Source of the DNA: Candidatus Portnoybacteria bacterium RIFCSPHIGHO2_02_FULL_39_12
GTDB taxonomy: Bacteria; Patescibacteriota; Minisyncoccia; Portnoybacterales; UBA2143
DNA: 55,607 bases
Direction of reading: 5' to 3'
Assembly (NCBI GenBank): GCA_001819555.1
Contig: MHMZ01000012.1
Location: forward strand, 1-55,607
Shown: positions 1 through 55,607 of the stretch, one piece after another
How the letters are laid out: the number at the start of each line of letters is the position of its first letter
Position numbering within the stretch: the first letter of the stretch is position 1
Translations under genes and position numbers: made by a program
The notes under the pieces: generated by a model
Databases searched by the model: none
What the model saw: the letters and a program-made list of their open reading frames with translations, nothing else
What the model was told of the DNA's origin: nothing

Positions 1-71
1 CATCTGAATCAATCGTTTTTGGCATATTTCTTGATTCTATGGGTGTCACCTATGTATCTCATCATGTGCAG

Positions 72-133
72 CCGCACCTTTTAGGGATTTATATTTTAAT
101 TGGGGCTTTGCCCCTTATCCCTAAAAGGTGCGG
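72..133. repeat. Palindromic repeat, family H (CCGCACCTTTTAGGGA ... TCCCTAAAAGGTGCGG)
   Basis: 16-bp arms at 72-87 and 118-133 are exact reverse complements. A related CCCCGCACCTTTCGC palindrome lies at 29546-29592. Confidence 0.8.
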
Positions 134-143
134 GGCAAGCAAA

Positions 144-171
144 TTGTCCATAAAATGTTTTATGCTATACT
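144..171 (+). promoter_or_regulatory. Putative sigma70-type promoter of uvrD (TTGTCC-16-TATACT)
   Basis: TTGTCC at 144-149, a 16-nt spacer, and TATACT at 166-171 directly abutting the ATG at 172. A second in-frame ATG lies at 178, so the transcript is probably leaderless. Confidence 0.4.
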
Positions 172-2103
172 ATGACCATGAAAAGCGCCCTATCTATCCT
201 TAATCCACAACAACAAGAAGCGGTCAAAACTATCCAAGGCCCGATTTTAGTTATGGCCGGGCCGGGTGCGGGGAAAACCCGTGTCTTAACCCGCCGCATT
301 GCTTATATTATCCAAAAAGGCGTCAGGCCGGAAAATATTCTGGCCGTTACTTTTACCAATAAAGCGGCTGAAGAAATGAAAAAAAGAGTGAGCAAACTTA
401 TTGGAAATAACAGCGTCTTTCAAAAACGCCTGATTAAATGCCTGCCAACTATCGGCACTTTTCACTCAGTCTGCGTTCAGATTCTTCGCCGGGAAATAGA
501 CAAACTGGGCTATCGGAAAAACTTTATCATTTACGACTCAAAAGACCAGCTTTCCTTAATGAAACAAATCATCAAAGACCTTTTGATGAATCCCGAACAG
601 TTTAAACCGGCTACTCTTTCAGAAAATATTTCACGGGCCAAAGACGAGTTGGTTGACGCCCAAACCTACCAGAAAAGAGCCGATGAATACTGGCCTAAAA
701 AAATAGCGGAAATTTATCTAAAATATCAGACCGCCCTTAAAAAAGCGAATGCCTTGGATTTTGACGATTTGATTATGCTCACAGTCCGACTTTTTCAAAA
801 AGAGCCGGCGGTTTTAGAAAAATACCAAAATAAATGGCAATATATTCTGGTTGACGAAGCCCATGACACAAATTTTTCCCAATACCGGCTGATTAATCTT
901 TTAGCTCAAAAACATAAAAATCTTTGCCTTATTGCTGATCCAGACCAATCAATTTATTCTTGGCGCGGGGCTGATTTTAGAAATATCCTGAATTTTGAAA
1001 AGGACTATCCGGAAGCCAAGGTTATTCTCTTAGAGCAAAACTATCGCTCCACTCAAAATATCTTAGAAGCCAGCCATCATGTCATTGTTAAAAACAAAGA
1101 GCGCAAAGAGAAAAAGCTATGGACAGAAAACACGGTCGGCCCGCTGATTCAGATTGCCGAAGTAGCAAACGAACAAAAAGAAGGAGATTTTATTGTCAGT
1201 GAAATAAAAAATTTATTGAATCAACATTCGCACTCGCTTAATCTTAAGGACTTTACGGTTCTTTACCGAACCAACGCTCAATCCAGAGCCATTGAAGAGG
1301 CTTTTCTTAAAGCCAATTTTCCCTATAAAATCATCGGCGCGGTCAGATTTTATGAACGAACAGAAATAAAAGACATTTTGGCCTATTTAAAACTATTGAT
1401 TAACCCGAATGATTCAGTCAGCCTTCAAAGAGTTATCAATGTGCCGCCGCGGCGGCTGGCTAAATATAAATTGGAGCAGCTCCATTGGAGCAGTTCTTCT
1501 AAAGAACTGCTCCAATGGAGCTGCTCCAATGCGGCCAATGCGGCTCTCCGTTTTCAAGCTCTTATCCAATCCCTTTACCAAGCTAGTCAAACACTGCCTC
1601 TAAGCAAACTCATCAATCTTATTGTTCAAAAAACCGATTATGAAAATTATATTAAAAACAAAAACGAAGATGGCGAAAAGCGTTGGGAAAACATCCAAGA
1701 GCTTCTGACTGTAGCCAATAAATACAATAAAATTAAACCCCCTTTGGGGCTTTCCCGATTTCTGGAGGAAGTTTCACTTCTAAACCACGCTGATGAAATA
1801 AAAACCGAAAAAGACCTGGTCAACCTAATGACTCTTCATTGCGCCAAGGGCTTGGAATTTCCGGTGGTTTTTATGGCCGGCTTAGAAGAAAGTATTTTCC
1901 CTCATAGCAAAAGTCTGTTTGACCCGGCTCAAATAGAAGAAGAAAGGCGGCTCTGTTATGTGGGGATGACGCGGGCAAAACAAAAACTCTATCTAACCTT
2001 TGCCCAAAAAAGGCGGATTTACGGCAGTCTAATGGTTAACCCTCCTTCCAGATTTCTTTTAGATATTCCGGAACATTTGATAGAATTTTACGCAGGAACA
2101 TAA
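172..2103 (+). CDS. uvrD: UvrD/PcrA-family superfamily-1 DNA helicase
   Basis: 643-aa ORF with Walker A GPGAGKT, motif II LVDEAHDT, YRSTQNIL, TLHCAKGLEFPVVF and VGMTRAK motifs. It carries an in-frame 59-bp palindrome at 1471-1529. Confidence 0.93.
   Translation: MTMKSALSILNPQQQEAVKTIQGPILVMAGPGAGKTRVLTRRIAYIIQKGVRPENILAVTFTNKAAEEMKKRVSKLIGNNSVFQKRLIKCLPTIGTFHSVCVQILRREIDKLGYRKNFIIYDSKDQLSLMKQIIKDLLMNPEQFKPATLSENISRAKDELVDAQTYQKRADEYWPKKIAEIYLKYQTALKKANALDFDDLIMLTVRLFQKEPAVLEKYQNKWQYILVDEAHDTNFSQYRLINLLAQKHKNLCLIADPDQSIYSWRGADFRNILNFEKDYPEAKVILLEQNYRSTQNILEASHHVIVKNKERKEKKLWTENTVGPLIQIAEVANEQKEGDFIVSEIKNLLNQHSHSLNLKDFTVLYRTNAQSRAIEEAFLKANFPYKIIGAVRFYERTEIKDILAYLKLLINPNDSVSLQRVINVPPRRLAKYKLEQLHWSSSSKELLQWSCSNAANAALRFQALIQSLYQASQTLPLSKLINLIVQKTDYENYIKNKNEDGEKRWENIQELLTVANKYNKIKPPLGLSRFLEEVSLLNHADEIKTEKDLVNLMTLHCAKGLEFPVVFMAGLEESIFPHSKSLFDPAQIEEERRLCYVGMTRAKQKLYLTFAQKRRIYGSLMVNPPSRFLLDIPEHLIEFYAGT
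1471..1529. repeat. Palindromic repeat, family A, copy 1, in frame inside uvrD
   Basis: TTGGAGCAGCTCCATTGGAGCAGTTCT / AGAACTGCTCCAATGGAGCTGCTCCAA arms. Translated as LEQLHWSSSSKELLQWSCSN. Confidence 0.9.
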
Positions 2104-2116
2104 GGACGCGTTCCCG

Positions 2117-2169
2117 AGGTCAGACCCTTATTTTTGGAAACCGAGTTTCTAAAAATAAGGGTCTGACCT
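2117..2169. terminator. Strong hairpin between uvrD and rsmA (19-bp stem AGGTCAGACCCTTATTTTT / AAAAATAAGGGTCTGACCT)
   Basis: Perfect 19-bp inverted repeat starting 14 nt after the uvrD stop. It may be an intrinsic terminator or another palindromic element. Confidence 0.5.
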
Positions 2170-2181
2170 TGATTAAAATGC

Positions 2182-3111
2182 ATGAACAATAAAAATTTCT
2201 ACAAAACCCTCCTCAAAAAATACCATTTTCGGCCCTCCAAGCGTTTGGGCCAGAATTTTTTAATTGATAAAAAAGTTCTTAAAAAAATTATTGAGACAGC
2301 TGATTTATCGCCGGAAGATACTGTTTTAGAAATCGGGCCCGGCTTGGGCGTTTTAACCAAAGAACTGGCCAAAAGAGCTAAAAAAGTCATCGCCGTGGAA
2401 AAAGATAAAAGAATGGCTGAAGCGCTAAAAGAAGTTTTAAAAGATTATAAAAATGTGGAAATTATAGAGAGTGATATACTCAAATTAGCTTGGAGCAGCT
2501 CCATTGGAGCAGTTCTGAAATTCAGAACTGCTCCAATGGAGCTGCTCCAAGCCCAATTTAAACTCATAGCCAACCTTCCCTACTACATCGCCTCGCCGGT
2601 TATCCGTCTTTTTTTAGAAACTGAAAATCCGCCAAAACAAATGGTTTTAATGATTCAAAAAGAAGTGGCCCAAAGGATTTGCGCTAAACCGCCCAAGATG
2701 AGTTTATTATCTGTTTCAGTCCAATTTTACGCTGAACCAAAAATAATCAGCTATGTTTCACGAAAATCTTTTTGGCCCCAGCCAAAAGTTGATTCGGCGA
2801 TAATTAAGATTGCGCCTATTCGCTTTTTGGAGCAGAAATTTTTGGAGACAGCTCCAATAAAATTGAAGACTGCTCCAAAAATTTCTGCTCCAAAAAGCGC
2901 CATCCTTCGGGAAAAATTCTTCAAAATAGCCAAAGCCGGCTTCTCTTCCCCCCGAAAACAATTAGCCAATAACCTCTCCAAAAAACTTAAAATAGACAAA
3001 GACAAAATTAAAAAAGCCCTGCTTGATTGCGGGCTTGAGCCGGAAATAAGAGCCGAGAGTTTGTCAGTAAAAGATTGGATGAAGCTTAATGAAAAACTGT
3101 CATCTTTATAA
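2182..3111 (+). CDS. rsmA: 16S rRNA (adenine1518/1519-N6)-dimethyltransferase RsmA/KsgA
   Basis: 309 aa with LGQNFL, the SAM motif VLEIGPGLGVLT and the catalytic ANLPYYI motif. It is longer than usual because of two in-frame palindromic inserts (2490-2550 and 2823-2899). Confidence 0.92.
   Translation: MNNKNFYKTLLKKYHFRPSKRLGQNFLIDKKVLKKIIETADLSPEDTVLEIGPGLGVLTKELAKRAKKVIAVEKDKRMAEALKEVLKDYKNVEIIESDILKLAWSSSIGAVLKFRTAPMELLQAQFKLIANLPYYIASPVIRLFLETENPPKQMVLMIQKEVAQRICAKPPKMSLLSVSVQFYAEPKIISYVSRKSFWPQPKVDSAIIKIAPIRFLEQKFLETAPIKLKTAPKISAPKSAILREKFFKIAKAGFSSPRKQLANNLSKKLKIDKDKIKKALLDCGLEPEIRAESLSVKDWMKLNEKLSSL
2490..2550. repeat. Palindromic repeat, family A, copy 2, in frame inside rsmA
   Basis: The 61-bp sequence is identical to the copy at 18261-18321. 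Translated in a different frame from the uvrD copy, as AWSSSIGAVLKFRTAPMELLQA. Confidence 0.92.
2823..2899. repeat. Second palindromic insert in rsmA, related to family A (CTTTTTGGAGCAGAAATTTTT ... AAAAATTTCTGCTCCAAAAAG)
   Basis: Perfect 21-bp terminal arms. Translated as LEQKFLETAPIKLKTAPKISAPKS. Confidence 0.8.
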
Positions 3112-3117
3112 GAAGAC

Positions 3118-3564
3118 TTATTTTCTTTTAGAATGATGGCTTAAAAATACTTTAATGTAATTCAAAAATGTATCAAAATCACCTAAATCTTTTTTGACTA
3201 TTTTATACATTTCCAAAGGAGTGACATCAAAATAAAAATGGGTTAATCTGTTGCGATAGCCGGCCATTTCCGTTAAATTATTCTCGGCAAATTTTTTAGA
3301 AATTATTTTATATTCTCCCAGTTTTTGAGCAATTTCTTTATAGGCGCTCACTTGAACATGAGGAATCCGAGAAAGAATATGACTGCCAATATCAAAAACC
3401 GCCTCTAAAGCCCTCCTCAAATTATGTTCGGCAATAGCAAAATTGTCTTCTAAGGCGAATTTGCCTTGACTCATCTTTCGCATCTTCTTGAGGCGTTCCA
3501 CGCTTTTCTGAATAATATCAATCCGGTCAATAATTAGTTTTTTATTAATATCTATTTTATTCAT
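3118..3564 (-). CDS. hepT: HepT-like HEPN-domain toxin (DUF86)
   Basis: 148 aa with the Rx4H HEPN motif in YRNRLTHFY. It overlaps the upstream nucleotidyltransferase gene by 4 bp. Confidence 0.8.
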   Translation of the reverse strand: MNKIDINKKLIIDRIDIIQKSVERLKKMRKMSQGKFALEDNFAIAEHNLRRALEAVFDIGSHILSRIPHVQVSAYKEIAQKLGEYKIISKKFAENNLTEMAGYRNRLTHFYFDVTPLEMYKIVKKDLGDFDTFLNYIKVFLSHHSKRK

Positions 3565-3968
3565 ACTCTTGATAAAATTGCCTGATTAAATCTTTCCAAA
3601 TGCGGCTGAAAATCAAGATACTGCTTTAAGGTATATTCTTCATAGGCATAGCGCTTAGCCCGTGTTTTTTGATATAAGACCTCTCCGGTCTGAATGGCTG
3701 AAATCTGAACGCTTAAAGGGACAGACTGCAAAAAAACCACATCTATCTCTTTGTCTATGGGGAAAATGCGGCTAAATAATTTATACAAATCCTTAAAAAC
3801 ATTTGTTTTGTCTTTTATTTTCTCTGGCTGGGTAAAAACTAGACCAATGTCAATATCGCTCATTGGCTGAGTTCTTTTTTGCGCTTCTGAACCAAATAAA
3901 TAGACGATTTCAAGACCTATTTTTTGAAACTCTCTGATTTCTTTTTTAGAAAACATTATTTTGCCCAT
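3561..3968 (-). CDS. mntA: MNT-type nucleotidyltransferase antitoxin
   Basis: 135 aa with the GS...DxD signature (LFGSEAQKRTQPMSDIDIG) of minimal nucleotidyltransferases. Translationally coupled to hepT. Confidence 0.8.
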   Translation of the reverse strand: MGKIMFSKKEIREFQKIGLEIVYLFGSEAQKRTQPMSDIDIGLVFTQPEKIKDKTNVFKDLYKLFSRIFPIDKEIDVVFLQSVPLSVQISAIQTGEVLYQKTRAKRYAYEEYTLKQYLDFQPHLERFNQAILSRV

Positions 3969-4012
3969 GGTTTAATAGTAGCAAATAAAAATTGGATTGG
4001 CAAGGAGAATTA

Positions 4013-4245
4013 CCCCGCCCTAATTTTGCGGAATCTTAACAACCCCGCACTTATTTTGCGAGATATTCTATGGCGGCGCACTCGCTCGCCTGATGGCTCG
4101 CTCGGGGCTATTCGCCCCCTGCGCCGCGAGACTAAACGATGGCTATAACTTTACCCTATTATTGCTACTAAGTCTGGCAAAATTAAGGCGGGGTTAATGT
4201 TTGTTAGCTACTCGTCGCCTAAGGCGACTCGCAGACAAACATTAA
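4013..4245. repeat. Cluster of GC-rich nested inverted repeats
   Basis: CCCCGCCCTAATTTTGC (4013-4029) pairs with GCAAAATTAAGGCGGGG (4177-4193). There is an inner GCGGCGCA/TGCGCCGC stem and a separate hairpin TTAATGTTTGT...ACAAACATTAA at 4194-4245. Confidence 0.6.
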
Positions 4246-4249
4246 AAAA

Positions 4250-4298
4250 AGGCAGGGAGTAGTGTTTAGATGCTTCGCATCCAAACTACTCTCTGCCT
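4250..4298 (-). terminator. Intrinsic terminator of the 4363-4851 gene
   Basis: On the minus strand, AGGCAGAGAGTAGTTTGGATG...CATCTAAACACTACTCCCTGCCT is followed by a T7 run. It lies 65 nt downstream of the stop codon. Confidence 0.6.
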
Positions 4299-4362
4299 GC
4301 GGCCTCCTTCTTATTAAGTATCAACAGCATATTTGCTGTCATAAAGGAAGACCTTTTGAAAA

Positions 4363-4851
4363 TCAATTCACCTCCTGAATTTGGGAGGCGTTTATTAAAT
4401 AAACGCCTCCCTGATTGCTGTAATTTGGCAGCGGGGTTGACTGCCAGACGCCGGGACTGGCTTCGGGTCGAGATTGAGGTTGAGGCAGAACCCGGGACTG
4501 AGATACAGGCTGTCCTCCCAAGGCCCCAACGATGATTTGATCAATCACAGAGTCGGGAAGAGTTTTTACTCTTTCTCCAACTCTTTCCCCTAAAGAAGAA
4601 TAGAGCTGTTTTTTAAATCCCAACTCTACTTCCTCTTGGGGAGATGGCCCCATCAATTTGCGGCCTGCCCAAGTTACCAACGGAATCCCTATCAAAACCC
4701 CTGCAACAAGTATTAACGTCTTGGCAACTCCCGCTTCTGCGTCTTCGGGGTAGCGGGCAGCTGGTTCTCCATTCCAACTATAGGCCACTACTGGGGTAAA
4801 AACAAAACAGAAAATCAGAAAAAAAATCGAAATCTTTTTCACTTCTCTCAC
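4363..4851 (-). CDS. Hypothetical secreted/membrane protein
   Basis: 162 aa with an N-terminal signal-like hydrophobic segment and a second TM segment (LILVAGVLIGIPLV). No recognisable catalytic motif. Confidence 0.55.
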   Translation of the reverse strand: MREVKKISIFFLIFCFVFTPVVAYSWNGEPAARYPEDAEAGVAKTLILVAGVLIGIPLVTWAGRKLMGPSPQEEVELGFKKQLYSSLGERVGERVKTLPDSVIDQIIVGALGGQPVSQSRVLPQPQSRPEASPGVWQSTPLPNYSNQGGVYLINASQIQEVN

Positions 4852-4875
4852 CTCCCTTCGATAGATTGCTCCCGA

Positions 4876-5370
4876 CTAATTTTCTATTCTAAACCGAACT
4901 ATTTGCCCTATTCCTATGGAAGGAAAGGGCCGATGGGGGTCATATCTGAAGTCTCCATCGCTGAAAACTTCATAGTCCCCGAAGTGGCGGCCGTGAGACT
5001 CAACAGTGCCGCCGTTAATTTGAAGAGTAAATTCTCGCTGTTCTAAAAAACCAACGAGGTTTACTCCTCCTTCTTTCTTTGGCTGGCCTTCCCGGTAGGC
5101 CGTGACTATTCCACCGTACTCGCCGTAGCGCCGGACCGCTAAAGCGATGGAACGTTGTGGGCCTAACACCAAAGTGTCAGTCCCCAACATTCCAACAAGT
5201 CCCTCAATCTTAATCCACCGAGAGGACTCGTTGAAGAGTCCAATTCGAAGCTCCAAGGGCGGTGCCTCTATACCGCCACTTGGTCCAGACGGAGGAATCA
5301 CTATGGTTGTGCCCGCGGCACAACCGACAAAAAACAAACAAAACAACCCTGCAAAAAATCTTCTCATCAC
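4876..5370 (-). CDS. Hypothetical lipoprotein
   Basis: 164 aa with a signal peptide ending in the lipobox-like LFFVGC. Confidence 0.55.
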   Translation of the reverse strand: MMRRFFAGLFCLFFVGCAAGTTIVIPPSGPSGGIEAPPLELRIGLFNESSRWIKIEGLVGMLGTDTLVLGPQRSIALAVRRYGEYGGIVTAYREGQPKKEGGVNLVGFLEQREFTLQINGGTVESHGRHFGDYEVFSDGDFRYDPHRPFPSIGIGQIVRFRIEN

Positions 5371-5443
5371 ACACCTCCTTACGGGATTTATCTCTGACTA
5401 AAGCCAGGACTCCTGCCCGCAAAAAATTGTTTATAAAATCACT

Positions 5444-5511
5444 GTCATTCTGAACGAAGTGAAGAATCCCGTGGAATTAAGCGCCGGATCCTTTACTTCG
5501 CCCAGAATGAC
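5444..5511. repeat. Palindromic repeat, family D (GTCATTCTGAACGAAGTGAAGAATCCCGT ... GGATCCTTTACTTCGCCCAGAATGAC), intergenic copy
   Basis: Imperfect inverted repeat. It is related to 18677-18752 and to half-sites at 32744-32782 and 54075-54095. Confidence 0.8.
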
Positions 5512-5675
5512 AAGCCATATTCCATTGTCAAAGTACGCCCGCATTATACCACCTATCCCCCATATTTGTCAAGAGCTGACTTCTAAAGCTCCTTTAATGA
5601 CTCCCGCATATCAAGTCCTGTCAAGACACATCAGAGCGCTCGCGAAAAATCTGTGGATAACTATAAGTTTATTAT

Positions 5676-5704
5676 TTGGAAAATAAGTTTAAAAGAGGTA
5701 TAAT
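5676..5704 (+). promoter_or_regulatory. Putative promoter of the secretion-like operon (TTGGAA-17-TATAAT)
   Basis: TTGGAA at 5676-5681 and TATAAT at 5699-5704, 8 nt before the ATG at 5713. A perfect DnaA-box 9-mer (TGTGGATAA) lies just upstream at 5652-5660. Confidence 0.5.
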
Positions 5705-5712
5705 CATACAAG

Positions 5713-6120
5713 ATGCCATCGTTATTCTCTCTTAAAAAATTATTGATAATGGCAATTTTGATATTGGCCTTGATTTTTATATTATTCTTCTGGCCAAAAA
5801 CGCTTTTTCAAATCACAAACACCTCTTCTTTAACCATGGCCGGCAATCTCTTCGGCGGAAAAACAAAAGAAGTAATACCTTGCCTTCACCCTTTCACCGG
5901 TTTTTACATCAAGCTAAGCGGGCCAACTGCCGGTGATTTTATTTATAACAGCGGCACCTCAAAAAGTTATTTATACGGACCGCCCAACCCCAACCGTTTA
6001 GGACAATGGCTTTTGGGTTATGCGGCCGGAGATGTTAAATGTTTTACAGCCGAAAAACACGGCAAATGGCGAAATCCGAAATCCGGCACCCTTATTTTAT
6101 TTCACGGCTCAAGCATGTAA
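5713..6120 (+). CDS. Hypothetical membrane-anchored protein
   Basis: 135 aa with a single N-terminal TM segment. First gene of a long co-directional block. Confidence 0.55.
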   Translation: MPSLFSLKKLLIMAILILALIFILFFWPKTLFQITNTSSLTMAGNLFGGKTKEVIPCLHPFTGFYIKLSGPTAGDFIYNSGTSKSYLYGPPNPNRLGQWLLGYAAGDVKCFTAEKHGKWRNPKSGTLILFHGSSM

Positions 6121-6134
6121 ATGAATTCAAGACT

Positions 6135-7091
6135 ATGAATCTTTTTAAAAAACCCAAAAAAATCAAAACGTTCTTCACCATCGCTATCTTGTCTCTCGGC
6201 ATTATTATCGGCGGAATTTTAGTTTTAAGCAGTAAAACCAGTCAATCAGAAAAAAACATAATTGTCAATAACGAATCAGCTAATCAGGATTCTGACCAAG
6301 ACGGCCTTTTGGACTGGGAAGAAGAAATTTATCAAACCGACCCTAATAATCCGGATACTGATAATGACGGCTATTTAGACGGCGAAGAGATTGCCACCGG
6401 CTACGACCCGACAAAGCCGGCGCCCAATGATAAATTAAGTGAAAAAGCCATTGAACCAAGACCGGCTAAAGGCGCGCTCGCCGCCGACTCAAACTTTACC
6501 CAGCTTCTTTTAAAAAACATTGTGGCTGGGTTAATGACCAAAACGCTTAATCCCGGCTCAAGCGAAGAAAACCCGGCTCTTTTAAATCCCGCTTCTCAAG
6601 AAATTTTAGACCAATTTATCAGCCGGGCGCTTTCTGACTCCAGCCAGATTTTTCTTCCCCAAATCAAAGAAAGCGAATTAAAAATTTCCAACGACAACAG
6701 CCGCCAGGCTCTTAAAAATTACCTGACAACTTACAGCCAAATAATTTTAAAAGAATTAGAAAAGCCGGAGTTTGAAAAAACAGAGATGGCCGAGGTATTT
6801 TTAGCTATTCAATCCAAGGACTTTTCCGGCTTAGATAAAAGAATAAACGCCTATAAAAATACCTATCAAGAAATGAAAAATATTTTAGTTCCTTCCCAAG
6901 CCCTAAAAATTCATAAATTAGAATTGCAGATTCTTTTAATTAGCTTAAATACTTTTCAGGCAGTTAAAAACATTGACCAAGACCCGCTAAAGGCGCTTTT
7001 GGCTATTCAAAATCATCCAATTACGATTTCCTTAGCTCAAGAAATGGTCAAAAAAATAGACGAGTTAATTGTCAAAGAAATAGCTCAATGA
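6135..7091 (+). CDS. Membrane-anchored protein with thrombospondin-type-3-like Ca-binding repeats
   Basis: The start was moved to the ATG at 6135 (MNLFKKPKK followed by a TM segment), because the 6039 start overlaps the previous ORF. DSDQDGLLDWEE and DTDNDGYLDGEE are DxDxDG-type repeats. Confidence 0.6.
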   Translation: MNLFKKPKKIKTFFTIAILSLGIIIGGILVLSSKTSQSEKNIIVNNESANQDSDQDGLLDWEEEIYQTDPNNPDTDNDGYLDGEEIATGYDPTKPAPNDKLSEKAIEPRPAKGALAADSNFTQLLLKNIVAGLMTKTLNPGSSEENPALLNPASQEILDQFISRALSDSSQIFLPQIKESELKISNDNSRQALKNYLTTYSQIILKELEKPEFEKTEMAEVFLAIQSKDFSGLDKRINAYKNTYQEMKNILVPSQALKIHKLELQILLISLNTFQAVKNIDQDPLKALLAIQNHPITISLAQEMVKKIDELIVKEIAQ

Positions 7092-8809
7092 ATCGAAAAT
7101 TTGTCTCAATTTTTCTGCTTATCGCTTTAATCAGCTTAAACCTGACCGGTCTTTTTTATCCAAAAAACATTCAAGCTCAAACCGAAGTGCCGGTTAAGGA
7201 TGCTAAATCCATTACCACTCAAATCGCCAACGCCGTAAAAAGCCTGGCTAAAACAGCTTGGAAATACGCCAAGGACCATGCTTCCAGATGGGCGGTAAAA
7301 GTAGCTGATTGGGCTTGGCAAGAGGCCTTGGCCGCGGCTTTGGCCATAGTCAAGAAAAAAATCTTAGATATGCTGGTCAACGAGATTATTGTCTGGATTC
7401 AGGGCGGCGGCGAGCCGAAATTTATTACTGACTGGTGGGGATTTTTAAGCGAAGCAACCGGCGAAGCGGCCCAAAAATTCGTTCGGGAATTAACAGGAAC
7501 AGACATCTGTTCTCCTTTTAAGCCGCAAATCCTCATCGCCTTAGAGGAGCCGCAAACTTTCGGCCAAAGAGCCGCTTGCACCTTAGATGATATTGTGGGA
7601 AATATTGAAAATTTTTACGAGGATTTTCGCTATGGCGGCTGGGAGGGTTGGATTAAAATAACTGAACCGCAGAACAATTTTTACGGCGCCTTTCTTATGG
7701 CTCAAGACAGACAAATAGAATTAATGTCTCAAGCTAAAGAAGCGGCTCAAGCCAAAGGCATTGCCGGCGCCGGCTGGCTGGGCGATGAAAGATGCGTCAA
7801 GTGCGAGGCGCTTGACGAAGAAGCCGGAGAAATTGTGGAAGGCAATGATTCGGATGAATGTGAAGAATTATTTGAAATAGCTCCTGACACCTTCTTCTGC
7901 GAGGAAACAAAAACTTTTACGCCGGGAGACCTAGTGGGTCAGGCCGCGGCTAAAGCGGCTTTCACTGACATTGACTGGCTGGTTAATCTTACCTCTAAAT
8001 CAGAATTGGGCGCTTATTTAGCCGCCATTACCAATGCCTTAATTAATCGGGTGGTTAAAGAGGGTTTATCTATGGTCAAGGGAGTTCTCTCGGCTAATGA
8101 ACAAAACAATCCGCCTAGATATTTGCCTTCTGGCCGAACGCCTGATACCTCAATCTCATCCGCTTCGGTTGAATCAATAACCTTTGAGGATGGCTCAACT
8201 GAATCCTTAATCACTCTTGAAGTAGCCGAAACCGATGAGATTGCTATAACAATAGAAGGAAGAGAGTCAACCACTGGCCAGCTCGTCCCTTTAAGTAATT
8301 TTTCAGTGAGCGCCGCTAATGATAATCCAGCCGCGGCGGCCGTAGCGCCGGATTATCAAACCACTAACAGCCAAGGCCGAGCTATTTTTTCAGTAATGGG
8401 ACTTGAAGAAGGCTCTGCTATTATTTCTTTCCAAGCCGGCAGCCAAACCGCCACTCTATCAATTTCAATAACTGCCTCTACTTACAAACCCGACGAAGAC
8501 GAAGAAGAAACTCCGACAGATACAACTCCGCCAAACATTTCAATAACTTCGCCGCAAGACAACGCAACCGTTTCTGGCACAATTACTATCTCCGCGGACG
8601 CTTCAGATAATTCCGGAATTAAAGAAGTAATATTTTATCTGGACGGAATCCAAATAAGCGTTGTCACGACGCCCCCTTATCAAATTTCTTTTGACACTAA
8701 TACAATGGAAAATGGCCAACATTCAATCAAAGCAACGGCAATTGATTCTGCGAATAACCAAACAGATTATTCTATCATTGTTGATACGCAAAATACCATT
8801 TCTGAATGA
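7088..8809 (+). CDS. Secreted protein with two C-terminal Ig-like domains
   Basis: 573 aa with a signal peptide and an ATGA overlap with the previous gene. It has a Cys/acidic-rich middle region. The C-terminal Ig-like repeats (TVSGTITISADASDNSGIKEVIFYLDG...) resemble the C-terminus of the PBP at 26989-29619. Confidence 0.6.
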   Translation: MNRKFVSIFLLIALISLNLTGLFYPKNIQAQTEVPVKDAKSITTQIANAVKSLAKTAWKYAKDHASRWAVKVADWAWQEALAAALAIVKKKILDMLVNEIIVWIQGGGEPKFITDWWGFLSEATGEAAQKFVRELTGTDICSPFKPQILIALEEPQTFGQRAACTLDDIVGNIENFYEDFRYGGWEGWIKITEPQNNFYGAFLMAQDRQIELMSQAKEAAQAKGIAGAGWLGDERCVKCEALDEEAGEIVEGNDSDECEELFEIAPDTFFCEETKTFTPGDLVGQAAAKAAFTDIDWLVNLTSKSELGAYLAAITNALINRVVKEGLSMVKGVLSANEQNNPPRYLPSGRTPDTSISSASVESITFEDGSTESLITLEVAETDEIAITIEGRESTTGQLVPLSNFSVSAANDNPAAAAVAPDYQTTNSQGRAIFSVMGLEEGSAIISFQAGSQTATLSISITASTYKPDEDEEETPTDTTPPNISITSPQDNATVSGTITISADASDNSGIKEVIFYLDGIQISVVTTPPYQISFDTNTMENGQHSIKATAIDSANNQTDYSIIVDTQNTISE

Positions 8810-8854
8810 CAATAACAAAATATAACTTTTTAAAAAATTTAGAATAAATCGGTT

Positions 8855-11140
8855 ATGTCTTTTTCTTGGCTTAAAAATAAAAAAATACTTTTTAGTTTTC
8901 TATTAATATTTATTGTTAGTTCTTTGGGAGTTTTTGTTTTGAGAATTCAAAACGCAGACGCTGTGGTAAAAGAAGCAGTAGGCAAGGCAATCAACTGGGT
9001 GGCTGATTTTACTTTAGAAGGAATAATGTGGCTCATTGCCAAAATCGGCGCCATAATCCATACTCTTGTTTCAATATTTTTCTGGATTGCCGCTTTATTT
9101 TTACAAATGGTCTTTGGTATTGAAGAGTTTACTAAAGCCGGCGTGGTTCAAGTAGGCTGGATTTTAACTAGGGACTTAGTTAATCTGCTTTTCATCTTAG
9201 TTTTAATGGTCATTGCTTTTGCCACTATTTTGCGAATAGAATCCTATGGGCTTAAAACAGCTCTGCCCAAACTTCTTATTGCCGTTCTTTTAATTAATTT
9301 CAGCTTAGTTATCGCCGGAATTATTATTGATTTTTCTCAAGTTTTGACTCGTTTCTTTATTTCTGGCAGCTACGGGGCCCTAAGTGAACACATTGCCAGT
9401 ATCCTAAAAATCCAAAAAGTTTATGAATTAAACCCGGAAGCCAATGTCGGAGAAAAAATAGCTCAAGGATTGGGCGGAATAATAATGCTGATTGTCTCTA
9501 TTTTTTTGGGCATCTTTTTAATCTTAGCGGCGGCCGTAATCATCGGCTTAGGCGCTTTTCTTTTAATAGTGCGATTAATCGCTCTTTGGATTTTGTTGAT
9601 TTTAGCTCCTTTGGCTTGGTTTTTCTGGATTTTGCCAGCCACCCAAAAATTATGGACTGATTGGTGGCGTTCTTTTCTCAAATGGACTTTTTTCGCGCCT
9701 GTTTACGCTTTTTTTATTTATTTAGCGCTTCAGACAGCTGAAGGCGGCGGGTTTAGTAATATTATTTCTCAAGAAATGGAAAATATTGTCAATGCCGAGG
9801 GCTGGAGCGCTACTATAGCTAATTCTTTAGCCAGCACTCCGCGGCTCCTGCTTCAATTTATCGCTATCTTGGGGCTTTTGGTTGGCGGTTTAATCGCCGG
9901 CCAAAAATTAAGTCTCTACGGAGCTGATGGGACAATGAAAGTCGCCAAATGGATCGGCAAAGGCGCGGCGGGCTGGGCTAGCCGGCAAGCGACTCATATA
10001 CCACTGCCTTGGGCGCAAAGAATGGGTGGCTGGATATCAAGACGCGGAGAAGGTAGAACACAAAGGGGCGACGAAGGAAGAATTACCCAATTATTAAGAG
10101 GCGGCGGAGAGCTTTTACAAAAAACTAGAGGTCGAGGTGTATTTAGTCCGGGTGCTTGGCGAAGAGCTTGGCCCGCTTACAGAAAAGAAATAGAAGCCAT
10201 AGCTTATGCCCGGCCAACTGGCGCTCTGCGCGACCAATTAAATTTTATTTTCTCTTTAGGCAGAGCGAGAACTAGTTTTGAAGACCAAGCAATAGAAACG
10301 GAAGTTAATCGAAGAAAACAAGAAATAGCCGCAACCAACCGATCATCTCCTTATCTTTTAAGCGAATTAGGAAAAGCCGTTGCGGCTGGTCATCAGGTCG
10401 ATACCTCTGCTCTTATCCGCTTAATCTTTGAACAAAACGACCAGAATGATCTAATAACAAACACTCCATTTGGCGACCATGTTGACCATATTTACAGTGA
10501 CGAAAACTGCACTAATGTAGTTTATGATACTTTAAACCGAGTTGGCTTTACTGACGAACAGCAAGCAAAAATTGCTATGGACTTAGGTAATCTCGCTTAT
10601 ATGAGCGGCAATTATATGAATTTTGGCATGGGTAAATATGATAGCACGCAGCGACGCTTTAAGCGCGCTAGCCCACAAGAGCAAAGAGATGCCGCAGCCC
10701 GCAAGGCATCTGGCGTTAAAGCTCAAACTAAGGCTGATATGCTGCATTGGAATACGCTTGTAGAAGCAGTGCCTGTCTCTGTTGACCCAGACGGAATCGG
10801 TAATCTTCACGGAGGAGGAGAAGAATATTTAAGATATATGACGGATTCTGAAATAGGCCAATCAAATAGATTGCGTCGCGACTTTATAGAAAAGGCGGGT
10901 AGCGATAGAATCGCTCAGCAAATGAGAAACTTTTCCGATAGAGTGGAAAATGGCTATGATATTACTTATCTTGATCCGGATGGAGAAACAGTCACCAGAC
11001 ACATTTCAGCCGACACGAAACAAGCCGGGCTTATCAGAAAATTTGCTGCCCAATTAGAGGCATTAAGAACAGGCCGAAAACCCACTTGGTATGGGCCGCA
11101 AGAAGAACGTCAATATGGAGAGTTAAGATGGGTAACATAA
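8855..11140 (+). CDS. Polytopic membrane protein, VirB6/TrbL-like, with a large C-terminal soluble domain
   Basis: 761 aa. The first ~360 aa contain about 7-8 hydrophobic helices. This is followed by an Arg/Gly-rich linker and a ~350-aa hydrophilic domain. Its position next to PrgI-like and VirB4-like genes supports the call. Confidence 0.55.
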   Translation: MSFSWLKNKKILFSFLLIFIVSSLGVFVLRIQNADAVVKEAVGKAINWVADFTLEGIMWLIAKIGAIIHTLVSIFFWIAALFLQMVFGIEEFTKAGVVQVGWILTRDLVNLLFILVLMVIAFATILRIESYGLKTALPKLLIAVLLINFSLVIAGIIIDFSQVLTRFFISGSYGALSEHIASILKIQKVYELNPEANVGEKIAQGLGGIIMLIVSIFLGIFLILAAAVIIGLGAFLLIVRLIALWILLILAPLAWFFWILPATQKLWTDWWRSFLKWTFFAPVYAFFIYLALQTAEGGGFSNIISQEMENIVNAEGWSATIANSLASTPRLLLQFIAILGLLVGGLIAGQKLSLYGADGTMKVAKWIGKGAAGWASRQATHIPLPWAQRMGGWISRRGEGRTQRGDEGRITQLLRGGGELLQKTRGRGVFSPGAWRRAWPAYRKEIEAIAYARPTGALRDQLNFIFSLGRARTSFEDQAIETEVNRRKQEIAATNRSSPYLLSELGKAVAAGHQVDTSALIRLIFEQNDQNDLITNTPFGDHVDHIYSDENCTNVVYDTLNRVGFTDEQQAKIAMDLGNLAYMSGNYMNFGMGKYDSTQRRFKRASPQEQRDAAARKASGVKAQTKADMLHWNTLVEAVPVSVDPDGIGNLHGGGEEYLRYMTDSEIGQSNRLRRDFIEKAGSDRIAQQMRNFSDRVENGYDITYLDPDGETVTRHISADTKQAGLIRKFAAQLEALRTGRKPTWYGPQEERQYGELRWVT

Positions 11141-11152
11141 ATAAAAAAGCTA

Positions 11153-12085
11153 ATGAATAATTTTAAACTACTCACTCAAGAACAATTAAAAGACCCTGTG
11201 GTCGCGGAAAAAATCAAGAAATTAGCGGGGGATATTATTCGGCATATGATGACCAAAGAGGCCTATAATTTATTTTTGAACTTAGAAAAATCTTTAGCTG
11301 CCGTTAATTTAAAAACTGCATTCCCTAAATTAGCTCAGGAATATGAAAGGCTGGTTATTCAGCTAAAATTAACCGCCTTGCCTATGCTTAATAACGAAGA
11401 AACAGTTAGAGTTATTAAAGAACATTTCTTAGAGAGCTTAGAAGTTAATATTTTTAATGGCTTTAAAGTGAATATTGACATAGAAAACCGATTAACCGCT
11501 AAGTTGTTTTCTATTCCCCTAACGCCGCGAGATGACCTTCGCCAAGGGCTTCAAAGCGCAGTTCAAAACAATCAGCAAAAAATCGGTGCGCTAACGATTA
11601 GTCAATGGATTAGCGATTATAATAATTTTTCTCACCCTGACCAAAGAACCAATATCTCGCCAAGAGAATATCTGCTTTCTAGCCGACAGGTTAGCGGACT
11701 TTCCGAAGAAGATAAAAACAAGCTCTATACGCTTTTTCATGTTTATGACCATCTGCTTTTAGTCACGCCAGTGATGAGCGAAGAAGAAATGCGGGAAATT
11801 ATTGGTTCGCCAGCTCGGTCGCCTGTTCAAAAACCCATGCCAACCAAACCGGAAAAACCGGCTCTTCCATTAACCGCCCAGCCACATCCCCTTCCTCCGC
11901 TTCCGGTCCGGCCGCCAATGCCGCCATCAACCCAACCACCCCCTCCCCTATCTTCTGCTTATGAATCGCGAAGAACCATCCGTTTGCGCGATGACCGCTA
12001 TCTGGAGCCAATTGAAGAAATGTCGAGGCCGAAACAAACAGAGCCCAGAATAGAGGGGAATGTGGTAGATTTAAAAAGTCGTTAA
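11153..12085 (+). CDS. Hypothetical protein with a proline-rich C-terminal region
   Basis: 310 aa with a C-terminal PxP-rich tract (PKPMPTKPEKPALPLTAQPHPLPPLPVRPPMPPSTQPPPP), reminiscent of VirB10/TonB-type linkers. Confidence 0.5.
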   Translation: MNNFKLLTQEQLKDPVVAEKIKKLAGDIIRHMMTKEAYNLFLNLEKSLAAVNLKTAFPKLAQEYERLVIQLKLTALPMLNNEETVRVIKEHFLESLEVNIFNGFKVNIDIENRLTAKLFSIPLTPRDDLRQGLQSAVQNNQQKIGALTISQWISDYNNFSHPDQRTNISPREYLLSSRQVSGLSEEDKNKLYTLFHVYDHLLLVTPVMSEEEMREIIGSPARSPVQKPMPTKPEKPALPLTAQPHPLPPLPVRPPMPPSTQPPPPLSSAYESRRTIRLRDDRYLEPIEEMSRPKQTEPRIEGNVVDLKSR

Positions 12086-12092
12086 CATTACT

Positions 12093-12371
12093 ATGCAATT
12101 CAATATCCCCCAATTCATTGAAGTAGAAGATAAAATTATTGGCCCGCTCACCTTAAAACAGTTTCTTTTTCTGGCGGCTGGCGGAGCGATTTTATTCATC
12201 GCCTGGTTTTTCTTAAAGCTCTGGGCTTTTCTTGTCCTGGCTATTCCGATCGGTTTAATTGCCGTTGTCTTGGCTTTTTATAGGGTCAATGGCCGGCCGT
12301 TTATCGCTTTTATCGGTTCTTTGATTGGTTATCTAACCAAGCCGAGATTGTATATCTGGAGAAAGAAATAA
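12093..12371 (+). CDS. PrgI/VirB3-like small membrane protein
   Basis: 92 aa. The N-terminal IEVEDKIIGPLTLKQFLFL is followed by two TM helices, as in PrgI-family proteins. It lies immediately upstream of the VirB4-like genes. Confidence 0.6.
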   Translation: MQFNIPQFIEVEDKIIGPLTLKQFLFLAAGGAILFIAWFFLKLWAFLVLAIPIGLIAVVLAFYRVNGRPFIAFIGSLIGYLTKPRLYIWRKK

Positions 12372-12375
12372 AACT

Positions 12376-13023
12376 ATGCCGCAAAAACTATCAGCCGCTT
12401 CAATTCAAAAACATTTAGAAATTAAAGAAATCAAAGACGACGCTCTGGTCCTAAAAAGCGGGGGGCTAAGGGCAATTTTAATGTGTTCAAGCGTTAACTT
12501 TGCCTTAAAATCAACGGAAGAACAGGACGCCCTGATTTACAAATATCAGGAATTTCTTAACGGCCTGGACTTCCCTGTTCAAATTATGGTCGCTTCGCGG
12601 AAATTTAATATTGACCCCTATATTCAAATGCTTCAATTCAAAGAAAAAGAACAGGAGAACGAGCTATTAAGAGTTCAGACCGCCGAATACATTGATTTTA
12701 TTAAGGGGCTGACCGAAATGGCCAATATTATGACCGAATCTTTTTATCTGGTGGTGCCGTTTAATCCTTCGCCGATTAAAATCGGCTTTTTTGACAAATT
12801 ATTCAGCCGTGAAAAATCAGAAGCCAAAGAACAAGCATTTCAAGAATTAAAAACCCAGCTTTGGCAAAGGGTGGAGTTTGCGATAAGCGGCCTAAAGGGC
12901 ATGGGCATAAGAGCAATCCCCTTAAATACCGAAGAGATGATTGAATTATTTTATAAACTCTATAATCCGTCGGCTAAAGAAGATTTGGAATTGAAGAAAG
13001 CAAAGGAAATGCGGTTGCAGTAA
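12376..13023 (+). CDS. Hypothetical protein resembling the N-terminal region of VirB4/TrbE ATPases
   Basis: 215 aa. The pattern LEIKEIKDDALVLKSGGLRAILMCSSVNFALKSTEEQDAL is typical of the first ~100 aa of Gram-positive VirB4 homologues. It has no Walker motifs. Confidence 0.45.
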   Translation: MPQKLSAASIQKHLEIKEIKDDALVLKSGGLRAILMCSSVNFALKSTEEQDALIYKYQEFLNGLDFPVQIMVASRKFNIDPYIQMLQFKEKEQENELLRVQTAEYIDFIKGLTEMANIMTESFYLVVPFNPSPIKIGFFDKLFSREKSEAKEQAFQELKTQLWQRVEFAISGLKGMGIRAIPLNTEEMIELFYKLYNPSAKEDLELKKAKEMRLQ

Positions 13024-13142
13024 ATGTTAGAATTGTTAAATCATTCGCTTTGCTCATTTGTTAAAATTGTTAAAATTGTACAATAACAAAGCGAAGCGAT
13101 ATAACACTTCTAACATCTCTAACGATTCTAACAATTCTAACA
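13024..13142. repeat. Palindromic repeat, family E (ATGTTAGAATTGTT ... AACACTTCTAACAT), filling an intergenic spacer
   Basis: Imperfect long inverted repeat that shares its arms with 37602-37701. It occupies the entire gap from the stop codon to the next ATG. Confidence 0.75.
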
Positions 13143-14936
13143 ATGATGAAATTATTCAAAAAACGCTCCCAAAAAATAACTCAAGAAGAAATCCCAGCCA
13201 AAGAGACTTCTGTTATTGACCTTATTTCCCCGGCCGGTTTAAAAATCGGCTCCAATGAACTGCAAATTGAAGAAAAATACTGCCGGACGATTTTTATTTT
13301 TACCTATCCCCGGGTCTTGGCCACCGGCTGGTTTTCGCCGATTATTACTTTAGACCGAGAAATGAATATCTCAATGTTTATTCATCCGGCTGAAACCGGC
13401 TTGGTCTTAAAAAATTTAGAAAAAAAGACAGCCCAGGTCTCATCGCAAATAACTCTTCAGCAGGAAAAAGGCAAAGTCAGGGACCCGGTCTTGGAAACCG
13501 CGCTCAAAGACATTGAAGAATTAAGAGACCGGCTTCAGCAGGGCACGGAACGGCTTTTTAAATTCGGTCTTTATATTACTTTTTTCGCTGACTCGCCTGA
13601 AAAACTAAATGAAATTGAAAATGAAATCAGAGCGCTTCTTGAAACAAAAATGGTTTACGCCAAGCCGGCTGTTTTCCAACAAGAGCAGGGCTTTATTTCC
13701 ACCCTCCCCTTAGAAGAAGACAAGCTCCTGATTCATAATAGCTTTAATACTACTCCCCTCTCTTTGTCCTTCCCTTTTATCTCATCCGATTTATCTGATA
13801 ATAAGGGCGTGCTTTACGGCATCAACCGGCATAATAATTCTTTGATTTTATTTGACCGATTTAGCTTGGAGAATCCGAACTTTTGTTTATTCGGTGTCTC
13901 CGGCGGAGGCAAAAGCTATTTTGTCAAACTGGAAGTTCTTCGTTCTTTAATGCAAGGAACCGAAGTCATCATCATTGACCCGGAAAAAGAATATAAATAT
14001 CTGGCCGAAACAGTCGGCGGCAGTTTTATTGATATTTCTTTAAGCTCCCCCCACCATCTCAATCCTTTTGATTTGCCTCTGGTCGGCCAGGATGAAAATC
14101 CGGCTGACGCTTTCAGAAGTAATATTATCAATCTGGTCGGGCTGTTTAGAATAATGCTTGGCGGTTTGACGCCCGAAGAAGACGCCATTATGGATAAAGC
14201 CATTGCTGAAACTTACGCTTCCAGAGACATTACAGCGGAATCGGATTTTTCCAAAATCACGCCGCCTCTGATGTCAGACCTTTACACGGTTTTAAAAAGC
14301 ATTATTGGCGGCGAAAAATTAGCAATCCGCTTGGAAAAATACGTCAGCGGCAGTTACGCCGGATTTTTCAACCAGCCGACCAATGTTCAATTAAAAAAGA
14401 AATTAGTGGTTTTTAGCATCCGCGATCTGGAAGAAGAATTAAGGCCTTTGGCGATGTTTGTCATCCTCCGTTATGTCTGGAATATCATCCGCTCTGAATT
14501 GAAAAAAAGAATTTTGGTGGTTGACGAGGCCTGGTGGATGATGCGATATGAAGACGGCGCTTCTTTTCTTTTCGGCATCGCCAAAAGAGCCAGAAAATAT
14601 TACCTGGGGCTAACAACCATCACTCAAGACATAGCCGACTTTATGAAGTCAAAATACGGCAAGCCGATTGTGACCAATTCGTCGCTTCAGCTTTTGATGA
14701 AGCAATCGCCGGCCACTATTGAAGTGGTCAAAGAGACCTTTAATTTAACCGAGCAGGAAAAATATATGCTTTTGGAATCCAGCGTCGGCGAAGGCATTTT
14801 CTTTGCCGGCTTAAAGCATGTGGCGATTAAAGTGGTCGCCTCTTATACCGAAGACCAGATTATTACCACTGACCCGGCCCAATTATTGGCCATAGAAAAA
14901 GCTAAAGAAGAGCTGGCGAGAGAGGAAGGAAAATAA
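13143..14936 (+). CDS. virB4: VirB4/TraC-like type IV secretion ATPase
   Basis: 597 aa with Walker A GVSGGGKS and Walker B ILVVDEAW. The N-terminal YPRVLATGWFSPI motif is typical of the VirB4 family. Confidence 0.85.
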   Translation: MMKLFKKRSQKITQEEIPAKETSVIDLISPAGLKIGSNELQIEEKYCRTIFIFTYPRVLATGWFSPIITLDREMNISMFIHPAETGLVLKNLEKKTAQVSSQITLQQEKGKVRDPVLETALKDIEELRDRLQQGTERLFKFGLYITFFADSPEKLNEIENEIRALLETKMVYAKPAVFQQEQGFISTLPLEEDKLLIHNSFNTTPLSLSFPFISSDLSDNKGVLYGINRHNNSLILFDRFSLENPNFCLFGVSGGGKSYFVKLEVLRSLMQGTEVIIIDPEKEYKYLAETVGGSFIDISLSSPHHLNPFDLPLVGQDENPADAFRSNIINLVGLFRIMLGGLTPEEDAIMDKAIAETYASRDITAESDFSKITPPLMSDLYTVLKSIIGGEKLAIRLEKYVSGSYAGFFNQPTNVQLKKKLVVFSIRDLEEELRPLAMFVILRYVWNIIRSELKKRILVVDEAWWMMRYEDGASFLFGIAKRARKYYLGLTTITQDIADFMKSKYGKPIVTNSSLQLLMKQSPATIEVVKETFNLTEQEKYMLLESSVGEGIFFAGLKHVAIKVVASYTEDQIITTDPAQLLAIEKAKEELAREEGK

Positions 14937-14972
14937 GCAAATTTAAAAATTTCTAATGTCTGCCAATAAATT

Positions 14973-15050
14973 AGCAAGATAAGCGAGATAAGCTAATAAG
15001 TAAATTAAGCTTATTTTACTTATTTTACTTAATTTACTTATTTTACTTAC
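14973..15050. repeat. AT-rich palindromic repeat, family F (AAGTAAATTAAGCTTA core)
   Basis: Shares AGCAAGATAAGC and AAGTAAATTAAGCTTATTTTACTT modules with 44814-44862 and 49598-49659. Confidence 0.75.
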
Positions 15051-15051
15051 T

Positions 15052-15540
15052 ATGCCCGATTATAGCGGACAATTAACTCAAGTCAGACAACAAGAAGGGG
15101 TTAAAAAAGCTTCTCTACGAATAAAACTGCCGGCCTTAATCGCCCATAGAATGAAAAAGGCCGTAGCCGACAAAGAAAGCTGGGCCTGGCCTTTTGCATT
15201 TATCTTAGCTCTTTTTAATGATGGAGTTGATTTATTAGGATTAGGAGCAATCCCTATTTTAGGAGATTTTCTTGATATTTTTTGCGGAATAATTTTAACA
15301 ATGTTTCTTTGGGATATCGGGTGGACGATTAAGTGGAAAATTAGAATTGCTATTTGGTTAGCTGCTGGCTTAGAAATAATTTTGGGACTGGCTATTCTGC
15401 CGGAACTTATCCCGTTTTGGCTTCTCTCTGTCTGGTACGCTCATCATCAAGTTAATAAAAAAGCGGAAATAGCTGAAAGAGGATTGAAAAAATATAGGGC
15501 CGGCAAGATTGACCGAGAAGCCGCAGCGGAGTTTAGTTAA
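15052..15540 (+). CDS. Hypothetical integral membrane protein
   Basis: 162 aa with about 4 hydrophobic helices. It lies within the secretion-like operon. Confidence 0.55.
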   Translation: MPDYSGQLTQVRQQEGVKKASLRIKLPALIAHRMKKAVADKESWAWPFAFILALFNDGVDLLGLGAIPILGDFLDIFCGIILTMFLWDIGWTIKWKIRIAIWLAAGLEIILGLAILPELIPFWLLSVWYAHHQVNKKAEIAERGLKKYRAGKIDREAAAEFS

Positions 15541-15543
15541 AAT

Positions 15544-16233
15544 ATGTTAAAAAATCAAAAAATTAAAATCTATCTATTGCTTTTTGTCTTATGTTTTTTA
15601 GTTATTTTTTCCAGCCAAGCCCAAAGTTCAAAACCGGAGATTACCTTAACCTGGTCAACAAACAGCTATATTCCCTTTAATTATCCGGGCAAAGCTCTAC
15701 CGACTAAAGGCAGTTTAATAGAGGCGGCCACGACGATTGAATCAAAAACCGTCAATCCGGAAGCCCTGTATTATTACTGGTATTTAGATGATAATTTACA
15801 AAGAAACAAATCCGGCCCGGGAAAACTAACTTTTGAATTTTTTGCGGCCGAAGAAGCGGGTCAATCTCATCGAGTAAAACTTTGGCTTAAAAGCCAAGAT
15901 AACGGCTCAATCCTTGAAAAAACCATTGAAATTAAAATAGTCGCCCCCCAGGTCTATATCAAGGGTCCAGCTTTTATTACGGCTGAACAAGAAAAACAAT
16001 TTATTGCCCTGCCTTATTTTTTCAATATTAAAAATATCAATGAATTAAGGTATAATTGGAGTATAGACGAAAAAGAAGCCCGGGAAGCAGAGCTTCAAAA
16101 TCCAAATATTCTAACTCTAAAAATCGGCCAAGTCGCTAAGACAATAACTAAAAACTTAAAGCTTTTAACAGAAAACAAAAACAGCCCCCAACAGAAAACG
16201 GAAACTCGCTTAAAAATTACTTTAACGCCATGA
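15544..16233 (+). CDS. Hypothetical secreted protein
   Basis: 229 aa with an N-terminal signal peptide. Overlaps the next gene by 4 bp. Confidence 0.55.
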   Translation: MLKNQKIKIYLLLFVLCFLVIFSSQAQSSKPEITLTWSTNSYIPFNYPGKALPTKGSLIEAATTIESKTVNPEALYYYWYLDDNLQRNKSGPGKLTFEFFAAEEAGQSHRVKLWLKSQDNGSILEKTIEIKIVAPQVYIKGPAFITAEQEKQFIALPYFFNIKNINELRYNWSIDEKEAREAELQNPNILTLKIGQVAKTITKNLKLLTENKNSPQQKTETRLKITLTP

Positions 16234-17021
16234 AAAAATTCTCAATTTTTGTTATTATTATATTCGCCTTACTATCTGCTTATTCTGTTTCTGCCGCCTA
16301 TCAGTTAGAAACTACTTATCCCGAAATAGAGGGCGTTAAGGCCACAAGCGAATTAACTTCTTTTATCAGATATATCTATATCTACGGCTTAGCAACTATC
16401 GGCCTTGTTGCCTTGGGCGCTTTGGTAATCGGGGGTATAATGTATATGGGCGCTGGAAGCATTACCAGCGCCGAAGAAGCGAAAAAAATAATCTGGGGAG
16501 CAATTGGGGGTCTGCTTTTGGGTTTAGGCGCTTATTTAATTCTAAATACCATTAATCCGGATTTGCTTAAGTTAAAAAAACCAGAGGTGAAGTCCTTTTC
16601 TTTAAGAAAAGAAGAAGAAGCGGCTTATAGAACAGCCAGCGAACAATCGGCCCGTTCGCAATTAAGCCAAGCCGGTATTAATACAAAAAGAGAATGCCAG
16701 CCCAACGAATCTACAGGATGCGTTACTTTTGACGGTATAAGAGAAAATACTCTCAATGAAGTAATTGGCCTTAAAAGAGATTGTGGATGCGATATATATG
16801 TTTCGGGCGCAAGAGAATCCGGCCATCGCGCCGGCTCAAGAAGTCATCAAACTGGCCATAAAATTGACATTCATCTGAATGACCCCTTAAATAATTACAT
16901 TTCAGAAAATTTTAAACGGGTTGGCACTCGGCCAAGCGATCAGGCGCCACTATATGAAAATCCCCAAACCGGCAATCTTTATGCCAAAGAAAGCGATCAT
17001 TGGGATATTTTTGTTCGTTAA
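16230..17021 (+). CDS. T4SS pilin-like (TrbC/VirB2-like) N-terminal module fused to a putative LAS/M15-type zinc peptidase domain
   Basis: 263 aa with a signal peptide and two hydrophobic helices ending in LILNTINPDL. The C-terminal domain carries SHQTGHKIDIH and ESDHWDI, which resemble the HxxGxAxD and ExxH(W) motifs of M15 cell-wall peptidases. Confidence 0.5.
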   Translation: MKKFSIFVIIIFALLSAYSVSAAYQLETTYPEIEGVKATSELTSFIRYIYIYGLATIGLVALGALVIGGIMYMGAGSITSAEEAKKIIWGAIGGLLLGLGAYLILNTINPDLLKLKKPEVKSFSLRKEEEAAYRTASEQSARSQLSQAGINTKRECQPNESTGCVTFDGIRENTLNEVIGLKRDCGCDIYVSGARESGHRAGSRSHQTGHKIDIHLNDPLNNYISENFKRVGTRPSDQAPLYENPQTGNLYAKESDHWDIFVR

Positions 17022-17048
17022 AGAAAATATTATTACCTGATTAAAATC

Positions 17049-18161
17049 ATGCTCAAAAAAACTCTTATTATCTTAATTATCCTGCTTGTCCTTGTGGCGG
17101 GAACTTTAGTGGTCTATAATTTCTTCTTTAAAAAAGAAGCGGCGCCGGTCGTCACCGAAGAATTGCCTGAAGAAAAAATAACTCCTTCTCCAACTGCTAA
17201 AATTAAGCCAATTTCCCAAGAGCCGGTTTTAGCGCCGACCATAGACAATCAAAAGATTAAATATTATTTAGCCAATAACGGCAATGTTTTTGAGTCAAAT
17301 TTTGACGGCTCGGATTTAGAACGTCTTACTTCTAACGCGCTTCAAGGTCTTAAATATATTATTTGGGCGCCGAACAAGACAAAAGTCATCGGTATCTTTG
17401 AAAAAGACGGAGAAGTTAAAAAATATTTTTACGACTATCAAACAAAAAAATCAGCCCTGCTTAACCAAAATATCCAATGGCTGACCTGGTCGCCTGACAG
17501 CCGGCAAATCGCCTATCAATATTACAACCCCCAAACCCAGGAAAACTACATCAGTTTGGCCGATCCCGACGGTTCAAACTGGCAAAACGCCTTTAAGACC
17601 AGAATCAAAGACATAATCGTAGAATGGCCGAAAAAAGAGCTGATTTCTTTAAGAACCAGGCCGAGCGGCCTGGCCCAAAGCGAGCTTTATACGCTCAACC
17701 CCCAAACCAGCGCCTTTCAAAAAGTTTTAAGCGGCATTTACGGCTTAAGCGCGCTTTGGTCGCCTTCCGGAGAAAAATTTATTTTTTCCCAGACAAATAG
17801 CGACGGCCGCAATCTGAAATTAAAAATAACCAATAAAAACGGGGAGGCGCCCAAGGAATTAAATGTTTTGACTCTGCCTGAAAAATGCGTTTGGAGCCAA
17901 GACGAAAGATATGCGTTCTGCGCTGTCCCCTCGGCTCTCCCCCCTCAAGCTATTCTGCCGGATGATTATTATAAAGAAACTTTCTCAACGGCCGATGACT
18001 TTTATAAAATAAACACAGAAACCAATCAAAAAACGCTTTTAATTGAACCGGAGCAAATGGAAAGCGACTATGACGCTACTTCGCTCCTTCTCTCGCCCCA
18101 AGAAGATTATTTGTTTTTTGTGAATAAGAAAGACGGGCTGTTATACTCGCTAAAGCTATAA
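17049..18161 (+). CDS. Membrane-anchored TolB-like beta-propeller protein
   Basis: 370 aa with an N-terminal TM segment and repeated W(S/A)P(D/S)(G/S)..I(A/F) motifs (LTWSPDSRQIAY, ALWSPSGEKFIF) typical of PD40/TolB blades. Confidence 0.6.
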   Translation: MLKKTLIILIILLVLVAGTLVVYNFFFKKEAAPVVTEELPEEKITPSPTAKIKPISQEPVLAPTIDNQKIKYYLANNGNVFESNFDGSDLERLTSNALQGLKYIIWAPNKTKVIGIFEKDGEVKKYFYDYQTKKSALLNQNIQWLTWSPDSRQIAYQYYNPQTQENYISLADPDGSNWQNAFKTRIKDIIVEWPKKELISLRTRPSGLAQSELYTLNPQTSAFQKVLSGIYGLSALWSPSGEKFIFSQTNSDGRNLKLKITNKNGEAPKELNVLTLPEKCVWSQDERYAFCAVPSALPPQAILPDDYYKETFSTADDFYKINTETNQKTLLIEPEQMESDYDATSLLLSPQEDYLFFVNKKDGLLYSLKL

Positions 18162-19407
18162 TCAACCAAAAAATAATCGCCAAGTCATTTTTCCAATATG
18201 TGGTGTCTACTAAGCCGTGGATTAAGATATAAACCATGGCGGCGCTTAAAAAGCGAGAAATTGGAGCAGCTCCATTGGAGCAGTTCTGAAATTCAGAACT
18301 GCTCCAATGGAGCTGCTCCAATTTAAATCTGCTAAAAAACCAAATCAACAACAAAATAAAACCAATCAACCCAATCAAGCCGGTCTGGAGCCAAAAAGCA
18401 AGAAAAAGATTATGGGGCTGGGACGCGGCCCATTCTAAATATGGCTTAAATTTCGGCTGATAGGCCAAATAATACCTCTGAAACAAACCCGGGCCAACCC
18501 CCCACAAAAAATTGTGGGGGGTGGTTTTTATTATCTCTATGGCTGTCCGCCAAATTATTAAACGGGATTCCAAAGACGAACGGGAAAAATTAAGGATATT
18601 TTGAAATTTTTCGGTTTGGAGTTGAGAAAAAATCAAAAGAGTAATGGCCAAAGCAATAAAAGAGATAATAATTATCGTCATCCTGAGCGAAGCGAAGGAT
18701 CCCGTGGCAAAGACTATAAATCTACGGGATCCTTCGCTTCGCTCAGGATGACATCTAATGCCTACAAAAAAACCCAAAGCTACAATCAGTCCCAGCCAAG
18801 CGCCATGAGAATAAGTCAAATAAATAACAACTAACAACAAACAACTAACAACTAACAACAATAGTTTTTGCCAGCTATCTTTTAAAAACCCCCACAAACC
18901 AAAGCCCAGAATCAAAATCGGCGTCAAATACATGGCTAAATGGTTAGGCGAAAGATAAAAGGCCTTAAGCCGGCCATCATAAGTCAAATCATCAAAAAAC
19001 CAATACCAAAGACCGATCACCGCCACCCCCCCGCCGGAGATAGTTAAAGCAATTAAAATATCCCGAATCTGCTTTTGATTTTTAACTGAATCTAAAAACA
19101 CTATAAAAAAGAGCCAAGGCGCCATAAACCAGCCCTTCCAAATGCCGGCGCTCACCAAAAGGTCGGCCGAGAATAAAGTGGAAATAGTCAGACCGAGAAA
19201 AATTAAAAATATTGGAAAAACAAAAGCCGCTCTCCACTTAATAAACAAGGAACGCCCTCGCTTTTCTATCAACCACAAAACAAATACTCCATAAATGAGC
19301 AATTCTAAAATTGTCAATGGAATTAACCAGATTTTTAGCTTAAACAGATAAAGAGGTAAAACCAAAATAATTAAGCAGATTCCAAAATGGATAATCTTTT
19401 TGAGCAT
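18076..19407 (-). CDS. O-antigen ligase-like (Wzy_C family) polytopic membrane protein
   Basis: 443 aa, multi-TM, with QPHNLFLAFWLQTGLIG matching the Wzy_C HN..L....E.G..G signature. It contains two in-frame palindromes (18261-18321 and 18677-18752). Its 3' end overlaps the convergent gene by 86 bp. Confidence 0.7.
   Translation of the reverse strand: MLKKIIHFGICLIILVLPLYLFKLKIWLIPLTILELLIYGVFVLWLIEKRGRSLFIKWRAAFVFPIFLIFLGLTISTLFSADLLVSAGIWKGWFMAPWLFFIVFLDSVKNQKQIRDILIALTISGGGVAVIGLWYWFFDDLTYDGRLKAFYLSPNHLAMYLTPILILGFGLWGFLKDSWQKLLLLVVSCLLLVVIYLTYSHGAWLGLIVALGFFVGIRCHPERSEGSRRFIVFATGSFASLRMTIIIISFIALAITLLIFSQLQTEKFQNILNFSRSSLESRLIIWRTAIEIIKTTPHNFLWGVGPGLFQRYYLAYQPKFKPYLEWAASQPHNLFLAFWLQTGLIGLIGFILLLIWFFSRFKLEQLHWSSSEFQNCSNGAAPISRFLSAAMVYILIHGLVDTTYWKNDLAIIFWLIIALASITARLSYSQKTNNLLGAREGAK
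18261..18321. repeat. Palindromic repeat, family A, copy 3, in frame in the O-antigen ligase-like gene
   Basis: Identical 61-mer to 2490-2550. Translated as LEQLHWSSSEFQNCSNGAAPI. Confidence 0.92.
18677..18752. repeat. Palindromic repeat, family D, in frame in the O-antigen ligase-like gene
   Basis: GTCATCCTGAGCGAAGCGAAGGATCCCGT ... ACGGGATCCTTCGCTTCGCTCAGGATGAC with perfect 29-bp arms. Translated as HPERSEGSRRFIVFATGSFASLRMT. Confidence 0.92.
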
Positions 19408-20711
19408 AGACCTAAAATAATCATTAAAATAGCCAAAATAACCGGCGAATAAATTGCTGTTTCAAAAATACTATGAACTGAAAAATAAACTAAAGAGCTA
19501 ATTAGAGCCACATTAAGATGGCTATGCTTGTGCAATTCGAGGATGGCGCTTCGCGCAAAATTTTCTTTATCCTCGAAAGGCGCGGGGTAAAGCTGCCAAA
19601 TTGTCCCAAAAATCAAAATCAGCCAAATAATCAAAGCGAAAATGCCTATTTCAGAAAAAAGGTCCAAATAAAAATTATGAGCGGTTGCGGGATTGCGATA
19701 TTCAAAATCCGGGTCAATACTCAAAGAATAATTGCCCAAACCCAAGCCCAGCCAAAGATGCTCTCGGCTTAATTGGCCGGCTGACTGCCACATTTCTAAA
19801 CGACCAACATTGGAACCCTCTGTCAAATTAAAAGTAGAATAAAAACGGGCCGAAATGGGCGTGCCCGGAATAAAAAAAATCAATAAACTCAACAAAAGTA
19901 AAATGGCTATTTTTTTTGAATTAAGTTCTTTCCACAAAAGCAAAGCCAAAACAAGAAAGGCGGCTATCAGAGCCAGGTAGGCCCCGCGGACAAAACTTAA
20001 GGCAAGGCCGGCAAACAGCAAACAGCAAACAGCAAACAGCAATTTTTTATAATTTACAGAAATTAAATATAGGGTAATCGCTAAAGGTAAAATAAGTCCG
20101 AGATATAAACTAAATATATGCGGGTCGGAAAAAAGAGAAAAGCCGCGCATTATGGTTTGGCCGGAGATATTAACCAGCCAGCTTGGGTAAGCTAAAATCA
20201 AAGCGCCGAAATTAAAACCGGAAAAAACAGGCACAATGCTTAAAGCCCAGAAACCATAAACTTTTTCCAGACCAAAGACAAATTGAGCCAAAAATTGGAT
20301 TAAACCAATTAAAGCCATTAATCCGGCGCCCGCCGCCAAGACCCAAACTGCTTTTTTAAATTTTTGCCAATTATCAATTAAGCCGCTGACTAAAAAATAA
20401 AGAGGGAAAACAGAAAGAAAAAATAAAAATTTTCGCAGTCCCCACCAATAATTTTCAGCCGCCAAAATAGAAAGGCCGCTGATAAATAAAAAAAATAATA
20501 AGCAAATAGTTCTTAAATTGACCAGATGTGGGGGGCTTGGTTTCCCACATTTTGATATGGGAAGTTCAGCCTCCCACGTAGCTTTCGTCAACCAAATAAA
20601 AAATAACAATAAAATAAAAACCCGGCCGGAAGCTAAATCAAAGCCGGGCCAAAGATTTAAAGCAACCTGAAAAGGAAGATAAGCAATAAGGAGAAGAAGC
20701 CAAGAATACAT
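19371..20711 (-). CDS. Second O-antigen ligase-like (Wzy_C family) membrane protein
   Basis: 446 aa, multi-TM, with the AHNFYLDLFSEIGIFAL signature. Overlaps the downstream paralogue by 37 bp. Contains a heptanucleotide tandem repeat at 20011-20042. Confidence 0.7.
   Translation of the reverse strand: MYSWLLLLIAYLPFQVALNLWPGFDLASGRVFILLLFFIWLTKATWEAELPISKCGKPSPPHLVNLRTICLLFFLFISGLSILAAENYWWGLRKFLFFLSVFPLYFLVSGLIDNWQKFKKAVWVLAAGAGLMALIGLIQFLAQFVFGLEKVYGFWALSIVPVFSGFNFGALILAYPSWLVNISGQTIMRGFSLFSDPHIFSLYLGLILPLAITLYLISVNYKKLLFAVCCLLFAGLALSFVRGAYLALIAAFLVLALLLWKELNSKKIAILLLLSLLIFFIPGTPISARFYSTFNLTEGSNVGRLEMWQSAGQLSREHLWLGLGLGNYSLSIDPDFEYRNPATAHNFYLDLFSEIGIFALIIWLILIFGTIWQLYPAPFEDKENFARSAILELHKHSHLNVALISSLVYFSVHSIFETAIYSPVILAILMIILGLCSKRLSILESA
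20011..20042. repeat. Tandem heptanucleotide repeat (AAACAGC) x ~4.5 inside a coding region
   Basis: GCAAACAGCAAACAGCAAACAGCAAACAGCAA. Related (GAACAGC)n tracts lie at 43351-43376 and 45483-45513. Confidence 0.9.
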
Positions 20712-20718
20712 TTTATTA

Positions 20719-22164
20719 TTAAATATCAGCTGATTCCTGATAAATTTGCGTCAATTCGTTAACTTTTAACCCGCCGATTAAATACAGAACTCCGAAATAA
20801 GTCAAAGCGGCTGAAGTTATTGAAAGAAAAAGGCCCCGGTCTCTAAAAAAATAAAGCGGGAGAGCCATGATTAAAACGGCAAAAGAGCATTTAAAAATAA
20901 AGCTGAAAGAGGGCAATGTTTTATTGGCCCGATAAATAATTATCAGCATCAAAACAGTGACAATAAATTCGGTTAAAACCGTAGTTGAGGCCGCTCCGTA
21001 ATAAGAATACCTCGGGATAAATATAAGATTGGTCAAAACATTGATGACCGCTCCCAAGCCGTAAATATAAGTCAGGGCTTTTTGTTTCTTTAAAGCGATA
21101 ATCATATTGGAAAAAAGAGCGGCTATAAAAATAATGCCGACCGCGACAATCAAGATGTTTAAAACTCCGGCTGAAAGAATAAAATCTTGGCCGCCAATTA
21201 GATTTATTATTTGAGACGAGAGGAAAAAAACGCCGACAATCAAAGGTATAGTTATTATCAATAAAATATCCAAAGTTTTTTGGCTGATTTCCTGAAATTT
21301 TCTTCTGTTTGAAAAAGCGTGTTTTGAAAGTAGGGGCATAATCAGGCCGACAAACATGGCCGGGAAAAAAATTAAGTTCTCTAAAATCTTATAAGCCAGA
21401 CCGTAAATTCCCACGTCAATCTGATCTTTCATAAAAGAAAGCATAACCGTGTCTAGTTTAAAGTAAATCATAACCAGAATAGCGGCGATACCCAAAGGGA
21501 GCGCCTCTTTTATCAGCTGCCCCCAAAAAGAAAAGTCAAAACTAAACTTGAGAATGATATATTTTCGGATAAAAATAAGGACTAAAATAAAATTCACTAT
21601 GGCGCCGCCGACTAAGGCGCTGACAATAAACAAAAAACCGAGCTTCTCGTAGATAAAAAAGACGACCAGACCTAACTGAACCAGCCGGCTAACCACCTCG
21701 GCCAAAGCCACTTTATCCATCTGCAGATATTTCTGAAAAACGCCCATCAAAACCTGATTATTAGATAACAGCCAAAAGCCAATCGCGCCGACAAGAATAC
21801 CCATCCTAACTTCAAAAGCATAAGGAAAAAACCAAGCAGCGAGAGGAGCCAGGCCAAACGCAACCAGGCCGGCGAAAAATCTTAAAGTAAAAGCGTTGCT
21901 GATTATTTTTTCTTCATCGGCTCCGGGCTTAGAAATATCTCTGATGCAAATGGAATAAAGCCCCAAGTCGGCTAAAACCGTGAAAATATATAAAAAAGCC
22001 AAAATCGTAGTGTATTGGCCAAAGCCGGTCTGACCCAGATAGCGCGTCAAAAAACCGATAATTATAAAAGCAAGGGCTGCGTTAATAAGCCGAGCCCCTG
22101 TTGAAATAACGATATTGTAGACTATCCTTTTGACTAACACATATATTGGGAGTCCTTCTCCCAA
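20719..22164 (-). CDS. Wzx/MOP-superfamily polysaccharide flippase
   Basis: 481 aa with about 14 TM helices, adjacent to the ligase-like genes. The annotated TTG start lies inside palindrome B, so the true start may be a few codons downstream. Confidence 0.7.
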   Translation of the reverse strand: MGEGLPIYVLVKRIVYNIVISTGARLINAALAFIIIGFLTRYLGQTGFGQYTTILAFLYIFTVLADLGLYSICIRDISKPGADEEKIISNAFTLRFFAGLVAFGLAPLAAWFFPYAFEVRMGILVGAIGFWLLSNNQVLMGVFQKYLQMDKVALAEVVSRLVQLGLVVFFIYEKLGFLFIVSALVGGAIVNFILVLIFIRKYIILKFSFDFSFWGQLIKEALPLGIAAILVMIYFKLDTVMLSFMKDQIDVGIYGLAYKILENLIFFPAMFVGLIMPLLSKHAFSNRRKFQEISQKTLDILLIITIPLIVGVFFLSSQIINLIGGQDFILSAGVLNILIVAVGIIFIAALFSNMIIALKKQKALTYIYGLGAVINVLTNLIFIPRYSYYGAASTTVLTEFIVTVLMLIIIYRANKTLPSFSFIFKCSFAVLIMALPLYFFRDRGLFLSITSAALTYFGVLYLIGGLKVNELTQIYQESADI

Positions 22165-22187
22165 AATTTTGGGAGAAGGACTCCCAA
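22146..22187. repeat. Palindromic repeat, family B (TTGGGAGTCCTTCTCCCAA ... TTGGGAGAAGGACTCCCAA)
   Basis: Perfect 19-bp arms. A second copy lies in frame in argS at 50374-50413. Confidence 0.9.
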
Positions 22188-22198
22188 ATCTTATAATT

Positions 22199-22651
22199 TC
22201 ATGCCTTAGGCTTAATCACCACTCTCCTATTCGGCTCTTCACCGGTGCTTTCCGTTTCAATTTGAGAATGATTGGCTAAAACCAAATGAATAATCCTTCT
22301 CTCGTGAGCCGACATAGGCTGAAGAAAAAGAGAAGTTTTATCATTGAGCGCCCGATTAGCCATATCATTAGCCAGTTCTTTTAAAAACTCAATCCGGTGG
22401 CTTTGATAATGATTAATATCTAAAATAAACTGAAGCGGAGCGCCTAATTTCTTATTAACCAAAACTCTGGCCAAATGCTGAAGGGCCTGCAGTGTTTCGC
22501 CGGCCCGGCCGATTAAAAAGCTGGCCTCATCGGTCTTGATATTGACCATAATATTTTCGTCATCAGAAGCATCAATACTAATATCGGCCTCGAGCCGAAT
22601 CTTCTCTAATAATTCTTTAATTGTCTGCTGAATGATTTCTGAATTGTCCAT
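22199..22651 (-). CDS. jag: Jag/KhpB-like RNA-binding protein (KH + R3H domains)
   Basis: Carries GRAGETLQALQHL (KH GxxG-type) and a C-terminal R3H-like ERRIIHL. Sits downstream of yidC, as in the canonical origin cluster. The ATG at 22651 is preferred over the TTG at 22672, which lies in a repeat. Confidence 0.8.
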   Translation of the reverse strand: MDNSEIIQQTIKELLEKIRLEADISIDASDDENIMVNIKTDEASFLIGRAGETLQALQHLARVLVNKKLGAPLQFILDINHYQSHRIEFLKELANDMANRALNDKTSLFLQPMSAHERRIIHLVLANHSQIETESTGEEPNRRVVIKPKA

Positions 22652-22658
22652 ATAAAAT

Positions 22659-22749
22659 GAATCAAGAATCAAGAATCAAGAATTAACAATAAGAATCATG
22701 GATTTAATTTTTTCTTAATCCTTAACTCTTGATTCATGATTCTTGATTC
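22659..22749. repeat. Palindromic low-complexity repeat (GAATCAA heptamers) spanning the yidC-jag spacer
   Basis: GAATCAAGAATCAAGAATCAAG ... CTTGATTCATGATTCTTGATTC. The right arm encodes the last residues and stop codon of yidC (PNQES*). Confidence 0.75.
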
Positions 22750-23462
22750 GGGAGTTTCGTAAAATACTGCTGAATAATGCCAAAAAGAGTAATAACCGCC
22801 CAATAAAGAGGCAGGCCAGCCGGCAAACCAAAGGCGATAAAAACAGTCAGCAAGGGCATTAAATAGGTCATCTGCTGTCCCATTATTGAAGAAAAATCCA
22901 GACCCTTAATTTTTAAGCCGCCCCCCAAAGAAGCCGGCCCCTTAGACATCATCATTTTGGACTGAACAAACATTAAAAATCCGGCTAAAACAGACAAAAA
23001 AATACTTCTTTGGGAAAGATTAATTATCCCTAAAAACATCGGATTGAGCAATTCCGGGCGGCTGATAAAGCCGTAAAGACCGTTTAATTTTTCGGGATCA
23101 AGGCCGGTAAAAAATACTCTATACAAAGCGATTAAAATTGGCAATTGAATAAGAATAGGTAGACAGCCGGACATTGGATTTATTCTATATTGGCGATATA
23201 GCTCCATCGTGGCCTTGGCCTGATCTGCTTTGTCTTTATATTTCTTTTGAATTTCTTTAATTTTGGGCTGTAAGCCGGTTAAGGCCTTTTGGGACTTAAT
23301 GGCTTTTTTTGAAAGCGGATAAAGAAGCAATCTTATGGCCGCCGTTAAAATAATGATGGCAATTCCCAAATCATGACCCGGTAAAACATCATACAGCCAA
23401 ATCAAAACGTTGAAAAGAGGGCGGTAAAGAACTTCGTTAAAAATTTGTATTAGTAAATTCAT
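22734..23462 (-). CDS. yidC: Membrane protein insertase YidC (short form)
   Basis: 242 aa with conserved YRQYRINPMSGCLPILIQLPILIALY and GLPLYW segments. Sits between rnpA and jag. Confidence 0.9.
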   Translation of the reverse strand: MNLLIQIFNEVLYRPLFNVLIWLYDVLPGHDLGIAIIILTAAIRLLLYPLSKKAIKSQKALTGLQPKIKEIQKKYKDKADQAKATMELYRQYRINPMSGCLPILIQLPILIALYRVFFTGLDPEKLNGLYGFISRPELLNPMFLGIINLSQRSIFLSVLAGFLMFVQSKMMMSKGPASLGGGLKIKGLDFSSIMGQQMTYLMPLLTVFIAFGLPAGLPLYWAVITLFGIIQQYFTKLPNQES

Positions 23463-23468
23463 TGAAAA

Positions 23469-23810
23469 TTATTTTAAAAGATTTGCTCTCTTTAATAAAA
23501 TAGTTAAAGCGTCTTCTGTCTCTTTATAACTCTTCCCATTTATCCCCGGCTGCGTTAAAATAACCATATCAAAACCTGTTTTTATTTGCGGCAATTTTAA
23601 ACGGATAATCTCGCTTAATCGCCGCCTGATTTTGTTTCTGACAACCGCTTTCTTTGAAATTTTTAAACTAACAATAAATCCAAATCGGCTTATCTCAAAA
23701 TTATTTTCCGTTATTTTCAAATCAAGAAAACTTTGGCGATAATATTTCCCTTCTTTAAACACCCTTTTAAAGTCATTCTTTTTAGAAAGATGGTATTTTT
23801 TAGACAGCAT
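23469..23810 (-). CDS. rnpA: RNase P protein component
   Basis: 113 aa and basic, with the KKAVVRNKIRRRL (RNR-motif) region. Directly downstream of rpmH. Confidence 0.88.
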   Translation of the reverse strand: MLSKKYHLSKKNDFKRVFKEGKYYRQSFLDLKITENNFEISRFGFIVSLKISKKAVVRNKIRRRLSEIIRLKLPQIKTGFDMVILTQPGINGKSYKETEDALTILLKRANLLK

Positions 23811-23819
23811 AAACGATAG

Positions 23820-23954
23820 CTAAACCGTCAGTTTTTTTCTCTTTTTTCTTCGCCGTCTGGATAAAACCCGGCGGCCGTAACGGGTAGCCATCCGCGCCAG
23901 AAATCCGTGCACTTTTTTTCTTCGCCTCTTTTTTGGTTGATAGGTGATGGACAT
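23820..23954 (-). CDS. rpmH: 50S ribosomal protein L34
   Basis: Not in the ORF track because it is under 60 aa. Manual translation gives [44 protein letters not shown], a typical L34. Confidence 0.9.
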
Positions 23955-24215
23955 AGACTTGAGATTTGAGTATAATGTAGCATTTTCTAGTTATAGAGTC
24001 AAACTTAATTCTTGATTCTTACTTCTTAATTCTATCCCCATCTCATTCACACCTTATTCACAAAAGTGCGCTTTGATAGGTGTTTTCTTTAATCTTGAGT
24101 ATGGTATAATAACTTCACAAATAGGTCTACGCATCTCATTCACTAATTATCACGAATACAATATTAAAATATTTGCGATTATTCGCGGAGTAATTCGTGA
24201 TAATATTTATGATTT
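23955..24215. promoter_or_regulatory. rpmH-dnaA intergenic region with DnaA-box-like sites (candidate oriC part / dnaA promoter)
   Basis: TCATTCACA at 24043-24051 and TTATTCACA at 24054-24062 (the latter matches the TTATNCACA consensus). The inverted pair ATTATCACGAAT (24146-24157) / ATTCGTGATAAT (24193-24204) is also present. Gene orientation switches at this point. Confidence 0.55.
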
Positions 24216-25574
24216 ATGAACTTAAAGAATCTCTGGCAAGGCGCTTTGGGTGAAGTCGAATTAAATATCTCCAAGGCTAATTTTATCACTTGGTTTAAAA
24301 ATACTGAAATTCACTCTAAAAAAGACGGGGTAGTTATTATTAATGTTCCTAACGGCTTTACCAAGGAATGGCTGGAAAATAAATACAATAAAATTATCTT
24401 TAAAGCGCTTAGGGGCGCTTGCCCGGATATTAAAGAAATACAATTTACCATCGGCAAATACCCCCCGTTAAAACCAACGGCTAAATACAAAAAAGAGATT
24501 CAGGAAATAACTCCGGAAAAACAGCTTGATTTTGAGGAATTTAACATAAATAAAGAAACTAATTTAAATCCCAAGTATACTTTTGATAATTTTATCATCG
24601 GATCTTTTAATGAGTTGGCTCAAGCCGCGGCCTTGGCGGTAACTAAACATTTGGGCACGCTTTATAATCCTCTGTTTATCTACGGAGGAACGGGCCTGGG
24701 CAAAACTCATCTTCTTCAGGCAATCGGCAATGAATTGACGCAAAAAAACCCTTCAAAAAAAATTCAGTATTTAAGTTCCGAAAAATACACCAGCGAATTA
24801 GTTGACGCTATTTCTAAAAAAGGAATGGAAAGTTTTAAGCCGAAATACAGAAAAGTGGATGTTTTAATTATTGACGACATTCATTTTATCGCCGGCAAAG
24901 AAAAAACACAGGAAGAATTCTTCCATACCTTTAATACGCTCTATCAAAAAAATAAACAAATTATTATCAGCTCGGACAGGCCGCCTAAGGCGATTTCTAC
25001 CATAGAAGATCGCTTGCGTTCCAGATTTGAAGGGGGGATGATTGCCGATATTAGTCAGCCCGATTTAGAAACGAGAACCGCCATCTTAAAAAATAAGGCG
25101 CGGGAAAAAAATTTTGAAATTTCGGACGATATTCTTAATCATATCGCCAATCATGTTCAAAAAAATATCCGGGAGCTTGAAGGCGCCTTAAATAAGATTA
25201 TGGCCGTCTGCCAAATCAACAATACTCCTCCAAATTTAGAAGGGGTCGGTAAAATACTTTCCAATCTCATCGCTAAGCCTAAAAAAATGACTAATTTTAA
25301 AGACGTGATTAAAACCGTGGCTGAATTTTATGATGTGAATATCAATGATTTAATTGATAGGTGCCGGCGAAAAGAAGTGGTCCGCCCCAGACAAATCGCC
25401 ATGTATCTTATTAGAGAAGAATTAAACAGTTCCTTTCCTTCTATCGGAGAAAAAATAGGCGGTCGAGACCACACTACCGCTATGTACTCTTATGGAAAAA
25501 TCAAACAAGAGGTGCAAAACAATGAATTATTCAAACAAGAAATTAATCTAATAAAAGACCGGCTTTATGGATAG
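24216..25574 (+). CDS. dnaA: Chromosomal replication initiator DnaA
   Basis: 452 aa with Walker A GGTGLGKTHLL, Walker B VLIIDDIHF, sensor motifs and the C-terminal DNA-binding helix region (GGRDHTTAMYS). Confidence 0.95.
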   Translation: MNLKNLWQGALGEVELNISKANFITWFKNTEIHSKKDGVVIINVPNGFTKEWLENKYNKIIFKALRGACPDIKEIQFTIGKYPPLKPTAKYKKEIQEITPEKQLDFEEFNINKETNLNPKYTFDNFIIGSFNELAQAAALAVTKHLGTLYNPLFIYGGTGLGKTHLLQAIGNELTQKNPSKKIQYLSSEKYTSELVDAISKKGMESFKPKYRKVDVLIIDDIHFIAGKEKTQEEFFHTFNTLYQKNKQIIISSDRPPKAISTIEDRLRSRFEGGMIADISQPDLETRTAILKNKAREKNFEISDDILNHIANHVQKNIRELEGALNKIMAVCQINNTPPNLEGVGKILSNLIAKPKKMTNFKDVIKTVAEFYDVNINDLIDRCRRKEVVRPRQIAMYLIREELNSSFPSIGEKIGGRDHTTAMYSYGKIKQEVQNNELFKQEINLIKDRLYG

Positions 25575-25811
25575 TATTTTATATTCTTTATAAAATAAGG
25601 ATATATTGTTAATAATACTTAATAAAAAACTTTAAAAAATATTTATTAAGTGTTTATCTAAAAATAATCCATAATTTATTCACCTAATAATTAACAATAT
25701 ATAAAATATAAAATACCAGATATAAAATACAAAAAATCGGTTTTTCCCCAATTTTTTAAAATCTAATAATAATATTAAATTTATAATTTATATTATATTA
25801 TTAAAATTATT
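25575..25811. promoter_or_regulatory. Extremely AT-rich dnaA-dnaN spacer (candidate DNA-unwinding element of oriC)
   Basis: 237 bp, almost entirely A/T, with a DnaA-box-like TTATTCACC at 25676-25684. Confidence 0.45.
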
Positions 25812-26933
25812 ATGCAAATAATTTGTCTTCAAGAAAATTTAAAACAAGCTCTTAATATCACAGAAAGAATTATCGGACGTAATTTAACTCTACCTATTTT
25901 AAATAACCTCCTTTTAACCACCGAAAATAATCGTTTAAAAATCTCTTCAACTAATTTAGAAATAGGTATTATCTCTTGGATTAACGGCAAAATTGAAAAA
26001 CCCGGAGAAATCACAATACCGGCTAAATTATTAAGTAATTTTATTGGTAATTTGCCAAATAAAAAAATTGAGATGAGGGTCAAAGGTAGTCAATTACATT
26101 TAAAATGTGAAAATTTTAAAGCCGTTTTAAACGGCTTAGAAGCAAAAGAATTCCCTATTATTCCCAAAATTAAAGACAAGCCCTTAATTAGAATTAAGGG
26201 CGGTGTTTTAAAGGCGAATTTATCTCAAGTGGTAGAGATGACTTCTCTTTCTGATTCCAGGCCTGAAATCTCCGGCGTTTTAATGAATTTTGAAAAAAAC
26301 ACAATCAAACTGGCGGCGACTGACAGTTTTCGTTTGGCTGAAAAAATAATATCCCACAACCAAAAAGAATCTATTAATCAAGCTATGATTATTCCTCAAA
26401 AGACTATTCAAGAACTAATCAGAATTTTAGGCGAAAAAGAGGCGGCCAACGATAACCAAGGGCAGGAAGTAGAAATAATTTTAGGCAATAATCAGGTTTT
26501 ATTTAATTTAGGGGATGTCCAGATTATTTCCCGGCTAATAGAGGGGCAATACCCTGATTATCAACAGATTATCCCCAAGAACTTTACAACTCACGCCACT
26601 CTTATTCGGACTGAATTAATTAATAATATCAGAGTGGCCAGTCTTTTTAGCGGCAAGGTTAATAATGTTCAGTTTTTTATTCGGTCAAAGCCGGCTTTAA
26701 TAGAAATTTTTGCCAAAGACATAGATGTCGGGGAAAATAAGTCCCAGATTGAAGCTAAAATTGAAGGCAAAGAAATAGAGATTGTCTTTAATTGCCGCTA
26801 TATTTTAGACGGCTTAAATAATATAATGAGCGATAAAGTTATTTTAGGTCTGAATAATAATTCCAGTCCGGTTATTATCAAGCCGGTCGGCGACGCAAGT
26901 TATACCTATCTGGTTATGCCTATTAAAGCGTAA
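25812..26933 (+). CDS. dnaN: DNA polymerase III beta sliding clamp
   Basis: 373 aa. Its position after dnaA, three-domain length, and the ATDSFRLA and C-terminal YLVMPIK motifs support the call. Confidence 0.93.
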   Translation: MQIICLQENLKQALNITERIIGRNLTLPILNNLLLTTENNRLKISSTNLEIGIISWINGKIEKPGEITIPAKLLSNFIGNLPNKKIEMRVKGSQLHLKCENFKAVLNGLEAKEFPIIPKIKDKPLIRIKGGVLKANLSQVVEMTSLSDSRPEISGVLMNFEKNTIKLAATDSFRLAEKIISHNQKESINQAMIIPQKTIQELIRILGEKEAANDNQGQEVEIILGNNQVLFNLGDVQIISRLIEGQYPDYQQIIPKNFTTHATLIRTELINNIRVASLFSGKVNNVQFFIRSKPALIEIFAKDIDVGENKSQIEAKIEGKEIEIVFNCRYILDGLNNIMSDKVILGLNNNSSPVIIKPVGDASYTYLVMPIKA

Positions 26934-26955
26934 AAACTTAAACCATCTTTTAAAG

Positions 26956-26990
26956 GCCGGCTCTATTTTACAAGAAAGCCGGCTTTTTTT
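26956..26990. terminator. Bidirectional hairpin terminator between convergent dnaN and the PBP gene
   Basis: GCCGGCT...AGCCGGC stem followed by T7. Confidence 0.6.
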
Positions 26991-29619
26991 ATTCTTTTAT
27001 AATAGTTATTTCGTCTTCTTCTCTGTTTAAGGCCTCATCATAAGCGCGGACTTTGATGGTTTGTTGGGCGGAAGCAGTTAGATAAGGAGTGAGATTAAAA
27101 GTAATTGAGTAGGGCTGAATAGTGTCAGCGCCGACTAATCGGTCGTTAATAAAGAAATCAAGTTGCTTAACGCCCAAAGACGCCGAGGCCTCGGCCTGAA
27201 TAGTTAGGACGGATTGGGTAATCGCTTCGTTGTTTTTTGGGGAAATAATTTTTACTTTTAGCTGTTCTTTTTTAATATGAACATCATCGTATTCGGTCGG
27301 CAATAATTGATTATAAACCGGGCAAGGAGAATTTGAGCAGGGCGGATTTTTGGCCCAAGCCAAGATCGGGGTCTCCCAATTAAGGAATTGGGGGTCGTTT
27401 TCTTGATTTTCGGGAATCGGTCCGGTCGGATTATTTTTATCAACATAATAAAGAATTGAATGGACTTCCTGATAAATTTTTTCTTCAATTAAGTCCGGCG
27501 GGGTTAAATCTGTTGCTAATTTGCCGGAAATTTTATCAATTTTTATTTTTCTCTCAAAAGCAAATTGGCCGTTAAGGATTGGTTTGCCTGTTGTTATCGG
27601 CTCTGGCGAAGTAAATTCTTCTATTTTATTAGGCAGCGTGAACAAAGCGAGGGGCTGTCCTTCAGACTCCTGAGGGGCAGCCCCTCGTAGTTCATAAGCC
27701 CGTTTCATAAACTCATTCCAAATTGGGGCCGCCACATAACTGCCATCGCCTTGCCGCATTGAAGAGCTATCATTATTGCCGGCCCAGACCCCGGCGACTA
27801 AAGACGGCGTGTACCCGACTGTCCAGCCGTCGCGGTATTCTTGAGTGGTGCCGGTTTTAACCGCGGCTGGCCGGCCAGCTAAATAAAGATTTGAATGGGA
27901 ACCAAACATCGGGGCCCGAGCTTCTTCGTCGGAAAGAATATCATTGATTTGCCTGGCAGTTTGCTGGTCTAAAACCCGGCTAGACTTATTTTGATATTCT
28001 TCTAAAATATTTCCTTTAGCATCTTTTATTTTTAAAATAGAGGCAACCGGATGTTTTATGCCTTCAGCGGCAAAGACCCCATAAGCCGCTGTTTCGTCTA
28101 AAAGTTTCACTTCGCCGCCCCCTAAAACCAAAGACAAGCTATAACGTTTTCGGTCTTTTAAGGTGGTGATACCCATATCTTGGGCCAAATTAATAGTTTC
28201 ATTTAAGCCGGCCAAATAAAGAACCTTGACCGAAACCAGGTTGATTGATTGGGCCAGGGCTTGGCGCATAGTTATTGGCCCCCGAAATCTCCCATCGTAA
28301 TTTTGCGGCTTATATTCTTTTTCTTGGCCCGGCGGACCAAACAAACCAAAACTGGTTTCTAAATCAAATAAAACAGTTTCAGGGGTAAATCCCTTTTTAA
28401 GAGCCGCGGCGTAAGCAAACGGCTTGAAAGAAGAGCCGGGCTGACGATTGGGGCTTATAGTCACATTGAAATTGCCTTGGTTTTTAATATCAAAATAGTC
28501 GCGTGAGCCGACCATAGCCAAAATCTGGCCGGTTTTTGGGTCAACGGAGACCAAAGCGGCGTTAGTGGCCAGATAGTTCTTTTTATTATAATCAGCCCTT
28601 TGGGCAATCGCTTCTTCAGCGACTTTTTGTAAATTCCAATCAAGAGTAGTATAGACTTTTAAGCCGCCCTTTTCCACGTAATCCCGGCCGTATTTTTCTT
28701 CCAAATATTCTTGGATATACATAACAAAATGAGGCGCTTTAAAGCCGTATCTTTGAGGAGCGTATTTCAATTTTTCTTTTTTTGTTTCTTCAATTTTCTC
28801 TTCGGTCAAATAGCCGAATTTCGCCATTCGGTCTAATATGTATTCTTGGCGGGCCTTAAGTTCGTCAGTATGAGAACCGTAAGGCGAATAATAAGTCGGC
28901 GCCTTGGGCAGACCGGCTAAAAGAGCGGCTTCGGCCAAAGTCAGCTCTTTGGCCGGTTTATCAAAAAAAGTTCGGGCCGCGGCCTCAATGCCATAGGCGT
29001 TAGAGCCGTAAGGCACCTGATTGAGATAAAAGCCCAAAATTTCATCTTTGTCATATTTTATTTCTAATTCCAAAGCAAGAATGGCTTCTCTGATTTTTCT
29101 GATAAAGGTTTTTTCCGGCGTTAAAAAAGCGTTTTTAATGAATTGCTGGGTGATGGTTGAGCCACCCTGGGTTATTTTTTGGCCTCGCAAGTTAGCGACA
29201 GCGGCCCGGATTATTCCTTTTAAGTCCAGGCCAAAATGATGGTAAAAATTGTCATCTTCGGCAATAATGGTTGTTTCTTTGACATATTGAGGGATTTCTT
29301 CAATCGGAATAATGGTTCTTTTTTCCTCTCCGTGAATATCATAAAGCACCACTTCGCCGGTCCGGTCATAGATTTTAGTTGACTCTACTACCTCTCGCTG
29401 GCTGATTTTTTCCGGGTCAGGCAGGTCTTTGGCAAAATAGGCAAAAACGCCCAAGCCTAAAAAAAGCAAAAGCAAAGGAGTCAAAATAATTATTCTTAAA
29501 AGTCCCTTAAATACTCTCTTTTTTCTCCGGGGCTTTTTAAATTTACCCCGCACCTTTCGCGCAAAAATACTTTGTCTGCGAAAGGTGCGGGGTTTTCGAT
29601 AATAAATTCTTCCAACCAC
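26989..29619 (-). CDS. Class A penicillin-binding protein (GT51 transglycosylase + transpeptidase) with a C-terminal Ig-like domain
   Basis: 876 aa. GT51 motifs are EDDNFYHHFG and GGSTITQQ. Transpeptidase motifs are SSFKP (SxxK) and KTGT. The cytoplasmic tail contains palindrome H at 29546-29592. Confidence 0.9.
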   Translation of the reverse strand: MVGRIYYRKPRTFRRQSIFARKVRGKFKKPRRKKRVFKGLLRIIILTPLLLLFLGLGVFAYFAKDLPDPEKISQREVVESTKIYDRTGEVVLYDIHGEEKRTIIPIEEIPQYVKETTIIAEDDNFYHHFGLDLKGIIRAAVANLRGQKITQGGSTITQQFIKNAFLTPEKTFIRKIREAILALELEIKYDKDEILGFYLNQVPYGSNAYGIEAAARTFFDKPAKELTLAEAALLAGLPKAPTYYSPYGSHTDELKARQEYILDRMAKFGYLTEEKIEETKKEKLKYAPQRYGFKAPHFVMYIQEYLEEKYGRDYVEKGGLKVYTTLDWNLQKVAEEAIAQRADYNKKNYLATNAALVSVDPKTGQILAMVGSRDYFDIKNQGNFNVTISPNRQPGSSFKPFAYAAALKKGFTPETVLFDLETSFGLFGPPGQEKEYKPQNYDGRFRGPITMRQALAQSINLVSVKVLYLAGLNETINLAQDMGITTLKDRKRYSLSLVLGGGEVKLLDETAAYGVFAAEGIKHPVASILKIKDAKGNILEEYQNKSSRVLDQQTARQINDILSDEEARAPMFGSHSNLYLAGRPAAVKTGTTQEYRDGWTVGYTPSLVAGVWAGNNDSSSMRQGDGSYVAAPIWNEFMKRAYELRGAAPQESEGQPLALFTLPNKIEEFTSPEPITTGKPILNGQFAFERKIKIDKISGKLATDLTPPDLIEEKIYQEVHSILYYVDKNNPTGPIPENQENDPQFLNWETPILAWAKNPPCSNSPCPVYNQLLPTEYDDVHIKKEQLKVKIISPKNNEAITQSVLTIQAEASASLGVKQLDFFINDRLVGADTIQPYSITFNLTPYLTASAQQTIKVRAYDEALNREEDEITIIKE
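29546..29592. repeat. Palindromic repeat, family H copy, at the 5' end of the PBP gene
   Basis: CCCCGCACCTTTCGC ... GCGAAAGGTGCGGGG with perfect 15-bp arms. Translated as KPRTFRRQSIFARKVRG if the ATG at 29619 is used. Confidence 0.85.
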
Positions 29620-29732
29620 CTTTTTATTGTGGCAAATTTAACCCATTTTGGCAAGGAGCAGAAAATCAGTATAGGGTATTTAAAAAGGAGGTATCTTAAA
29701 CCCCCTTTTTAAAGTTATCCACAACCAACATA

Positions 29733-29761
29733 TTCAAAGTTCTGAAAATGTTCGGTATAAT
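29733..29761 (+). promoter_or_regulatory. Putative promoter (TTCAAA-17-TATAAT) with an overlapping imperfect palindrome, upstream of the LexA-methyltransferase ORF
   Basis: TATAAT at 29756-29761 lies 6 nt before the ATG at 29768, giving leaderless geometry. TTCAAAGTTCTGAA (29733-29746) is an imperfect palindrome over the -35. A perfect TTATCCACA lies at 29715-29723. Confidence 0.4.
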
Positions 29762-29767
29762 ATAATT

Positions 29768-31642
29768 ATGGCAAATCTAAAAACAACGTTAAATATGCTA
29801 ACCAAAAAACAAAAACAAATCTTAGATTATATTAAGAAGTTCATCAAAGAAAATGATTACGCCCCTTCTCTTGAAGAATCAAGAAGGCATTTTAGATTAG
29901 CTTCTAAATCTACCATCCATCAGCACATAAAAACACTGAAAAATAAAGGATATCTGAATAAACTGGATTATCAGGCGCGGGCAATAGAAATCTCTAAAAA
30001 TAAAAAATCAGACTTAATAAAAATTCCCCTGCTCGGGGCTATCGCCGCTGGGGCGCCGATTGAAGCAATTGAATTTCCAGAAACAATTAGTGTCCCGAAA
30101 TCTCAATTATCTAAATCAGGGGAACATTTTGCTTTACGCGTTCAGGGCGATAGCATGATTGATGAGGGAATTTTTGATAGAGATGTCGTGGTTATCAGAA
30201 AACAGCCGGACGCGGAAAACGGCGAGACAGTTGTTGCTTTAATAAATAATGACGAGGTTACTCTAAAAAAAATCTACAAAGAAAAAAGTCGGTTTTGGCT
30301 CCAGCCGGCCAATCCCAATTTAAAACCTATCTATGCCAAAGAATTAGTCATTCAAGGAAAAGTTATTAGCGTAATTAGAAATTACGAAAAACCAAAAGAA
30401 ACAAGAACAAAAAACAATGATAGTGAATTCGCCGCCGCGACCACAAACTACATCAACCAAACAGATATCAATTACAGAAAATCCCTAGGGCAATATTTTA
30501 CGCCTAAGTCCATCAGAGAAATGCTGCTTGAAAAACTGCCCAAAATGGAAAATCCTAAAATTTTAGACCCGTCTTGCGGCACTGGCGAATTCTTGGTCAC
30601 GGCGAAAGAGTACTTTAAAAATCCTGAATTATATGGCTGGGACATAGATAAAAAATTAGTTGATACTTCCAGAAGTCTAGTTCCTGAAGCAAGACTTGAT
30701 AAGACAGACTCTCTCCTGAATGAAGATTATGATAAATATGATTTTGTTATTGGCAATCCTCCCTATTATGAATTTAAAGCGCCGGAAAAAATTAGAAGAA
30801 AATTTGGCAGTATAATGAATGGCCGAACAAATATATTTAGCTTATTTGTCTATCAGGGACTCAATTGGCTAAAAGACGGCGGCTATCTTGCTTATGTTAT
30901 TCCCCCTTCTATGAATAACGGCGCCTATTTCTATAAATTAAGAAATTACATTATCCACAACGCAAACATTGAATATCTACATATCCTTAGAGACCCGAAA
31001 ATTTTTCACGGCGCCTTGCAGTCAATAATGCTGCTTGTTCTTAAGAAAGGCAAAAATAAAGGCGATTATTTATTCAAAAAAAATGGTGTTTTGATATTTA
31101 GCGAAGGCGCTAAATATTTACAGAGGATATTTAAAGACAAAGCAACGCTACATGATTTAAACTATCAAGTAAAAACAGGTCGGCTGGTTTGGAACGAGAA
31201 TAAAAATCTGCTCACAGATAATCCCAAAGAAGGCATTCCTTTGATATGGGCACACAATATAACGAAAGAGGGTTTGGATTTCCCAGCGGTTAATGGCAAG
31301 CCGCAATATGTAAAAAGGAAAGATTTTGATGTCGGCCCGGCGATTGTGGTAAATAGAATCACCGGCACAGTTAAAGAATCAAAATTAAAAGCGGGCTTTA
31401 TCCCGCCGGGTATGAAATTTATCGCGGAAAATCATGTTAATGTAATTTTCCCGCCATCTAAACAGGAGCAGATAAAAATGGATTTTGGGAGCAATCAACC
31501 TAAAAAAAATCTGCCTATTAAAAACATTGTTAAGCAGATATCTTCAATAAGAGGATTAAAAGTTATAAAAAACATCACTGGAAACACACAAATCTCAAAA
31601 AATGAATTGGAGAAGTTATTCCCAATTTCTCTTAATTGTTAG
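29768..31642 (+). CDS. Fusion protein: LexA repressor (wHTH + S24 autopeptidase) joined to a gamma-class N6-adenine DNA methyltransferase (TaqI/Eco57I-like)
   Basis: Single uninterrupted 624-aa ORF. Residues 1-~205 form a complete LexA: the wHTH (SKSTIHQHIKTLKNKGYL), the Ala-Gly cleavage motif (LGAIAAGAPIE), the Ser nucleophile (QGDSM) and the Lys (VTLKK). Residues ~235-624 carry the methyltransferase motifs X (LGQYFTP), I (ILDPSCGTGEFL) and IV (VIGNPPY), plus a C-terminal TRD-like region (VKTGRLVWNE). Confidence 0.85.
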   Translation: MANLKTTLNMLTKKQKQILDYIKKFIKENDYAPSLEESRRHFRLASKSTIHQHIKTLKNKGYLNKLDYQARAIEISKNKKSDLIKIPLLGAIAAGAPIEAIEFPETISVPKSQLSKSGEHFALRVQGDSMIDEGIFDRDVVVIRKQPDAENGETVVALINNDEVTLKKIYKEKSRFWLQPANPNLKPIYAKELVIQGKVISVIRNYEKPKETRTKNNDSEFAAATTNYINQTDINYRKSLGQYFTPKSIREMLLEKLPKMENPKILDPSCGTGEFLVTAKEYFKNPELYGWDIDKKLVDTSRSLVPEARLDKTDSLLNEDYDKYDFVIGNPPYYEFKAPEKIRRKFGSIMNGRTNIFSLFVYQGLNWLKDGGYLAYVIPPSMNNGAYFYKLRNYIIHNANIEYLHILRDPKIFHGALQSIMLLVLKKGKNKGDYLFKKNGVLIFSEGAKYLQRIFKDKATLHDLNYQVKTGRLVWNENKNLLTDNPKEGIPLIWAHNITKEGLDFPAVNGKPQYVKRKDFDVGPAIVVNRITGTVKESKLKAGFIPPGMKFIAENHVNVIFPPSKQEQIKMDFGSNQPKKNLPIKNIVKQISSIRGLKVIKNITGNTQISKNELEKLFPISLNC

Positions 31643-32585
31643 GGGTCAAGTCAAAAATATTCAGGCAGGGCGTTTTAATCCCTTGAGCTATATTTTTCCA
31701 GTGTAAAACTATCTGCAACAATGGTTCGGATTTACTACCCCTTATTCCCGCTATTTTACAATGAGTTAATCCTTTAGGAAAAACAATCTTAAAGTCAGAA
31801 TATTTGCTAATTATTTTATTTACCCGTTCGCCAGTATCCTCTCTTCTGACAATAACCTTGCCTTTGTGGTAATTGGCATAATAGATAAAAAGATTTTGAA
31901 CTTCTTTAAAGAAGTTTTTTTCTTTTATTAAATCGACTAACGGCTCTTTTGTGTGAATGCCCAAGGTGATAAGGATAAAAAATCCTTTAATCATCTCGGC
32001 ATCTTGTTTTTGAACGCTTAAATAATTAAGATATTCTAATTTTTCCTCTCGGTCCCTTTTCTGAATATTTTTAAGAATATCCTTAGATTTTTTATTTCTT
32101 TTTAAATTCCGTAGATATCTTGCCTTTTCTTCTCTTTGCGTTATTAAATTGCTAATTTTTAAAATTTTTTGAGGGGAACGGCTGAATTTATCTAAATAAT
32201 CATCAACCCATTTATCATGATTTTTTTCTTTGCGAAAACCGCTCCAACTTTTTACCTCGCCGACAAAAAGATAGTTTTCTGTAAGAGCGTCCTGGTTAAT
32301 ATTTGCCCTGGTTCCGATCCCTGATTTTGTATCACTCATTTTAATCTCAATAAAAATTTTCTCGCCATTAGAGATAATCAGCATATCGCCTGTATTATCA
32401 TAACGATTACCCAAGTGTTTAGCTGACGAAATATTCGTAAAATCTTTTTTAATTTGCTTGGCTACCTGAAGAGCATGAAAAAACCAACGATTTTTCTTAT
32501 CGTTGGATGTCAGAGGGTTAGAGTTTAAAATTTTCTCAATAATTTTCTCCGCCTCTTCAATCAATTGTCTTTCGTGTTTTCCCAT
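31632..32585 (-). CDS. Putative type II restriction endonuclease (PD-(D/E)XK fold)
   Basis: 317 aa, very AT-rich, and convergent with the methyltransferase with an 11-bp overlap. The candidate catalytic core is GDMLIISNGEKIFIEIK (D...ExK). It has no other recognisable domain. Confidence 0.5.
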   Translation of the reverse strand: MGKHERQLIEEAEKIIEKILNSNPLTSNDKKNRWFFHALQVAKQIKKDFTNISSAKHLGNRYDNTGDMLIISNGEKIFIEIKMSDTKSGIGTRANINQDALTENYLFVGEVKSWSGFRKEKNHDKWVDDYLDKFSRSPQKILKISNLITQREEKARYLRNLKRNKKSKDILKNIQKRDREEKLEYLNYLSVQKQDAEMIKGFFILITLGIHTKEPLVDLIKEKNFFKEVQNLFIYYANYHKGKVIVRREDTGERVNKIISKYSDFKIVFPKGLTHCKIAGIRGSKSEPLLQIVLHWKNIAQGIKTPCLNIFDLTPNN

Positions 32586-32657
32586 AATCTCTAAAATTAA
32601 GTTTAATCCTTAAATTATCGCTGGTCAATTCTGGAATAACCATCATTCCGTTATTTA

Positions 32658-32686
32658 TTGACAATAATTAAAAAGAGAGATTATAA
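32658..32686 (+). promoter_or_regulatory. Putative tyrS promoter (TTGACA-17-TTATAA)
   Basis: TTGACA at 32658-32663, a 17-nt spacer, and TTATAA at 32681-32686. Confidence 0.5.
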
Positions 32687-32703
32687 AAAAGAAAAGACCC
32701 GTT

Positions 32704-32854
32704 ACGAGTGATGTGAAATTCAATTAGTTTATTCCCTGAGCGGAGCGAGCGAAGCGAGCGAAGTCGAAGGGTCTTTAGCCTTCAATGCGGCGCCTTCGAC
32801 GCCTTACTCAAGTAATAATAGTCATTTTAAGCTAAGGAATTTCACATCACGCGT
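32704..32854. mobile_element. MITE-like element with 18-bp terminal inverted repeats and a 10-bp target-site duplication
   Basis: The TIRs are ACGAGTGATGTGAAATTC (32704-32721) and GAATTTCACATCACGCGT (32837-32854), with 1 mismatch. They are flanked by the direct repeat AAGACCCGTT at 32694-32703 and 32855-32864. The interior carries family-D-like CCTGAGCGGAGCGAGCGAAGCGAGCGAAGTCGAAGG. Confidence 0.7.
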
Positions 32855-32921
32855 AAGACCCGTTGGAATAGGGCAATAGCGGGCTCTTTTCTTTTTGGTT
32901 TTATTTAGGTATAGTAAGGAT

Positions 32922-34115
32922 ATGGCAGAAGATAAAATTAAAACTTTATTAAGCAAGGGAGTGGAAGAAGTTATTAAAAGAGATAGTTTGGAAAAGAAAT
33001 TGAGAGCGGGGAAGAAATTAAGGATAAAATACGGGGCAGACCCGAGCGCGCCGGATTTGCACTTGGGACACAGCGTTTGCTTGTGGAAATTAAAAGAATT
33101 TCAGGACTTGGGGCACCAAGTTATTTTTATTATTGGCGACTTTACCGGCCTTATCGGCGACCCTTCAGGCAGGGACAAGACTCGGCCGGCCTTATCCAAA
33201 GAAGAGATAGAAAAAAACGCCAAAACCTATTTTGAGCAAGCGGGGAAAATTTTAGACATTAAAAAAATAGAAATTAAGAAGAACAGCCAGTGGTTTTCTA
33301 AAATGGATTTAGCGGATTTTTTAAAATTAGCCGGCCAATTTACTTTGGCGAGAATTATAGAAAGAGATGATTTTAGCCAGCGCTTAAAAAAGGGAATAGA
33401 CATTGGCTTTCATGAAACTATTTATCCCCTACTGCAGGCCTACGATTCAATTATGGTTAAGGCCGATGTTGAGGTCGGCGGCCGCGACCAGAAATTTAAT
33501 CTTTTGGCCGGCCGGGAGCTTCAGAAAAAAATGGGCCAGCCAGAGCAGGATTTAATGCTTTTTCCTCTTTTGGTCGGCGCTGACGGGAAAAAGAAAATGT
33601 CAAAAAGCTTAGGCAATTATATCGGCCTGACCGAATCAGCCAATGAACAATACGGCAAAATAATGTCTATTTCTGATGATTTGATTTTTCATTATTTTGA
33701 ACTCTGCGCTCGATTATCCCAAGAAGAGATTAAAGAGATTAAGAAGGAAACGGATTCAGGTCGGCTTAATCCCCGCGACGCTAAAGCGCGTTTGGCCAGA
33801 GAGATTGTTTCGCTTTATCATGGAAAAACTGCGGCAGAAAAAGCTGAAAAAGAATTTATTCAGGTTTTTCGAGAAAAGAAAAAGCCAACCCAAATGCCAG
33901 TTCAAAAAATTAAAGCCGGCAAATGGAATGTTTTAGACTTGCTTTTTAAATTAAAATTAGCCCCAAGCAAAAGCGAGGCTAAGAGATTAATAGAGCAAGG
34001 CGGGGTGAAAATAGACGGCCGGGTTGTTAAAGACTGGAAAGTTGAAATTCAAATCAAAGACGGCTTGGTTGCGCAGGTTGGAAAAAGGAAGTTTGTTAGA
34101 TTGAAGAGATCCTAA
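32922..34115 (+). CDS. tyrS: Tyrosyl-tRNA synthetase
   Basis: HIGH motif as DLHLGH, a KMSKS motif, and a C-terminal S4-like domain. The ATG at 32922 is preferred over the upstream TTG at 32895. Confidence 0.92.
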   Translation: MAEDKIKTLLSKGVEEVIKRDSLEKKLRAGKKLRIKYGADPSAPDLHLGHSVCLWKLKEFQDLGHQVIFIIGDFTGLIGDPSGRDKTRPALSKEEIEKNAKTYFEQAGKILDIKKIEIKKNSQWFSKMDLADFLKLAGQFTLARIIERDDFSQRLKKGIDIGFHETIYPLLQAYDSIMVKADVEVGGRDQKFNLLAGRELQKKMGQPEQDLMLFPLLVGADGKKKMSKSLGNYIGLTESANEQYGKIMSISDDLIFHYFELCARLSQEEIKEIKKETDSGRLNPRDAKARLAREIVSLYHGKTAAEKAEKEFIQVFREKKKPTQMPVQKIKAGKWNVLDLLFKLKLAPSKSEAKRLIEQGGVKIDGRVVKDWKVEIQIKDGLVAQVGKRKFVRLKRS

Positions 34116-34121
34116 TCAAGG

Positions 34122-35024
34122 TCAGACCTTGGCTTGCGGCTTGGATTCAATATACTTAATCACTTTTTTAGCCACATTAAGGCCGGTTATCTGACTGAAT
34201 CTTTTAAATTGAGGCGAGCGGTTGATTTCTAAAACCCGCAATTGACCGTTTTTATCCGGCATAATATCAACGCCGGCGAATTCTATTCCAGCGGTTCTTG
34301 CGGCCGTTAATGCCAATTCTTTTAATTTTTTAGTTAATTTAATTTTTTTTGAGCGCTCGGCCAAAGGAATCTTTGGTCTATTTTTACACAAAAGAGACAG
34401 CCGCTCCATTGCGCCTAACGCTTCTTCTCCTAAAATTAAAACCCGATAATATTTTTTAGCCGGATACCATTCTTGAATTAAATAGCGGCCCGCCTTGCCG
34501 CGAGGCAGGCCCAGCCACTCTTTTTTATTTCGGCTAAAAAAATCCAAAACTTCTTTTTGGGCGTCAAACCGGAAAACATAGCGGCCTCGCATTTCTTTTA
34601 AGTGTTTAACTACCAAAGGCGGCTCTATTTTTTCTAAAGTTTTTTTAAGAGCATTTAAGCCCAAGGGAAGATAAGTAATCGGTTGGGGTATGTTTTCTTC
34701 TTTTAATTTAGTATGCATTAAAAATTTATGATGGTCATAATTACTTCCGGCTAAAATATCGTCAATAACTATTTTGTTTCTATTTTTCATGTATTCGGCG
34801 ATAATTTTTGCCTCAACAATATGCCGGTTGATGGCCCGAAAAAGAATTGCGTCAAATTCAGAAATATCCCGACCTTCTTTGGTGAAAACGAAAAGATTTT
34901 GCCGAAAACTCAAAATTAATTGATTTAAGGGTATTATTTTTAAATAATGGCTTCTTTTTTCCGCTTCTTTTTTAAGCTGTTGCGATTCAGGAGATTTTTT
35001 AGAGCCGATAAGAAGAATTTTCAT
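34122..35024 (-). CDS. RimK-family ATP-grasp ligase
   Basis: 300 aa. Its C-terminal VLEINRSPQFKRFSQITGLNVAKKVIKYI is typical of RimK-type alpha-L-glutamate ligases. Overlaps the upstream gene by 4 bp. Confidence 0.75.
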   Translation of the reverse strand: MKILLIGSKKSPESQQLKKEAEKRSHYLKIIPLNQLILSFRQNLFVFTKEGRDISEFDAILFRAINRHIVEAKIIAEYMKNRNKIVIDDILAGSNYDHHKFLMHTKLKEENIPQPITYLPLGLNALKKTLEKIEPPLVVKHLKEMRGRYVFRFDAQKEVLDFFSRNKKEWLGLPRGKAGRYLIQEWYPAKKYYRVLILGEEALGAMERLSLLCKNRPKIPLAERSKKIKLTKKLKELALTAARTAGIEFAGVDIMPDKNGQLRVLEINRSPQFKRFSQITGLNVAKKVIKYIESKPQAKV

Positions 35025-36370
35025 GATTTTTTCAGTTTAGCCAGAGCCCGCGAGCTCATTAAAACATTTTTGCTCGGGTCAACCAAAAATTGTTTTAAAT
35101 CCTTGCGGCCGACAATAATGTCGTATTTCATCTGGCTGCGGTCAGCGACAAAGGCCTCGGTTGAGACTAATTTTTTGTCTAAAATAAAAGAAAATTCAAT
35201 AATCGGCCGTTCTTCCAATCCCAACGCCCCTCTGACTTTTTTATACTTCATCGTCTCATTCAGTCCCAATTGATGGGTCAAGCTGGCGCAAATCGCCGTC
35301 CGATAAGCGCCGGTGTCAATTTTAGCCATGGTTTGATATTTATTGCCCTGTTGGTCAATAATTTCAATCGGTTCATTGATGCCGATAACTTTTTTACCCG
35401 AGACCTCTTCTAGTATCTCTTCCACTTCGCCGCCGAAAAGGTCTTGGCTGATTTTTACTCCTTTAAGCGGGCTTTTAACTTTAAGCCCCTTGATTCTTTT
35501 AAGCCGGTCAGCCAAAGGAGATAAATTGGCGATTTGGATGGAGAGGCCGGGACGAGCATTAAGCTCTGAAATAATCGGCCCTTTTTCCCGGTCAATGGCA
35601 ATATCAACGCCTAAAAAATTAAGCCGGGAAACTATTTGGGCCTGAATAGCCAACTTGAGAATTTCTTTCCATTCCGGGATTTGAAGGCCTTTTAGCAATA
35701 ATCTGGTGTCCGGCGCGTATTCAATAAGACGGCCGCGATGGATAGCCGTCGTGGTGATGCCGGTGCCTAAATCAATGCCCACGCCAATGCCTCCTTGGTG
35801 CAGATTAGCTTGACCGGAAGATTCCCTGGTGGGCAGACGCAATTGAGCCATAACCGGCACTGAATTATAGACAATGATTCTAATATCAGGAATGCCGCGA
35901 TAAACATAGGATTTTAAAAGTTTAAGCAGTTTAATTCGTTCCTCAAAAAAGGCGATGTCGGGCAAGCTGGTTAAAGAAAAAGTGCCTTCCAGTATGTTTA
36001 AAATATGATTTTCTAAATCTTTAATATCAACCAGACGGCCGTCGGCTTTTATCCAGGGATAAGGGAATTTTTTCTTGCGGCCGTAAACAACCACAATGCC
36101 TTGGCCGCCCAAGCCGCGGTTGGGCTTTAGAGTAAAAGTGGGAGGCAGAACCGTCCAGTCAAATCCTTTTAATTCTTTAATTTGCCGGATAAGGCCGTAG
36201 TTTTGAAGAATTGGCAGGCTGGCTTTTCTTAAGATTTTTTTAGTCAAGAGCTTATTATCGGCAATACGAATAGCCCTCAAGGAGTTTGAGGGCCGGAGAT
36301 AATTTAGGTTTCGGGCGTTTATTCCTAAAATATGTTGAGATTTTTTTAAGAAGGAAAGCATAGCTGTCAT
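35021..36370 (-). CDS. ATP-grasp (alpha-L-glutamate-ligase-related) enzyme fused to a C-terminal retropepsin-like domain (DUF785-type)
   Basis: 449 aa. The N-terminal GINARNLNYLRPSN...ADNKLLTKKIL matches the RimK-related ligase family. The C-terminal ~130 aa carry AKIDTGAYRTAI (DTGA aspartyl-protease motif) and IVGRKDLKQFLVDP. Confidence 0.7.
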   Translation of the reverse strand: MTAMLSFLKKSQHILGINARNLNYLRPSNSLRAIRIADNKLLTKKILRKASLPILQNYGLIRQIKELKGFDWTVLPPTFTLKPNRGLGGQGIVVVYGRKKKFPYPWIKADGRLVDIKDLENHILNILEGTFSLTSLPDIAFFEERIKLLKLLKSYVYRGIPDIRIIVYNSVPVMAQLRLPTRESSGQANLHQGGIGVGIDLGTGITTTAIHRGRLIEYAPDTRLLLKGLQIPEWKEILKLAIQAQIVSRLNFLGVDIAIDREKGPIISELNARPGLSIQIANLSPLADRLKRIKGLKVKSPLKGVKISQDLFGGEVEEILEEVSGKKVIGINEPIEIIDQQGNKYQTMAKIDTGAYRTAICASLTHQLGLNETMKYKKVRGALGLEERPIIEFSFILDKKLVSTEAFVADRSQMKYDIIVGRKDLKQFLVDPSKNVLMSSRALAKLKKS

Positions 36371-36376
36371 TTGGAT

Positions 36377-37039
36377 TTATTTCTGTTGCGGCAGTTCTAT
36401 CTTTTTAATCACTTCTCTAAAACGCCAGTATTCAGAAAGCCGCAGACCGGTCCATTTTCCCAAAAGAATATTAATAATGACCGCGCCAAAGATAATCCAA
36501 AAAGGATAAATAAAAACCAAATTCCTTAGCCAAATAGAGGTCACTACCCAATAACAGACCACTGAAAGAAATAATGTTTCAATAGTTAAAATAATCGCTT
36601 CTCTGGCCCCCCTTTCGGTCTGAACAGCCACAAATTTTTCCACCAAGGTAATCATAATTAGGATGGCAAAAATAGAAGCGGAAATCAGTCCCTTTCGGCC
36701 GGAATAAGCGCCTTCTAAAAAAATGGCCAAAATAGCTAAGGCCACGGCCGTTAAAACAATAGCCATGCGGGGGAGATAGAGCAATCGGATATATCTGACT
36801 AAAAATCTCATTAAAGTGCCGACCAAAAGAATGACAATAAAAATAGCCAAGCCGTATTTAAGTCCGGTGGCTAAAAAAGCAAAAGTAATAATCAAAGGCG
36901 CGTAGACGCCAAATCCCCTTACTCCGATTATCTGCCGGCCAAAAGCGATAATTGTCGCGACAATCGGCAGCATTAAAATTAAAATCACCGTTTCTTGCGG
37001 CACTCCCTGATTGACCATGTATTGAGTGATAAATGACAT
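36377..37039 (-). CDS. 7-TM membrane protein of the type associated with RimK-related ligase operons
   Basis: 220 aa with about 7 hydrophobic helices. First gene of the three-gene cassette. Confidence 0.55.
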   Translation of the reverse strand: MSFITQYMVNQGVPQETVILILMLPIVATIIAFGRQIIGVRGFGVYAPLIITFAFLATGLKYGLAIFIVILLVGTLMRFLVRYIRLLYLPRMAIVLTAVALAILAIFLEGAYSGRKGLISASIFAILIMITLVEKFVAVQTERGAREAIILTIETLFLSVVCYWVVTSIWLRNLVFIYPFWIIFGAVIINILLGKWTGLRLSEYWRFREVIKKIELPQQK

Positions 37040-37050
37040 AGATTAGCTCT

Positions 37051-37133
37051 ACGTTTAGGAGCCTCTACGTTTAGGAGCCTCGCTCCTAAATTCTTTTAGG
37101 AGCGAGGCTCCTAAACGCATAGGCTCCTAAACG
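37051..37133. repeat. Nested palindromic repeat, family C (ACGTTTAGGAGCCTCGCTCCTAAA ... TTTAGGAGCGAGGCTCCTAAACG)
   Basis: Duplicated arms in the spacer between ruvC and the 7TM gene. A second copy lies in the tsaE 3' end at 43863-43910. Confidence 0.85.
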
Positions 37134-37135
37134 CA

Positions 37136-37603
37136 TTAATGAATACTATTCGCACAGCAAATGGCCACGGCTAAAGCGTCAGCCGCGTCATCCGGCTTGG
37201 GGATTTCTTTTAAATTAAGCAGCACTTTAACCATTTTTTGAACTTGGCTTTTATCAGCCCGGCCATAACTTGTCACTGCCTGTTTGATTTGGAGAGGCGT
37301 GTATTCAGCTATTGGAATTTTTGCCTGGCTGGCTGATAAAAGAGCCACGCCCCGCGCCTGGCTGACTTTAATGGCTGTTTTTAGATTTTTAAAAAAGAAA
37401 ATATCTTCTACGGCAATTATATCCGGCCTATGTTTTTTAATAAGTTTAGCGATTTGTTGATGCGTTTCTTTAAGCCGTTCTGCTGTAGAAAATTGCGGAC
37501 TTGTTCTAATACATCCATAATCAATGGCTCTTAATTCACTTTGTTTTTTAATAATGGCAAACCCTGTTGCGGCGGTGCCGGGGTCAATACCTAAAATTAT
37601 CAT
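37136..37603 (-). CDS. ruvC: Holliday junction resolvase RuvC
   Basis: 155 aa with ILGIDPG, AVEDIFF and the C-terminal DAADALAVA catalytic acidic motifs. Confidence 0.92.
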   Translation of the reverse strand: MIILGIDPGTAATGFAIIKKQSELRAIDYGCIRTSPQFSTAERLKETHQQIAKLIKKHRPDIIAVEDIFFFKNLKTAIKVSQARGVALLSASQAKIPIAEYTPLQIKQAVTSYGRADKSQVQKMVKVLLNLKEIPKPDDAADALAVAICCANSIH

Positions 37604-37701
37604 GTTAGAATATTGGAGATGTTAGAATTGTTGGATCACTTCGTTTTGTTATTAAACAATTCCAACAAGTGAGCAAAGCGAACGATCTAACACTTCTAAC
37701 A
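37602..37701. repeat. Palindromic repeat, family E copy, filling the yebC-ruvC spacer
   Basis: ATGTTAGAATATTGGAGATGTTAGAATTGTTGGATCACTTCG ... GAGCAAAGCGAACGATCTAACACTTCTAACAT. Shares its arms with 13024-13142. Confidence 0.75.
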
Positions 37702-37702
37702 T

Positions 37703-38239
37703 TTATTTTAAATTACTATAAATCTCATTAACATCATCGTTTTCATCTAAGACCTCAAAAAGTTTATCTAATCGCTCTTTGGTTTTTCCGTCAGTTTGAA
37801 CAGGATATTTAGCTACCCAGTCGCCGTTCTTTTTCTCAAACAGATATTTAACACTGCCGACTTGAGCTAATTTTCCTTCATGCTTTCCCAAGATATTTTT
37901 TATTTCCGACAAAGTCCGATTTTTATTATCCGAAATTCCCTCAATAATCAAGGCAATACCTTGAGAGTCATAAGCTTCATAGCTGAATTCTTCTAATTTT
38001 TCTCCTCCTGTTTCTCCTGCTCCCCGTTTAATCGCCCGTTCAATATTGTCTTTAGGCATATTAAGTTGACGCGCTTTTTCAATAGCCGCTCGCAGTTGAA
38101 TATTTGTTTCCGGGTCTTTACCCCTTTCTTTGACCGCTACAATAATCATCCGGGAAATCTTTGAAAAAACTTTCCCCTTTTTTACATCAACAACAGCTTT
38201 AATGTGTTTTACTTTTGACCATTTGGAATGCCCGCTCAT
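37703..38239 (-). CDS. yebC: YebC/PmpR-family protein (short form)
   Basis: N-terminal MSGHSKWSKVKHIKAVVDVKKGKVFSK and C-terminal DDVNEIYSN are typical. It is only 178 aa, against ~240 aa for most family members. Confidence 0.85.
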   Translation of the reverse strand: MSGHSKWSKVKHIKAVVDVKKGKVFSKISRMIIVAVKERGKDPETNIQLRAAIEKARQLNMPKDNIERAIKRGAGETGGEKLEEFSYEAYDSQGIALIIEGISDNKNRTLSEIKNILGKHEGKLAQVGSVKYLFEKKNGDWVAKYPVQTDGKTKERLDKLFEVLDENDDVNEIYSNLK

Positions 38240-38363
38240 AGCCCAATGGTATCATTGAGAGAATTGAGGTGTCAATAAAAATAAGCCGACTTCACTCGGC
38301 TGGCCGCTCAAAAAATTAAAAAGCGGGTTGTTCGACAGAATCAGATAATCATAGTCAACTTTT

Positions 38364-39392
38364 TTACAGCAACCTATCCTGTTCTTCTCTGTTATACTTA
38401 ATTCCTAAATGCTCATAAGCCAATTTAGTGGCGACGCGGCCGCGCGGGGTGCGGGCCAGAAAGCCGAGCTGGAGGAGAAAGGGTTCGTAAATTTCTTCAA
38501 TGGTTTCTGTTTCTTCGTCAGTGGCGGCTGAAAGGGCTTGAAGGCCGACCGGGCCGCCATTGAATTTTTCAATCATTACTTTCAAAAGCCGGCGGTCAGT
38601 CGGCTCCAGTCCCAATTCATCAATTTCTAACATTTTAAGGGCTTGTTGGGTTGTCCCTTGGTCAATAATACCATCGCCTTTGACCTGGCAAAAGTCCCTG
38701 ACTCTTTTTAAGAGCCGGTTAGCCACTCGCGGGGTGGCCCGGCTGGTCTGGGCAATAATTTTTAAGCCGGCCGGGTCAATAGAAACATTTAAAATACGGG
38801 CTGAACGGCTGATGATTTTTTCAATATCTTTTTGTTCGTAAAAATTCAGGCGATAAGTGGCGCCAAACCGGCTCCTTAAAGGCGAAGATAAAAGCCCGAT
38901 GCGGGTGGTGGCGCCGATTAAAGCAAAACGGGGCAAATCAAGCCGCAGGATTTTGGCTGACGGCCCTTTGCCGATGATAATATCCAGCTTATAATCTTCC
39001 ATGGCCGGATACAATATTTCCTCAATATTTTTATTGAGCCGGTGACATTCGTCCACAAAAAGAATATCTCCGTCTTGAAGCGAAGTTAAAATAGAAGCCA
39101 AGTCCCCGGTTTTTTCAATGGCCGGGCCAGAGGTAACTTTAAGATTAGCGCCTATTTCTTTGGCGATAATATGCGCTAAGCTCGTTTTACCGAGTCCGGA
39201 ACTGCCGTATAAAAGCAGGTGTTCAACGGCCTCGCCTCTTTTTTTAGCCGCTTCAATCAGGATTTTTAAATTATCTTTGATTTTTTCCTGGCCGGCGTAC
39301 TCTTCAAACGAGCGGGGCCTTAAAGTAATATCTAAATTGCGGTCTTCTTGAAGTTCCTTTGGCGAAGTGATAGGGCTTGACAAATTATTCAT
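38364..39392 (-). CDS. ruvB: Holliday junction branch-migration helicase RuvB
   Basis: 342 aa with Walker A GSSGLGKTS, Walker B LFVDECHRL, and the TTRIGLLSSPLRSRF sensor region. Confidence 0.95.
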   Translation of the reverse strand: MNNLSSPITSPKELQEDRNLDITLRPRSFEEYAGQEKIKDNLKILIEAAKKRGEAVEHLLLYGSSGLGKTSLAHIIAKEIGANLKVTSGPAIEKTGDLASILTSLQDGDILFVDECHRLNKNIEEILYPAMEDYKLDIIIGKGPSAKILRLDLPRFALIGATTRIGLLSSPLRSRFGATYRLNFYEQKDIEKIISRSARILNVSIDPAGLKIIAQTSRATPRVANRLLKRVRDFCQVKGDGIIDQGTTQQALKMLEIDELGLEPTDRRLLKVMIEKFNGGPVGLQALSAATDEETETIEEIYEPFLLQLGFLARTPRGRVATKLAYEHLGIKYNREEQDRLL

Positions 39393-39554
39393 AGTTTGAT
39401 AGAATAATGGCGAAAGTCCGCTTGTCCGTATTGCTTCGTTCGCCAGACACGCTGACGCGAGTCATGCGGACTGGCAAAGCGTTGCAAGGCGGGCCAAGTG
39501 GTTCTTTTAATTAAGGATAACAAAAAACGTCAATAAAATCAAAAGCAGATTTAA

Positions 39555-39803
39555 TCATTGATAGTGGTCGTTGATATCAATGATTTCAATAGTTGAGTTG
39601 CCGCGATAAATAAAAATCGCCCGATATTTTCGGGTGATGCGAAAGCTATAGATTTTTAAATGTTTTGGCTCAAGAATTTCTGCGCGTAAGCTTGGATAAA
39701 AAGGATTATTCTCAAAGAGGCGCTTCTGCTTTTCAAATCTTTTTTGAATTCTATGTTTTTTGAGATAAACAGAAAGACGTTTCTTGAGTAATAGAATTTT
39801 CAT
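39555..39803 (-). CDS. RelE/ParE-superfamily toxin
   Basis: 82 aa with the YSFRITRKYRAIFIY...IEIIDINDH pattern typical of RelE/ParE-type toxins. Lies downstream of a small antitoxin-like ORF. Confidence 0.65.
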   Translation of the reverse strand: MKILLLKKRLSVYLKKHRIQKRFEKQKRLFENNPFYPSLRAEILEPKHLKIYSFRITRKYRAIFIYRGNSTIEIIDINDHYQ

Positions 39804-39809
39804 ACTACT

Positions 39810-40040
39810 TTACCGAGAACGAAAGTAAGACGATTCTTTTAGCCCCTTTTCCAAGCTCTTTAAAAAAGCCTCATTATAAAGACCAGTTTTTTGAAATTCT
39901 TTAATGATTTTTTTTGAGTCTTTAGTAGGCGGTTCGGCAAAAAAATCAACTTCAAAAAGCTTACGAACCACTTCAAACAGGTCAGCAATTCGACGAAGCC
40001 GCAGATATTCTGTTTTTGGAAGAGTAATTATTTGAGGCAT
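39810..40040 (-). CDS. Putative antitoxin
   Basis: 76 aa, located immediately upstream of the toxin. Shares a duplicated promoter with the second TA pair. Confidence 0.55.
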   Translation of the reverse strand: MPQIITLPKTEYLRLRRIADLFEVVRKLFEVDFFAEPPTKDSKKIIKEFQKTGLYNEAFLKSLEKGLKESSYFRSR

Positions 40041-40053
40041 ATTAATTTTAGTC

Positions 40054-40102
40054 TACCAAAACTAACCCTAACCTGTCAAATTTTTTCCATTTGAGTTTCT
40101 GA
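40054..40102 (-). promoter_or_regulatory. TA promoter repeat, copy 1 (minus strand TTGACA-18-TAGACT)
   Basis: This 49-bp segment is ~90% identical to 41238-41286. The -35 is at 40074-40079 and the -10 at 40050-40055, 9 nt before the ATG. Confidence 0.55.
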
Positions 40103-40236
40103 ATCGTTTTGGAAATTTAGATGGGAGAGGTTTTTGCCACGGGACTTGGAGTTCTGCGGCGGCTCCCAAGAGTTCTTTGATGAATAATTTTTTGTCCCTA
40201 TGGGGGAAAGTCTCTATGGGGGAAGGAGGCAGAGAG

Positions 40237-40554
40237 ATGAGAAGAAGCGAAAGATGTTATGAATGCAGGAAAGAAATTATAGGAGAGCCGGTATGGGGAT
40301 ACGGCTCCGATACCATGAGTTTATTTGACAAAACAGTGTACCCTCATAAGCTGTTGGGAGGACATCATGGAATTGAAAAATCCCCCCAATACGATGTGCT
40401 ATATGCGAAATATGGCACATCAAATCCTTTTCTCTGCCGGGATTGCTTGGCAGAGTTGTGGGATACCTTAATTTTTGGGGAAAACGATTTAGGAAGTGTC
40501 ATGCAAAACCCTTATCGTACCCAGGAAGGTTCTTCGCTTTTAGCGTATGATTGA
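40237..40554 (+). CDS. Small zinc-ribbon-like hypothetical protein
   Basis: The start was moved to the ATG at 40237, which is preceded by GGAGG. Two CxxC pairs are present (CYEC, CRDC). Confidence 0.45.
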   Translation: MRRSERCYECRKEIIGEPVWGYGSDTMSLFDKTVYPHKLLGGHHGIEKSPQYDVLYAKYGTSNPFLCRDCLAELWDTLIFGENDLGSVMQNPYRTQEGSSLLAYD

Positions 40555-40612
40555 ACCATCTGGGGACTATGGGCTCCGGCCATATCAGGGGAGTGAAAGA
40601 CGCACAATAAAT

Positions 40613-40650
40613 GAGGAGCTTGAGCTTCGCAACTCAAACTCAAGCTCCTC
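40613..40650 (+). terminator. Hairpin downstream of the zinc-ribbon ORF
   Basis: GAGGAGCTTGAG / CTCAAGCTCCTC 12-bp stem followed by a T-rich stretch. Confidence 0.4.
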
Positions 40651-40748
40651 TCCATTCTTTAGCTCTTCAAGATTTTTGAAGGGCTGGATGATGGAGAATC
40701 CAAAAAGATTACTTTGTAAATTTAACGGGTAAGAAGTTTTTTGAAAAT

Positions 40749-41012
40749 TTAGCGGTAAATATCTTTTCTATGAGCGGCTTCAATAAGTTTAATTGTTTGC
40801 GGATTGATGAATTCAAAAATTACTCGCCAGTCGCGAGTAATTCTAAAAGAATAAAAACCGGCTAAAGGGCCGGTTAATGATTTGGTTTGTAGAAGACGAT
40901 GAAAAGGATTTTCTTTAAAAATTTCTAGCAATTTAGCTAATTTTATCTGTTGTTTCTTCGGTAGTTTCTTGGCTGATTTAAGAAAATGATTACCATAAAC
41001 AATTTGGATCAT
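40749..41012 (-). CDS. RelE/ParE-family toxin
   Basis: 87 aa with YSFRITRDWRVIFEF and a C-terminal AHRKDIYR, which are typical. Confidence 0.75.
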   Translation of the reverse strand: MIQIVYGNHFLKSAKKLPKKQQIKLAKLLEIFKENPFHRLLQTKSLTGPLAGFYSFRITRDWRVIFEFINPQTIKLIEAAHRKDIYR

Positions 41013-41227
41013 AAATTCTCTAATTGAGAAAGAAAGGCTTTTTTATCTTTAAAAGAGTAAGTTGCTTTTTCTCGGCTTGCTTTCAAAACTTTTTCAACAA
41101 ATTCCGGCTTATACTCCCCTTCTTTTTCTTTGCCAATTAAACCGATAATCAAAGAACGTAAAAATTCAATCTCCTTTTGAAGATGAGAAACATTAGTATT
41201 GAGTTTTTCTAGGGTTATATGGCTCAT
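41009..41227 (-). CDS. Putative antitoxin
   Basis: 72 aa with a 4-bp overlap with the toxin gene. Confidence 0.55.
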   Translation of the reverse strand: MSHITLEKLNTNVSHLQKEIEFLRSLIIGLIGKEKEGEYKPEFVEKVLKASREKATYSFKDKKAFLSQLENL

Positions 41228-41237
41228 ATTTACAAGA

Positions 41238-41286
41238 TACCAAAACCAACCCTAACCTGTCAAATTTCTTTCATTTGAGTTTCTGA
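41238..41286 (-). promoter_or_regulatory. TA promoter repeat, copy 2
   Basis: TACCAAAACCAACCCTAACCTGTCAAATTTCTTTCATTTGAGTTTCTGA, matching 40054-40102. Confidence 0.55.
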
Positions 41287-41334
41287 TTTTGGGAGAACAG
41301 CTCTCGGAGATTCAGCTGGGAGAAGTTTTCAATC

Positions 41335-41546
41335 AAAACACCCGCTAAACTGTAGGCAATAAGGGCCCTTTTTTATAATTCGGGTTCGATAGGGGCTTTA
41401 TCTTAGTTTCGGGCAATCTGGCTTGCCCGCCCAAGTTTTCACTTGTGGTGAAAATTTTGGCGGGCGAGGCTGGGTTGTTCCTCGGAATGGCCTTTTCTCT
41501 CTATCCCTGAATAGAGAGTCATTGCCTGCAGTTTAGCGGGTGTTTT
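41335..41546 (+). other. 212-nt highly structured element closed by a 26-bp stem (candidate ncRNA or MITE)
   Basis: AAAACACCCGCTAAACTGTAGGCAAT (41335-41360) pairs with ATTGCCTGCAGTTTAGCGGGTGTTTT (41521-41546), with one U-G position on the plus strand. There is an internal long hairpin GCCCGCCCAAGTTTTCAC / GTGAAAATTTTGGCGGGC. The element is GC-richer than its surroundings. Confidence 0.4.
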
Positions 41547-41580
41547 AATTGGTCAGAGAGTTAGGAATTAGCTTCCTAAT

Positions 41581-43290
41581 TTATTCGCTAATCACTCTTT
41601 CTACTTCTTCTAAACTCGTAATTCCCCCAATCACCTTTAAGAGAGCGTCTTGTTTCATAGTTAATGTTCCTTTCTTTTGCATAAAAGTCAAAACTTGGGC
41701 GTGGAAAGGAGAAGAGCTGATAAGTTTTTCCATCTCATCGTCAACTGAAATCATTTCAAAAATCCCGATTCGGCCTTGGTAGCCGGTTTGATTGCATTCT
41801 TGACACCCTTTTGGCTGATATAGTTTTTTAATCTCAATTTTTAGTCCATTAAGGCCTTTTTTTATTTGCTGGATTTGTTCGGCTGAAAGTTTGGCAGTTT
41901 GCCGACATTTTAAGCAGAGTTTTCTAACTAATCTTTGGGCTATAACTAAGTTTAAACCCGAAGCTAAAATTGGCGCTTTAGCGCCCAATTCTATAAAACG
42001 CGACACAGCGCCGGCCGCGTCATTGGTATGAAGCGTGGAAAAAACCAAGTGGCCGGTTAAAGATGCCTGCAGGGCGATTTCAGCCGTGTCTTTATCGCGA
42101 ATTTCGCCGACTAAAATTACATCCGGGTCTTGTCTTAAAATGGCGCGCAGACCATTAGTAAAAGTATATCCTTTTTCTGTTTCTACTTGAGTTTGGGTGA
42201 TGCCTTCCAAATGATACTCAATCGGGTCTTCTAAGGTAATAATTTTAATTTCCGGTTTATTAACCGCTTTTAGAAAAGCATAAAGAGCCGTAGTTTTGCC
42301 CGAGCCGGTCGGTCCGGTGGTAATAATCAGACCATTGGGTTTTTTTATTTCTTTTTCAACAATTTTTAAAAGTTCTTCGGGAAAACCCAAATCTTTTAAA
42401 TCCAGGCCAATCATTTTAGGATTTAAAACTCGCAGCGCAATGTTTTCTCCGTAAGCGCTGGGGAGAACCGAAACCCGGACTTCAGTGTCGGTTTTACCCC
42501 CCACTTTTTCGGAACTGCGCTTCGCGTCTAATTTTTTTTGTTCCGAAAAAGTGGGGAGTAGGTCAACGGAGATGGTGAAACGGCCGTCTTGGGCAATGTC
42601 ATGAATATTTAATTTCAAACCGGCCAAGAGCTTTATTCTATTTAGCACTAATTGATAAGTTTTTAAAGATAAAAAAACGACATCTTGTAAAATGCCGTCA
42701 AGGCGGAAGCGAAGATTAACTTTATTTTCCTTAGTTTCCAAATGGATGTCTGAAGCATTGGTTTTGAGGCTGCCGGCCAAAAGAACTTCTACTATATTTG
42801 AAGCTTGGCCGGTCGGCAGAACCTCAATTTGTTTTTTAATATCCTCTAAATTTTTTATTCCTGCCTGAATTTTTTGCAGGGTATCCATTAATATCTCTAC
42901 TTTACCGGTAATTTCTTTGGCCGACGGCCTGACTATTTCGTAAGCCGACCAGGATTTTTCTAAGCCGGGCAGAGAAACTAAAATAAGCTTGATTTGATAG
43001 CCGGCTTTTTTTAATTCATCTATAATTTCTTTAGCCGGAGGATAATCCGGATTTTGGACGGCTAAGTGAATTTCTTTCGCTTTTTTATGGACAATGACCG
43101 CTTTGGCTTTTTTGGCTTTTTCTTCTGAAAGAAGAGATAGGGTTTCGGTTGGAATTGGAACAAAGGAAAGGTCTAAATAGGGCAAATTTAATTTAGCGGC
43201 TAAGTCCTTGGTTCTTTTTTCTTCTTCTTGTCGGCGCAGCTCTTTTAATTTTTGCTGAAGAGTTTTTGATTTAGAAGAAGCGAGGGTCAT
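41581..43290 (-). CDS. pilB: GspE/PilB-family secretion/pilus assembly ATPase
   Basis: 569 aa with Walker A GPTGSGKTT, Asp box TLEDPIE, Walker B ILVGEIRD and His box FSTLHTN. A tetracysteine motif is present (CLKC...CQEC). Confidence 0.9.
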   Translation of the reverse strand: MTLASSKSKTLQQKLKELRRQEEEKRTKDLAAKLNLPYLDLSFVPIPTETLSLLSEEKAKKAKAVIVHKKAKEIHLAVQNPDYPPAKEIIDELKKAGYQIKLILVSLPGLEKSWSAYEIVRPSAKEITGKVEILMDTLQKIQAGIKNLEDIKKQIEVLPTGQASNIVEVLLAGSLKTNASDIHLETKENKVNLRFRLDGILQDVVFLSLKTYQLVLNRIKLLAGLKLNIHDIAQDGRFTISVDLLPTFSEQKKLDAKRSSEKVGGKTDTEVRVSVLPSAYGENIALRVLNPKMIGLDLKDLGFPEELLKIVEKEIKKPNGLIITTGPTGSGKTTALYAFLKAVNKPEIKIITLEDPIEYHLEGITQTQVETEKGYTFTNGLRAILRQDPDVILVGEIRDKDTAEIALQASLTGHLVFSTLHTNDAAGAVSRFIELGAKAPILASGLNLVIAQRLVRKLCLKCRQTAKLSAEQIQQIKKGLNGLKIEIKKLYQPKGCQECNQTGYQGRIGIFEMISVDDEMEKLISSSPFHAQVLTFMQKKGTLTMKQDALLKVIGGITSLEEVERVISE

Positions 43291-43330
43291 TTCTGTTCCA
43301 CTTTAACCGATTTGAAAATTAAAGTCAAAT

Positions 43331-43948
43331 GTGATATTCTGTTTTTCAGTGAACAGCGAACAGCGAACAGCGAACAATTTAGAGATTATCACAGAAAGGG
43401 CGGAGGAAACAAAAAAATTAGGGAGAATTTTAGCCAAAGAATTACTAAAGGGAAATTCCAAAAGAAAAAAAGCAGTGGTGATTGGATTGGAAGGCGAATT
43501 AGGCAGCGGCAAGACCGCTTTTGTTCAGGGAATGGCTAAGGGCTTTGGCATTAAACAAAGAATCACCAGCCCGACTTTTGTTATTATGAAAAGATACGGA
43601 GTCCATTTTTTAGGACAAGACAAAAAGTCTCTGCCTAAAGGCAGGTCTCCTGTTTTTTTCTACCATTTAGATTGTTATAGAATAACTGAACCAAAAGATT
43701 TATTAGATTTAGATTTTAAAGAAATTATTAATAATTCTCAAAATATTGTGGCGATTGAGTGGGCGGAGCGAGTAAGAAAAATTCTGCCTGAAAATAGTTT
43801 ATGGATAAAATTTGAACATTTAACGGAGGAAAAAAGGAGGTTGATAATTCCAAGACCAGACCTTTTAGGAGCCTCGCTCCTAAAGAATTTAGGAGCGAGG
43901 CTCCTAAACGCAGTAAAAAGATCTGACCCTGGGACTGCGTCCTTATGA
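43331..43948 (+). CDS. tsaE: tRNA t6A37 biosynthesis protein TsaE (ATPase), with repeat-derived extensions
   Basis: P-loop GLEGELGSGKT and the SPTFVIM and HLDCYR motifs. The N-terminal codons run through a (GAACAGC)n tract, so the start is uncertain. The C-terminal ~30 aa are encoded by palindrome C. Confidence 0.8.
   Translation: MIFCFSVNSEQRTANNLEIITERAEETKKLGRILAKELLKGNSKRKKAVVIGLEGELGSGKTAFVQGMAKGFGIKQRITSPTFVIMKRYGVHFLGQDKKSLPKGRSPVFFYHLDCYRITEPKDLLDLDFKEIINNSQNIVAIEWAERVRKILPENSLWIKFEHLTEEKRRLIIPRPDLLGASLLKNLGARLLNAVKRSDPGTASL
43351..43376. repeat. Tandem heptanucleotide repeat (GAACAGC) x ~3.7
   Basis: GAACAGCGAACAGCGAACAGCGAACA at the 5' end of the tsaE ORF. Confidence 0.9.
43863..43910. 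repeat. Palindromic repeat, family C copy, translated as the C-terminus of TsaE
   Basis: TTTTAGGAGCCTCGCTCCTAAA GAA TTTAGGAGCGAGGCTCCTAAA. Translated as LLGASLLKNLGARLLN. Confidence 0.88.
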
Positions 43949-44814
43949 AAACATTAGTCCTAATTGACGGCAATGCCCTGCTTCATCGGGCTTACCATGC
44001 TTTACCGCCCTTAAAAACAAAAAAAGGCGAATTAGTCAATGCGGTTTATGGATTTTTCAGCGTGCTTTTGAAGTTTTTAAAAGAATTAAAGCCGGATTAT
44101 TCAGCCGTTGCTTTTGATGTGGCTGGGCCGACTTTTCGGGATTTAGAGTATAAAGAATATAAGGCTAAGCGAAAGAAGCCGCCTCAAGAGCTATATGACC
44201 AAATTCCCCGCATCAAAGAAATAGTTAAGGCCTTTAATATCCCTATTTATGAAAAGCAGGGCTTTGAAGCAGATGATATTATTGGCACGATTATTCAGAA
44301 GACCCAAGACCGAAGACCGAAGACCGAAATAATTGTGGTGACAGGTGATTTAGACGCCCTTCAGTTAGTTAATGATAAGACAAAAATTTATATTCTTAGA
44401 AAGGGGATTAAGGATACTGCTATTTATGATAAAAAAGCAATAGTTGAACGTTATGGGTTAGAACCAAAACAAATTATTGATTTCAAGGGGTTAAAGGGCG
44501 ATCCTTCCGATAATATCCCGGGCGTGCCTGGGATTGGCGAGAAAACAGCTATTGAACTGCTCAAGAGATTCAAGAGCTTGGAAAATCTTTATAAAAAAAT
44601 TGACCAGGAGGAAATAGACCCGAAGCTCAAAGCCAGATTATTAGAATACAAAGAGCAGGCTTTTTTTAGTCAATACTTAGCCACCATTAAAAAAGACGCG
44701 CCGATTGATTTTGATTTGGTAAAATGCCAATGGAAAAAGTTTGATAAAAAGACAATCATTGAATTATTTGAGGACTTAGATTTCAAGAGCTTAATAAAAC
44801 GGCTGCCCGAGTAA
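43945..44814 (+). CDS. Stand-alone 5'-3' exonuclease (Pol I N-terminal / FEN-like domain)
   Basis: 289 aa with LIDGNALLHRAYHAL, GFEADDIIGT, DLDALQL and GVPGIGEKTA (H3TH). It has no polymerase domain. Confidence 0.88.
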   Translation: MKTLVLIDGNALLHRAYHALPPLKTKKGELVNAVYGFFSVLLKFLKELKPDYSAVAFDVAGPTFRDLEYKEYKAKRKKPPQELYDQIPRIKEIVKAFNIPIYEKQGFEADDIIGTIIQKTQDRRPKTEIIVVTGDLDALQLVNDKTKIYILRKGIKDTAIYDKKAIVERYGLEPKQIIDFKGLKGDPSDNIPGVPGIGEKTAIELLKRFKSLENLYKKIDQEEIDPKLKARLLEYKEQAFFSQYLATIKKDAPIDFDLVKCQWKKFDKKTIIELFEDLDFKSLIKRLPE

Positions 44815-44862
44815 GCAGGATAAGTAAATTAAGTAGGATAAGTAAATTAAGCTTATCTTGCT
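44814..44862. repeat. Palindromic repeat, family F copy
   Basis: AGCAGGATAAGTAAATTAAGTAGGATAAGTAAATTAAGCTTATCTTGCT. Confidence 0.75.
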
Positions 44863-44882
44863 AAATCATTGACGGATATCGA

Positions 44883-45902
44883 ATGTCTAAAAAATTAGTT
44901 TTTATTATTATTTTAGCCAGTGCTTTAGGAGTGATTTTTATCTGGCAATTTGGCAGCCGAACTATTGAAGTGGTTAATAATACTCAAGACGAAAAACAAG
45001 ACATAGACTATAAGACGAGTCTGATTAACGGACTGTCTTGTCAAAATTATTCCCGTCGGCCCATAGCCGTTGTTTTGGCTGAAGATCCGGCTACCCGGCC
45101 CTTGGCCGGCTTATCAGAAGCGGATTTGGTTTTTGAGATGCCGGTCATTACCGGAAGTATTACCAGAATGCTCGCTGTCTATGTCTGCGGCGCGCCTAAA
45201 GAAATCGGCTCTTTAAGGAGCGCCCGACATGATTTTATCCCCTTGGCTATGGGTCTGGACGCTGTTTTAGCTCATTGGGGCGGCTCGCATTTTGCTTTGG
45301 ATAAATTAAACGCCGGAGTAATGGATAATATTGACGCCTTAATCAATCCCTATAATACCTTTTACCAAAAAAGAGAAATCCCCCAGCCCCATAATGGATT
45401 TACTTCTATGGAGCGATTGCTCAACAGCGCCGAAAAATTGGGTTATAGGATGGAAGGAGAGTTTGAAGGTTATCCGCATATTCAGCGAACAGAGAACAGC
45501 GAACAACGAACAGTAAAAGTTTTAGAAATTGGTTATTCTTACCCTTATAATATTAAATATCAATATAACCCGGAAACTAATTCTTATTTGCGCTGGCGAA
45601 CTAATAAGCCGGAAATAGATAAAAACAACAGCCAACAGATTGAGGTAAAAAATATTGTGGTGATGCGGGCTTTTTCGCGCCAGATTGAGGGTCCCGACTA
45701 CAATGATTTGGATATAGAGGGTTCGGGTCAATGTCAGGTTTATCAGAATGGGGAGGTTATTCCCTGTACTTGGCGGAAAAATAAAAACAACTCTAAAAGC
45801 AAACTCTATTTTTTAGACGAAAACAGCCAAGAAATTAAATTTGTCCCGGGCCAAATTTGGATTGAGATTGTTGAGCCGGGGCAAGATGTAAGTTGGAAGT
45901 AA
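44883..45902 (+). CDS. DUF3048-family secreted protein
   Basis: 339 aa with an N-terminal TM/signal segment. RPIAVVLAEDPATRPLAGLSEADLVFEMPV..ITRMLAVY matches the DUF3048 core. Contains an imperfect (GAACAGC)n tract at 45483-45513. Confidence 0.75.
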   Translation: MSKKLVFIIILASALGVIFIWQFGSRTIEVVNNTQDEKQDIDYKTSLINGLSCQNYSRRPIAVVLAEDPATRPLAGLSEADLVFEMPVITGSITRMLAVYVCGAPKEIGSLRSARHDFIPLAMGLDAVLAHWGGSHFALDKLNAGVMDNIDALINPYNTFYQKREIPQPHNGFTSMERLLNSAEKLGYRMEGEFEGYPHIQRTENSEQRTVKVLEIGYSYPYNIKYQYNPETNSYLRWRTNKPEIDKNNSQQIEVKNIVVMRAFSRQIEGPDYNDLDIEGSGQCQVYQNGEVIPCTWRKNKNNSKSKLYFLDENSQEIKFVPGQIWIEIVEPGQDVSWK

Positions 45903-45909
45903 GATTACT

Positions 45910-46833
45910 ATGCTTATTCTTCTTTACGGCCAAGACACTTACCGATCTCGGCAAAAATTAAATGAGATTATTGAGCAGTATAAAAAAATCCATCAAAGCG
46001 GATTGAATTTGATTTGGCAAAAAGAAAACTTAAATTTTGAAAAAATTAGAGAAGCAATTGAGTCGGTTTCAATGTTCAACGAAAAAAAATTAATAATCTT
46101 GGAAGATATTTTCCAGAACAATGATTTTCAGGAGAAATTTTTTGAATATGCCAAAAAAAGCAAATTAAAAGAGAATAAAGATATTATCGCGGTCTTATAT
46201 GAAAAATACCGGATGCCAGAGACAAAATATAAAATACTGACATCTATGTTTCAGGAATTTAAACCCTTAGCAGGTTTTAATTTAGTCAATTGGATTGAAA
46301 AAGAAATTAAAAACCAGTCAGGACAGATTGATAAATCAACGGCTCAAAAATTGGCTTTTTATCTCGGCAATGACCTTTGGCAAATGAACCGGGAAATAAC
46401 CAAGTTAATTCATTATCAGCCAAAGATTACTTCAGAGAGTATTGATTTATTGGTTAAGCCCAAGATTGAGCCAAATATTTTTCAAGCCATTGACGCCTTG
46501 GGGGAAAAGAATAAAAAAACAGCTCTCAAGCTTTTATATCAGCATCTGGAAAAAGGCGACAATGAAATCTATTTATTGACCATGCTCGCCTATCAGTTTC
46601 GCAATTTAATCAAATTAAAAAGTTTAATTGAGCAAAATACGCCTTATTATAATTTGGCCAAAAAAGCCAAGCTCCATCCTTTCGTCGTCAAAAAAACTTC
46701 AGCCCAATTGAAAAACTTCAGCTTAAACGAGCTCAAAAAGATTTACCAAAAATTATTAGAAATAGAAGTAGGCATCAAAAAAGGCCGCTTGGAGCCAAAG
46801 GCGGCCTTGGATTTGTTAGTGGGAGAGCTCTAG
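45910..46833 (+). CDS. holA: DNA polymerase III delta subunit
   Basis: 307 aa with an N-terminal LLYGQDTY motif. Its length and helical C-terminal domain are typical of HolA. Confidence 0.75.
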   Translation: MLILLYGQDTYRSRQKLNEIIEQYKKIHQSGLNLIWQKENLNFEKIREAIESVSMFNEKKLIILEDIFQNNDFQEKFFEYAKKSKLKENKDIIAVLYEKYRMPETKYKILTSMFQEFKPLAGFNLVNWIEKEIKNQSGQIDKSTAQKLAFYLGNDLWQMNREITKLIHYQPKITSESIDLLVKPKIEPNIFQAIDALGEKNKKTALKLLYQHLEKGDNEIYLLTMLAYQFRNLIKLKSLIEQNTPYYNLAKKAKLHPFVVKKTSAQLKNFSLNELKKIYQKLLEIEVGIKKGRLEPKAALDLLVGEL

Positions 46834-46834
46834 A

Positions 46835-47179
46835 TTATTTTACTGCCTCAACAATTTTTTTAAAAACCTCCGGCTGATTAGCGGCTAAATCAGCTAATAT
46901 TTTTCGGTCCAGTTCAATTTGGGCTTTTTTTAATTTATTGATAAATTGGCTGTAAGTTAAGCCATTGGCGCGGCAGGCCGCGTTAATTCTTATTTGAAAA
47001 AGACGGCGAAATTCCCGCTTTTTTCTTTTGCGGTCTTTATAGGCGTGGGACCAAGCGTGCACTAAAGCGTCTTTGGCCAGGCGGTATTTTGATTTCCGGC
47101 CCCATTTAAAACCCTTGGCATATTTAAGCAAGTGCTTCCGGCGTTTATGGGCTATTTTGTGGCGTTTAATTCGAGGCAT
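46835..47179 (-). CDS. rplT: 50S ribosomal protein L20
   Basis: 114 aa starting [28 protein letters not shown]. Confidence 0.95.
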
Positions 47180-47187
47180 AGCACTAA

Positions 47188-47361
47188 GAGGTCATTTCAA
47201 AACTCAATCTGCTGCAATTTTAGATTTTCGGCTGCGACTGCGTCAGGCTTCGCAAAAATACTTTCATCATAATTATATTATGATTCAAGTATTTTTGCTC
47301 GCCTTCCTTGTCTCGCTCGAAAATCTAAAATTTCGCGACGAAGGAGTTTTGAAATGACCTC
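47188..47361. repeat. ~174-bp long imperfect palindrome inserted between rpmI and rplT
   Basis: The outer arms GAGGTCATTTCAAAACTC (47188-47205) and GAGTTTTGAAATGACCTC (47344-47361) are perfect. Inner arms include TTTTAGATTTTCG / CGAAAATCTAAAA and GCAAAAATACTT / AAGTATTTTTGC. Confidence 0.85.
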
Positions 47362-47440
47362 AAAGAAATTAGAATTATGAATTAAGAATAAAGAATGGGA
47401 ATATAGAATACTGAATTTAGAATAAAAAATAAATTCTATA

Positions 47441-47508
47441 TTCTAAATTCTTGATTCCCATTCTAAATTCTTGATTCCCATTCTAAATTCCAAATTCTAA
47501 ATTCTAAC
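47441..47508. repeat. Tandem 20-bp duplication (TTCTAAATTCTTGATTCCCA x2) plus a degenerate ATTCTAAATTCCAAATTC tail
   Basis: Perfect 20-mers at 47441-47460 and 47461-47480. The repeat abuts the rpmI stop codon. Confidence 0.85.
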
Positions 47509-47698
47509 TATACGGCAACATTCGCCGGATTTTTTTCCCGCTTATCCGCTGAAGTTTTTTTGTTTTGCGCTTGCGTCGGGTTTTTTGACCCGATTCCTTG
47601 GCGTTAAAATGGTTCTGATGGACAGGGCGCCGTAAAAATTTTTGTCTGCCGGTAATTTTAATTCTTTTTAAGACAGATTTTCTGGTTTTGAGTTTCAT
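47504..47698 (-). CDS. rpmI: 50S ribosomal protein L35
   Basis: 64 aa starting MKLKTRKSVLKRIKITGRQKFLRR. Overlaps infC by 4 bp. Confidence 0.93.
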   Translation of the reverse strand: MKLKTRKSVLKRIKITGRQKFLRRPVHQNHFNAKESGQKTRRKRKTKKLQRISGKKIRRMLPYS

Positions 47699-48207
47699 TG
47701 TTTTGCTATGATAACATTAAATCCCCGGCCTTCTCTTTTTATTTCTCGCTCAATAAAGACCTCAACAGGAATCAATTGAATGAATTCTTGTAGTTTTTCT
47801 TTGGCTAAATTTTGGAATTGGAAGCTTTTTTCCCGTCCCTTTAAAACGATTTCTATTCTGATTTTATTTCCTTTCTGAAGAAATTTTTCCGTTTGTTTGG
47901 CTTTGGTTTCCAAATCATGCCGGCTAATGCGAAGACTGATTCTTATTCCCTTAACTTCTGTTATTTTCTGTTTGGTTTTTTGCCCTTTTCCCTGTCTGGA
48001 TTTTTGATATTGATATTTCCCAAAATCAATAATTCGGCAAACAGGCGGTTGGGCTAAAGGAGCTATTTCAACTAAGTCCAAACCTCGTTCTTTGGCTATT
48101 TCAAGGGCCTGATAGGTTTCCACAATACCTAAATTCAGGCCTTTTTCGTCTATTAGCCGTATGGGACTTATCCTTATTTGATTGTTGACTCGTGGTTGTT
48201 TTATAAT
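47695..48207 (-). CDS. infC: Translation initiation factor IF-3
   Basis: Core sequence NNQIRISPIRLIDEKG...CRIIDFGKYQY...KGIRISLRISRHDL. The ORF is open up to a TTG at 48270, but conservation begins near an ATT at 48207-48205, and IF-3 genes classically use AUU-type starts. The start is uncertain. Confidence 0.85.
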   Translation of the reverse strand: MIKQPRVNNQIRISPIRLIDEKGLNLGIVETYQALEIAKERGLDLVEIAPLAQPPVCRIIDFGKYQYQKSRQGKGQKTKQKITEVKGIRISLRISRHDLETKAKQTEKFLQKGNKIRIEIVLKGREKSFQFQNLAKEKLQEFIQLIPVEVFIEREIKREGRGFNVIIAKQ

Positions 48208-48405
48208 GGCTATTTTAGAGTGGTCTATACTCAAAATAGTTCGGACGCACTTCGCCGCCGCAGGCGGCAAGGTATGCCCCCCGCGAAATTCCGAAATCGC
48301 GGCTCCGCCGCGCCGATGACAATTTTCACCCTATGGGTGATCTCCCGAAGGGATGACAAGTTTTTCTTTGACGACAAATTATTAAAAAATCTTATGACAA
48401 AAAAC

Positions 48406-49065
48406 TTATTTCGTTACCTTAGCAACTCGCACAAATTCTCTGACTTTGTCTATATCTTTTTCATGACTTCCAGCTTTATCAGTTTTAGTTTTAGAGTCCA
48501 CACCAAATGGTCTGACTTTCAAGATAGCTTTCGCTATATTGTTCGGTCCAAGCCCACCGGCAAGAATAACGGGAATAGAAACGGATTCAACGATTTTCTT
48601 GCTTACACTCCAATTATGCGTTTCTCCAGTTGCTCCCACTTGGGTATCGCCCTTCTTTTGAGTATCGAGAAGCAAGTAATCAGCAACTCCATCATATTGC
48701 TTCGCCAACTCTACACTTCTTTCATCTCTTACTGGAATGCTTCGCATAACCTTGAGTTTAGGAAATTGTTTTTTCAAAGTTCGTACATCAGCTGGCAAGA
48801 GAAATTCGGGGGCCGTACCCAAATGCAAAATGTCGGGATTAGTTTTATTCACAGTTTCAATTATGTCTTCTAAATTTTTTGAAAGCGACAACACTACCTT
48901 CTTTGCCGGAGTTGCTACGCCTTGCAAAATTTCTTTTGCTTGTTCTGGACTAAATTCCCGGGGATACTCGCCTTTACCAACTAGCACACCAATGTGGTCT
49001 ACACCAACTTCGACAAGATTTTTAGCCTCATCAAAATTTTGTGCTTCATAGATTTGAGTAATCAT
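48406..49065 (-). CDS. Phosphoribosylanthranilate isomerase (TrpF)-like TIM-barrel protein
   Basis: 219 aa. The C-terminal IPVILAGGLGPNNIAKAILKVRPFGVDSKTKTD resembles the TrpF LAGGL...GVDVSSGVE phosphate-binding end. No other trp genes are present in the window. Confidence 0.55.
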   Translation of the reverse strand: MITQIYEAQNFDEAKNLVEVGVDHIGVLVGKGEYPREFSPEQAKEILQGVATPAKKVVLSLSKNLEDIIETVNKTNPDILHLGTAPEFLLPADVRTLKKQFPKLKVMRSIPVRDERSVELAKQYDGVADYLLLDTQKKGDTQVGATGETHNWSVSKKIVESVSIPVILAGGLGPNNIAKAILKVRPFGVDSKTKTDKAGSHEKDIDKVREFVRVAKVTK

Positions 49066-49198
49066 AAAAAATAAAATTGATTAAAAAATTTTTTTCCCCC
49101 AAAAGCAGAATCGCCAACTGATTTTTTCGCCCAAAATTCAATACGAATTGGCCGCCGAGCGAAGCGAGGCGACTACCTATTGTTTGCAATTTCCTAAA

Positions 49199-49590
49199 TG
49201 GTGGAGATGGCGAGAGTTGAACTCGCGTGTAGAAAACCCTTCTAAAATAATTCTACAAGCTTAGCTTGATTTATGATGAGAATTAAAAATTTAAAATCAA
49301 GCAAAATATTCTTAATTCTTGTCTTGTATTTTTTCAATAATTTATTCAAGACGGCTAAATTATCTATCTCGATAATTTGACACCCAAACTAACTTATCGA
49401 GAGTCAGTTAGCCGGATGGCCTACGGATTTAAACGTAGGCAGGAATTAAGCTTGGAACGTTAAAGATTGAAGCAATAGCGCTCTTAGCTTTGGAAAATAA
49501 GTTTGCACTTATATTTTGCCAAAAGTTTAGCGAGATTTTGAGCTCGGCTTGCTTATTTTAAAAACGCTTCTATCGAAACCCGGCATCCCC
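49199..49590 (-). ncRNA. ssrA: tmRNA (SsrA)
   Basis: On the minus strand the 5' end is GGGGATGCCGGGTTTCGATAGAAGCG and the 3' end is GCGAGTTCAACTCTCGCCATCTCCACCA (T-arm plus acceptor with CCA). It is adjacent to smpB. The predicted tag ORF at 49506-49429 starts at AAGU-GCA-AAC and ends at a UAA in a hairpin loop. Confidence 0.88.
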
Positions 49591-49597
49591 ATTATGA

Positions 49598-49659
49598 ATA
49601 AGTAAAATAAGTAAATTAAGTAAAATAAGTAGATTAAGCTTAATTTACTTATTTTACTT
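49598..49659. repeat. Palindromic repeat, family F copy, between ssrA and smpB
   Basis: AAGTAAAATAAGTAGATTAAGC / GCTTAATTTACTTATTTTACTT. The right arm encodes the last codons and the stop of smpB (KVK*). Confidence 0.8.
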
Positions 49660-50095
49660 TCAAAGCCCTTTCCATCTTTCGCTCTGCTTCTCTTTTTTTA
49701 ATCTTTTCCCGTTTATCTATTTTTCTTTTCCCTTTGCCAACGGCAAACTCCAGCTTGACCATTCCTCGCTTAGTATAAACCCGCAGGGGCGCTAAAGTCA
49801 ACCCTTTTTGTTTGATTCGGCCAATCAGAGTTTTTATTTCTTGTTTATTAAGGAGCAGTTTTCTCAAGCGATTTGGCTCATAATCAGCCGGCGTGTTTTT
49901 TGGCTGATAAGGAGAGATATGGGCATTGATTAAAAACGCTTCATTATTTTTAATGGCGACATAAGTCCCTTTAAGGCTAAGATGTCCGGTTTTGACCGCT
50001 TTAACCTCATAGCCGGCCAAAACTATGCCCGCTTCATAGGTTTCTAAAATTTCATAATCGTATTTGGCCCGGGGATTAACCGCTAAGGTAGGCAT
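49649..50095 (-). CDS. smpB: SsrA-binding protein SmpB
   Basis: 148 aa with KAKYDYEILETYEAGIVL.G.EVK, NAHISPY and RKLLLNKQEI motifs. Confidence 0.93.
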   Translation of the reverse strand: MPTLAVNPRAKYDYEILETYEAGIVLAGYEVKAVKTGHLSLKGTYVAIKNNEAFLINAHISPYQPKNTPADYEPNRLRKLLLNKQEIKTLIGRIKQKGLTLAPLRVYTKRGMVKLEFAVGKGKRKIDKREKIKKREAERKMERALKVK

Positions 50096-50146
50096 ATTTT
50101 AAGTTTAGCACTAAAGAAAGTATTGAGTAAATGCGAAGAATAAGAT

Positions 50147-51811
50147 ATGATGAGAATTATGATTAGGGAAGAAATAAGGGAAATAATTCAAGAGGCAGTT
50201 AGGCGGGTGCAACAAGAAGAAAAATGGCCGGGTTTTAAGATACCGGAAATTCAAATAGAGCATCCGGAAAACGCGGGTTTTGGGGATTACTCTACTAACA
50301 TATCAATGATTTTGGCTGGATTGATTAAGAAAAACCCAATGGAGATAGCGAAATTACTGATAAAGTATTTAGATTTGGGAGTCCTTCTCCCAATTAGGAG
50401 AAGGACTCCCAAATCTAGTCCCAAATCAAAATTTAAAAAAATTGAAATTGCCAGGCCCGGTTTTATCAATTTTACTCTTTCTAAGGATTATTTACAGAAG
50501 CAGATTAAAGAAATTCTAAAGCAAGGCGATAAATTTGGTCAATTAAAAATAGGCAAGAATAAAAAAGTTCAGGTAGAGTTTATTTCAGCCAATCCCACCG
50601 GGCCCTTAACCGTAGGCAATGCCCGGGGCGGGCCTTTTGGCGATGTTTTGGCTAATGTTTTGAAAATGGCCGGTTTTAGAGTAGAAAAGGCCTATTATGT
50701 GAATGATTACGGCATGCAAATTTTGACTTTAGGGCATTCGGTTTTAAAAGACAAGGAGGCGAAATACAAAGGAGCATACATTGACGAATTGAGTAAAAGA
50801 ATTAAAGAAAAAGACCCGGAAAAAGCCGGGCAAAAAGCAGCCAAGATTATCCTAAAAGAAATGATTCAGAAAACCACTGTTCGTTTAGGTATTAAATTTG
50901 ACGAGTGGTTTAGCGAGCAAACGCTTTACGATTCAGGTCAGGTTGAGAAAGCCCTAATAACCCTAAAAAAGAAAAATTTAATTTATGAAAAAGAAGGCGC
51001 TTTATGGTTTAAATCGTCAAAATTCGGCGATGAAAAAGACAGAGTGGTTGTTAAGGCCAACGACTTTAAAACTTATTTAGCCGGCGATATCGCTCATCAT
51101 CTTTATAAATTTGAGAAGAAAAAGTTTGATAAAGTTATTAATATTTGGGGCGCTGATCATTATGGGGATATGAAACGGCTTAAAGGGGCTATGGAGTCCT
51201 TTGGACATAAAGATAAATTAAAAATAATTTTTTTACAGTTTGTCAGTTTATTAGAGAAGGGCGAGGGAATAAAGATGTCAAAAAGAGCCGGCGTTTATGT
51301 AACCATGGATGAATTATTGGATAAAGTAGGGATTGACGCGGTTAGGTTTTTTTTCCTGCAGAAGTCGCCTGACACTCATCTGAATTTTGATTTATCTTTG
51401 GCCAAAGAGCAGTCAGAAAAAAATCCGGTTTATTATGTTCAGTACGCGCACGCGAGGATTTGTAGTATCCTTCGGAAAATCCCAAATCAAAAATCCCAAA
51501 TCCCAAATAAATTCCAAATTCCAAATTCCAAATTCAAAAATTTAACTAATCATTTTGAACTGAATTTAATTCGTCAGCTAATCCGATTTCCGGAGATTAT
51601 TGAAGACATAATTAAAGATTATCAAGTTCAGCGTTTGCCCTATTATGCTCTGGATTTAGCCGCAGCTTTTCATAAATTCTACAAAGATTGTCGGGTGCTT
51701 TCTGAAGACAAATTATTGACCCAAGCGCGATTGGCTTTAGTTAAGGCAACTCAAATTGTTTTAAAAAATACTTTAGAGATAATGGGCATTAGGGCGCCGA
51801 GTAAGATGTAA
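50147..51811 (+). CDS. argS: Arginyl-tRNA synthetase
   Basis: 554 aa with SANPTGPLTVGNARG (HIGH-region equivalent), an MSKR-type motif (KMSKRAG) and YVQYAHARICSILRK. Contains in-frame palindrome B (50374-50413) and a low-complexity insert (51478-51540). Confidence 0.92.
   Translation: MMRIMIREEIREIIQEAVRRVQQEEKWPGFKIPEIQIEHPENAGFGDYSTNISMILAGLIKKNPMEIAKLLIKYLDLGVLLPIRRRTPKSSPKSKFKKIEIARPGFINFTLSKDYLQKQIKEILKQGDKFGQLKIGKNKKVQVEFISANPTGPLTVGNARGGPFGDVLANVLKMAGFRVEKAYYVNDYGMQILTLGHSVLKDKEAKYKGAYIDELSKRIKEKDPEKAGQKAAKIILKEMIQKTTVRLGIKFDEWFSEQTLYDSGQVEKALITLKKKNLIYEKEGALWFKSSKFGDEKDRVVVKANDFKTYLAGDIAHHLYKFEKKKFDKVINIWGADHYGDMKRLKGAMESFGHKDKLKIIFLQFVSLLEKGEGIKMSKRAGVYVTMDELLDKVGIDAVRFFFLQKSPDTHLNFDLSLAKEQSEKNPVYYVQYAHARICSILRKIPNQKSQIPNKFQIPNSKFKNLTNHFELNLIRQLIRFPEIIEDIIKDYQVQRLPYYALDLAAAFHKFYKDCRVLSEDKLLTQARLALVKATQIVLKNTLEIMGIRAPSKM
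50374..50413. repeat. Palindromic repeat, family B copy, in frame in argS
   Basis: TTTGGGAGTCCTTCTCCCAATTAGGAGAAGGACTCCCAAA. Translated as LGVLLPIRRRTPK. Confidence 0.9.
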
Positions 51812-52034
51812 TGGATTTTCTCAAAATTTTCAAGCCGATAGACGCAGAAAATTTTGTTAGAAAACCTTTACCGAGCACTCAGCGTGAATTATCTAAACTT
51901 TTGTTATAAATCAATAAACTTTGGTTTAAAGAATATAAGCTGGTAGTTCACACTGAGTGCTCGGTGCTCAATTTTGCAGCGAAATTTTGTTCGCTCAAAC
52001 AAAGTTTTCGCTCCAAAATTTCGATAAAATTGGC

Positions 52035-54959
52035 ATGCAGGAAATTTCTAAAACAGAAGAAAAAATACTGGAATTTTGGGAGCAAGAAAAAATCTTTGAG
52101 AAAACGCTTAAAAACAGGGAGAAAAACAAATCCTACGTTTTTTACGACGGTCCGCCTTTTGCCACTGGTCTGCCTCATTACGGCCATATTCTGGCTTCAA
52201 CTATTAAAGATGTGATTCCCAGGTATTTTACGATGAGGGGCTTTTACGCGCCTCGGCGCTGGGGCTGGGACTGCCACGGTCTGCCCATTGAAAATATTAT
52301 TGAACAAAAACTAAAAATCTCCGGCAAAAAGCAGATAGAAAAAATCGGCATAGAAAAATTTAATTCCGCCTGCAAGGAAGCGGTCTTAGAATACGCTGAT
52401 GAATGGGGTAAAATGGTTCGCCGCATTGGTCGCTGGGTGGAATTTGAAAATTCCTATAAAACAATGGAAAACAAGTATATGGAGTCGGTCTGGTGGGCAG
52501 TTAAGCAAATCTGGGATAAAGGATTGATTTATCAAGGAAGAAGAGTTTTGCTTTACTGCCCCCGTTGTGAAACGCCGATTTCTAATTTTGAAGTGGCCAT
52601 GGACCAAAGTTATCGCGACTTAAAAGAAGAAACAATTACGGTTAAATTTAAAGCTAAAAATCCAGAGAAATATAATTTGCCAAAAAACACTTATTTTCTG
52701 GCTTGGACAACTACCCCCTGGACCTTGCCGGGCAACGTAGCTTTGGCCATTGGCGGAGATATTGACTATATTTTAGTTAAGCAAGGCAAGGAAAATTATA
52801 TTTTAGCCGAGGCGCGCCAAGGCGCGCTTAAAGGGAATTATCATCTTATTAAAAAGATAAAAGGCAAGGATTTAGCCGGCCTTGAATATGAGCCGCTTTT
52901 TGAAATTGAAAGCATAAAAAAGACCGACGCGAAATCCCACTATGTAGCCGCAGCTGACTTTGTTTCAACCGAAGAAGGAACCGGCCTTGTTCATATTGCG
53001 CCGGTCTATGGCGAAGATGATTATAATTTGGGCCTTAAATTGGGCTTGACGGTCGTTCCTCTGCTTAACGAACAAGGCGTGTTTAATAAAAAAGCGCCCA
53101 AATTTATTCAGGGAAAATACTTTGAAGAAGCTGAAGAGCCGATTAAAAATGACTTAGAAAAAAGAGGCCTGCTTTACAAAAAAGAAGAGATGGCTCATTC
53201 GTATCCTTTGTGCTGGCGCTGCGAAACCAAACTTTTTTACAACGCCATTCCGGCTTGGTTTATAAATATCCAAAAAATCAAGCGCCGGCTTTTAGAATTA
53301 AATGAAAAAATCAACTGGTACCCGGCGCACCTAAAACAAGGTCGGTTTAAAAAAGGCATTGAGAGCGCGCCGGACTGGAATATTTCCCGCAATCGCTACT
53401 GGGCCACGGCTCTTCCGATTTGGCAGTGTGAAAACAGGAAATGCGAGCATAAAATTTGTTTAGGTAGTTTTAAGGAACTAAAAGAAAAAGCTATAAATTA
53501 TAAACAGGTCTATCAATCGGAAAGATTAGAAGAAGTTGATTTGCATAAGCCCTATATTGACGCGATTAAATTAAAATGCGCAAAGTGCGGCAAGGCGATG
53601 TCAAGGATTCAGGAAGTCATAGATTGCTGGGTTGAGTCCGGCTCAATGCCTTTTGCCGAACTTCATTATCCTTTTGAAAATAAAGAGTTGTTCAAAAAAC
53701 GTTTTCCGGCCCAATTTGTGGCTGAATATACTTCTCAAACCAGGGCCTGGTTTTATGTTATGCATGCGGTTTCAACGATTATTTTTGATAAAGCCCCTTT
53801 TGAAAATGTGGTCGCCACCGGCAATATCTTAAACGAAAAAGGCGAAAAACTTTCCAAATCAAAAAGGAATTTTCCCGACCCTTGGGGGCTCATAGAAAAA
53901 TACGGAGTGGACGCTTTGCGTTATTATCTGATGAGTTCTGCGTTGATGAAAGCGGACGATTTATTTTTTAAGGAATCAGAAGTTGACGAGGTTTATAAAA
54001 AAGTGATACTTATTATTTCCAATGTTTTGTCTTTTTATAAAATGTTTGAAGAAGGGACAGGAAAGAGGTTATTGCCTGAGCGAAGTCGAAGGCATACCTT
54101 GTCTCAAAAAAATATTCTTGACAAATGGATTTTAGCGCGGCTTCACGAGCTAATTAAAAAAACAACAGAGAGTATGGATAAATATAATGTGGTTTCCGGC
54201 GCTCGGCCGATTGGCGAATTTATTCAGGATTTATCTGTTTGGTATTTAAGAAGAAGCCGGGAAAGAATAAAGAGCGAAGATAAAAAAGATAAAGAACAAG
54301 CGCTGGCTGCCCTCCGCTATTCGCTTTTAGAACTTTCAAAAATAATGGCGCCAATTACTCCATTTATAGCCGAGCATTTATACAAAAATACAGGCGGAAA
54401 AAAAGAGAGCGTTCATTTAGAAAATTGGCCAAAATACGATAAAAATTATATTGACTCCCCTGTTCTGGAGAATATGAAAACCGCAAGAGGTATTGTTAGT
54501 TTGGCTTTGGAAAAAAGAGCCGCGGCCGGCATTCCGGTCAGACAGCCCTTAAACTTATTAATCATTTACGGGCAAAAACTATCCGATGATTTTGTCGTTC
54601 TTATCAAAGACGAAGTAAATATCAAAAAAGTAGAATTTAAGAAGCAAAAAAAAGAGCTTAGAGTAGAGCTGGATACCAAAATAACAGAAAAACTTAAAAA
54701 AGAAGGTATTTATCGCGAATTGGTTCGTCAGATAAATGATTTGCGAAAAAAAGCCGGACTAACCATTAAAGACAATATCTTGCTTTATTTTGAAACAGAT
54801 TCTAATCTTATTTTATCCGCGATAAAGAATTTTGAAAAAGAACTAAAAAAGGCGGTAATTGCCACGCAGATTAAAAGAGAGAAAAGAGAAACGCAAGAAA
54901 ATAAAGAACTTCAAATACAAAACGAAAAAATTTGGCTCGGTATTGACAAATCTCAATAG
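52035..54959 (+). CDS. ileS: Isoleucyl-tRNA synthetase (type 2-like)
   Basis: The start was moved to the ATG at 52035 (MQEISKTEEKILEFW). HIGH motif as PHYGH, KMSKS motif as KLSKSK, and zinc-knuckle pairs CPRC and CWRC. The protein is 974 aa. Confidence 0.93.
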   Translation: MQEISKTEEKILEFWEQEKIFEKTLKNREKNKSYVFYDGPPFATGLPHYGHILASTIKDVIPRYFTMRGFYAPRRWGWDCHGLPIENIIEQKLKISGKKQIEKIGIEKFNSACKEAVLEYADEWGKMVRRIGRWVEFENSYKTMENKYMESVWWAVKQIWDKGLIYQGRRVLLYCPRCETPISNFEVAMDQSYRDLKEETITVKFKAKNPEKYNLPKNTYFLAWTTTPWTLPGNVALAIGGDIDYILVKQGKENYILAEARQGALKGNYHLIKKIKGKDLAGLEYEPLFEIESIKKTDAKSHYVAAADFVSTEEGTGLVHIAPVYGEDDYNLGLKLGLTVVPLLNEQGVFNKKAPKFIQGKYFEEAEEPIKNDLEKRGLLYKKEEMAHSYPLCWRCETKLFYNAIPAWFINIQKIKRRLLELNEKINWYPAHLKQGRFKKGIESAPDWNISRNRYWATALPIWQCENRKCEHKICLGSFKELKEKAINYKQVYQSERLEEVDLHKPYIDAIKLKCAKCGKAMSRIQEVIDCWVESGSMPFAELHYPFENKELFKKRFPAQFVAEYTSQTRAWFYVMHAVSTIIFDKAPFENVVATGNILNEKGEKLSKSKRNFPDPWGLIEKYGVDALRYYLMSSALMKADDLFFKESEVDEVYKKVILIISNVLSFYKMFEEGTGKRLLPERSRRHTLSQKNILDKWILARLHELIKKTTESMDKYNVVSGARPIGEFIQDLSVWYLRRSRERIKSEDKKDKEQALAALRYSLLELSKIMAPITPFIAEHLYKNTGGKKESVHLENWPKYDKNYIDSPVLENMKTARGIVSLALEKRAAAGIPVRQPLNLLIIYGQKLSDDFVVLIKDEVNIKKVEFKKQKKELRVELDTKITEKLKKEGIYRELVRQINDLRKKAGLTIKDNILLYFETDSNLILSAIKNFEKELKKAVIATQIKREKRETQENKELQIQNEKIWLGIDKSQ

Positions 54960-55066
54960 TGGCGTTATTATTCAGATGCCAAAAAAAATAGGTTTTTTGG
55001 CCCTCCTTAAAGCATCTTAGGGGGAATTGTTTTTTAAAATTTATAGGAGGATAGGAGGGACTGGCT

Positions 55067-55607
55067 ATGAAAAGAGAGGTAGTCGGTAGCATGTCAGAAT
55101 GGTCTGGCGTGCTCAAAGATCTCTTCCGTCAGATTGATGATGGAAGTATTGGCCTGGGGCACATTCAGGCTTTGTTGGAGCGCAGAGATCCTTTTGCGGC
55201 GGAAAGTTTTCAAGGGTTAGTCACTGAATGGGAAGGTTTTTACCAGGATACTTTCGGGATTAAAGCAGATTTTTCAAATCTGCGAATTCCGGAAAAACAA
55301 CCCGGTTTTAACCGGCTTATCATTATGGCCGAAGGAATGACACCTCAACGGCTTTATGATAAATGCGGAGAGTTCTTTGCTTGCTGGAAATGGACCGGTG
55401 ATTCCCTCGACAACGTTGTCGCTTATTCAGAGAGAACCAGCAAAAATGGCGCTTATGCTGTTTGGGTTCGCGACCGCGTGGAGGCAGACGAAGAATTTAA
55501 AAAGCTCTCGGCAGACGAAATAAAAGCAAAAAACATAAACACTGAGACTTTAGAAGAACGCTTCATACATGAATTAAAATATTTTAGAGAGACCAGGGCG
55601 CATTTAG
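55067..55607 (+). CDS. Hypothetical protein (partial, runs off the window)
   Basis: ATG at 55067 is preceded by GGAGGGA and is open for 180 codons to the window end. It is GC-richer than its neighbours and has no recognisable motif. Confidence 0.45.
   Translation, partial: MKREVVGSMSEWSGVLKDLFRQIDDGSIGLGHIQALLERRDPFAAESFQGLVTEWEGFYQDTFGIKADFSNLRIPEKQPGFNRLIIMAEGMTPQRLYDKCGEFFACWKWTGDSLDNVVAYSERTSKNGAYAVWVRDRVEADEEFKKLSADEIKAKNINTETLEERFIHELKYFRETRAHL

What the first reader, a model, noticed from the sequence alone, without database searches (positions are those of the whole stretch)
1471..2550. A 59-61 bp perfect palindrome (family A) is inserted in frame in uvrD and rsmA (third copy in an O-antigen ligase gene) and is read in two different frames
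The sequence TTGGAGCAGCTCCATTGGAGCAGTTCTGAAATTCAGAACTGCTCCAATGGAGCTGCTCCAA occurs identically at 2490-2550 (rsmA) and 18261-18321. A copy with a slightly different centre lies at 1471-1529 (uvrD).

None of the copies interrupts the host ORF. They are translated as LEQLHWSSS... in uvrD and the ligase gene, and as AWSSSIGAVLKFRTAPMELLQA in rsmA.

Selfish palindromic DNA that colonises essential protein-coding genes without breaking them is the hallmark of the Rickettsia palindromic elements (RPEs). Finding an analogous but much shorter element in a CPR-like genome would be an independent example. It raises the question of whether the inserted peptides sit in tolerated surface loops.
Basis: partly seen in the sequence, partly recalled or inferred. 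Interest (0 to 1): 0.75.

Follow-up and report, generated by a model that had tools for sequence, protein, structure and literature searches.

The report
Transposase-linked palindromes inside CPR essential genes
Three copies of a 59-61 bp perfect DNA palindrome really do sit in frame inside the helicase, rRNA-methylase and glycan-ligase genes of a tiny groundwater bacterium (Candidatus Portnoybacteria). They belong to a repeat family that also brackets a REP-type tyrosine transposase gene in the same species, so they are most likely a CPR version of the known REP/RAYT selfish-DNA system, tolerated in floppy protein loops.

Summary
Perfect palindromes lie at 1471-1529 (uvrD/pcrA), 2490-2550 (rsmA) and 18261-18321 (Wzy_C ligase gene, minus strand). 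None breaks its ORF, and two reading frames are used.

The organism is a Candidatus Portnoybacteria (Parcubacteria, CPR). A metagenome scan found about 13 further sites of the same family in this species. These include in-frame copies in pheT, ychF and an ECF sigma factor.

Two copies lie 5 nt and 9 nt from the ends of a 196-aa Y1/HUH transposase gene. This gene matches Pfam Y1_Tnp, NCBIfam REP-associated tyrosine transposase (79.9 bits, cutoff 80) and, best among PDB entries, E. coli TnpA-REP. Its orthologues keep the same gene neighbourhood in three other lineages. Each is flanked by its own palindrome family, one of which occupies the same UvrD and RsmA loops in related genomes.

The peptide segments fall in length-variable, low-pLDDT loops that are absent from the closest orthologues.

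The best reading is a REP/REPIN-like (REPtron/TIRtron) system. It resembles the Rickettsia elements in behaviour but is not a member of that family. Intragenic REPs, including in UvrD and tRNA synthetases, were already reported in 2013. This is therefore a new variant in a new host, not a new kind. No mobility or enzyme activity was shown.

The parts
1470..1530 (.). Family A palindrome, copy 1. Core 1471-1529 is 59 nt, plus one complementary flanking pair (A/T). It lies in frame in uvrD and encodes LEQLHWSSSSKELLQWSCSN (residues 434-453).
   Evidence: DNA hairpin -36.3 kcal/mol, z -14. The segment aligns to a length-variable stretch after PPRRLAKY and has pLDDT below 50 at 429-452.
2488..2552 (.). 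Family A palindrome, copy 2. Core 2490-2550 is 61 nt, plus two complementary flanking pairs (GC/GC). It lies in frame in rsmA and encodes AWSSSIGAVLKFRTAPMELLQA (residues 103-124).
   Evidence: The loop between motif III (DILK) and motif IV (NLPYY) is 24 aa here and 7-8 aa in the shortest orthologues. pLDDT is below 50 at 105-120.
18258..18324 (.). Family A palindrome, copy 3. Core 18261-18321 is identical to copy 2, plus three complementary flanking pairs (AAA/TTT). It lies in frame in the minus-strand Wzy_C gene and encodes LEQLHWSSSEFQNCSNGAAP (residues 363-382).
   Evidence: It lies in a length-variable loop between predicted membrane helices when compared with 40 representative homologues.
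2821..2899 (.). Diverged relative of family A (79 nt, 87% complementary, TTGGAGCAG units at 15-nt spacing). It lies in frame at a second variable site of rsmA and encodes RFLEQKFLETAPIKLKTAPKISAPKS.
   Evidence: pLDDT is about 52-58 at residues 213-240. The shortest orthologues have nothing at this site.
172..2103 (+). Host gene uvrD/pcrA (643 aa).
2182..3111 (+). Host gene rsmA/ksgA (309 aa), carrying two palindromes.
18076..19407 (-). Host gene for a Wzy_C (O-antigen ligase-like) membrane protein (443 aa). It carries the family A copy and a family D palindrome (18677-18752).

Best explanation
Family A is a lineage-specific family of hairpin-forming palindromic repeats of the REP/REPIN type. 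It is paired with a chromosomal, vertically inherited RAYT-like Y1/HUH tyrosine transposase in this Candidatus Portnoybacteria species.

Shown here:
- The same 23-nt arms occur at about 16 canonical sites, plus 2 variants, in contigs of this one species.
- Two copies bracket the RAYT-like gene at 5 nt from its start codon and 9 nt from its stop codon.
- RAYT orthologues (58-73% identity) sit in the same gene neighbourhood in three other lineages. Each is flanked by a different palindrome family. One of those families fills the same UvrD and RsmA loops in related genomes.
- All 27 arm positions are complementary in all 16 copies, including copies with double (compensatory) changes.
- The centre varies from site to site.
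- The first flanking base pair is always complementary, although its identity varies.

Inferred:
- The RAYT recognises the single-stranded hairpin and copies or moves the element, as proposed for REPs and REPINs.
- Because this genome is roughly 80% coding, many landing sites are in genes. Only copies that keep the frame, avoid the centre stop, and fall in dispensable surface loops survive. Such loops include the start of UvrD's 2B domain, the RsmA loop between motifs III and IV, inter-helix loops of the ligase, and loops in PheT, YchF and sigma.
- Perfect symmetry is maintained by hairpin-templated copying (template-switch or quasi-palindrome correction, or fold-back synthesis of one arm). 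This would also explain the palindromic, variable centres and the complementary flanking base.
- The encoded peptides are passengers, not functional modules.
For: Family and copy number:
- The metagenome scan gave 18 loci, about 11 unique sites, all 99.7-100% identical strains.
- L003 abuts window bases 1-72 at 100% identity.

Same species as the window:
- NCBI locus tags A3I88_/A3H00_ (Portnoybacteria RBG_13_40_8 and others) hold both the RAYT (P0241) and the window's UvrD and RsmA.

Identity of the transposase:
- Pfam Y1_Tnp 47 bits against a cutoff of 23.
- NCBIfam NF047646 REP-associated tyrosine transposase, 79.9 bits against a cutoff of 80.
- HxH, Tyr and Y-I-H-x-N-P are invariant in 18 homologues.
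- The profile's best PDB hit is 4ER8 TnpA-REP, E 6.7e-5, ahead of IS200/IS605 transposases.

Flanking and synteny:
- Flanking copies lie at L011 3869-3924 and 4530-4585, around the gene at 3934-4524.
- The neighbourhood (large LTD/beta-helix protein, RAYT, NTP_transferase, ECF sigma, DUF5667) is conserved in L023, L026 and L027. L028 keeps the downstream genes but has a ParB_N gene upstream.
- Flanking families are lineage-specific.
- The family flanking the RAYT in L026 is the one found in the uvrD and rsmA loops of L019 and L021.
- Many of 80 RAYT loci from GTDB species representatives are flanked on both sides by cognate palindromes.

Symmetry:
- 432 of 432 arm pairs are complementary.
- The -1 flank is complementary in 16 of 16 copies (AT 7, TA 7, CG 2). 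Positions -3 to -5 are complementary in only 9 of 48.

Loop location and absence from orthologues.

Published precedent: REPs flank RAYT genes and co-evolve with them (PMC2817692; PMC3116915; PMC5581495). Intragenic REPs and TIRYT/TIRtrons are described in PMC3733652.
Against: - No mobility was seen. All sampled contigs are near-identical strains, so no filled-versus-empty site pair was found.
- No biochemical evidence links this RAYT to this hairpin.
- The classical 5' GT(A/G)G or CGTC head is absent.
- The NCBIfam score is a hair below cutoff. A single-sequence PDB search found nothing.
- Element lengths (56-61 nt; 58-63 with the flank pair) are mostly not multiples of three. Net length gains against orthologues (+5 to +16 aa) do not equal the 20-21 codons. 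Simple paste-in cannot be the whole story; replacement of loop sequence or later adjustment is needed.
- The window holds at least four other palindrome families, but only one RAYT locus was found. Whether one enzyme serves all of them is unknown.
- In RAYT loci of other taxa, in-ORF palindromes are rare, about 9% against about 35% here. The coding-gene habit is therefore not a general property of the enzyme.
- The link between the L026 flanking family and the L019/L021 in-gene copies rests on different contigs and samples.
Confidence: 0.7

Rival explanations
1. The elements are RPE-like orphan selfish palindromes with no dedicated enzyme. They spread by host recombination or replication slippage, and their position next to the Y1 transposase gene is coincidental.
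For: The behaviour matches the Rickettsia elements: in-frame copies in unrelated conserved genes, two frames used, and no target-site duplication. No activity of the RAYT was shown.
Against: Family A copies lie 5 and 9 nt from both ends of the RAYT gene. In at least three other lineages the orthologous gene is flanked by that lineage's own palindrome family, as are many RAYT loci across phyla. That pattern is the published signature of REP-RAYT coupling (PMC2817692, PMC3116915).
Confidence: 0.1
2. The unit palindrome-transposase-palindrome is an ordinary IS200/IS605-type insertion sequence. The dispersed family A copies are its solo ends or miniature derivatives (PATE/MITE-like).
For: The gene is a Y1_Tnp family member bracketed by hairpins, like an insertion sequence. 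The profile also hits ISDra2 and IS608-type transposases.
Against: The gene sits in a conserved housekeeping neighbourhood in lineages only 58-73% identical, so it has not moved. Only one locus per species was seen. There is no tnpB. The best structural relative is TnpA-REP. The dispersed copies are complete symmetric palindromes, not half-ends.
Confidence: 0.1
3. The palindromes are host-beneficial elements rather than selfish DNA. They might be terminators, attenuators, mRNA stabilisers or nucleoid-protein sites, or the encoded peptides might be functional modules.
For: Intergenic copies lie between genes, where very stable hairpins (RNA -54 to -63 kcal/mol) could terminate or stabilise transcripts. 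REPs have such roles in other bacteria (PMC3733652).
Against: The same DNA is read in different frames in unrelated proteins, giving different peptides. The segments are absent from close orthologues and are predicted to be disordered. No Rfam family matches. A 30-bp hairpin inside pheT or rsmA mRNA has no obvious benefit.
Confidence: 0.07
4. The palindromes are assembly or chimera artefacts at hairpin-forming sequence.
For: Some contigs and gene calls break at the palindromes. P0126 is UvrD truncated at residue 443, and the L002, L015 and L003 contig ends lie at or close to palindromic repeats.
Against: Identical insert-bearing proteins come from 4 NCBI MAGs and 27 contigs, built with several assemblers and from several sample sets. 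ORFs stay intact across every copy.
Confidence: 0.01

Closest known systems
REP/REPIN-RAYT systems (Nunvar 2010, PMC2817692; Bertels & Rainey 2011, PMC3116915; Bertels 2017, PMC5581495)
   Same: - A Y1/HUH tyrosine transposase gene, apparently at one locus per genome, is bracketed by the repeat.
- The repeat is dispersed many times more often than the gene.
- The gene is inherited vertically (conserved synteny).
- The enzyme and its flanking repeat family change together between lineages.
- Compensatory changes preserve the hairpin.
- The whole element folds as one long hairpin, like a REPIN.
   Different: - There is no GT(A/G)G head.
- The element is a perfect 56-61 bp palindrome built from nested 13-nt palindromic units (TGGAGC-A-GCTCCA), not two imperfect REPs with a spacer.
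- About a third of copies lie inside ORFs, whereas REPs are almost exclusively extragenic.
- The host is a CPR bacterium.
- The copy number seen is modest (about 18 sites in the sequence sampled).
Intragenic GTAG/CGTC REPs, REPtrons and TIRYT/TIRtrons (Di Nocera et al. 2013, PMC3733652)
   Same: - That paper reports REP dimers inside ORFs that encode 20-30 aa, notably in DNA-repair genes (UvrD/Rep helicase, UvrA, UvrB) and tRNA synthetases.
- It argues the inserts lie in linkers or loops.
- It describes tyrosine-transposase genes flanked by non-GTAG inverted repeats (TIRYTs), some of them self-complementary.
- The hosts found here (UvrD, PheT, ArgS) and the 20-aa size match closely.
   Different: - The phylum is different (none of their hosts is CPR) and the sequence family is different.
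- Here the fraction of copies in genes is high.
- The same two protein loops carry different palindrome families in related lineages.
Rickettsia palindromic elements (RPEs; Ogata et al. 2000, as summarised in PMC3733652)
   Same: Palindromic repeats inserted in frame in conserved genes of a reduced genome. The ORFs remain intact, and copies are also found between genes.
   Different: - RPE-1 is about two to three times longer (my own knowledge: roughly 100-150 bp).
- No dedicated transposase is known for RPEs, whereas here a RAYT-like gene is bracketed by the element.
- There is no evidence of sequence relatedness, and the host clade is unrelated.
Coding palindromes in Nematomorpha mitochondrial genes (PMC6649704), repetitive hairpin elements of sponge mitochondria (PMC2800124), and Coxiella MITEs in genes (PMC5896051)
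   Same: Perfect or near-perfect inverted repeats embedded in protein-coding sequence of compact genomes, translated through.
   Different: These are organellar or gammaproteobacterial systems. Their lengths and families differ, and they have no RAYT association. They were compared only from abstracts.

Membership tests
REP/REPIN-RAYT system | A RAYT gene is present: a Y1 transposase with the His-hydrophobic-His motif, the nucleophilic Tyr and an adjacent NP(L/V)xxG-type motif. | tested here: met
   The gene is in the same species, not in the window. Pfam Y1_Tnp E 3.5e-12. NCBIfam REP-associated tyrosine transposase 79.9 bits against cutoff 80. H61, H63, Y121, N125 and P126 are invariant and G130 is nearly invariant. 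The best PDB hit is 4ER8 TnpA-REP. The N-terminal Thr said to be conserved in RAYTs is not evident.
REP/REPIN-RAYT system | The RAYT gene is flanked on both sides by the repeat. | tested here: met
   L011 3869-3924 and 4530-4585 bracket the gene at 3934-4524, with gaps of 9 and 5 nt. The arrangement is the same in L002, L016 and L023-L025.
REP/REPIN-RAYT system | The flanking repeat is strongly over-represented genome-wide relative to the transposase gene. | tested here: inconclusive
   About 16 canonical sites plus 2 variants against one RAYT locus in the roughly 150 kb of this species in hand. No complete genome was available. The GTDB scan with the exact arm found nothing.
REP/REPIN-RAYT system | The RAYT is vertically inherited and does not itself move. 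| tested here: met
   The neighbourhood is the same (NTP_transferase, ECF sigma, DUF5667, large LTD/beta-helix protein) in four lineages with 58-100% identical RAYTs. A single copy per genome could not be verified.
REP/REPIN-RAYT system | The RAYT and its flanking repeat family co-vary between lineages. | tested here: met
   L011 is flanked by TTGGAGCAG-type palindromes, L026 by AAGGACTGTCCC-type, L027 by AAGGCCGTGCCTT-type and L028 by AGGTTGAACCTAGGTCG-type.
REP/REPIN-RAYT system | A 5' GT(A/G)G (or CGTC) tetranucleotide lies at the foot of the hairpin. | tested here: not met
   The elements start N-TTGGAGCAG. No GTAG or CGTC is conserved at either end in 16 copies.
REP/REPIN-RAYT system | The repeats are extragenic. 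| tested here: not met
   Seven of about 18 family A sites are in frame inside genes: uvrD, rsmA (twice), the Wzy_C gene, pheT, ychF and an ECF sigma factor. Across all strong palindromes of the species, 17 of 49 are in ORFs.
TIRYT/TIRtron (Di Nocera 2013) | A tyrosine transposase gene is flanked by inverted repeats unrelated to GTAG REPs, and those repeats form a moderately abundant dispersed family. | tested here: met
   The definition is taken from PMC3733652.
Rickettsia palindromic elements (RPE) | Palindromic repeats are inserted in frame in protein-coding genes, and the ORF is retained. | tested here: met
Rickettsia palindromic elements (RPE) | The element shares sequence and size with RPE families (RPE-1 about 100-150 bp; RPE-4 and RPE-6 are CGTC-type) and has a Rickettsiales host. 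| tested here: not met
   The size is 56-61 bp, there is no CGTC head, and the host is Portnoybacteria. No direct alignment to RPE consensus sequences was made, because none was in hand.
MITE (DDE-transposon derived) | Terminal inverted repeats plus a target-site duplication. | tested here: not met
   The flanks are not direct repeats. Instead the first flanking pair is complementary in 16 of 16 copies.
IS200/IS605 insertion sequence | The transposase gene moves together with its ends and occurs in several copies or varied contexts. | tested here: not met
   There is one locus, in conserved synteny across lineages.

The most novel reading that the evidence does not exclude
In Portnoybacteria-like CPR bacteria, a domesticated RAYT and its fast-evolving palindromes repeatedly overwrite the same few permissive loops of essential proteins (the start of UvrD's 2B domain, the RsmA loop between motifs III and IV, and others). 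Each lineage's current palindrome family replaces the previous occupant. New copies are made by fold-back or template-switch copying of a single arm. That would explain the perfect symmetry, the palindromic variable centres, the complementary flanking base and the lengths that are not multiples of three. On this reading the system is a standing generator of protein-loop sequence in minimal genomes, and a tractable model for how Rickettsia-type in-frame palindromes are made.
Probability: 0.2. Interest if true: 0.75.

Novelty: new variant of a known kind. Interest (0 to 1): 0.5.

Why it matters
In-frame palindromic DNA in essential genes has been a curiosity since the Rickettsia elements were described, and no mobilising enzyme has been identified for them. 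Here the in-frame palindromes have an obvious candidate enzyme encoded next to two copies, in a very small genome. The link between a REP-type transposase and protein-loop insertions therefore becomes directly testable.

The finding also extends REP/RAYT systems to the Candidate Phyla Radiation. I found no paper in the searched library that mentions RAYTs and CPR together.

There are practical consequences too. These repeats break assemblies and gene calls. They add lineage-specific segments to marker proteins used for CPR phylogeny. They also generate recurring "hypothetical" peptide motifs in metagenomic protein databases.

Tried and rejected
- **GTDB scan.** The exact-arm scan of GTDB species genomes gave 0 hits, so no complete genome or copy count was obtained.
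- **Viral sources.** Viral contigs and GenBank phages gave no match. A phage origin is not supported.
- **Rfam.** No RNA family covers the palindromes.
- **PDB search with one sequence.** The RAYT alone found nothing. Only the profile reached 4ER8.
- **Empty sites.** All contigs carrying family A are 97.7-100% identical, most of them at least 99.7%. The nearest UvrD without the element (P0122, 83% identity) has no contig on record.
- **Linking the second family.** I tried to tie the L026 RAYT-flanking family to in-gene copies on one contig through UvrD P0182. It proved to be a different contig.
- **Target-site duplication.** None was found.
- **Length rule.** I looked for a rule that would make insertions a multiple of three. 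None holds: 56-61 nt, or 58-63 nt with the flank pair.
- **DNA-uptake signal.** I considered whether the 9-mer TTGGAGCAG acts as one. Every exact copy in the window lies inside the four palindromes, so this was rejected.
- **UvrD model.** Its overall quality is mediocre (mean pLDDT 67, pTM 0.48). Its loop assignment is only supporting evidence.

Full report
**1.
The window contains the 61-mer TTGGAGCAGCTCCATTGGAGCAGTTCTGAAATTCAGAACTGCTCCAATGGAGCTGCTCCAA at 2490-2550 and again, identical, at 18261-18321. A 59-nt copy with the same 27-nt arms and a shorter centre lies at 1471-1529. The arm pattern gave 6 matches and none in 100 shuffles.

All three copies lie inside intact ORFs.
- ORF 172-2103 is UvrD/PcrA.
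- ORF 2182-3111 is RsmA/KsgA.
- ORF 18076-19407 (minus strand) is a Wzy_C O-antigen-ligase-like membrane protein.

The copies are read as LEQLHWSSS... in uvrD and the ligase gene, and as WSSSIGAV... in rsmA. The third frame of each window copy has a stop in the centre, so the two frames used are the only open ones. The arms have no stop in any frame.

As single strands the elements fold into one uninterrupted hairpin. The energy is -33 to -41 kcal/mol as DNA and -54 to -63 kcal/mol as RNA, with z-scores near -14.

rsmA carries a second, diverged relative at 2821-2899, built from the same TTGGAGCAG units.

**2. The organism.**
The RsmA protein is 100% identical to proteins of four NCBI MAGs named Candidatus Portnoybacteria (for example RBG_13_40_8). 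It is called on 27 contigs from several sources. Portnoybacteria belong to the Parcubacteria/Patescibacteria group, which is CPR. An assembly artefact is therefore excluded.

**3. The segments are lineage-specific and lie in variable loops.**

*RsmA.* An alignment with 28 close homologues (54-73% identity) shows two sites of extreme length variation.
- The first lies between motif III (DILK) and motif IV (NLPYY). The second lies after strand IKI.
- The shortest orthologues have 7-8 residues at the first site and essentially none at the second.
- The window protein has 24 residues at the first site and about 27 extra at the second. These correspond to its two palindromes.

*UvrD.* The stretch after PPRRLAKY varies from 13 to about 45 residues among orthologues. 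It aligns to PcrA residues about 425-455, at the start of what I take to be domain 2B.
- The closest orthologue (83% identity) has an unrelated 24-residue sequence there. The window protein has 29 residues.

*Ligase.* The element lies in a length-variable loop between hydrophobic helices.

*Structure models.*
- The RsmA model has mean pLDDT 84. Residues 105-120 and 230-235 score below 50, next to a core that scores above 90.
- The weaker UvrD model (mean pLDDT 67) has residues 429-452 below 50, between confident helices.

The segments are also not clean 20-residue additions. The net gains are +5 to +16 residues, and element lengths are not multiples of three.

**4. Other copies of the family.**
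A scan of JGI metagenome contigs with the 23-nt arm returned 18 loci. They collapse to about 11 further unique sites in contigs that are 97.7-100% identical where they overlap, most at 99.7% or more. This is one species population. One locus (L003) abuts the first 72 bases of the window at 100% identity.

Together with the window there are 16 canonical sites and two variants.
- Seven are in frame inside genes: uvrD, rsmA (twice), the Wzy_C gene, pheT (L001), ychF (L017) and an ECF sigma factor (L011).
- The rest are intergenic or at gene boundaries.

Across the 16 canonical copies:
- All 27 arm positions are complementary (432 of 432 pairs). This includes copies with one to three double, compensatory substitutions.
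- The centre differs at almost every site (lengths 56-61 nt) but is usually itself palindromic.
- The first flanking base pair is complementary in 16 of 16 copies, although its identity varies (AT 7, TA 7, CG 2). Positions -3 to -5 are complementary in only 9 of 48.
- There is no target-site duplication.

**5. The key finding: a transposase gene bracketed by the family.**
In L011 (also L002, L016 and L023-L025) two family A copies bracket a 196-aa gene. One lies 9 nt beyond its stop codon and the other 5 nt before its start codon.

The protein has these properties:
- It is a Y1_Tnp family member (Pfam 47 bits).
- It scores 79.9 bits against the NCBIfam "REP-associated tyrosine transposase" equivalog, whose cutoff is 80.
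- It has invariant HxH and Y-I-H-x-N-P motifs.
- As a profile its best PDB hit is E. coli TnpA-REP (4ER8), ahead of the IS200/IS605 transposases.

NCBI locus tags show that the same MAGs encode this protein and the window's UvrD and RsmA. The window itself has no such gene.

**6. The gene is stationary, and its repeats co-vary with it.**
Orthologues at 58-73% identity sit beside the same NTP_transferase, ECF sigma, DUF5667 and large beta-helix protein genes in three other lineages. Each is flanked by a different palindrome family.

The family flanking the L026 orthologue has AAGGACTGTCCC and AGGGACAGTCCTT units. The same family sits in frame in the uvrD loop and the rsmA loop of relatives L019 and L021. 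The link between these contigs is by family, not by a shared contig.

A protein-pattern scan of GTDB species genomes found at least 593 related loci. They include many CPR groups (Doudnabacteria, Saccharibacteria, Daviesbacteria, Uhrbacteria) as well as Bacillaceae and Duganella. Many of the 80 fetched are flanked on both sides by cognate palindromes. In-ORF palindromes are rare in those loci, at roughly 9%. In this species 17 of 49 strong palindromes are in ORFs, with about 80% ORF coverage.

**7. Interpretation.**
These features match the published signature of REP/REPIN-RAYT systems (PMC2817692, PMC3116915, PMC5581495):
- a tyrosine transposase gene flanked by the repeat;
- the repeat dispersed far more often than the gene;
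- vertical inheritance;
- co-variation of enzyme and repeat;
- compensatory maintenance of the hairpin.

Two classical features fail. There is no GT(A/G)G or CGTC head, and the repeats are not extragenic. Di Nocera et al. (PMC3733652) already described both exceptions in other phyla:
- tyrosine transposase genes flanked by non-GTAG inverted repeats (TIRYT/TIRtrons);

I therefore read family A as a CPR variant of that known kind. It works like the Rickettsia elements but is not a member of that family.

The steps from "flanked by" to "mobilised by" are inference, as is the idea that hairpin-templated copying keeps the arms perfect. No mobility, empty site or enzyme activity was observed.

**8. 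Unexplained.**
- It is unclear how frame is preserved when element lengths are 56-61 nt.
- It is unclear why the first flanking pair is always complementary. The element may insert at the centre of a self-complementary dinucleotide, or the palindrome may grow outward by template switching.
- It is unknown whether one RAYT serves the other palindrome families in the window. Families B, C and D lie in frame in tsaE, argS and the ligase gene.
- It is unknown whether the same loops are colonised repeatedly or turned over in place.

**9. Novelty and score.**
I found no paper in the searched library that mentions RAYTs and CPR together, or that describes palindromes in CPR coding genes. The phenomenon itself, RAYT-type palindromes translated inside repair and translation genes, is published for other phyla.

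I rate it a new variant of a known kind, with interest about 0.5. It is a clean, testable system that gives in-frame palindromes a candidate enzyme, but it is not a new category.

Noticed in passing
window 18677-18752 (and a degenerate copy at 5443-5512): Family D palindrome (arms GTCATCCTGAGCGAAGCGAAGGATCC, 18-nt loop). It lies in frame in the same Wzy_C gene and encodes CHPERSEGSRRFIVFATGSFASLRMT. The copy at 5443-5512 lies outside the listed ORFs of at least 100 aa, between 4876-5370 and 5713-6120.
   Followed up: partly
window 43862-43910 and 37052-37133; also L003 and L015: Family B palindrome (TTTAGGAGCCTCGCTCCTAAA). One copy lies in the C-terminal tail of TsaE (ORF 43331-43948). A double copy is intergenic.
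   Followed up: partly
window 50370-50417 and 22146-22187: Family C palindrome (TTGGGAGTCCTTCTCCCAA). One copy lies in frame in the N-terminal domain of arginyl-tRNA synthetase (ORF 50147-51811). The other lies at the start of a polysaccharide-biosynthesis/flippase gene (20719-22164, minus strand).
   Followed up: partly
window 2117-2169 and 61-130: Unrelated strong hairpins between the uvrD stop and the rsmA start (AGGTCAGACCC...GGGTCTGACCT) and upstream of uvrD (GCCGCACCTTTTAGGG...). Both look like terminators. The CCGCACCTTT motif recurs at 29545-29593.
   Followed up: no
window 14995-15042, 49600-49659, 22657-22749, 47369-47507: AT-rich repeat families (AAGTAAAATAAGTAAATTAAG type and GAATCAAGAAT type) in intergenic regions. 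The first also occurs in L015.
   Followed up: no
window 49199-49590 (-): A tmRNA gene (Rfam RF00023, 137 bits), next to one of the AT-rich repeats.
   Followed up: no
UvrD homologues P0136, P0174, P0176, P0207, P0225, P0226, P0230: Several related Patescibacteria UvrD proteins are about 990-1077 aa and carry Hint/intein Pfam domains. UvrD in this clade therefore hosts inteins as well as palindromes.
   Followed up: no
L011 2899-2952 (ECF sigma factor gene 2546-3166, minus strand): A 54-nt variant made only of four 13-14-nt TGGAGC(A/T)GCTCCA units lies in frame between sigma regions 2 and 4. The public gene caller split this gene at the palindrome, calling a 127-aa product.
   Followed up: partly
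L017 672-732 and 2693-2756: One family A copy supplies an in-element ATG at the predicted start of a 164-aa ORF. Another lies in the def-fmt spacer and would extend Fmt at its N terminus. Both are probable mis-annotation traps.
   Followed up: no
L029-L108: RAYT-like genes with cognate flanking palindromes are common across CPR classes and other phyla in GTDB species representatives. In one Paceibacterota locus (L100), 12 palindromes lie in 20 kb and all are intergenic.
   Followed up: partly

What the first reader, a model, noticed from the sequence alone, without database searches (positions are those of the whole stretch)
5676..18161. ~12.5 kb co-directional type IV secretion-like operon with mostly unrecognisable components
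Twelve tightly packed plus-strand genes, several with 4-bp overlaps, follow one promoter. They include:
- a VirB4-like ATPase (13143-14936)
- a PrgI/VirB3-like protein (12093-12371)
- a VirB6/TrbL-like polytopic protein with a 400-aa soluble tail (8855-11140)
- a pilin-like protein (16230-17021)
- a proline-rich protein
- Ig-domain and Ca-binding secreted proteins
- a TolB-like propeller protein

No VirD4 coupling protein, relaxase, VirB11 or recognisable VirB7-10 core is present. It is therefore not a standard conjugation system.

In epibiotic CPR bacteria, clusters of this kind are suspected to mediate host contact or DNA and protein uptake. Most of the subunits here are uncharacterised.
Basis: partly seen in the sequence, partly recalled or inferred. 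Interest (0 to 1): 0.65.

Follow-up and report, generated by a model that had tools for sequence, protein, structure and literature searches.

The report
Patescibacterial type IV secretion/pilus operon
This is the origin-adjacent chromosomal type IV secretion gene cluster that ultra-small CPR/Patescibacteria carry in place of a conjugation system; the system was described in 2023-2025 and this is a typical Parcubacteria-type copy, though its cargo and several conserved subunits remain unexplained.

Summary
Twelve co-directional, tightly packed plus-strand genes lie at 5713-18161.

Five core parts are recognisable:
- VirB4 ATPase
- PrgI/VirB3
- VirB6/TrbL-like channel protein
- VirB2-type pilin

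No relaxase, VirD4 or VirB11 is encoded anywhere in the 55.6-kb window. All other genes there are housekeeping genes next to dnaA/dnaN.

The contig comes from a Candidatus Portnoybacteria genome assembled from Rifle aquifer metagenomes. This is not new as a kind. It matches the Patescibacteria T4SS described by Wang 2023 and Quiñonero-Coronel 2025: a monoderm, MPF_FATA-related machine that carries a pilin, lacks a relaxase and sits near the replication origin.

In 80 related Parcubacteria loci the block ksgA-[g02 g03 g04 x g06 g07 g08 g09 g10 g11 g12]-jag-yidC-rnpA-dnaA recurs in the same order.

Two leads go beyond the papers I read:
- The pilin's C-terminal domain models confidently (pLDDT 93) as a LAS/M15-type zinc cell-wall peptidase.
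- The large secreted protein upstream of VirB6 carries the VirB5-like mature N-terminal motif [IV]PVF[DE]. This link is suggestive but not statistically supported.

Best reading: a VirB4-powered pilus-building, host-contact machine. Whether it exports or imports, and what it carries, is unknown.

The parts
5676..5704 (+). Promoter-like site (TTGGAA-17-TATAAT) upstream of the first gene.
   Evidence: Consensus scan, 10 of 12 positions. It is a pattern match only. It lies divergent from a perfect 12/12 site on the minus strand at 5572..5543.
5713..6120 (+). g01: 135-aa membrane-anchored protein of unknown function. It is only loosely part of the block.
   Evidence: One N-terminal TM segment and no Pfam or NCBIfam hit. 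Homologues occur in 17 of 80 related loci, mostly on the opposite strand upstream of g02.
6135..7091 (+). g02: secreted or anchored calcium-binding protein, with TSP3/EF-hand-like repeats followed by a helical domain.
   Evidence: TSP3_bac 4.4e-9. The family profile hits the Bap calcium-binding region 7c7u (4e-6) and lanmodulin. Signal/anchor segment. Present in 40 of 80 loci, always just upstream of g03.
7088..8809 (+). g03: 573-aa secreted protein. It has a conserved helical, Cys-containing N-domain of about 340 aa and variable C-terminal surface-binding domains (Big_7 here). Candidate VirB5-like pilus tip or nucleator.
   Evidence: Domains and distribution:
- Big_7 1.1e-20.
- Relatives swap the C-terminus for fn3, F5/8-type-C or a surface Ig domain.
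- Found in 43 of 80 loci, directly upstream of the VirB6-like gene.

VirB5 link:
- The mature N-terminus reads VPVKD here.
- The motif [IVLM]P[VI]F[DE] occurs in 25 of 122 family members against 0 of 920 background ORFs.
- R388 VirB5 (TrwJ) starts GIPVFDGT.
- One member hits DUF4141, the Bacteroides TraI family, at 30.8 bits.

Not supported by:
- hhalign against TrwJ.
- PDB profile searches.
- The AF2 model, pLDDT 64, which gives no fold match.
8855..11140 (+). g04: extended VirB6/TrbL-like polytopic membrane protein. It has about 7 TM segments in aa 1-355 and a hydrophilic tail of about 400 aa.
   Evidence: Precomputed PF19590 TrbL_3 on the identical protein. Four of 25 family members hit PF04610 TrbL at 1.3e-7. 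The family HMM aligns to pSK41 TrsL (7e-4 in a 27-protein set; once R388 proteins were added, TrwJ scored slightly better through coiled-coil similarity to the tail), and hhalign aligns the TM core to R388 TrwI (E 0.002). TM scan. Found in 59 of 80 loci. The tail is poorly conserved and rich in coiled-coil or charged residues. The window protein itself has no hit in the local Pfam scan.
11153..12085 (+). g05: 310-aa cytoplasmic protein with a proline-rich segment. It occupies a fast-evolving slot between VirB6 and VirB3.
   Evidence: No TM segment and no family hit. Sequence homologues occur in only 6 loci, yet nearly every related locus has a gene of 130-560 aa, often Pro-rich, in the same slot.
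12093..12371 (+). g06: PrgI/TrsC-type VirB3-like small membrane protein.
   Evidence: PF12666 PrgI 6.6e-11. Two TM segments. The family HMM's best prototype hits are pSK41 TrsC and pCF10 PrgI. Found in 73 of 80 loci.
12376..13023 (+). g07: TrsD/TraD-family protein, a free-standing paralogue of the VirB4 N-terminal domain.
   Evidence: NCBIfam TrsD 5.9e-8, and the VirB4 N-terminal regions of the Mbov_0397 and CD1110 families. Precomputed PF26593 TraC-like. The family HMM hits pSK41 TrsD at 8.6e-7. Found in 77 of 80 loci.
13143..14936 (+). g08: VirB4 ATPase with intact Walker A (GVSGGGKS) and Walker B (VVDEAW) motifs.
   Evidence: P-loop_TraG 8.8e-24, AAA_10 2.4e-12, CagE_TrbE_VirB 6.2e-7. At least 8000 homologues were found, the scoring cap. 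The listed top 120 are 69-89% identical, and those that carry names are Parcubacteria, Portnoybacteria or Patescibacteria. Catalytic residues are invariant in A1. Family HMM scores: PrgJ 185 bits, TrsE 171 bits, R388 TrwK only 25 bits.
15052..15540 (+). g09: 162-aa membrane protein with 3-4 TM segments, of unknown role.
   Evidence: TM scan. No family hit. Detected in 45 of 80 loci only after iterative profile searching, always just downstream of virB4.
15544..16233 (+). g10: secreted protein of tandem Ig-like (beta-sandwich) repeats. There are two repeats here and three in most relatives.
   Evidence: Alignment A2 shows repeated W...[ND]G...SG.GK modules. The family profile hits the phage Hoc tandem-Ig protein 3shs at 7e-6. 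Signal peptide. Found in 63 of 80 loci. It is not VirB8-like.
16230..16574 (+). g11 N-terminal part: VirB2/TrbC-type T4SS pilin module, a signal peptide plus two hydrophobic helices ending in ...TINPDL.
   Evidence: The window copy scores 17 bits against PF18895 (E 0.006, below threshold). Orthologues at the same slot score 32-37 bits, above the 26.6-bit threshold. Alignment A3. Found in 62 of 80 loci. There is only one pilin gene in this window.
16632..17018 (+). g11 C-terminal part: extracytoplasmic domain of about 130 aa, predicted to be a LAS/M15-type zinc peptidase (cell-wall peptidase) fused to the pilin.
   Evidence: Family and motif:
- 1114 cluster representatives hold the domain.
- Invariant H-x6-D...E-x-x-H-W-D (g11 residues H206, D213, E254, H257) in A9.
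- 16 of 41 members carry an N-terminal T4SS_pilin, one has PG_binding_1 and one has PG_binding_3.

Structure:
- AF2 pLDDT 93, pTM 0.84.
- Foldseek top PDB hits are Shh-N (6e1h) and MepA (1u10), E about 0.06.
- Top viral hits are a hedgehog-like microvirus peptidase (E 7.9e-4) and Peptidase M15/M15A proteins with probability 0.93-0.97.

Context and limits:
- In the 80 loci the domain occurs six times, always on the T4SS pilin.
- No Pfam or PDB sequence hit.
- TM-scores are only 0.4-0.46.
17049..18161 (+). g12: membrane-anchored TolB-like (PD40) beta-propeller protein, the last gene of the block.
   Evidence: TIGR02800 TolB propeller 8.6e-6. DPPIV_N and PD40 hits are weak. The family profile hits TolB structures such as 4r40 at 3e-6. 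N-terminal anchor. Found in 58 of 80 loci. Its 3' end overlaps the convergent wzy-like gene by 86 bp.

Best explanation
The cluster is the chromosomal, origin-proximal type IV secretion system typical of Patescibacteria (CPR), here in a Candidatus Portnoybacteria (class Paceibacteria/Parcubacteria) genome.

Shown:
- It encodes the cytoplasmic-membrane core of a monoderm, MPF_FATA-related T4SS: VirB6/TrbL-like g04, VirB3/PrgI-like g06, TrsD-like g07 and a catalytically intact VirB4 ATPase g08. The g06-g07-g08 order is the same as trsC-trsD-trsE on staphylococcal pSK41.
- It also encodes a VirB2-type pilin (g11) and four conserved extracytoplasmic proteins: calcium-binding g02, the large modular g03, tandem-Ig g10 and the TolB-like propeller g12.
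- It lacks a relaxase, a coupling protein and VirB11 within the window.
- It sits between ksgA and rnpA/dnaA in many Parcubacteria lineages.

Inferred mechanism:
- The parts present (VirB2, VirB3, VirB4, VirB6 and a candidate VirB5) are the pilus-assembly subset of a T4SS. The DNA-processing and substrate-recruitment subset is absent.
- I therefore read it first as a VirB4-powered machine that extracts pilin from the membrane and polymerises an extracellular tube or filament on the VirB6 platform.
- g03 may nucleate or tip that filament. Its swappable C-terminal binding domains would then recognise the host surface.
- The LAS-type peptidase domain carried on the pilin would cut peptidoglycan cross-links, either the cell's own wall (a VirB1 substitute) or the host's.
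- g02, g10 and g12 would form an envelope-spanning scaffold in place of VirB7-10.
- The apparatus then mediates contact-dependent exchange with a host cell rather than conjugation.

Direction and cargo (host macromolecules in, or effectors out) are not determined here.
For: Core identities:
- assign the core parts.
- Prototype comparisons pick plausible counterparts for five families: VirB4, TrsD and TrsC are the unambiguous top hits. TrsL and TrsB are top hits only among the Gram-positive prototypes and score 9.3 and 4.5 bits.
- The VirB4 family scores 185 and 171 bits against the Gram-positive PrgJ and TrsE, and 25 bits against proteobacterial TrwK.

Chromosomal, not mobile:
- The whole window is housekeeping genes (uvrD, ksgA, yidC, rnpA, dnaA, dnaN, PBP1, ruvABC, tRNA synthetases, tmRNA/SmpB), with no integrase or relaxase.
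- The order ksgA-g02...g12-jag-yidC-rnpA-dnaA-dnaN recurs across loci labelled Azam-, Sung-, Giovannoni-, Kaiser-, Vogel-, Taylor- and Portnoybacteria.

Selection:
- VirB4 has a median identity of 61% across these loci. DnaA has 49% and YidC 40%.

Localisation:
- Nine of the 12 products have signal, anchor or TM segments.

Pilin peptidase and VirB5-like motif:
- Pilin-fused peptidase.
- VirB5-like motif and gene position.

Literature:
- The Southlakia T4SS (SEML1_0006-0019) is essential for epibiotic growth. It resembles Gram-positive conjugative systems, has pilins, and lacks a recognisable coupling protein and relaxase (PMC10633639).
- Patescibacteria VirB4 forms its own clade sister to MPF_FATA. 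TrsD, PrgI, VirB6 and VirB2 lie nearby, relaxases are rare, and the cluster lies near dnaA/dnaN/rnpA/ksgA in Paceibacteria (PMC12102498).
- Tubular structures that may be T4SS pili reach into host cells of a cultivated Patescibacterium that takes up host RNA (bioRxiv 10.64898/2026.06.21.733656).
Against: - No experiment exists for any Paceibacteria T4SS. Function is extrapolated from a Saccharimonadia strain and a preprint.
- Only 55.6 kb was examined. A VirD4-like protein could lie elsewhere in the genome, and PMC12102498 finds many distal T4CP homologues in Patescibacteria.
- No VirB8-like protein was detected, although monoderm systems normally need one.
- The window's own pilin scores below the Pfam threshold (17 bits).
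- A pilin with a 150-aa C-terminal globular domain may be unable to polymerise. It could be only a membrane-anchored hydrolase.
- The VirB5 link for g03 rests on a short motif, one borderline Pfam hit and gene order. Profile comparison is not significant and the model is of low confidence.
- The LAS assignment rests on Foldseek hits with modest TM-scores (0.4-0.46) plus a motif I matched from memory of VanX-type enzymes.
Confidence: 0.8

Rival explanations
1. A DNA-uptake (competence) machine. This would be a T4SS working in the import direction, like Helicobacter ComB, bringing in environmental or host DNA as a nucleotide source.
For: No relaxase or coupling protein is present, as in ComB. 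CPR bacteria lack nucleotide synthesis. In the ABY1 class, T4SS loci sit beside comF, recG and radA (PMC12102498).
Against: In Southlakia, comEC deletion abolishes competence without loss of viability, while the T4SS is essential (PMC10633639, PMC12857230). No comEC, comF or dprA lies in this window. A PilB-like ATPase elsewhere in the window suggests that type IV pili handle uptake, as in Saccharibacteria.
Confidence: 0.1
2. A dedicated effector or toxin exporter, as in Bordetella Ptl or Brucella VirB. Sec-exported substrates such as g02, g03, g10 or g12 would be pushed across the wall, with no functional pilus.
For: Coupling-protein-less exporters exist (PMC12857230). Several cluster products are Sec-type secreted proteins. 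Wang 2023 suggests protein export as a possibility (PMC10633639).
Against: The secreted proteins are conserved in a fixed order across the class, like structural parts rather than fast-turning effectors. The pilin is conserved in 62 of 80 loci. Pilins are essential in Southlakia (PMC10633639).
Confidence: 0.15
3. A remnant or active integrative conjugative element that transfers DNA between CPR cells.
For: The VirB4, TrsD, PrgI and TrbL parts derive from Gram-positive conjugation systems.
Against: There is no relaxase, T4CP, integrase or repeats-bounded island. GC content matches the flanks. The chromosomal position next to the origin is identical across many candidate phyla. The core ATPase is more conserved than DnaA.
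Confidence: 0.03
4. Not a T4SS at all: an FtsK/HerA-type ATPase with unrelated membrane proteins.
For: DUF87/HerA central-domain hit at 3.5e-7.
Against: The VirB4-specific N-terminal domain is present, with full-length similarity to PrgJ and TrsE. PrgI, TrsD, TrbL-like and T4SS-pilin genes are adjacent.
Confidence: 0.01

Closest known systems
Patescibacteria-clade T4SS (Quiñonero-Coronel et al. 2025, PMC12102498), with the Southlakia epibionticum ML1 T4SS SEML1_0006-0019 as the experimentally tested example (Wang et al. 2023, PMC10633639)
   Same: Both have VirB4 with adjacent TrsD, PrgI/VirB3, VirB6 and a VirB2-like pilin. Neither has a relaxase or a local coupling protein. Both are chromosomal and lie next to dnaA, dnaN, rnpA and ksgA. 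Both come from monoderm, ultra-small, host-dependent bacteria.
   Different: This copy has a single pilin gene, not an array of 6. Its pilin is fused to a LAS-type peptidase domain, whereas Southlakia has separate peptidase and lysozyme genes downstream of virB4. The papers I read do not discuss the Parcubacteria-wide accessory set (g02, g03, g10, g12). No genetics exist for this class.
MPF_FATA conjugative T4SS of the pGO1/pSK41/pIP501 type (trsC-trsD-trsE...)
   Same: The gene order VirB3-like, TrsD, VirB4 is the same. The VirB4 family scores 171 bits against TrsE. The TrsD, TrsC, TrsL and TrsB counterparts are detectable, the last two only weakly.
   Different: Absent here: relaxase, VirD4 (TrsK), CHAP/SLT hydrolase (TrsG), topoisomerase and SSB. 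The cluster is not plasmid-borne. VirB6 lies upstream here rather than downstream. It has extra secreted proteins.
Enterococcal pCF10 Prg/Pcf T4SS
   Same: It shares PrgI (VirB3) and PrgJ (VirB4), at 185 bits to the family HMM, and has a VirB6-like PrgH upstream of PrgI.
   Different: No counterpart was detected here for PrgK hydrolase, PrgL (VirB8-like), PcfC (VirD4), PcfG relaxase or the LPXTG adhesins PrgA, PrgB and PrgC.
Proteobacterial VirB/Trw (R388) pilus-assembly module VirB2-VirB3-VirB4-VirB5-VirB6
   Same: Both have a VirB2-type pilin. A signal-peptide protein whose mature N-terminus is [IV]PVFD lies directly upstream of VirB6 (TrwJ: GIPVFDGT; g03 family). VirB4 is the only ATPase needed for pilin extraction.
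   Different: There is no outer-membrane core (VirB7, VirB9, VirB10) and no VirB8 or VirB11. VirB4 is only distantly related (25 bits). g03 is 2-4 times larger than VirB5, and homology is not statistically supported.
LAS-family zinc peptidases (VanX/VanY M15, MepA, phage M15 endolysins, hedgehog N-domain)
   Same: The g11 C-domain shares the H-x6-D...E-x-x-H pattern, and its best fold matches are these proteins.
   Different: There is no sequence-level hit to any Pfam or PDB member. It is fused to a T4SS pilin. Activity is untested.

Membership tests
Patescibacteria-clade T4SS (PMC12102498) | VirB4 belongs to the Patescibacteria VirB4 clade, sister to MPF_FATA. | tested here: inconclusive
   No tree was built. 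The 120 best homologues are 69-89% identical. The few that carry a source name are Parcubacteria, Portnoybacteria or Patescibacteria. The family HMM scores far higher on the MPF_FATA proteins PrgJ and TrsE than on the MPF_T protein TrwK. This is consistent with membership but is not a phylogenetic placement.
Patescibacteria-clade T4SS (PMC12102498) | TrsD, PrgI/VirB3, VirB6 and a VirB2-like pilin are encoded near virB4. | tested here: met
   TrsD, PrgI, TrbL_3/TrbL and T4SS_pilin family. All lie within 5 genes of virB4.
Patescibacteria-clade T4SS (PMC12102498) | No relaxase is associated with the cluster. | tested here: met
   Pfam scans of all window ORFs of 100 aa or more found no relaxase, MOB or T4CP family. 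The rest of the genome was not available.
Patescibacteria-clade T4SS (PMC12102498) | Chromosomal location near dnaA, dnaN, rnpA and ksgA (Paceibacteria and Microgenomatia pattern). | tested here: met
   ksgA at 2182-3111, rnpA at 23469-23810, dnaA at 24216-25574, dnaN at 25812-26933. The same pattern holds in most of the 80 loci.
Conjugative MPF_FATA T4SS / ICE | Relaxase plus type IV coupling protein (VirD4 or TcpA). | tested here: not met
   None in the 55.6-kb window.
Conjugative MPF_FATA T4SS / ICE | VirB8-like (PrgL, TraM, TcpC) NTF2-fold subunit. | tested here: not met
   No Pfam or NCBIfam hit. The candidate g10 turned out to be tandem Ig. Family HMMs gave only noise against PrgL. A very divergent VirB8 cannot be excluded.
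Conjugative MPF_FATA T4SS / ICE | Dedicated peptidoglycan hydrolase (VirB1, PrgK or TrsG type: SLT and/or CHAP). | tested here: inconclusive
   No SLT or CHAP domain is present. A predicted LAS/M15-like peptidase domain on the pilin may substitute. Relatives carry SLT_3 or C39-like domains on the same pilin.
Conjugative MPF_FATA T4SS / ICE | Mobile-element hallmarks: integrase, variable insertion site, composition shift. | tested here: not met
   There is no integrase. The site is fixed across lineages. GC is 0.38-0.43, like the flanks.
VirB4 ATPase family | N-terminal CagE/TrbE/VirB domain plus a C-terminal P-loop domain with Walker A and B motifs. | tested here: met
   PF03135 at aa 40-189 and PF19044 at aa 242-545. 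G254, G256, K257, S258, D461 and E462 are invariant in A1.
VirB2/TrbC T4SS pilin (PF18895 / PF04956) | Signal peptide plus two hydrophobic helices, with a profile match above threshold. | tested here: inconclusive
   The topology is met. The window copy scores 17 bits, below the 26.6-bit cut-off. Positional orthologues aligned with it score 32-37 bits. Polymerisation is not testable here.
VirB5/TrbJ/TraC pilus-tip family (for g03) | Secreted helical-bundle protein with a mature N-terminal [IV]PV.D motif, encoded next to VirB6, with a profile or fold match. | tested here: inconclusive
   The motif is enriched, 25 of 122 against 0 of 920, and matches TrwJ. Gene order is met. One member hits DUF4141 at 30.8 bits. 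However, hhalign probability is 0.2%, there is no PDB hit, and the low-confidence model gives no fold match.
LAS / peptidase M15 zinc peptidases (for the g11 C-domain) | Zinc ligands H-x(3-6)-D and a distal H with a nearby catalytic E, plus the hedgehog/DD-peptidase fold. | tested here: inconclusive
   The motif is invariant in 41 sequences. The model is confident. The top fold hits are LAS proteins, but only one has E below 1e-3 and TM-scores are 0.4-0.46. There is no sequence-profile hit. Metal binding and activity are not testable here.

The most novel reading that the evidence does not exclude
The Parcubacteria version of the CPR T4SS may be a complete, self-contained piercing-pilus machine built on a monoderm chassis.

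- g03 would be a true, much enlarged VirB5 homologue. It would nucleate a VirB2 pilus on VirB6 and carry interchangeable host-recognition domains at the tip.
- The pilin subunits themselves would carry cell-wall-cutting enzymes: LAS peptidase here, and lysozyme-like or C39-like domains in relatives. The filament would then digest its way through the host's, or the cell's own, peptidoglycan.
- g02, g10 and g12 would form a previously unrecognised envelope scaffold that replaces VirB7-10.

That would make it the first T4SS pilus with enzymatically active subunits, and a concrete mechanism for how epibionts reach host cytoplasm.
Probability: 0.2. Interest if true: 0.7.

Novelty: new member of a known kind. 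Interest (0 to 1): 0.38.

Why it matters
The Patescibacteria T4SS is currently the best candidate for the organelle through which a huge, mostly uncultured bacterial radiation lives off host cells. It is essential in the one strain tested, but its cargo, direction and architecture are unknown.

This window adds no new kind of system. It does give a clean, complete Parcubacteria-type copy.

The comparison made here defines a conserved gene set of about 11 genes for that class. It also gives two testable handles: a pilin-borne LAS-type peptidase, and a VirB5-like candidate with swappable binding domains. These could guide structural work (cryo-ET, AlphaFold-multimer) and genetics once a Paceibacteria co-culture becomes tractable.

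Tried and rejected
- **g10 as the missing VirB8.** Rejected. The alignment shows tandem Ig-like repeats, and the family profile hits phage Hoc rather than an NTF2 fold.
- **g03 structure.** AF2 on a 43-sequence alignment gave only pLDDT 64 and pTM 0.30. Foldseek against the PDB gave nothing below E = 1. PDB profile searches with the whole family and with the N-terminal 70 aa found no VirB5. hhalign of A5 against R388 TrwJ aligned only the signal peptide and motif, at probability 0.2%. The HMM hit of g03 and of the g04 tail to TrwJ is coiled-coil noise.
- **g11 C-domain by sequence.** phmmer against the PDB returned spurious uS3 hits. There was no Pfam hit. The word-indexed homologue search found nothing, a wasted search. 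The profile search against the PDB matched only the TM helices of the fused pilin. The domain was identified only through the exhaustive representative search followed by AF2 and Foldseek.
- **g04 tail.** The profile search against the PDB gave only coiled-coil and low-complexity matches.
- **g05 and g12 against PrgL.** Scores of 8-9 bits in a 27-sequence set were treated as noise.
- **hhalign against single R388 sequences.** Results were weak for g04 against TrwI (E 0.002, probability 13%) and g11 against TrwL (E 0.09). They serve as consistency checks only.
- **Failed record look-ups.** AY855841, AF051917 and NC_001621 were not in the collections.
- **RNA genes.** Rfam and ARAGORN found no RNA gene in or near the cluster, only the tmRNA at 49199-49590.
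- **ICE hypothesis.** Rejected on context and synteny.

Full report
**What is there**

Searches show twelve plus-strand ORFs between 5713 and 18161.
- Junctions range from a 4-bp overlap to a 45-bp gap. There are two overlaps: g02/g03 at 7088-7091 and g10/g11 at 16230-16233.
- The exceptions are a 119-bp gap before virB4 and a 115-bp gap after it.
- The second ORF most likely starts at 6135, not 6039. This removes an 82-bp overlap and matches the family consensus.
- A sigma-70-like site at 5676-5704 is a 10/12 consensus match only.
- GC content (0.38-0.43) does not differ from the flanks.
- Nine of the twelve products have a signal peptide, membrane anchor or multiple TM segments. Only g05, g07 and g08 look cytoplasmic.

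**Source organism and context**

- The g03 protein is 100% identical to a GenBank 'hypothetical protein A3F21_00045 [Candidatus Portnoybacteria bacterium RIFCSPLOWO2_01_FULL...]' on a 55,432-bp contig.
- The exact VirB4 protein recurs on Rifle-aquifer metagenome contigs with the same gene order.
- The rest of the window is core chromosome: uvrD, ksgA, a HepT/MNT pair, two Wzy-like genes and a flippase, jag/khpB, yidC, rnpA, dnaA, dnaN, PBP1, a LexA-methyltransferase fusion, tyrS, ruvABC, a PilB-like ATPase, tsaE, holA, rplT, infC, smpB with tmRNA, argS and ileS.
- No relaxase, VirD4/TcpA, VirB11 or integrase is present.

**Core T4SS parts**

- **g08** is a genuine VirB4. It hits P-loop_TraG at 8.8e-24, AAA_10, and the N-terminal CagE_TrbE_VirB domain. 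Its Walker A and B residues are invariant across relatives. At least 8000 homologues were found, the scoring cap. The listed top 120 are 69-89% identical, and those that carry names are Parcubacteria, Portnoybacteria or Patescibacteria. A family HMM scores 185 bits on pCF10 PrgJ and 171 bits on pSK41 TrsE, but only 25 bits on R388 TrwK. It is therefore of the monoderm MPF_FATA type.
- **g06** is PrgI/VirB3-like (6.6e-11).
It is a free-standing relative of the VirB4 N-domain (NCBIfam 5.9e-8; PF26593 precomputed; family HMM against pSK41 TrsD 8.6e-7).
- The order g06-g07-g08 equals trsC-trsD-trsE on pSK41.
- **g04** is an 'extended' VirB6. It has about 7 TM segments in the first 355 aa and then a hydrophilic tail of about 400 aa. 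The identical protein carries a precomputed TrbL_3 hit. Four of 25 relatives hit PF04610 TrbL. The family HMM aligns weakly to pSK41 TrsL.
- **The N-terminal 115 aa of g11** are a VirB2-type pilin module. The window copy is sub-threshold (17 bits). Positional orthologues aligned with it score 32-37 bits on PF18895.

**Synteny across relatives**

A VirB4 alignment retrieved 80 loci from species-representative genomes. Their labels include Azam-, Sung-, Giovannoni-, Kaiser-, Nealson-, Terry-, Portnoy-, Taylor- and Vogelbacteria and Paceibacterota.

Iterated profile searches of my own ORF calls show a recurrent order wherever the contig is long enough:

uvrD - ksgA - (g01) - g02 - g03 - g04 - [variable gene] - g06 - g07 - g08 - (g09) - g10 - g11 - g12 - jag - yidC - rnpA - dnaA - dnaN

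Loci holding each family, out of 80 (many loci are truncated):

| Family | Loci |
|---|---|
| g07 | 77 |
| g06 | 73 |
| g10 | 63 |
| g11 | 62 |
| g04 | 59 |
| g12 | 58 |
| g09 | 45 |
| g03 | 43 |
| g02 | 40 |
| g01 | 17 |
| g05 | 6 |

- The g05 slot is almost always filled by a gene of 130-560 aa, often proline-rich and of unrelated sequence.
- The Wzy/flippase insert is confined to the nearest relatives.
- VirB4 has a higher median identity (61%) than DnaA (49%), YidC (40%) or KsgA (39%) in the same loci. The loci were chosen by VirB4 similarity, which biases this comparison.

This fixed origin-proximal position, together with the missing mobility genes, excludes an ICE.

**Accessory proteins**

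- **g02:** TSP3/EF-hand-like calcium-binding repeats followed by a helical domain.
- **g10:** tandem Ig-like repeats. The profile hits the phage Hoc protein at 7e-6. It is not the missing VirB8.
- **g12:** an anchored TolB-like PD40 propeller. The profile hits TolB structures at 3e-6.
- **g09:** a small polytopic membrane protein with no assignable family.
- **VirB8:** no VirB8-like protein was found.

**Lead 1: a peptidase on the pilin**

- C-terminal extensions of the pilin family vary widely. One relative carries SLT_3 lysozyme and another a C39-like domain.
- The window's extension (aa 120-263) had no Pfam or PDB sequence match.
- An exhaustive search found 1114 cluster representatives.
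- In a 41-sequence alignment, H-x6-D and E-x-x-H-W-D are invariant. From my own knowledge, this is the zinc-site pattern of VanX-type LAS enzymes.
- Of the 41 members, 16 carry an N-terminal T4SS_pilin. One has PG_binding_1 and one has PG_binding_3.
- AF2 gave pLDDT 93 and pTM 0.84.
- The two best PDB fold matches are Sonic hedgehog N-domain and E. coli MepA, both LAS proteins, at E about 0.06.
- The best viral matches are a hedgehog-like microvirus peptidase (E 7.9e-4) and Peptidase M15/M15A proteins at probability 0.93-0.97.
- TM-scores are modest, 0.4-0.46.
- In the 80 loci this domain appears six times, always on the T4SS pilin.

I consider a LAS-type cell-wall peptidase likely (about 0.7). 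It is probably the functional stand-in for VirB1, PrgK or TrsG.

**Lead 2: a VirB5-like candidate**

- g03 has a conserved helical, Cys-containing secreted N-domain of about 340 aa.
- Its C-terminal surface modules are interchangeable: Big_7 here; fn3, F5/8-type-C, surface Ig and DUF4215 in relatives.
- The motif [IVLM]P[VI]F[DE] follows the signal peptide in 25 of 122 members. It occurs in 0 of 920 background ORFs.
- The R388 VirB5 (TrwJ) mature N-terminus is GIPVFDGT.
- One member hits DUF4141 at 30.8 bits over this very stretch. DUF4141 is the family of the gene next to traJ (VirB6) in Bacteroides conjugative transposons.
- g03 directly precedes the VirB6-like gene. virB5 lies just upstream of virB6 in R388, separated only by a small eex lipoprotein gene.
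- Against this, hhalign is not significant. PDB profile searches are empty. The AF2 model is poor and gives no fold match.

I put this at about 0.35-0.4.

**Comparison with the literature**

- Wang et al. 2023 (PMC10633639) showed by Tn-seq that the Southlakia T4SS (SEML1_0006-0019) is essential for epibiotic growth. It resembles Gram-positive conjugative systems, includes essential pilins, and lacks a recognisable coupling protein and relaxase.
- Quiñonero-Coronel et al. 2025 (PMC12102498) surveyed Patescibacteria. They report a distinct VirB4 clade sister to MPF_FATA; frequent adjacent TrsD, PrgI/VirB3, VirB6 and VirB2-like pilins; rare relaxases; scarce VirB8; and proximity to dnaA, dnaN, rnpA and ksgA in Paceibacteria. 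This is the picture seen here.
- That paper mentions VirB5 only for one MPF_T-type outlier.
- The 2025 FEMS review (PMC12857230) lists these systems as a new T4SS group that may build a pilus.
- A 2026 preprint reports tubular structures, possibly T4SS pili, reaching into host cells of a cultivated Patescibacterium that consumes host RNA.

**Mechanism**

The cluster holds the pilus-assembly subset of a T4SS: VirB2, VirB3, VirB4, VirB6 and possibly VirB5. It lacks the substrate-processing subset: relaxase, VirD4 and VirB11.

I therefore commit to a VirB4-driven pilus or tube assembly machine for host contact. It would have a pilin-borne wall peptidase and an envelope scaffold of g02, g10 and g12. 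Transfer direction and cargo are inferred from the literature and are not shown here.

**Verdict**

The system is a new member of a known kind. Interest is moderate to low for the finding as such, with two modest new leads.

Noticed in passing
window 29768-31642 (+): A single 624-aa ORF fuses a complete LexA repressor (LexA_DNA_bind plus Peptidase_S24, aa 10-200) to an N6-adenine DNA methyltransferase (N6_Mtase/Eco57I-type, aa 236-452). A NERD-domain nuclease-like gene lies convergent at 31632-32585. This fusion is unusual.
   Followed up: no
window 18076-22164 (-): Two Wzy_C (O-antigen-ligase-like) genes and a Wzx/MurJ-like flippase are wedged between the T4SS block and jag/yidC. The first one overlaps the end of g12 by 86 bp. 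The insert occurs only in the closest relatives (L007-L009, L025, L047, L053, L054, L067).
   Followed up: partly
window 3118-3968 (-): A HepT/MNT (nucleotidyltransferase) toxin-antitoxin pair lies between ksgA and the T4SS. It is absent from all 80 related loci.
   Followed up: partly
window 4363-5572 (-): Two minus-strand ORFs (4363-4851 and 4876-5370) encode membrane or secreted proteins. They have no Pfam hit and no homologue in the related loci. The region has the highest GC in the window (0.458). A perfect 12/12 sigma-70 consensus with a TG extension lies at 5572..5543, divergent from the T4SS promoter-like site.
   Followed up: partly
window 39555-40040 (-) and 40749-41227 (-): Two small gene pairs look by eye like RelE/ParE-type toxins with upstream antitoxins. 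A Cys-rich 125-aa ORF with no family hit lies at 40177-40554 (+).
   Followed up: no
window 34122-37039 (-): A trio of genes: a RimK-like ATP-grasp, an ATPgrasp_ST fused to a Zn_protease domain, and a 7TM_transglut membrane protein. It may be a peptide-ligase/modification module.
   Followed up: no
window 41581-43290 (-): A lone PilB/GspE-type ATPase (T2SSE 5.9e-115 plus an MshEN domain) has no adjacent pilC/pilM-type genes. It presumably belongs to the type IV pilus or competence system encoded elsewhere.
   Followed up: no
L007-L086 (related loci), pilin slot downstream of virB4: The T4SS pilin family carries very diverse C-terminal extensions: LAS-like peptidase in 6 loci, SLT_3 lysozyme in L053, a C39-like domain in L027, and many Cys-rich tails. 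Some loci have 2 pilin genes, and in L079 and L085 the pilins lie upstream on the opposite strand.
   Followed up: partly
L007-L086 versus window: Across the same loci, VirB4 (median 61% identity) is better conserved than DnaA (49%), UvrD (41%), YidC (40%), KsgA (39%) or DnaN (34%). The loci were selected by VirB4 similarity, so the comparison is biased.
   Followed up: no

Follow-up and report, generated by a model that had tools for sequence, protein, structure and literature searches.

Two unrelated REP-type mobile palindromes have, very probably, landed independently in a single gene of a tiny groundwater bacterium, Candidatus Portnoybacteria, each in a short cytoplasmic loop of a working ligase of the O-antigen ligase family and both opposite its periplasmic catalytic domain. 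The case is an extreme instance of known selfish DNA, not a new mechanism or a dying gene. The gene lies in a window, the whole stretch of DNA analysed, of 55,607 nucleotides, and the features discussed here are collected in Table 1.

An earlier note on this DNA had described two unrelated, stop-free, in-frame palindromes in an O-antigen-ligase-like ORF, and this was borne out by the arm coordinates, the open frame and the Pfam Wzy_C assignment. The family D element lies exactly where it had been placed, with perfect 29-bp arms; family A was correctly located, and the span reported for it (18261-18321) proved to be the core of a longer palindrome. Conceptual translation of family D gives CHPERSEGSRRFIVFATGSFASLRMT (residues about 219-244, in the cytoplasmic loop between TM8 and TM9) and that of family A gives LEQLHWSSSEFQNCSNGAAP (residues about 362-383, in the TM10-TM11 cytoplasmic loop), both in frame and without stop. 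Neither motif gave a match in 100 shuffles used to estimate chance expectation. Folded as RNA, the elements reached minimum free energies of -60.6 kcal/mol (z -13.8, family D) and -59.8 kcal/mol (z -14.8, family A). An Rfam search with the palindromes returned no known RNA family, just generic miRNA-hairpin models far under the gathering scores. For the insert-bearing protein, the tryptic peptides FIVFATGSFASLR and LEQLHWSSSEFQNCSNGAAPISR are predicted. A third, smaller palindrome in the same gene adds three residues (TTPHNFLWGV) directly ahead of the conserved GxGPG motif in the periplasmic domain; this peptide also occurs in the distant orthologue P0005 and is absent from the closest orthologue.

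Table 1. Palindromic elements and associated genes in the window (positions count from its first letter; a dot in the strand column means that no strand is given).
Feature	Position	Strand	Details
Family A copy, in frame in UvrD-like helicase gene (172-2103)	1471-1529	.	Inside UvrD_C envelope
Family A copy, in frame in KsgA/RsmA gene (2182-3111)	2490-2550	.	Same sequence as the Wzy_C gene's copy (100% identity)
Diverged family D dimer	5444-5511	.	Intergenic; 4 mismatches per arm
Host gene, Wzy_C/WaaL-like O-antigen-ligase-family membrane protein	18076-19407	-	443 aa, 12 predicted TM helices
Family A element	18258-18324	.	Arms 18258-18290 / 18292-18324, 33 nt, 100% complementary, 1 nt between
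Third small palindrome, single-copy in genome	18496-18523	.	ACCCCCCACAA-AAAA-TTGTGGGGGGT; 28 nt
Family D element	18677-18752	.	Arms 18677-18705 / 18724-18752, 29 nt, 100% complementary, 18-nt spacer
Wzy_C paralogue, without family A or D	19371-20711	-	Pfam; 23% identity to host protein (distant)
D-like single hairpin	54075-54095	+	TGCCT-GAGCGAAGTCGA-AGGCA, no GTCAT tag, inside 1000-aa ORF 51957-54959

The host gene encodes a protein with the Pfam domain Wzy_C (PF04932, E 2.7e-19) and about 1000 homologues, the best named one being from Cand. Portnoybacteria. Its AF2 model (pLDDT 80, pTM 0.82) had WaaL 7TPG as its sole significant PDB fold match, at 17% identity and a TM-score of about 0.55. 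The modelled protein shares with WaaL the 12-helix polytopic fold and a large periplasmic domain with conserved Arg and His between TM9 and TM10, and differs in its two cytoplasmic loop extensions encoded by repeats. CPR cells are without an outer membrane. Given the Wzy_C domain, the 12-TM fold and the conserved periplasmic Arg and His, the protein most probably acts as a WaaL/Wzy_C-type glycan ligase or polymerase. From the parity of the 12 helices and the match to WaaL, both inserts are predicted to sit between helices on the cytoplasmic side, and model confidence falls below a pLDDT of 50 solely at residues 227-237 and 371-378, that is, at both inserts. The earlier note had expected loop insertions to be tolerated in a polytopic membrane protein, and had weighed a decaying gene and disrupted TM helices against this. 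Tolerance is supported by the absence of the inserts from orthologues, the locally low pLDDT and the inter-helix position; the model places neither insert in a helix. The orthologue alignment shows every family-invariant residue in place, R282 and H332 in the periplasmic domain among them, and dN/dS against the closest orthologue (L004) is 0.23. With its frame also open, the gene is intact and under purifying selection, and the suggestion of decay found no support.

Comparison with orthologues, which the earlier note had proposed, showed that both segments are extra to the family. Orthologues are 380-415 aa long and lack both in an alignment of about 20; the 20+ proteins without either insert include a same-genus orthologue (414 aa, G001). 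The syntenic L004 is without family D, and at the family A site it carries three tandem GGAGCAGCTCC units, so the family A site may be old and remodelled instead of reflecting one recent insertion. Both inserts are kept by all four members of the 90% cluster, which come from about 21 contigs; the shorter members differ merely in the start-codon call. No insert-free allele was found within the species in this cluster (4 members, ~21 contigs), and no clean empty site among close relatives. An assembly artefact was rejected because the identical host protein recurs in about 21 independent contigs from several sources and the families recur at many loci. In two further orthologues, P0022 and P0113, different palindromes occupy the same two loops (TM8-9 and TM10-11), and in P0022 a 46-nt perfect palindrome codes for nearly the whole TM10-11 loop. 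The neighbouring paralogue, also suggested for comparison, is a distant Wzy_C protein free of both families. At 20532-20573 it has an inverted pair, now decayed, that belongs to a different family (ATGTGGGAAGTTTAGCCTC type).

Family A is a perfect palindrome with the core TTGGAGCAGCTCCATTGGAGCAGTTCT present twice, found at 23 loci in the genome. Its arms are 27-33 nt long, each with the small palindrome GGAGCAGCTCC, and the doublet forms one long hairpin. Substitutions among copies are mirrored on both arms in 12 cases and one-sided in 2. The genome has three Y1_Tnp genes (RAYT-1, -2 and -3), and the 16-mers flanking them are the most abundant in the genome, with 56, 29 and 16 copies. The ORF of RAYT-1, on another contig, is bracketed by family A palindromes 8 and 3 nt from its ends, and its flanking 16-mer (29 copies) marks the second most abundant family. 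RAYT-1 scored 47 bits against Pfam Y1_Tnp (cut-off 23) and a borderline 79.9 bits against NCBIfam REP_Tyr_transpos, 0.1 bit short of the cut-off of 80; its HUH (NHLHLLL) and YIHLNP motifs are intact. A phmmer search of RAYT-1 against PDB sequences gave no match. Among 18 genomes of the same family, 8 have a RAYT-1 orthologue, flanked each time by palindromes particular to its lineage; these are imperfect and appeared at looser settings, strict ones giving none. By these sequence features, family A is assigned as a REPIN-like repeat and the putative cognate of RAYT-1, an HUH/Y1 tyrosine transposase.

This arrangement resembles the REPIN-RAYT systems, reportedly described by Nunvar in 2010. In such systems, repeat doublets able to fold into hairpins flank an HUH/Y1 transposase gene, and no other 16-mers in the genome are as abundant as theirs; each RAYT is paired with a repeat family of its own, and around orthologous RAYTs the repeats are lineage-specific (PMC3116915; PMC5581495). 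The bracketed Y1 gene, the abundant flanking 16-mers, the one repeat family per RAYT and the lineage-specific repeats in relatives are all shared. However, the GTAG tetranucleotide was absent in or beside the family A consensus, three RAYT paralogues with three families coexist here, the palindromes are perfect and often without a loop, and the host is a 0.7-Mb CPR genome. Whereas REPINs are essentially extragenic, at least 8 of the 23 loci of family A fall within genes supported by Pfam, and roughly a third to 40% of copies here are intragenic and in frame.

Family D is built from the unit GTC-ATCCT-GA-GCGAAGC-GA-AGGAT-CCCGT (as a search pattern, GTCAT-stem-GAGCGAAGCGA-stem-ATC), and the element is a head-to-head dimer of it. 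Among about 17 loci in the genome, two are perfect dimers; both are intragenic and they differ by a coordinated stem switch. The tag of the host-gene copy is CGTC on one arm and the accepted variant TGTC on the other; the base before GTC is mostly T in the genome's copies, and external units have T ahead of GTCAT in 103 of 130 cases and C in 20. An inverted partner lies within 110 nt of 52 of these 130 units. RNA folding gives a stem AT-CCT-GA-GC / GC-GA-AGG-AT of nine positions (5 Watson-Crick, 2 G.A, 2 G-C), within the range of 8-9 bp expected of the class discussed below. In units from genomes of >15 phyla, 131 of 143 have Watson-Crick pairs at the three free stem positions, with at least 9 stem types, as do 106 of 116 units from viral contigs; across the external sets stem types number 8-9. 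The AT stem positions are fixed by the search pattern, so the external set lends them no independent support; the genome's own mismatch-tolerant matches do conserve them. Elsewhere in the window, the earlier note had reported three further sites of family D. The intergenic one is a real dimer lying between genes, though diverged; the half-site is a D-like hairpin within a long ORF, minus the tag; and the copy assigned to a MITE (32744-32782) dissolved into a loose resemblance at 32735-32775.

No dedicated transposase was found for family D. In 120 loci, tblastn with the three RAYTs detected no RAYT homologue beside it, and all-versus-all ORF clustering detected no shared neighbour gene (maximum 5/120, ordinary sensor/regulator genes); none of the three RAYT genes of this genome is flanked by family D. 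Pairs of D about 950 bp apart in relatives simply bracket rpmF-nusB-rnc. Small GIY-YIG genes lie within about 100 nt of family D at 2 of 120 loci, a weak lead as mobiliser, and two degenerate small GIY-YIG remnants lie beside D-like hairpins in this genome. Around the A and D elements the flanks merely extend the palindrome (A/T, TT/AA), which makes a target-site duplication of the kind that marks a MITE indistinguishable, and the whole element is itself the inverted repeat (related IS genes checked: Y1 and GIY-YIG). Family D gave no blastn match in collections of cultured phages and plasmids, and a literature search found no paper with its sequence.

On its sequence anatomy, family D can be placed, as a head-to-head dimer, with the (T/C)GTC-tagged REPs, the class to which Rickettsia RPE-4 and RPE-6 belong. 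In-frame selfish repeats in protein genes, the Rickettsia palindromic elements (RPEs), were reportedly described by Ogata et al. in 2000. RPEs occur in a small genome, also in housekeeping genes, lack a transposase of their own and appear in the protein as surface or loop segments. The CGTC-REPs that Di Nocera et al. (2013) list as four families from five phyla have a terminal CGTC/TGTC tag, AT at the first two stem positions, loops of 4-5 nt, a CCA tail and mostly head-to-head dimers; they lack a dedicated transposase, count RPE-4 and RPE-6 as members and show occasional intragenic copies (PMC3733652). Family D shares the tag, the AT stem start, the stem of about nine positions, a short C-rich tail, the dimers, the lack of a transposase and the intragenic copies. 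In contrast, its loop is centred on GCGAAGC (GAA inside GA-GCGAAGC-GA, or 11 nt counting Watson-Crick pairs alone), its tail reads CCC here, with CTC or CTG the usual forms elsewhere, and it spans far more phyla, including Patescibacteria and Acidobacteriota. The likeness to RPEs lies in the in-frame insertion into intact protein genes at fold-compatible sites and, by the class description in PMC3733652 alone, in the (C/T)GTC tag, the AT stem start and the head-to-head dimer. Set against RPEs, the elements described here sit in another phylum, Patescibacteria/CPR, and are shorter, at about 60-76 nt against about 100-150 nt for most RPEs. The loop of family D is a nested mini-hairpin of 11 nt (GA-GCGAAGC-GA), not one of 4-5 nt, and D-type units occur in >15 phyla and in viral contigs.

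A genome-wide census of perfect palindromes (the earlier note had advised one of the motif) counted 167, of which 71 were in ORFs and 57 deep inside them, spread over 49 ORFs. Two elements in one gene are not unique to the host gene: eight ORFs carry two palindromes, against 3.9 expected (P about 0.02). One of the window's other family A hosts, the KsgA/RsmA gene, has a second palindrome at 2821-2899. Relative to random placement, palindromes are depleted from genes (43% inside ORFs vs a genome about 86% coding). Copies lie within the Pfam domain envelopes of ValRS, UvrD, KsgA, PheT, SecA, GrpE, RsmI, a Mur ligase, WecG and a sigma factor, and every intragenic copy examined keeps the reading frame and is free of stops in it. 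A search for genes broken up by out-of-frame palindromes found none, the 28 abutting cases being full-size neighbouring genes. SbcCD was not found in the genome, and a literature search for REPIN/RAYT or in-frame palindromes in CPR gave nothing relevant.

These observations suggest the following course of events. By analogy with IS200/IS605 and RAYT biochemistry, family A would most likely be copied at replication forks, in the form of a single-stranded DNA hairpin, and family D, each arm a hairpin around a GCGAAGC mini-hairpin, would presumably move in trans or by another route. Because the genome is about 86% coding, many insertions would strike genes. Survivors would be the insertions that leave the frame intact, introduce no stop into it and hit a permissive loop, where they would then be translated as about 22-26 additional, presumably neutral, residues.

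It is conceivable, but unlikely, that the palindromes are instead kept for host benefit, as mRNA hairpins that stabilise the transcript or delay ribosomes between one TM segment and the next, as DNA sites bound by a dimeric protein, or as useful loop peptides. The preserved symmetry, with mirrored family A substitutions far outnumbering one-sided ones, would fit such a role, yet a hairpin-dependent transposase requires symmetry equally. Both perfect family D dimers are intragenic and differ by a coordinated stem switch, the hairpins are very stable (about -60 kcal/mol each), two-element ORFs are in excess, and the same two loops carry palindromes in several orthologues; but the families in these loops are unrelated across lineages, many orthologues have none, the same elements also sit in unrelated genes and intergenic gaps, and ORFs are depleted of palindromes. 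That the host gene is a pseudogene still open by chance is very improbable. Its three palindromic insertions, and a neighbouring paralogue that could cover the function, point that way; against this stand a 443-codon open frame, the retained invariant residues (R282 and H332 included), the low dN/dS, a confident fold prediction outside the inserts, an identical protein in contigs from several sources and the same element types in essential genes (ValRS, PheT, SecA).

We consider it most unlikely that the inserts escape translation, with hairpins cut from the mRNA or hopped by the ribosome. Stems of 29-33 bp without a mismatch would be cut readily by RNase III or would block ribosomes, but the in-frame, stop-free state of every intragenic copy examined would be a needless constraint if the segments were removed, and there is no set of genes split by out-of-frame palindromes. 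To our knowledge, no mechanism for excising or hopping such hairpins is known for bacterial mRNAs. Just as doubtful is a local origin, in which template switching or fold-back synthesis would create the palindromes at fragile sites that code for loops. In its favour, many copies lack a loop and are perfect right across the centre, no SbcCD was found that would remove such structures, and one small palindrome of the host gene is single-copy. However, families A and D share long identical sequences at unrelated sites, the families track RAYT genes, and family D is common to many phyla and viruses. Local origin is already unlikely for A and D and may apply solely to the 28-nt palindrome.

Within the preferred reading of independent landings by mobile palindromes, a bolder version is possible, to which we give limited credence: both loops of the ligase family would be long-lived landing sites rewritten by each lineage's active REP, and family D would be a bacteria-wide, phage-carried, GCGAAGC-based REP class, whose mobilising or maintaining machinery may be universal, for example linked to replication or repair. 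The landing-site part is suggested by the palindrome that codes for the TM10-11 loop in P0022 and the remodelled A-type array there in L004. If the loops are landing sites, mobile palindromes would regularly supply CPR proteins with loop sequence.

REPs are extragenic by name, with Rickettsia RPEs as the textbook exception, and intragenic REPs reported so far are scattered cases alone. Here, an ultra-small CPR genome carries perfect palindromes in about 7% of its ORFs, essential genes included, together with three intact RAYT genes. One covarying hairpin, that of family D, connects CPR, Acidobacteriota, Bacteroidota and phage contigs with the Rickettsia RPE class, and it sharpens the question of what moves CGTC-type REPs. 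The repeat-derived peptides HPERSEGS, SFASLRMT, VILSEAKD and WSSS..GAAP are worth recognising in the annotation and alignment of CPR proteins. The genome thus offers a natural system for the coexistence of hairpin transposons with compact genomes, for the loop capacity of proteins and for inserts as seeds of new protein sequence.

An inverted-repeat search of 18000-19500, following direct reading of the region, returned exactly two long palindromes, one of family A and one of family D, and neither motif appeared in 100 dinucleotide-preserving shuffles. Both lie, free of stop codons, in ORF 18076-19407(-), which encodes 443 aa and matches Pfam Wzy_C (E 2.7e-19), confirming the report of the earlier note that one O-antigen-ligase-like gene carries two in-frame palindromes. 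Family D is read as CHPERSEGSRRFIVFATGSFASLRMT (aa ~219-244) and family A as LEQLHWSSSEFQNCSNGAAP (aa ~362-383); judged from the sequences, two of three frames are open in each D arm, and two in family A, with the third depending on the element's centre. Among the further D sites named earlier, 5444-5511 held as a diverged intergenic dimer, 32735-32775 shows loose similarity only, and 54075-54095 is a D-like hairpin in a 1000-aa ORF but is untagged. A third, small palindrome adds three aa (TTPHNFLWGV) ahead of the conserved GxGPG; the same peptide occurs in the distant orthologue P0005 and is missing in the closest orthologue.

Coordinates of palindromes and associated genes (positions in the window unless a contig, C, is named)
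Feature	Position	Description
Family A palindrome, Wzy_C gene	18258-18290 / 18292-18324	arms of 33 nt each, 100% complementary, 1 nt between
Family D palindrome, Wzy_C gene	18677-18705 / 18724-18752	arms of 29 nt each, 100% complementary, 18 nt between
Small palindrome, Wzy_C gene	18496-18523	ACCCCCCACAA-AAAA-TTGTGGGGGGT; -21.7 kcal/mol; unique in genome
Decayed in-frame inverted pair, paralogue	20532-20573	ATGTGGGAAGTTTAGCCTC type; repeat also at C20:978, C25:3256, C27:12085
Second palindrome, KsgA/RsmA gene	2821-2899	27-nt arms (TTTTTGGAGCAGAAATTTTTGGAG...)
Perfect D dimer, RsmI gene	C12:65306-65380	
ValRS-like gene	C11:60-3101	family A copy
ORF with intein-like N-terminal part	C23:1761-5585	1256 aa; family A copy and D-like arm (GLLRSPDGSLAMT)
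RAYT-1	C38:8947-9537	196 aa; motifs NHLHLLL (HUH), YIHLNP
Palindrome within RAYT-3	C33:46541-46587 (L003:1740-1786)	FRSLAPKVFRSEAPK
GIY-YIG small nuclease genes/remnants	C6:4156-4332; C33:15617-15795	

The host protein has about 1000 homologues, mostly of 380-415 aa, the best-named from Candidatus Portnoybacteria. In a 23-sequence alignment, its additional residues coincided exactly with the two palindromes, in variable inter-helix stretches, while all family-invariant residues were retained (e.g., R282, GxGPG, Q330-P331-H332-N333). A same-genus representative (G001, 414 aa) has neither insert. The closest orthologue, P0002 at the syntenic locus L004 (YidC-Jag-flippase-Wzy_C-Wzy_C), has no family D insert; where family A is inserted in the host gene, it carries the family A core, GGAGCAGCTCC(CC), three times in tandem. 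The 90% cluster has four members, from ~21 contigs; each of them contains both inserts, and no empty allele was seen among these members of the species. An AlphaFold2 model built on the alignment (mean pLDDT 80, pTM 0.82) fell below pLDDT 50 only at residues 227-237 and 371-378, within the two inserts, which are flanked by predicted helices (H201-219 / H238-262 and H334-368 / H381-400). The sole significant match in a PDB fold search was the WaaL O-antigen ligase 7TPG (E 2.3e-4, TM 0.54-0.58). In WaaL the conserved Arg/His domain, residues 263-333 of the host protein, is periplasmic. Counted from an N-in start, the twelve helices, together with the positively charged short loops and this domain, put both inserts on the cytoplasmic side, D in the loop between TM8 and TM9 and A in that between TM10 and TM11, a sidedness that we infer from the model and the established WaaL topology. 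These comparisons support the suggestion that a polytopic membrane protein tolerates the insertions in its loops. The alternative raised with it, that the gene is decaying, was not borne out: with an intact frame, its invariant residues kept and a dN/dS of 0.23 against L004 (402 codons, dS 0.84), the gene is under purifying selection.

Palindromes recur in the same loops. In orthologue P0022 (L149), the TM8-9 loop holds a D-type dimer (TGTC-ATTGC...GCAAT) and the TM10-11 loop is encoded by a 46-nt perfect palindrome (CTCCAAGGACTGTCCTTGGAG...); in orthologue P0113 (L150), each of the two loops contains GC-rich palindromes, and L004 has a palindrome in its TM2-3 loop. Orthologues in G001, G004 and G017 showed no palindromes. 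The two loops may be either permissive hot spots struck repeatedly or old occupied sites whose sequence is turning over. The neighbouring ORF 19371-20711, with which comparison had been proposed, is a distant paralogue and carries a decayed pair of another family.

The pattern is not limited to this gene. A census of the genome (712 kb, 38 contigs, 39.6% GC, 93% complete), of which the window is contig C12, yielded 197 perfect palindromes of about 10 families when arms of 14 nt or more and loops no longer than 30 nt were required, against a calculated chance expectation of ~0.1. Family A has 23 loci in the genome and family D about 17. Set against a crude greedy collection of 672 ORFs, which takes up 85.6% of the genome, the 167 non-AT-rich palindromes fell within ORFs in 71 cases, 57 of them deep inside 49 ORFs. 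Because 43% lie inside ORFs while 86% of the genome is coding, palindromes are rarer in coding DNA, yet by no means excluded from it. Eight ORFs held two palindromes (3.9 expected, P about 0.02), and Pfam envelopes spanned elements in ValRS, a UvrD-like helicase, KsgA, WecG, a sigma-70 factor, PheT, a Mur ligase, RsmI, SecA and GrpE. Palindromes outside ORFs occupy tight gaps, mostly separating co-directional genes; no group of genes broken up by out-of-frame copies emerged from this genome. The KsgA/RsmA gene is another two-element gene, since it has a second palindrome besides its family A copy. The ValRS-like gene also contains a complete histidine-phosphatase domain (His_Phos_1, E 8e-44) inserted in the synthetase. 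Searches for SbcC and SbcD, whose controls scored in 12-13 of the 14 reference genomes, found neither in the 93%-complete genome; lack of this palindrome-cleaving nuclease may help long, perfect, loop-less palindromes to persist.

Family A, a REPIN-like repeat, is linked to a RAYT (REP-type tyrosine transposase). Three Y1_Tnp (PF01797) genes are present, with 33-43% identity among themselves. RAYT-1, which scored 79.9 bits against the NCBIfam model 'REP-associated tyrosine transposase' (cut-off 80) and 47 bits against Pfam, is bracketed by family A palindromes 8 and 3 nt off its ends, and the other two are each bracketed by their own repeat family, ACTATGGAGGTT and TTTAGGAGCCTCGCTCCTAAA. The 16-mers beside the three genes make up the genome's most abundant 16-mer families (56, 29 and 16 copies), reproducing the diagnostic of Bertels et al. 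2017 (PMC5581495). Of 18 other genomes of the family, 8 have a RAYT-1 orthologue (54-72% identity), in each case beside different lineage-specific palindromes; across the phylum, an even sample of 201 genomes contained RAYT-like genes in 58. Family A substitutions were mirrored on both arms in 12 cases and one-sided in 2, so that symmetry is kept. Unlike classical REPINs (doublets of inverted REP units), family A has no GTAG tag and many of its copies are intragenic. RAYT-3 contains its own cognate palindrome in frame within its coding sequence.

The family D arm reads (C/T)GTC-AT-CCT-GA-GC-GAA-GC-GA-AGG-AT-CCC. A single arm is predicted to fold into a 5-bp stem, a 2x2 GA/GA internal loop and a GAA-closed GC/GC stem; the GC-GAA-GC part is the very stable d(GCGAAGC) mini-hairpin. 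Stems at the D loci of this genome are compensated (ATCCT/AGGAT, ATTCT/AGAAT, ATTGC/GCAAT, ATCCC/GGGAT and ATTCC/GGAAT). Only two perfect D dimers exist in the genome, in the RsmI and Wzy_C genes, both intragenic; they have similar spacers (GGCAAA..) and differ in the inner stem, ATCCT/AGGAT versus ATTGC/GCAAT, on all four half-stems, a coordinated switch hard to reach by single mutations. Scanning one genome per GTDB species for GTCAT-NNN-GAGCGAAGCGA-NNN-ATC gave at least 120 stretches, from more than 15 phyla among the matches listed, against ~4 expected by calculation; the three free stem positions were Watson-Crick in 131 of 143 units, with at least nine stem types, among the matches listed. 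Of 59 genomes in the same order, 24 had the motif (reversed-pattern control, 0), and it also occurred in 96 stretches of IMG/VR viral contigs, where 106 of 116 units were Watson-Crick. One low-GC viral contig of 46.8 kb (IMGVR_UViG_2808606664_000001; L173, L207, L211, L212, L229) carries at least 12 identical single units, GTCATGTTGAGCGAAGCGAAACATC, in intergenic positions; a Bacteroidaceae MAG has seven tandem 105-bp repeats with one unit in each (L010:3563-4217); and the related genomes G041 and G040 (L139, L140) have units around rpmF-nusB-rnc, in intergenic DNA at orthologous sites.

Di Nocera et al. 2013 (PMC3733652) described a superfamily of CGTC-tagged REPs, the tag often being TGTC, with 8-9-bp stems beginning with complementary AT, a short tail, mostly head-to-head dimers and no dedicated transposase; R. 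conorii RPE-4 and RPE-6 (Rickettsia palindromic elements) are members, and some copies are intragenic. Family D resembles these in its tag (T in 103 and C in 20 of 130 units listed), its stem, its dimer habit (52 of 130 units listed) and the lack of a detected dedicated transposase among the 120 loci listed, and differs in loop and tail. It is a (T/C)GTC-tagged REP dimer, of a class including some Rickettsia RPEs. The D sequence was in no paper of the searched literature and matched no Rfam family; within the CGTC REP class, family D is very widespread and hitherto undescribed. GIY-YIG small nuclease genes or remnants lie within ~100 nt of D-type or GCGAAGCGAAGC-containing hairpins at two places in the genome, and near D in 2 of 120 external loci (L015, L016) among the matches listed, which hints weakly at a possible partner of D.

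The likeliest course is that REP-type elements able to form hairpins are copied into single-stranded DNA; RAYT-1 would do this for family A, and family D would be copied by some route. Selection would then remove all but the in-frame, stop-free copies that lie in tolerant loops, and the retained copies would be translated; we infer this translation, as well as current mobility, target sites and the neutrality of the inserts. The searched literature describes neither RPE-like intragenic REPs nor REPIN-RAYT systems for the phylum. Both are known kinds of element, of which the repeats described here are a variant.
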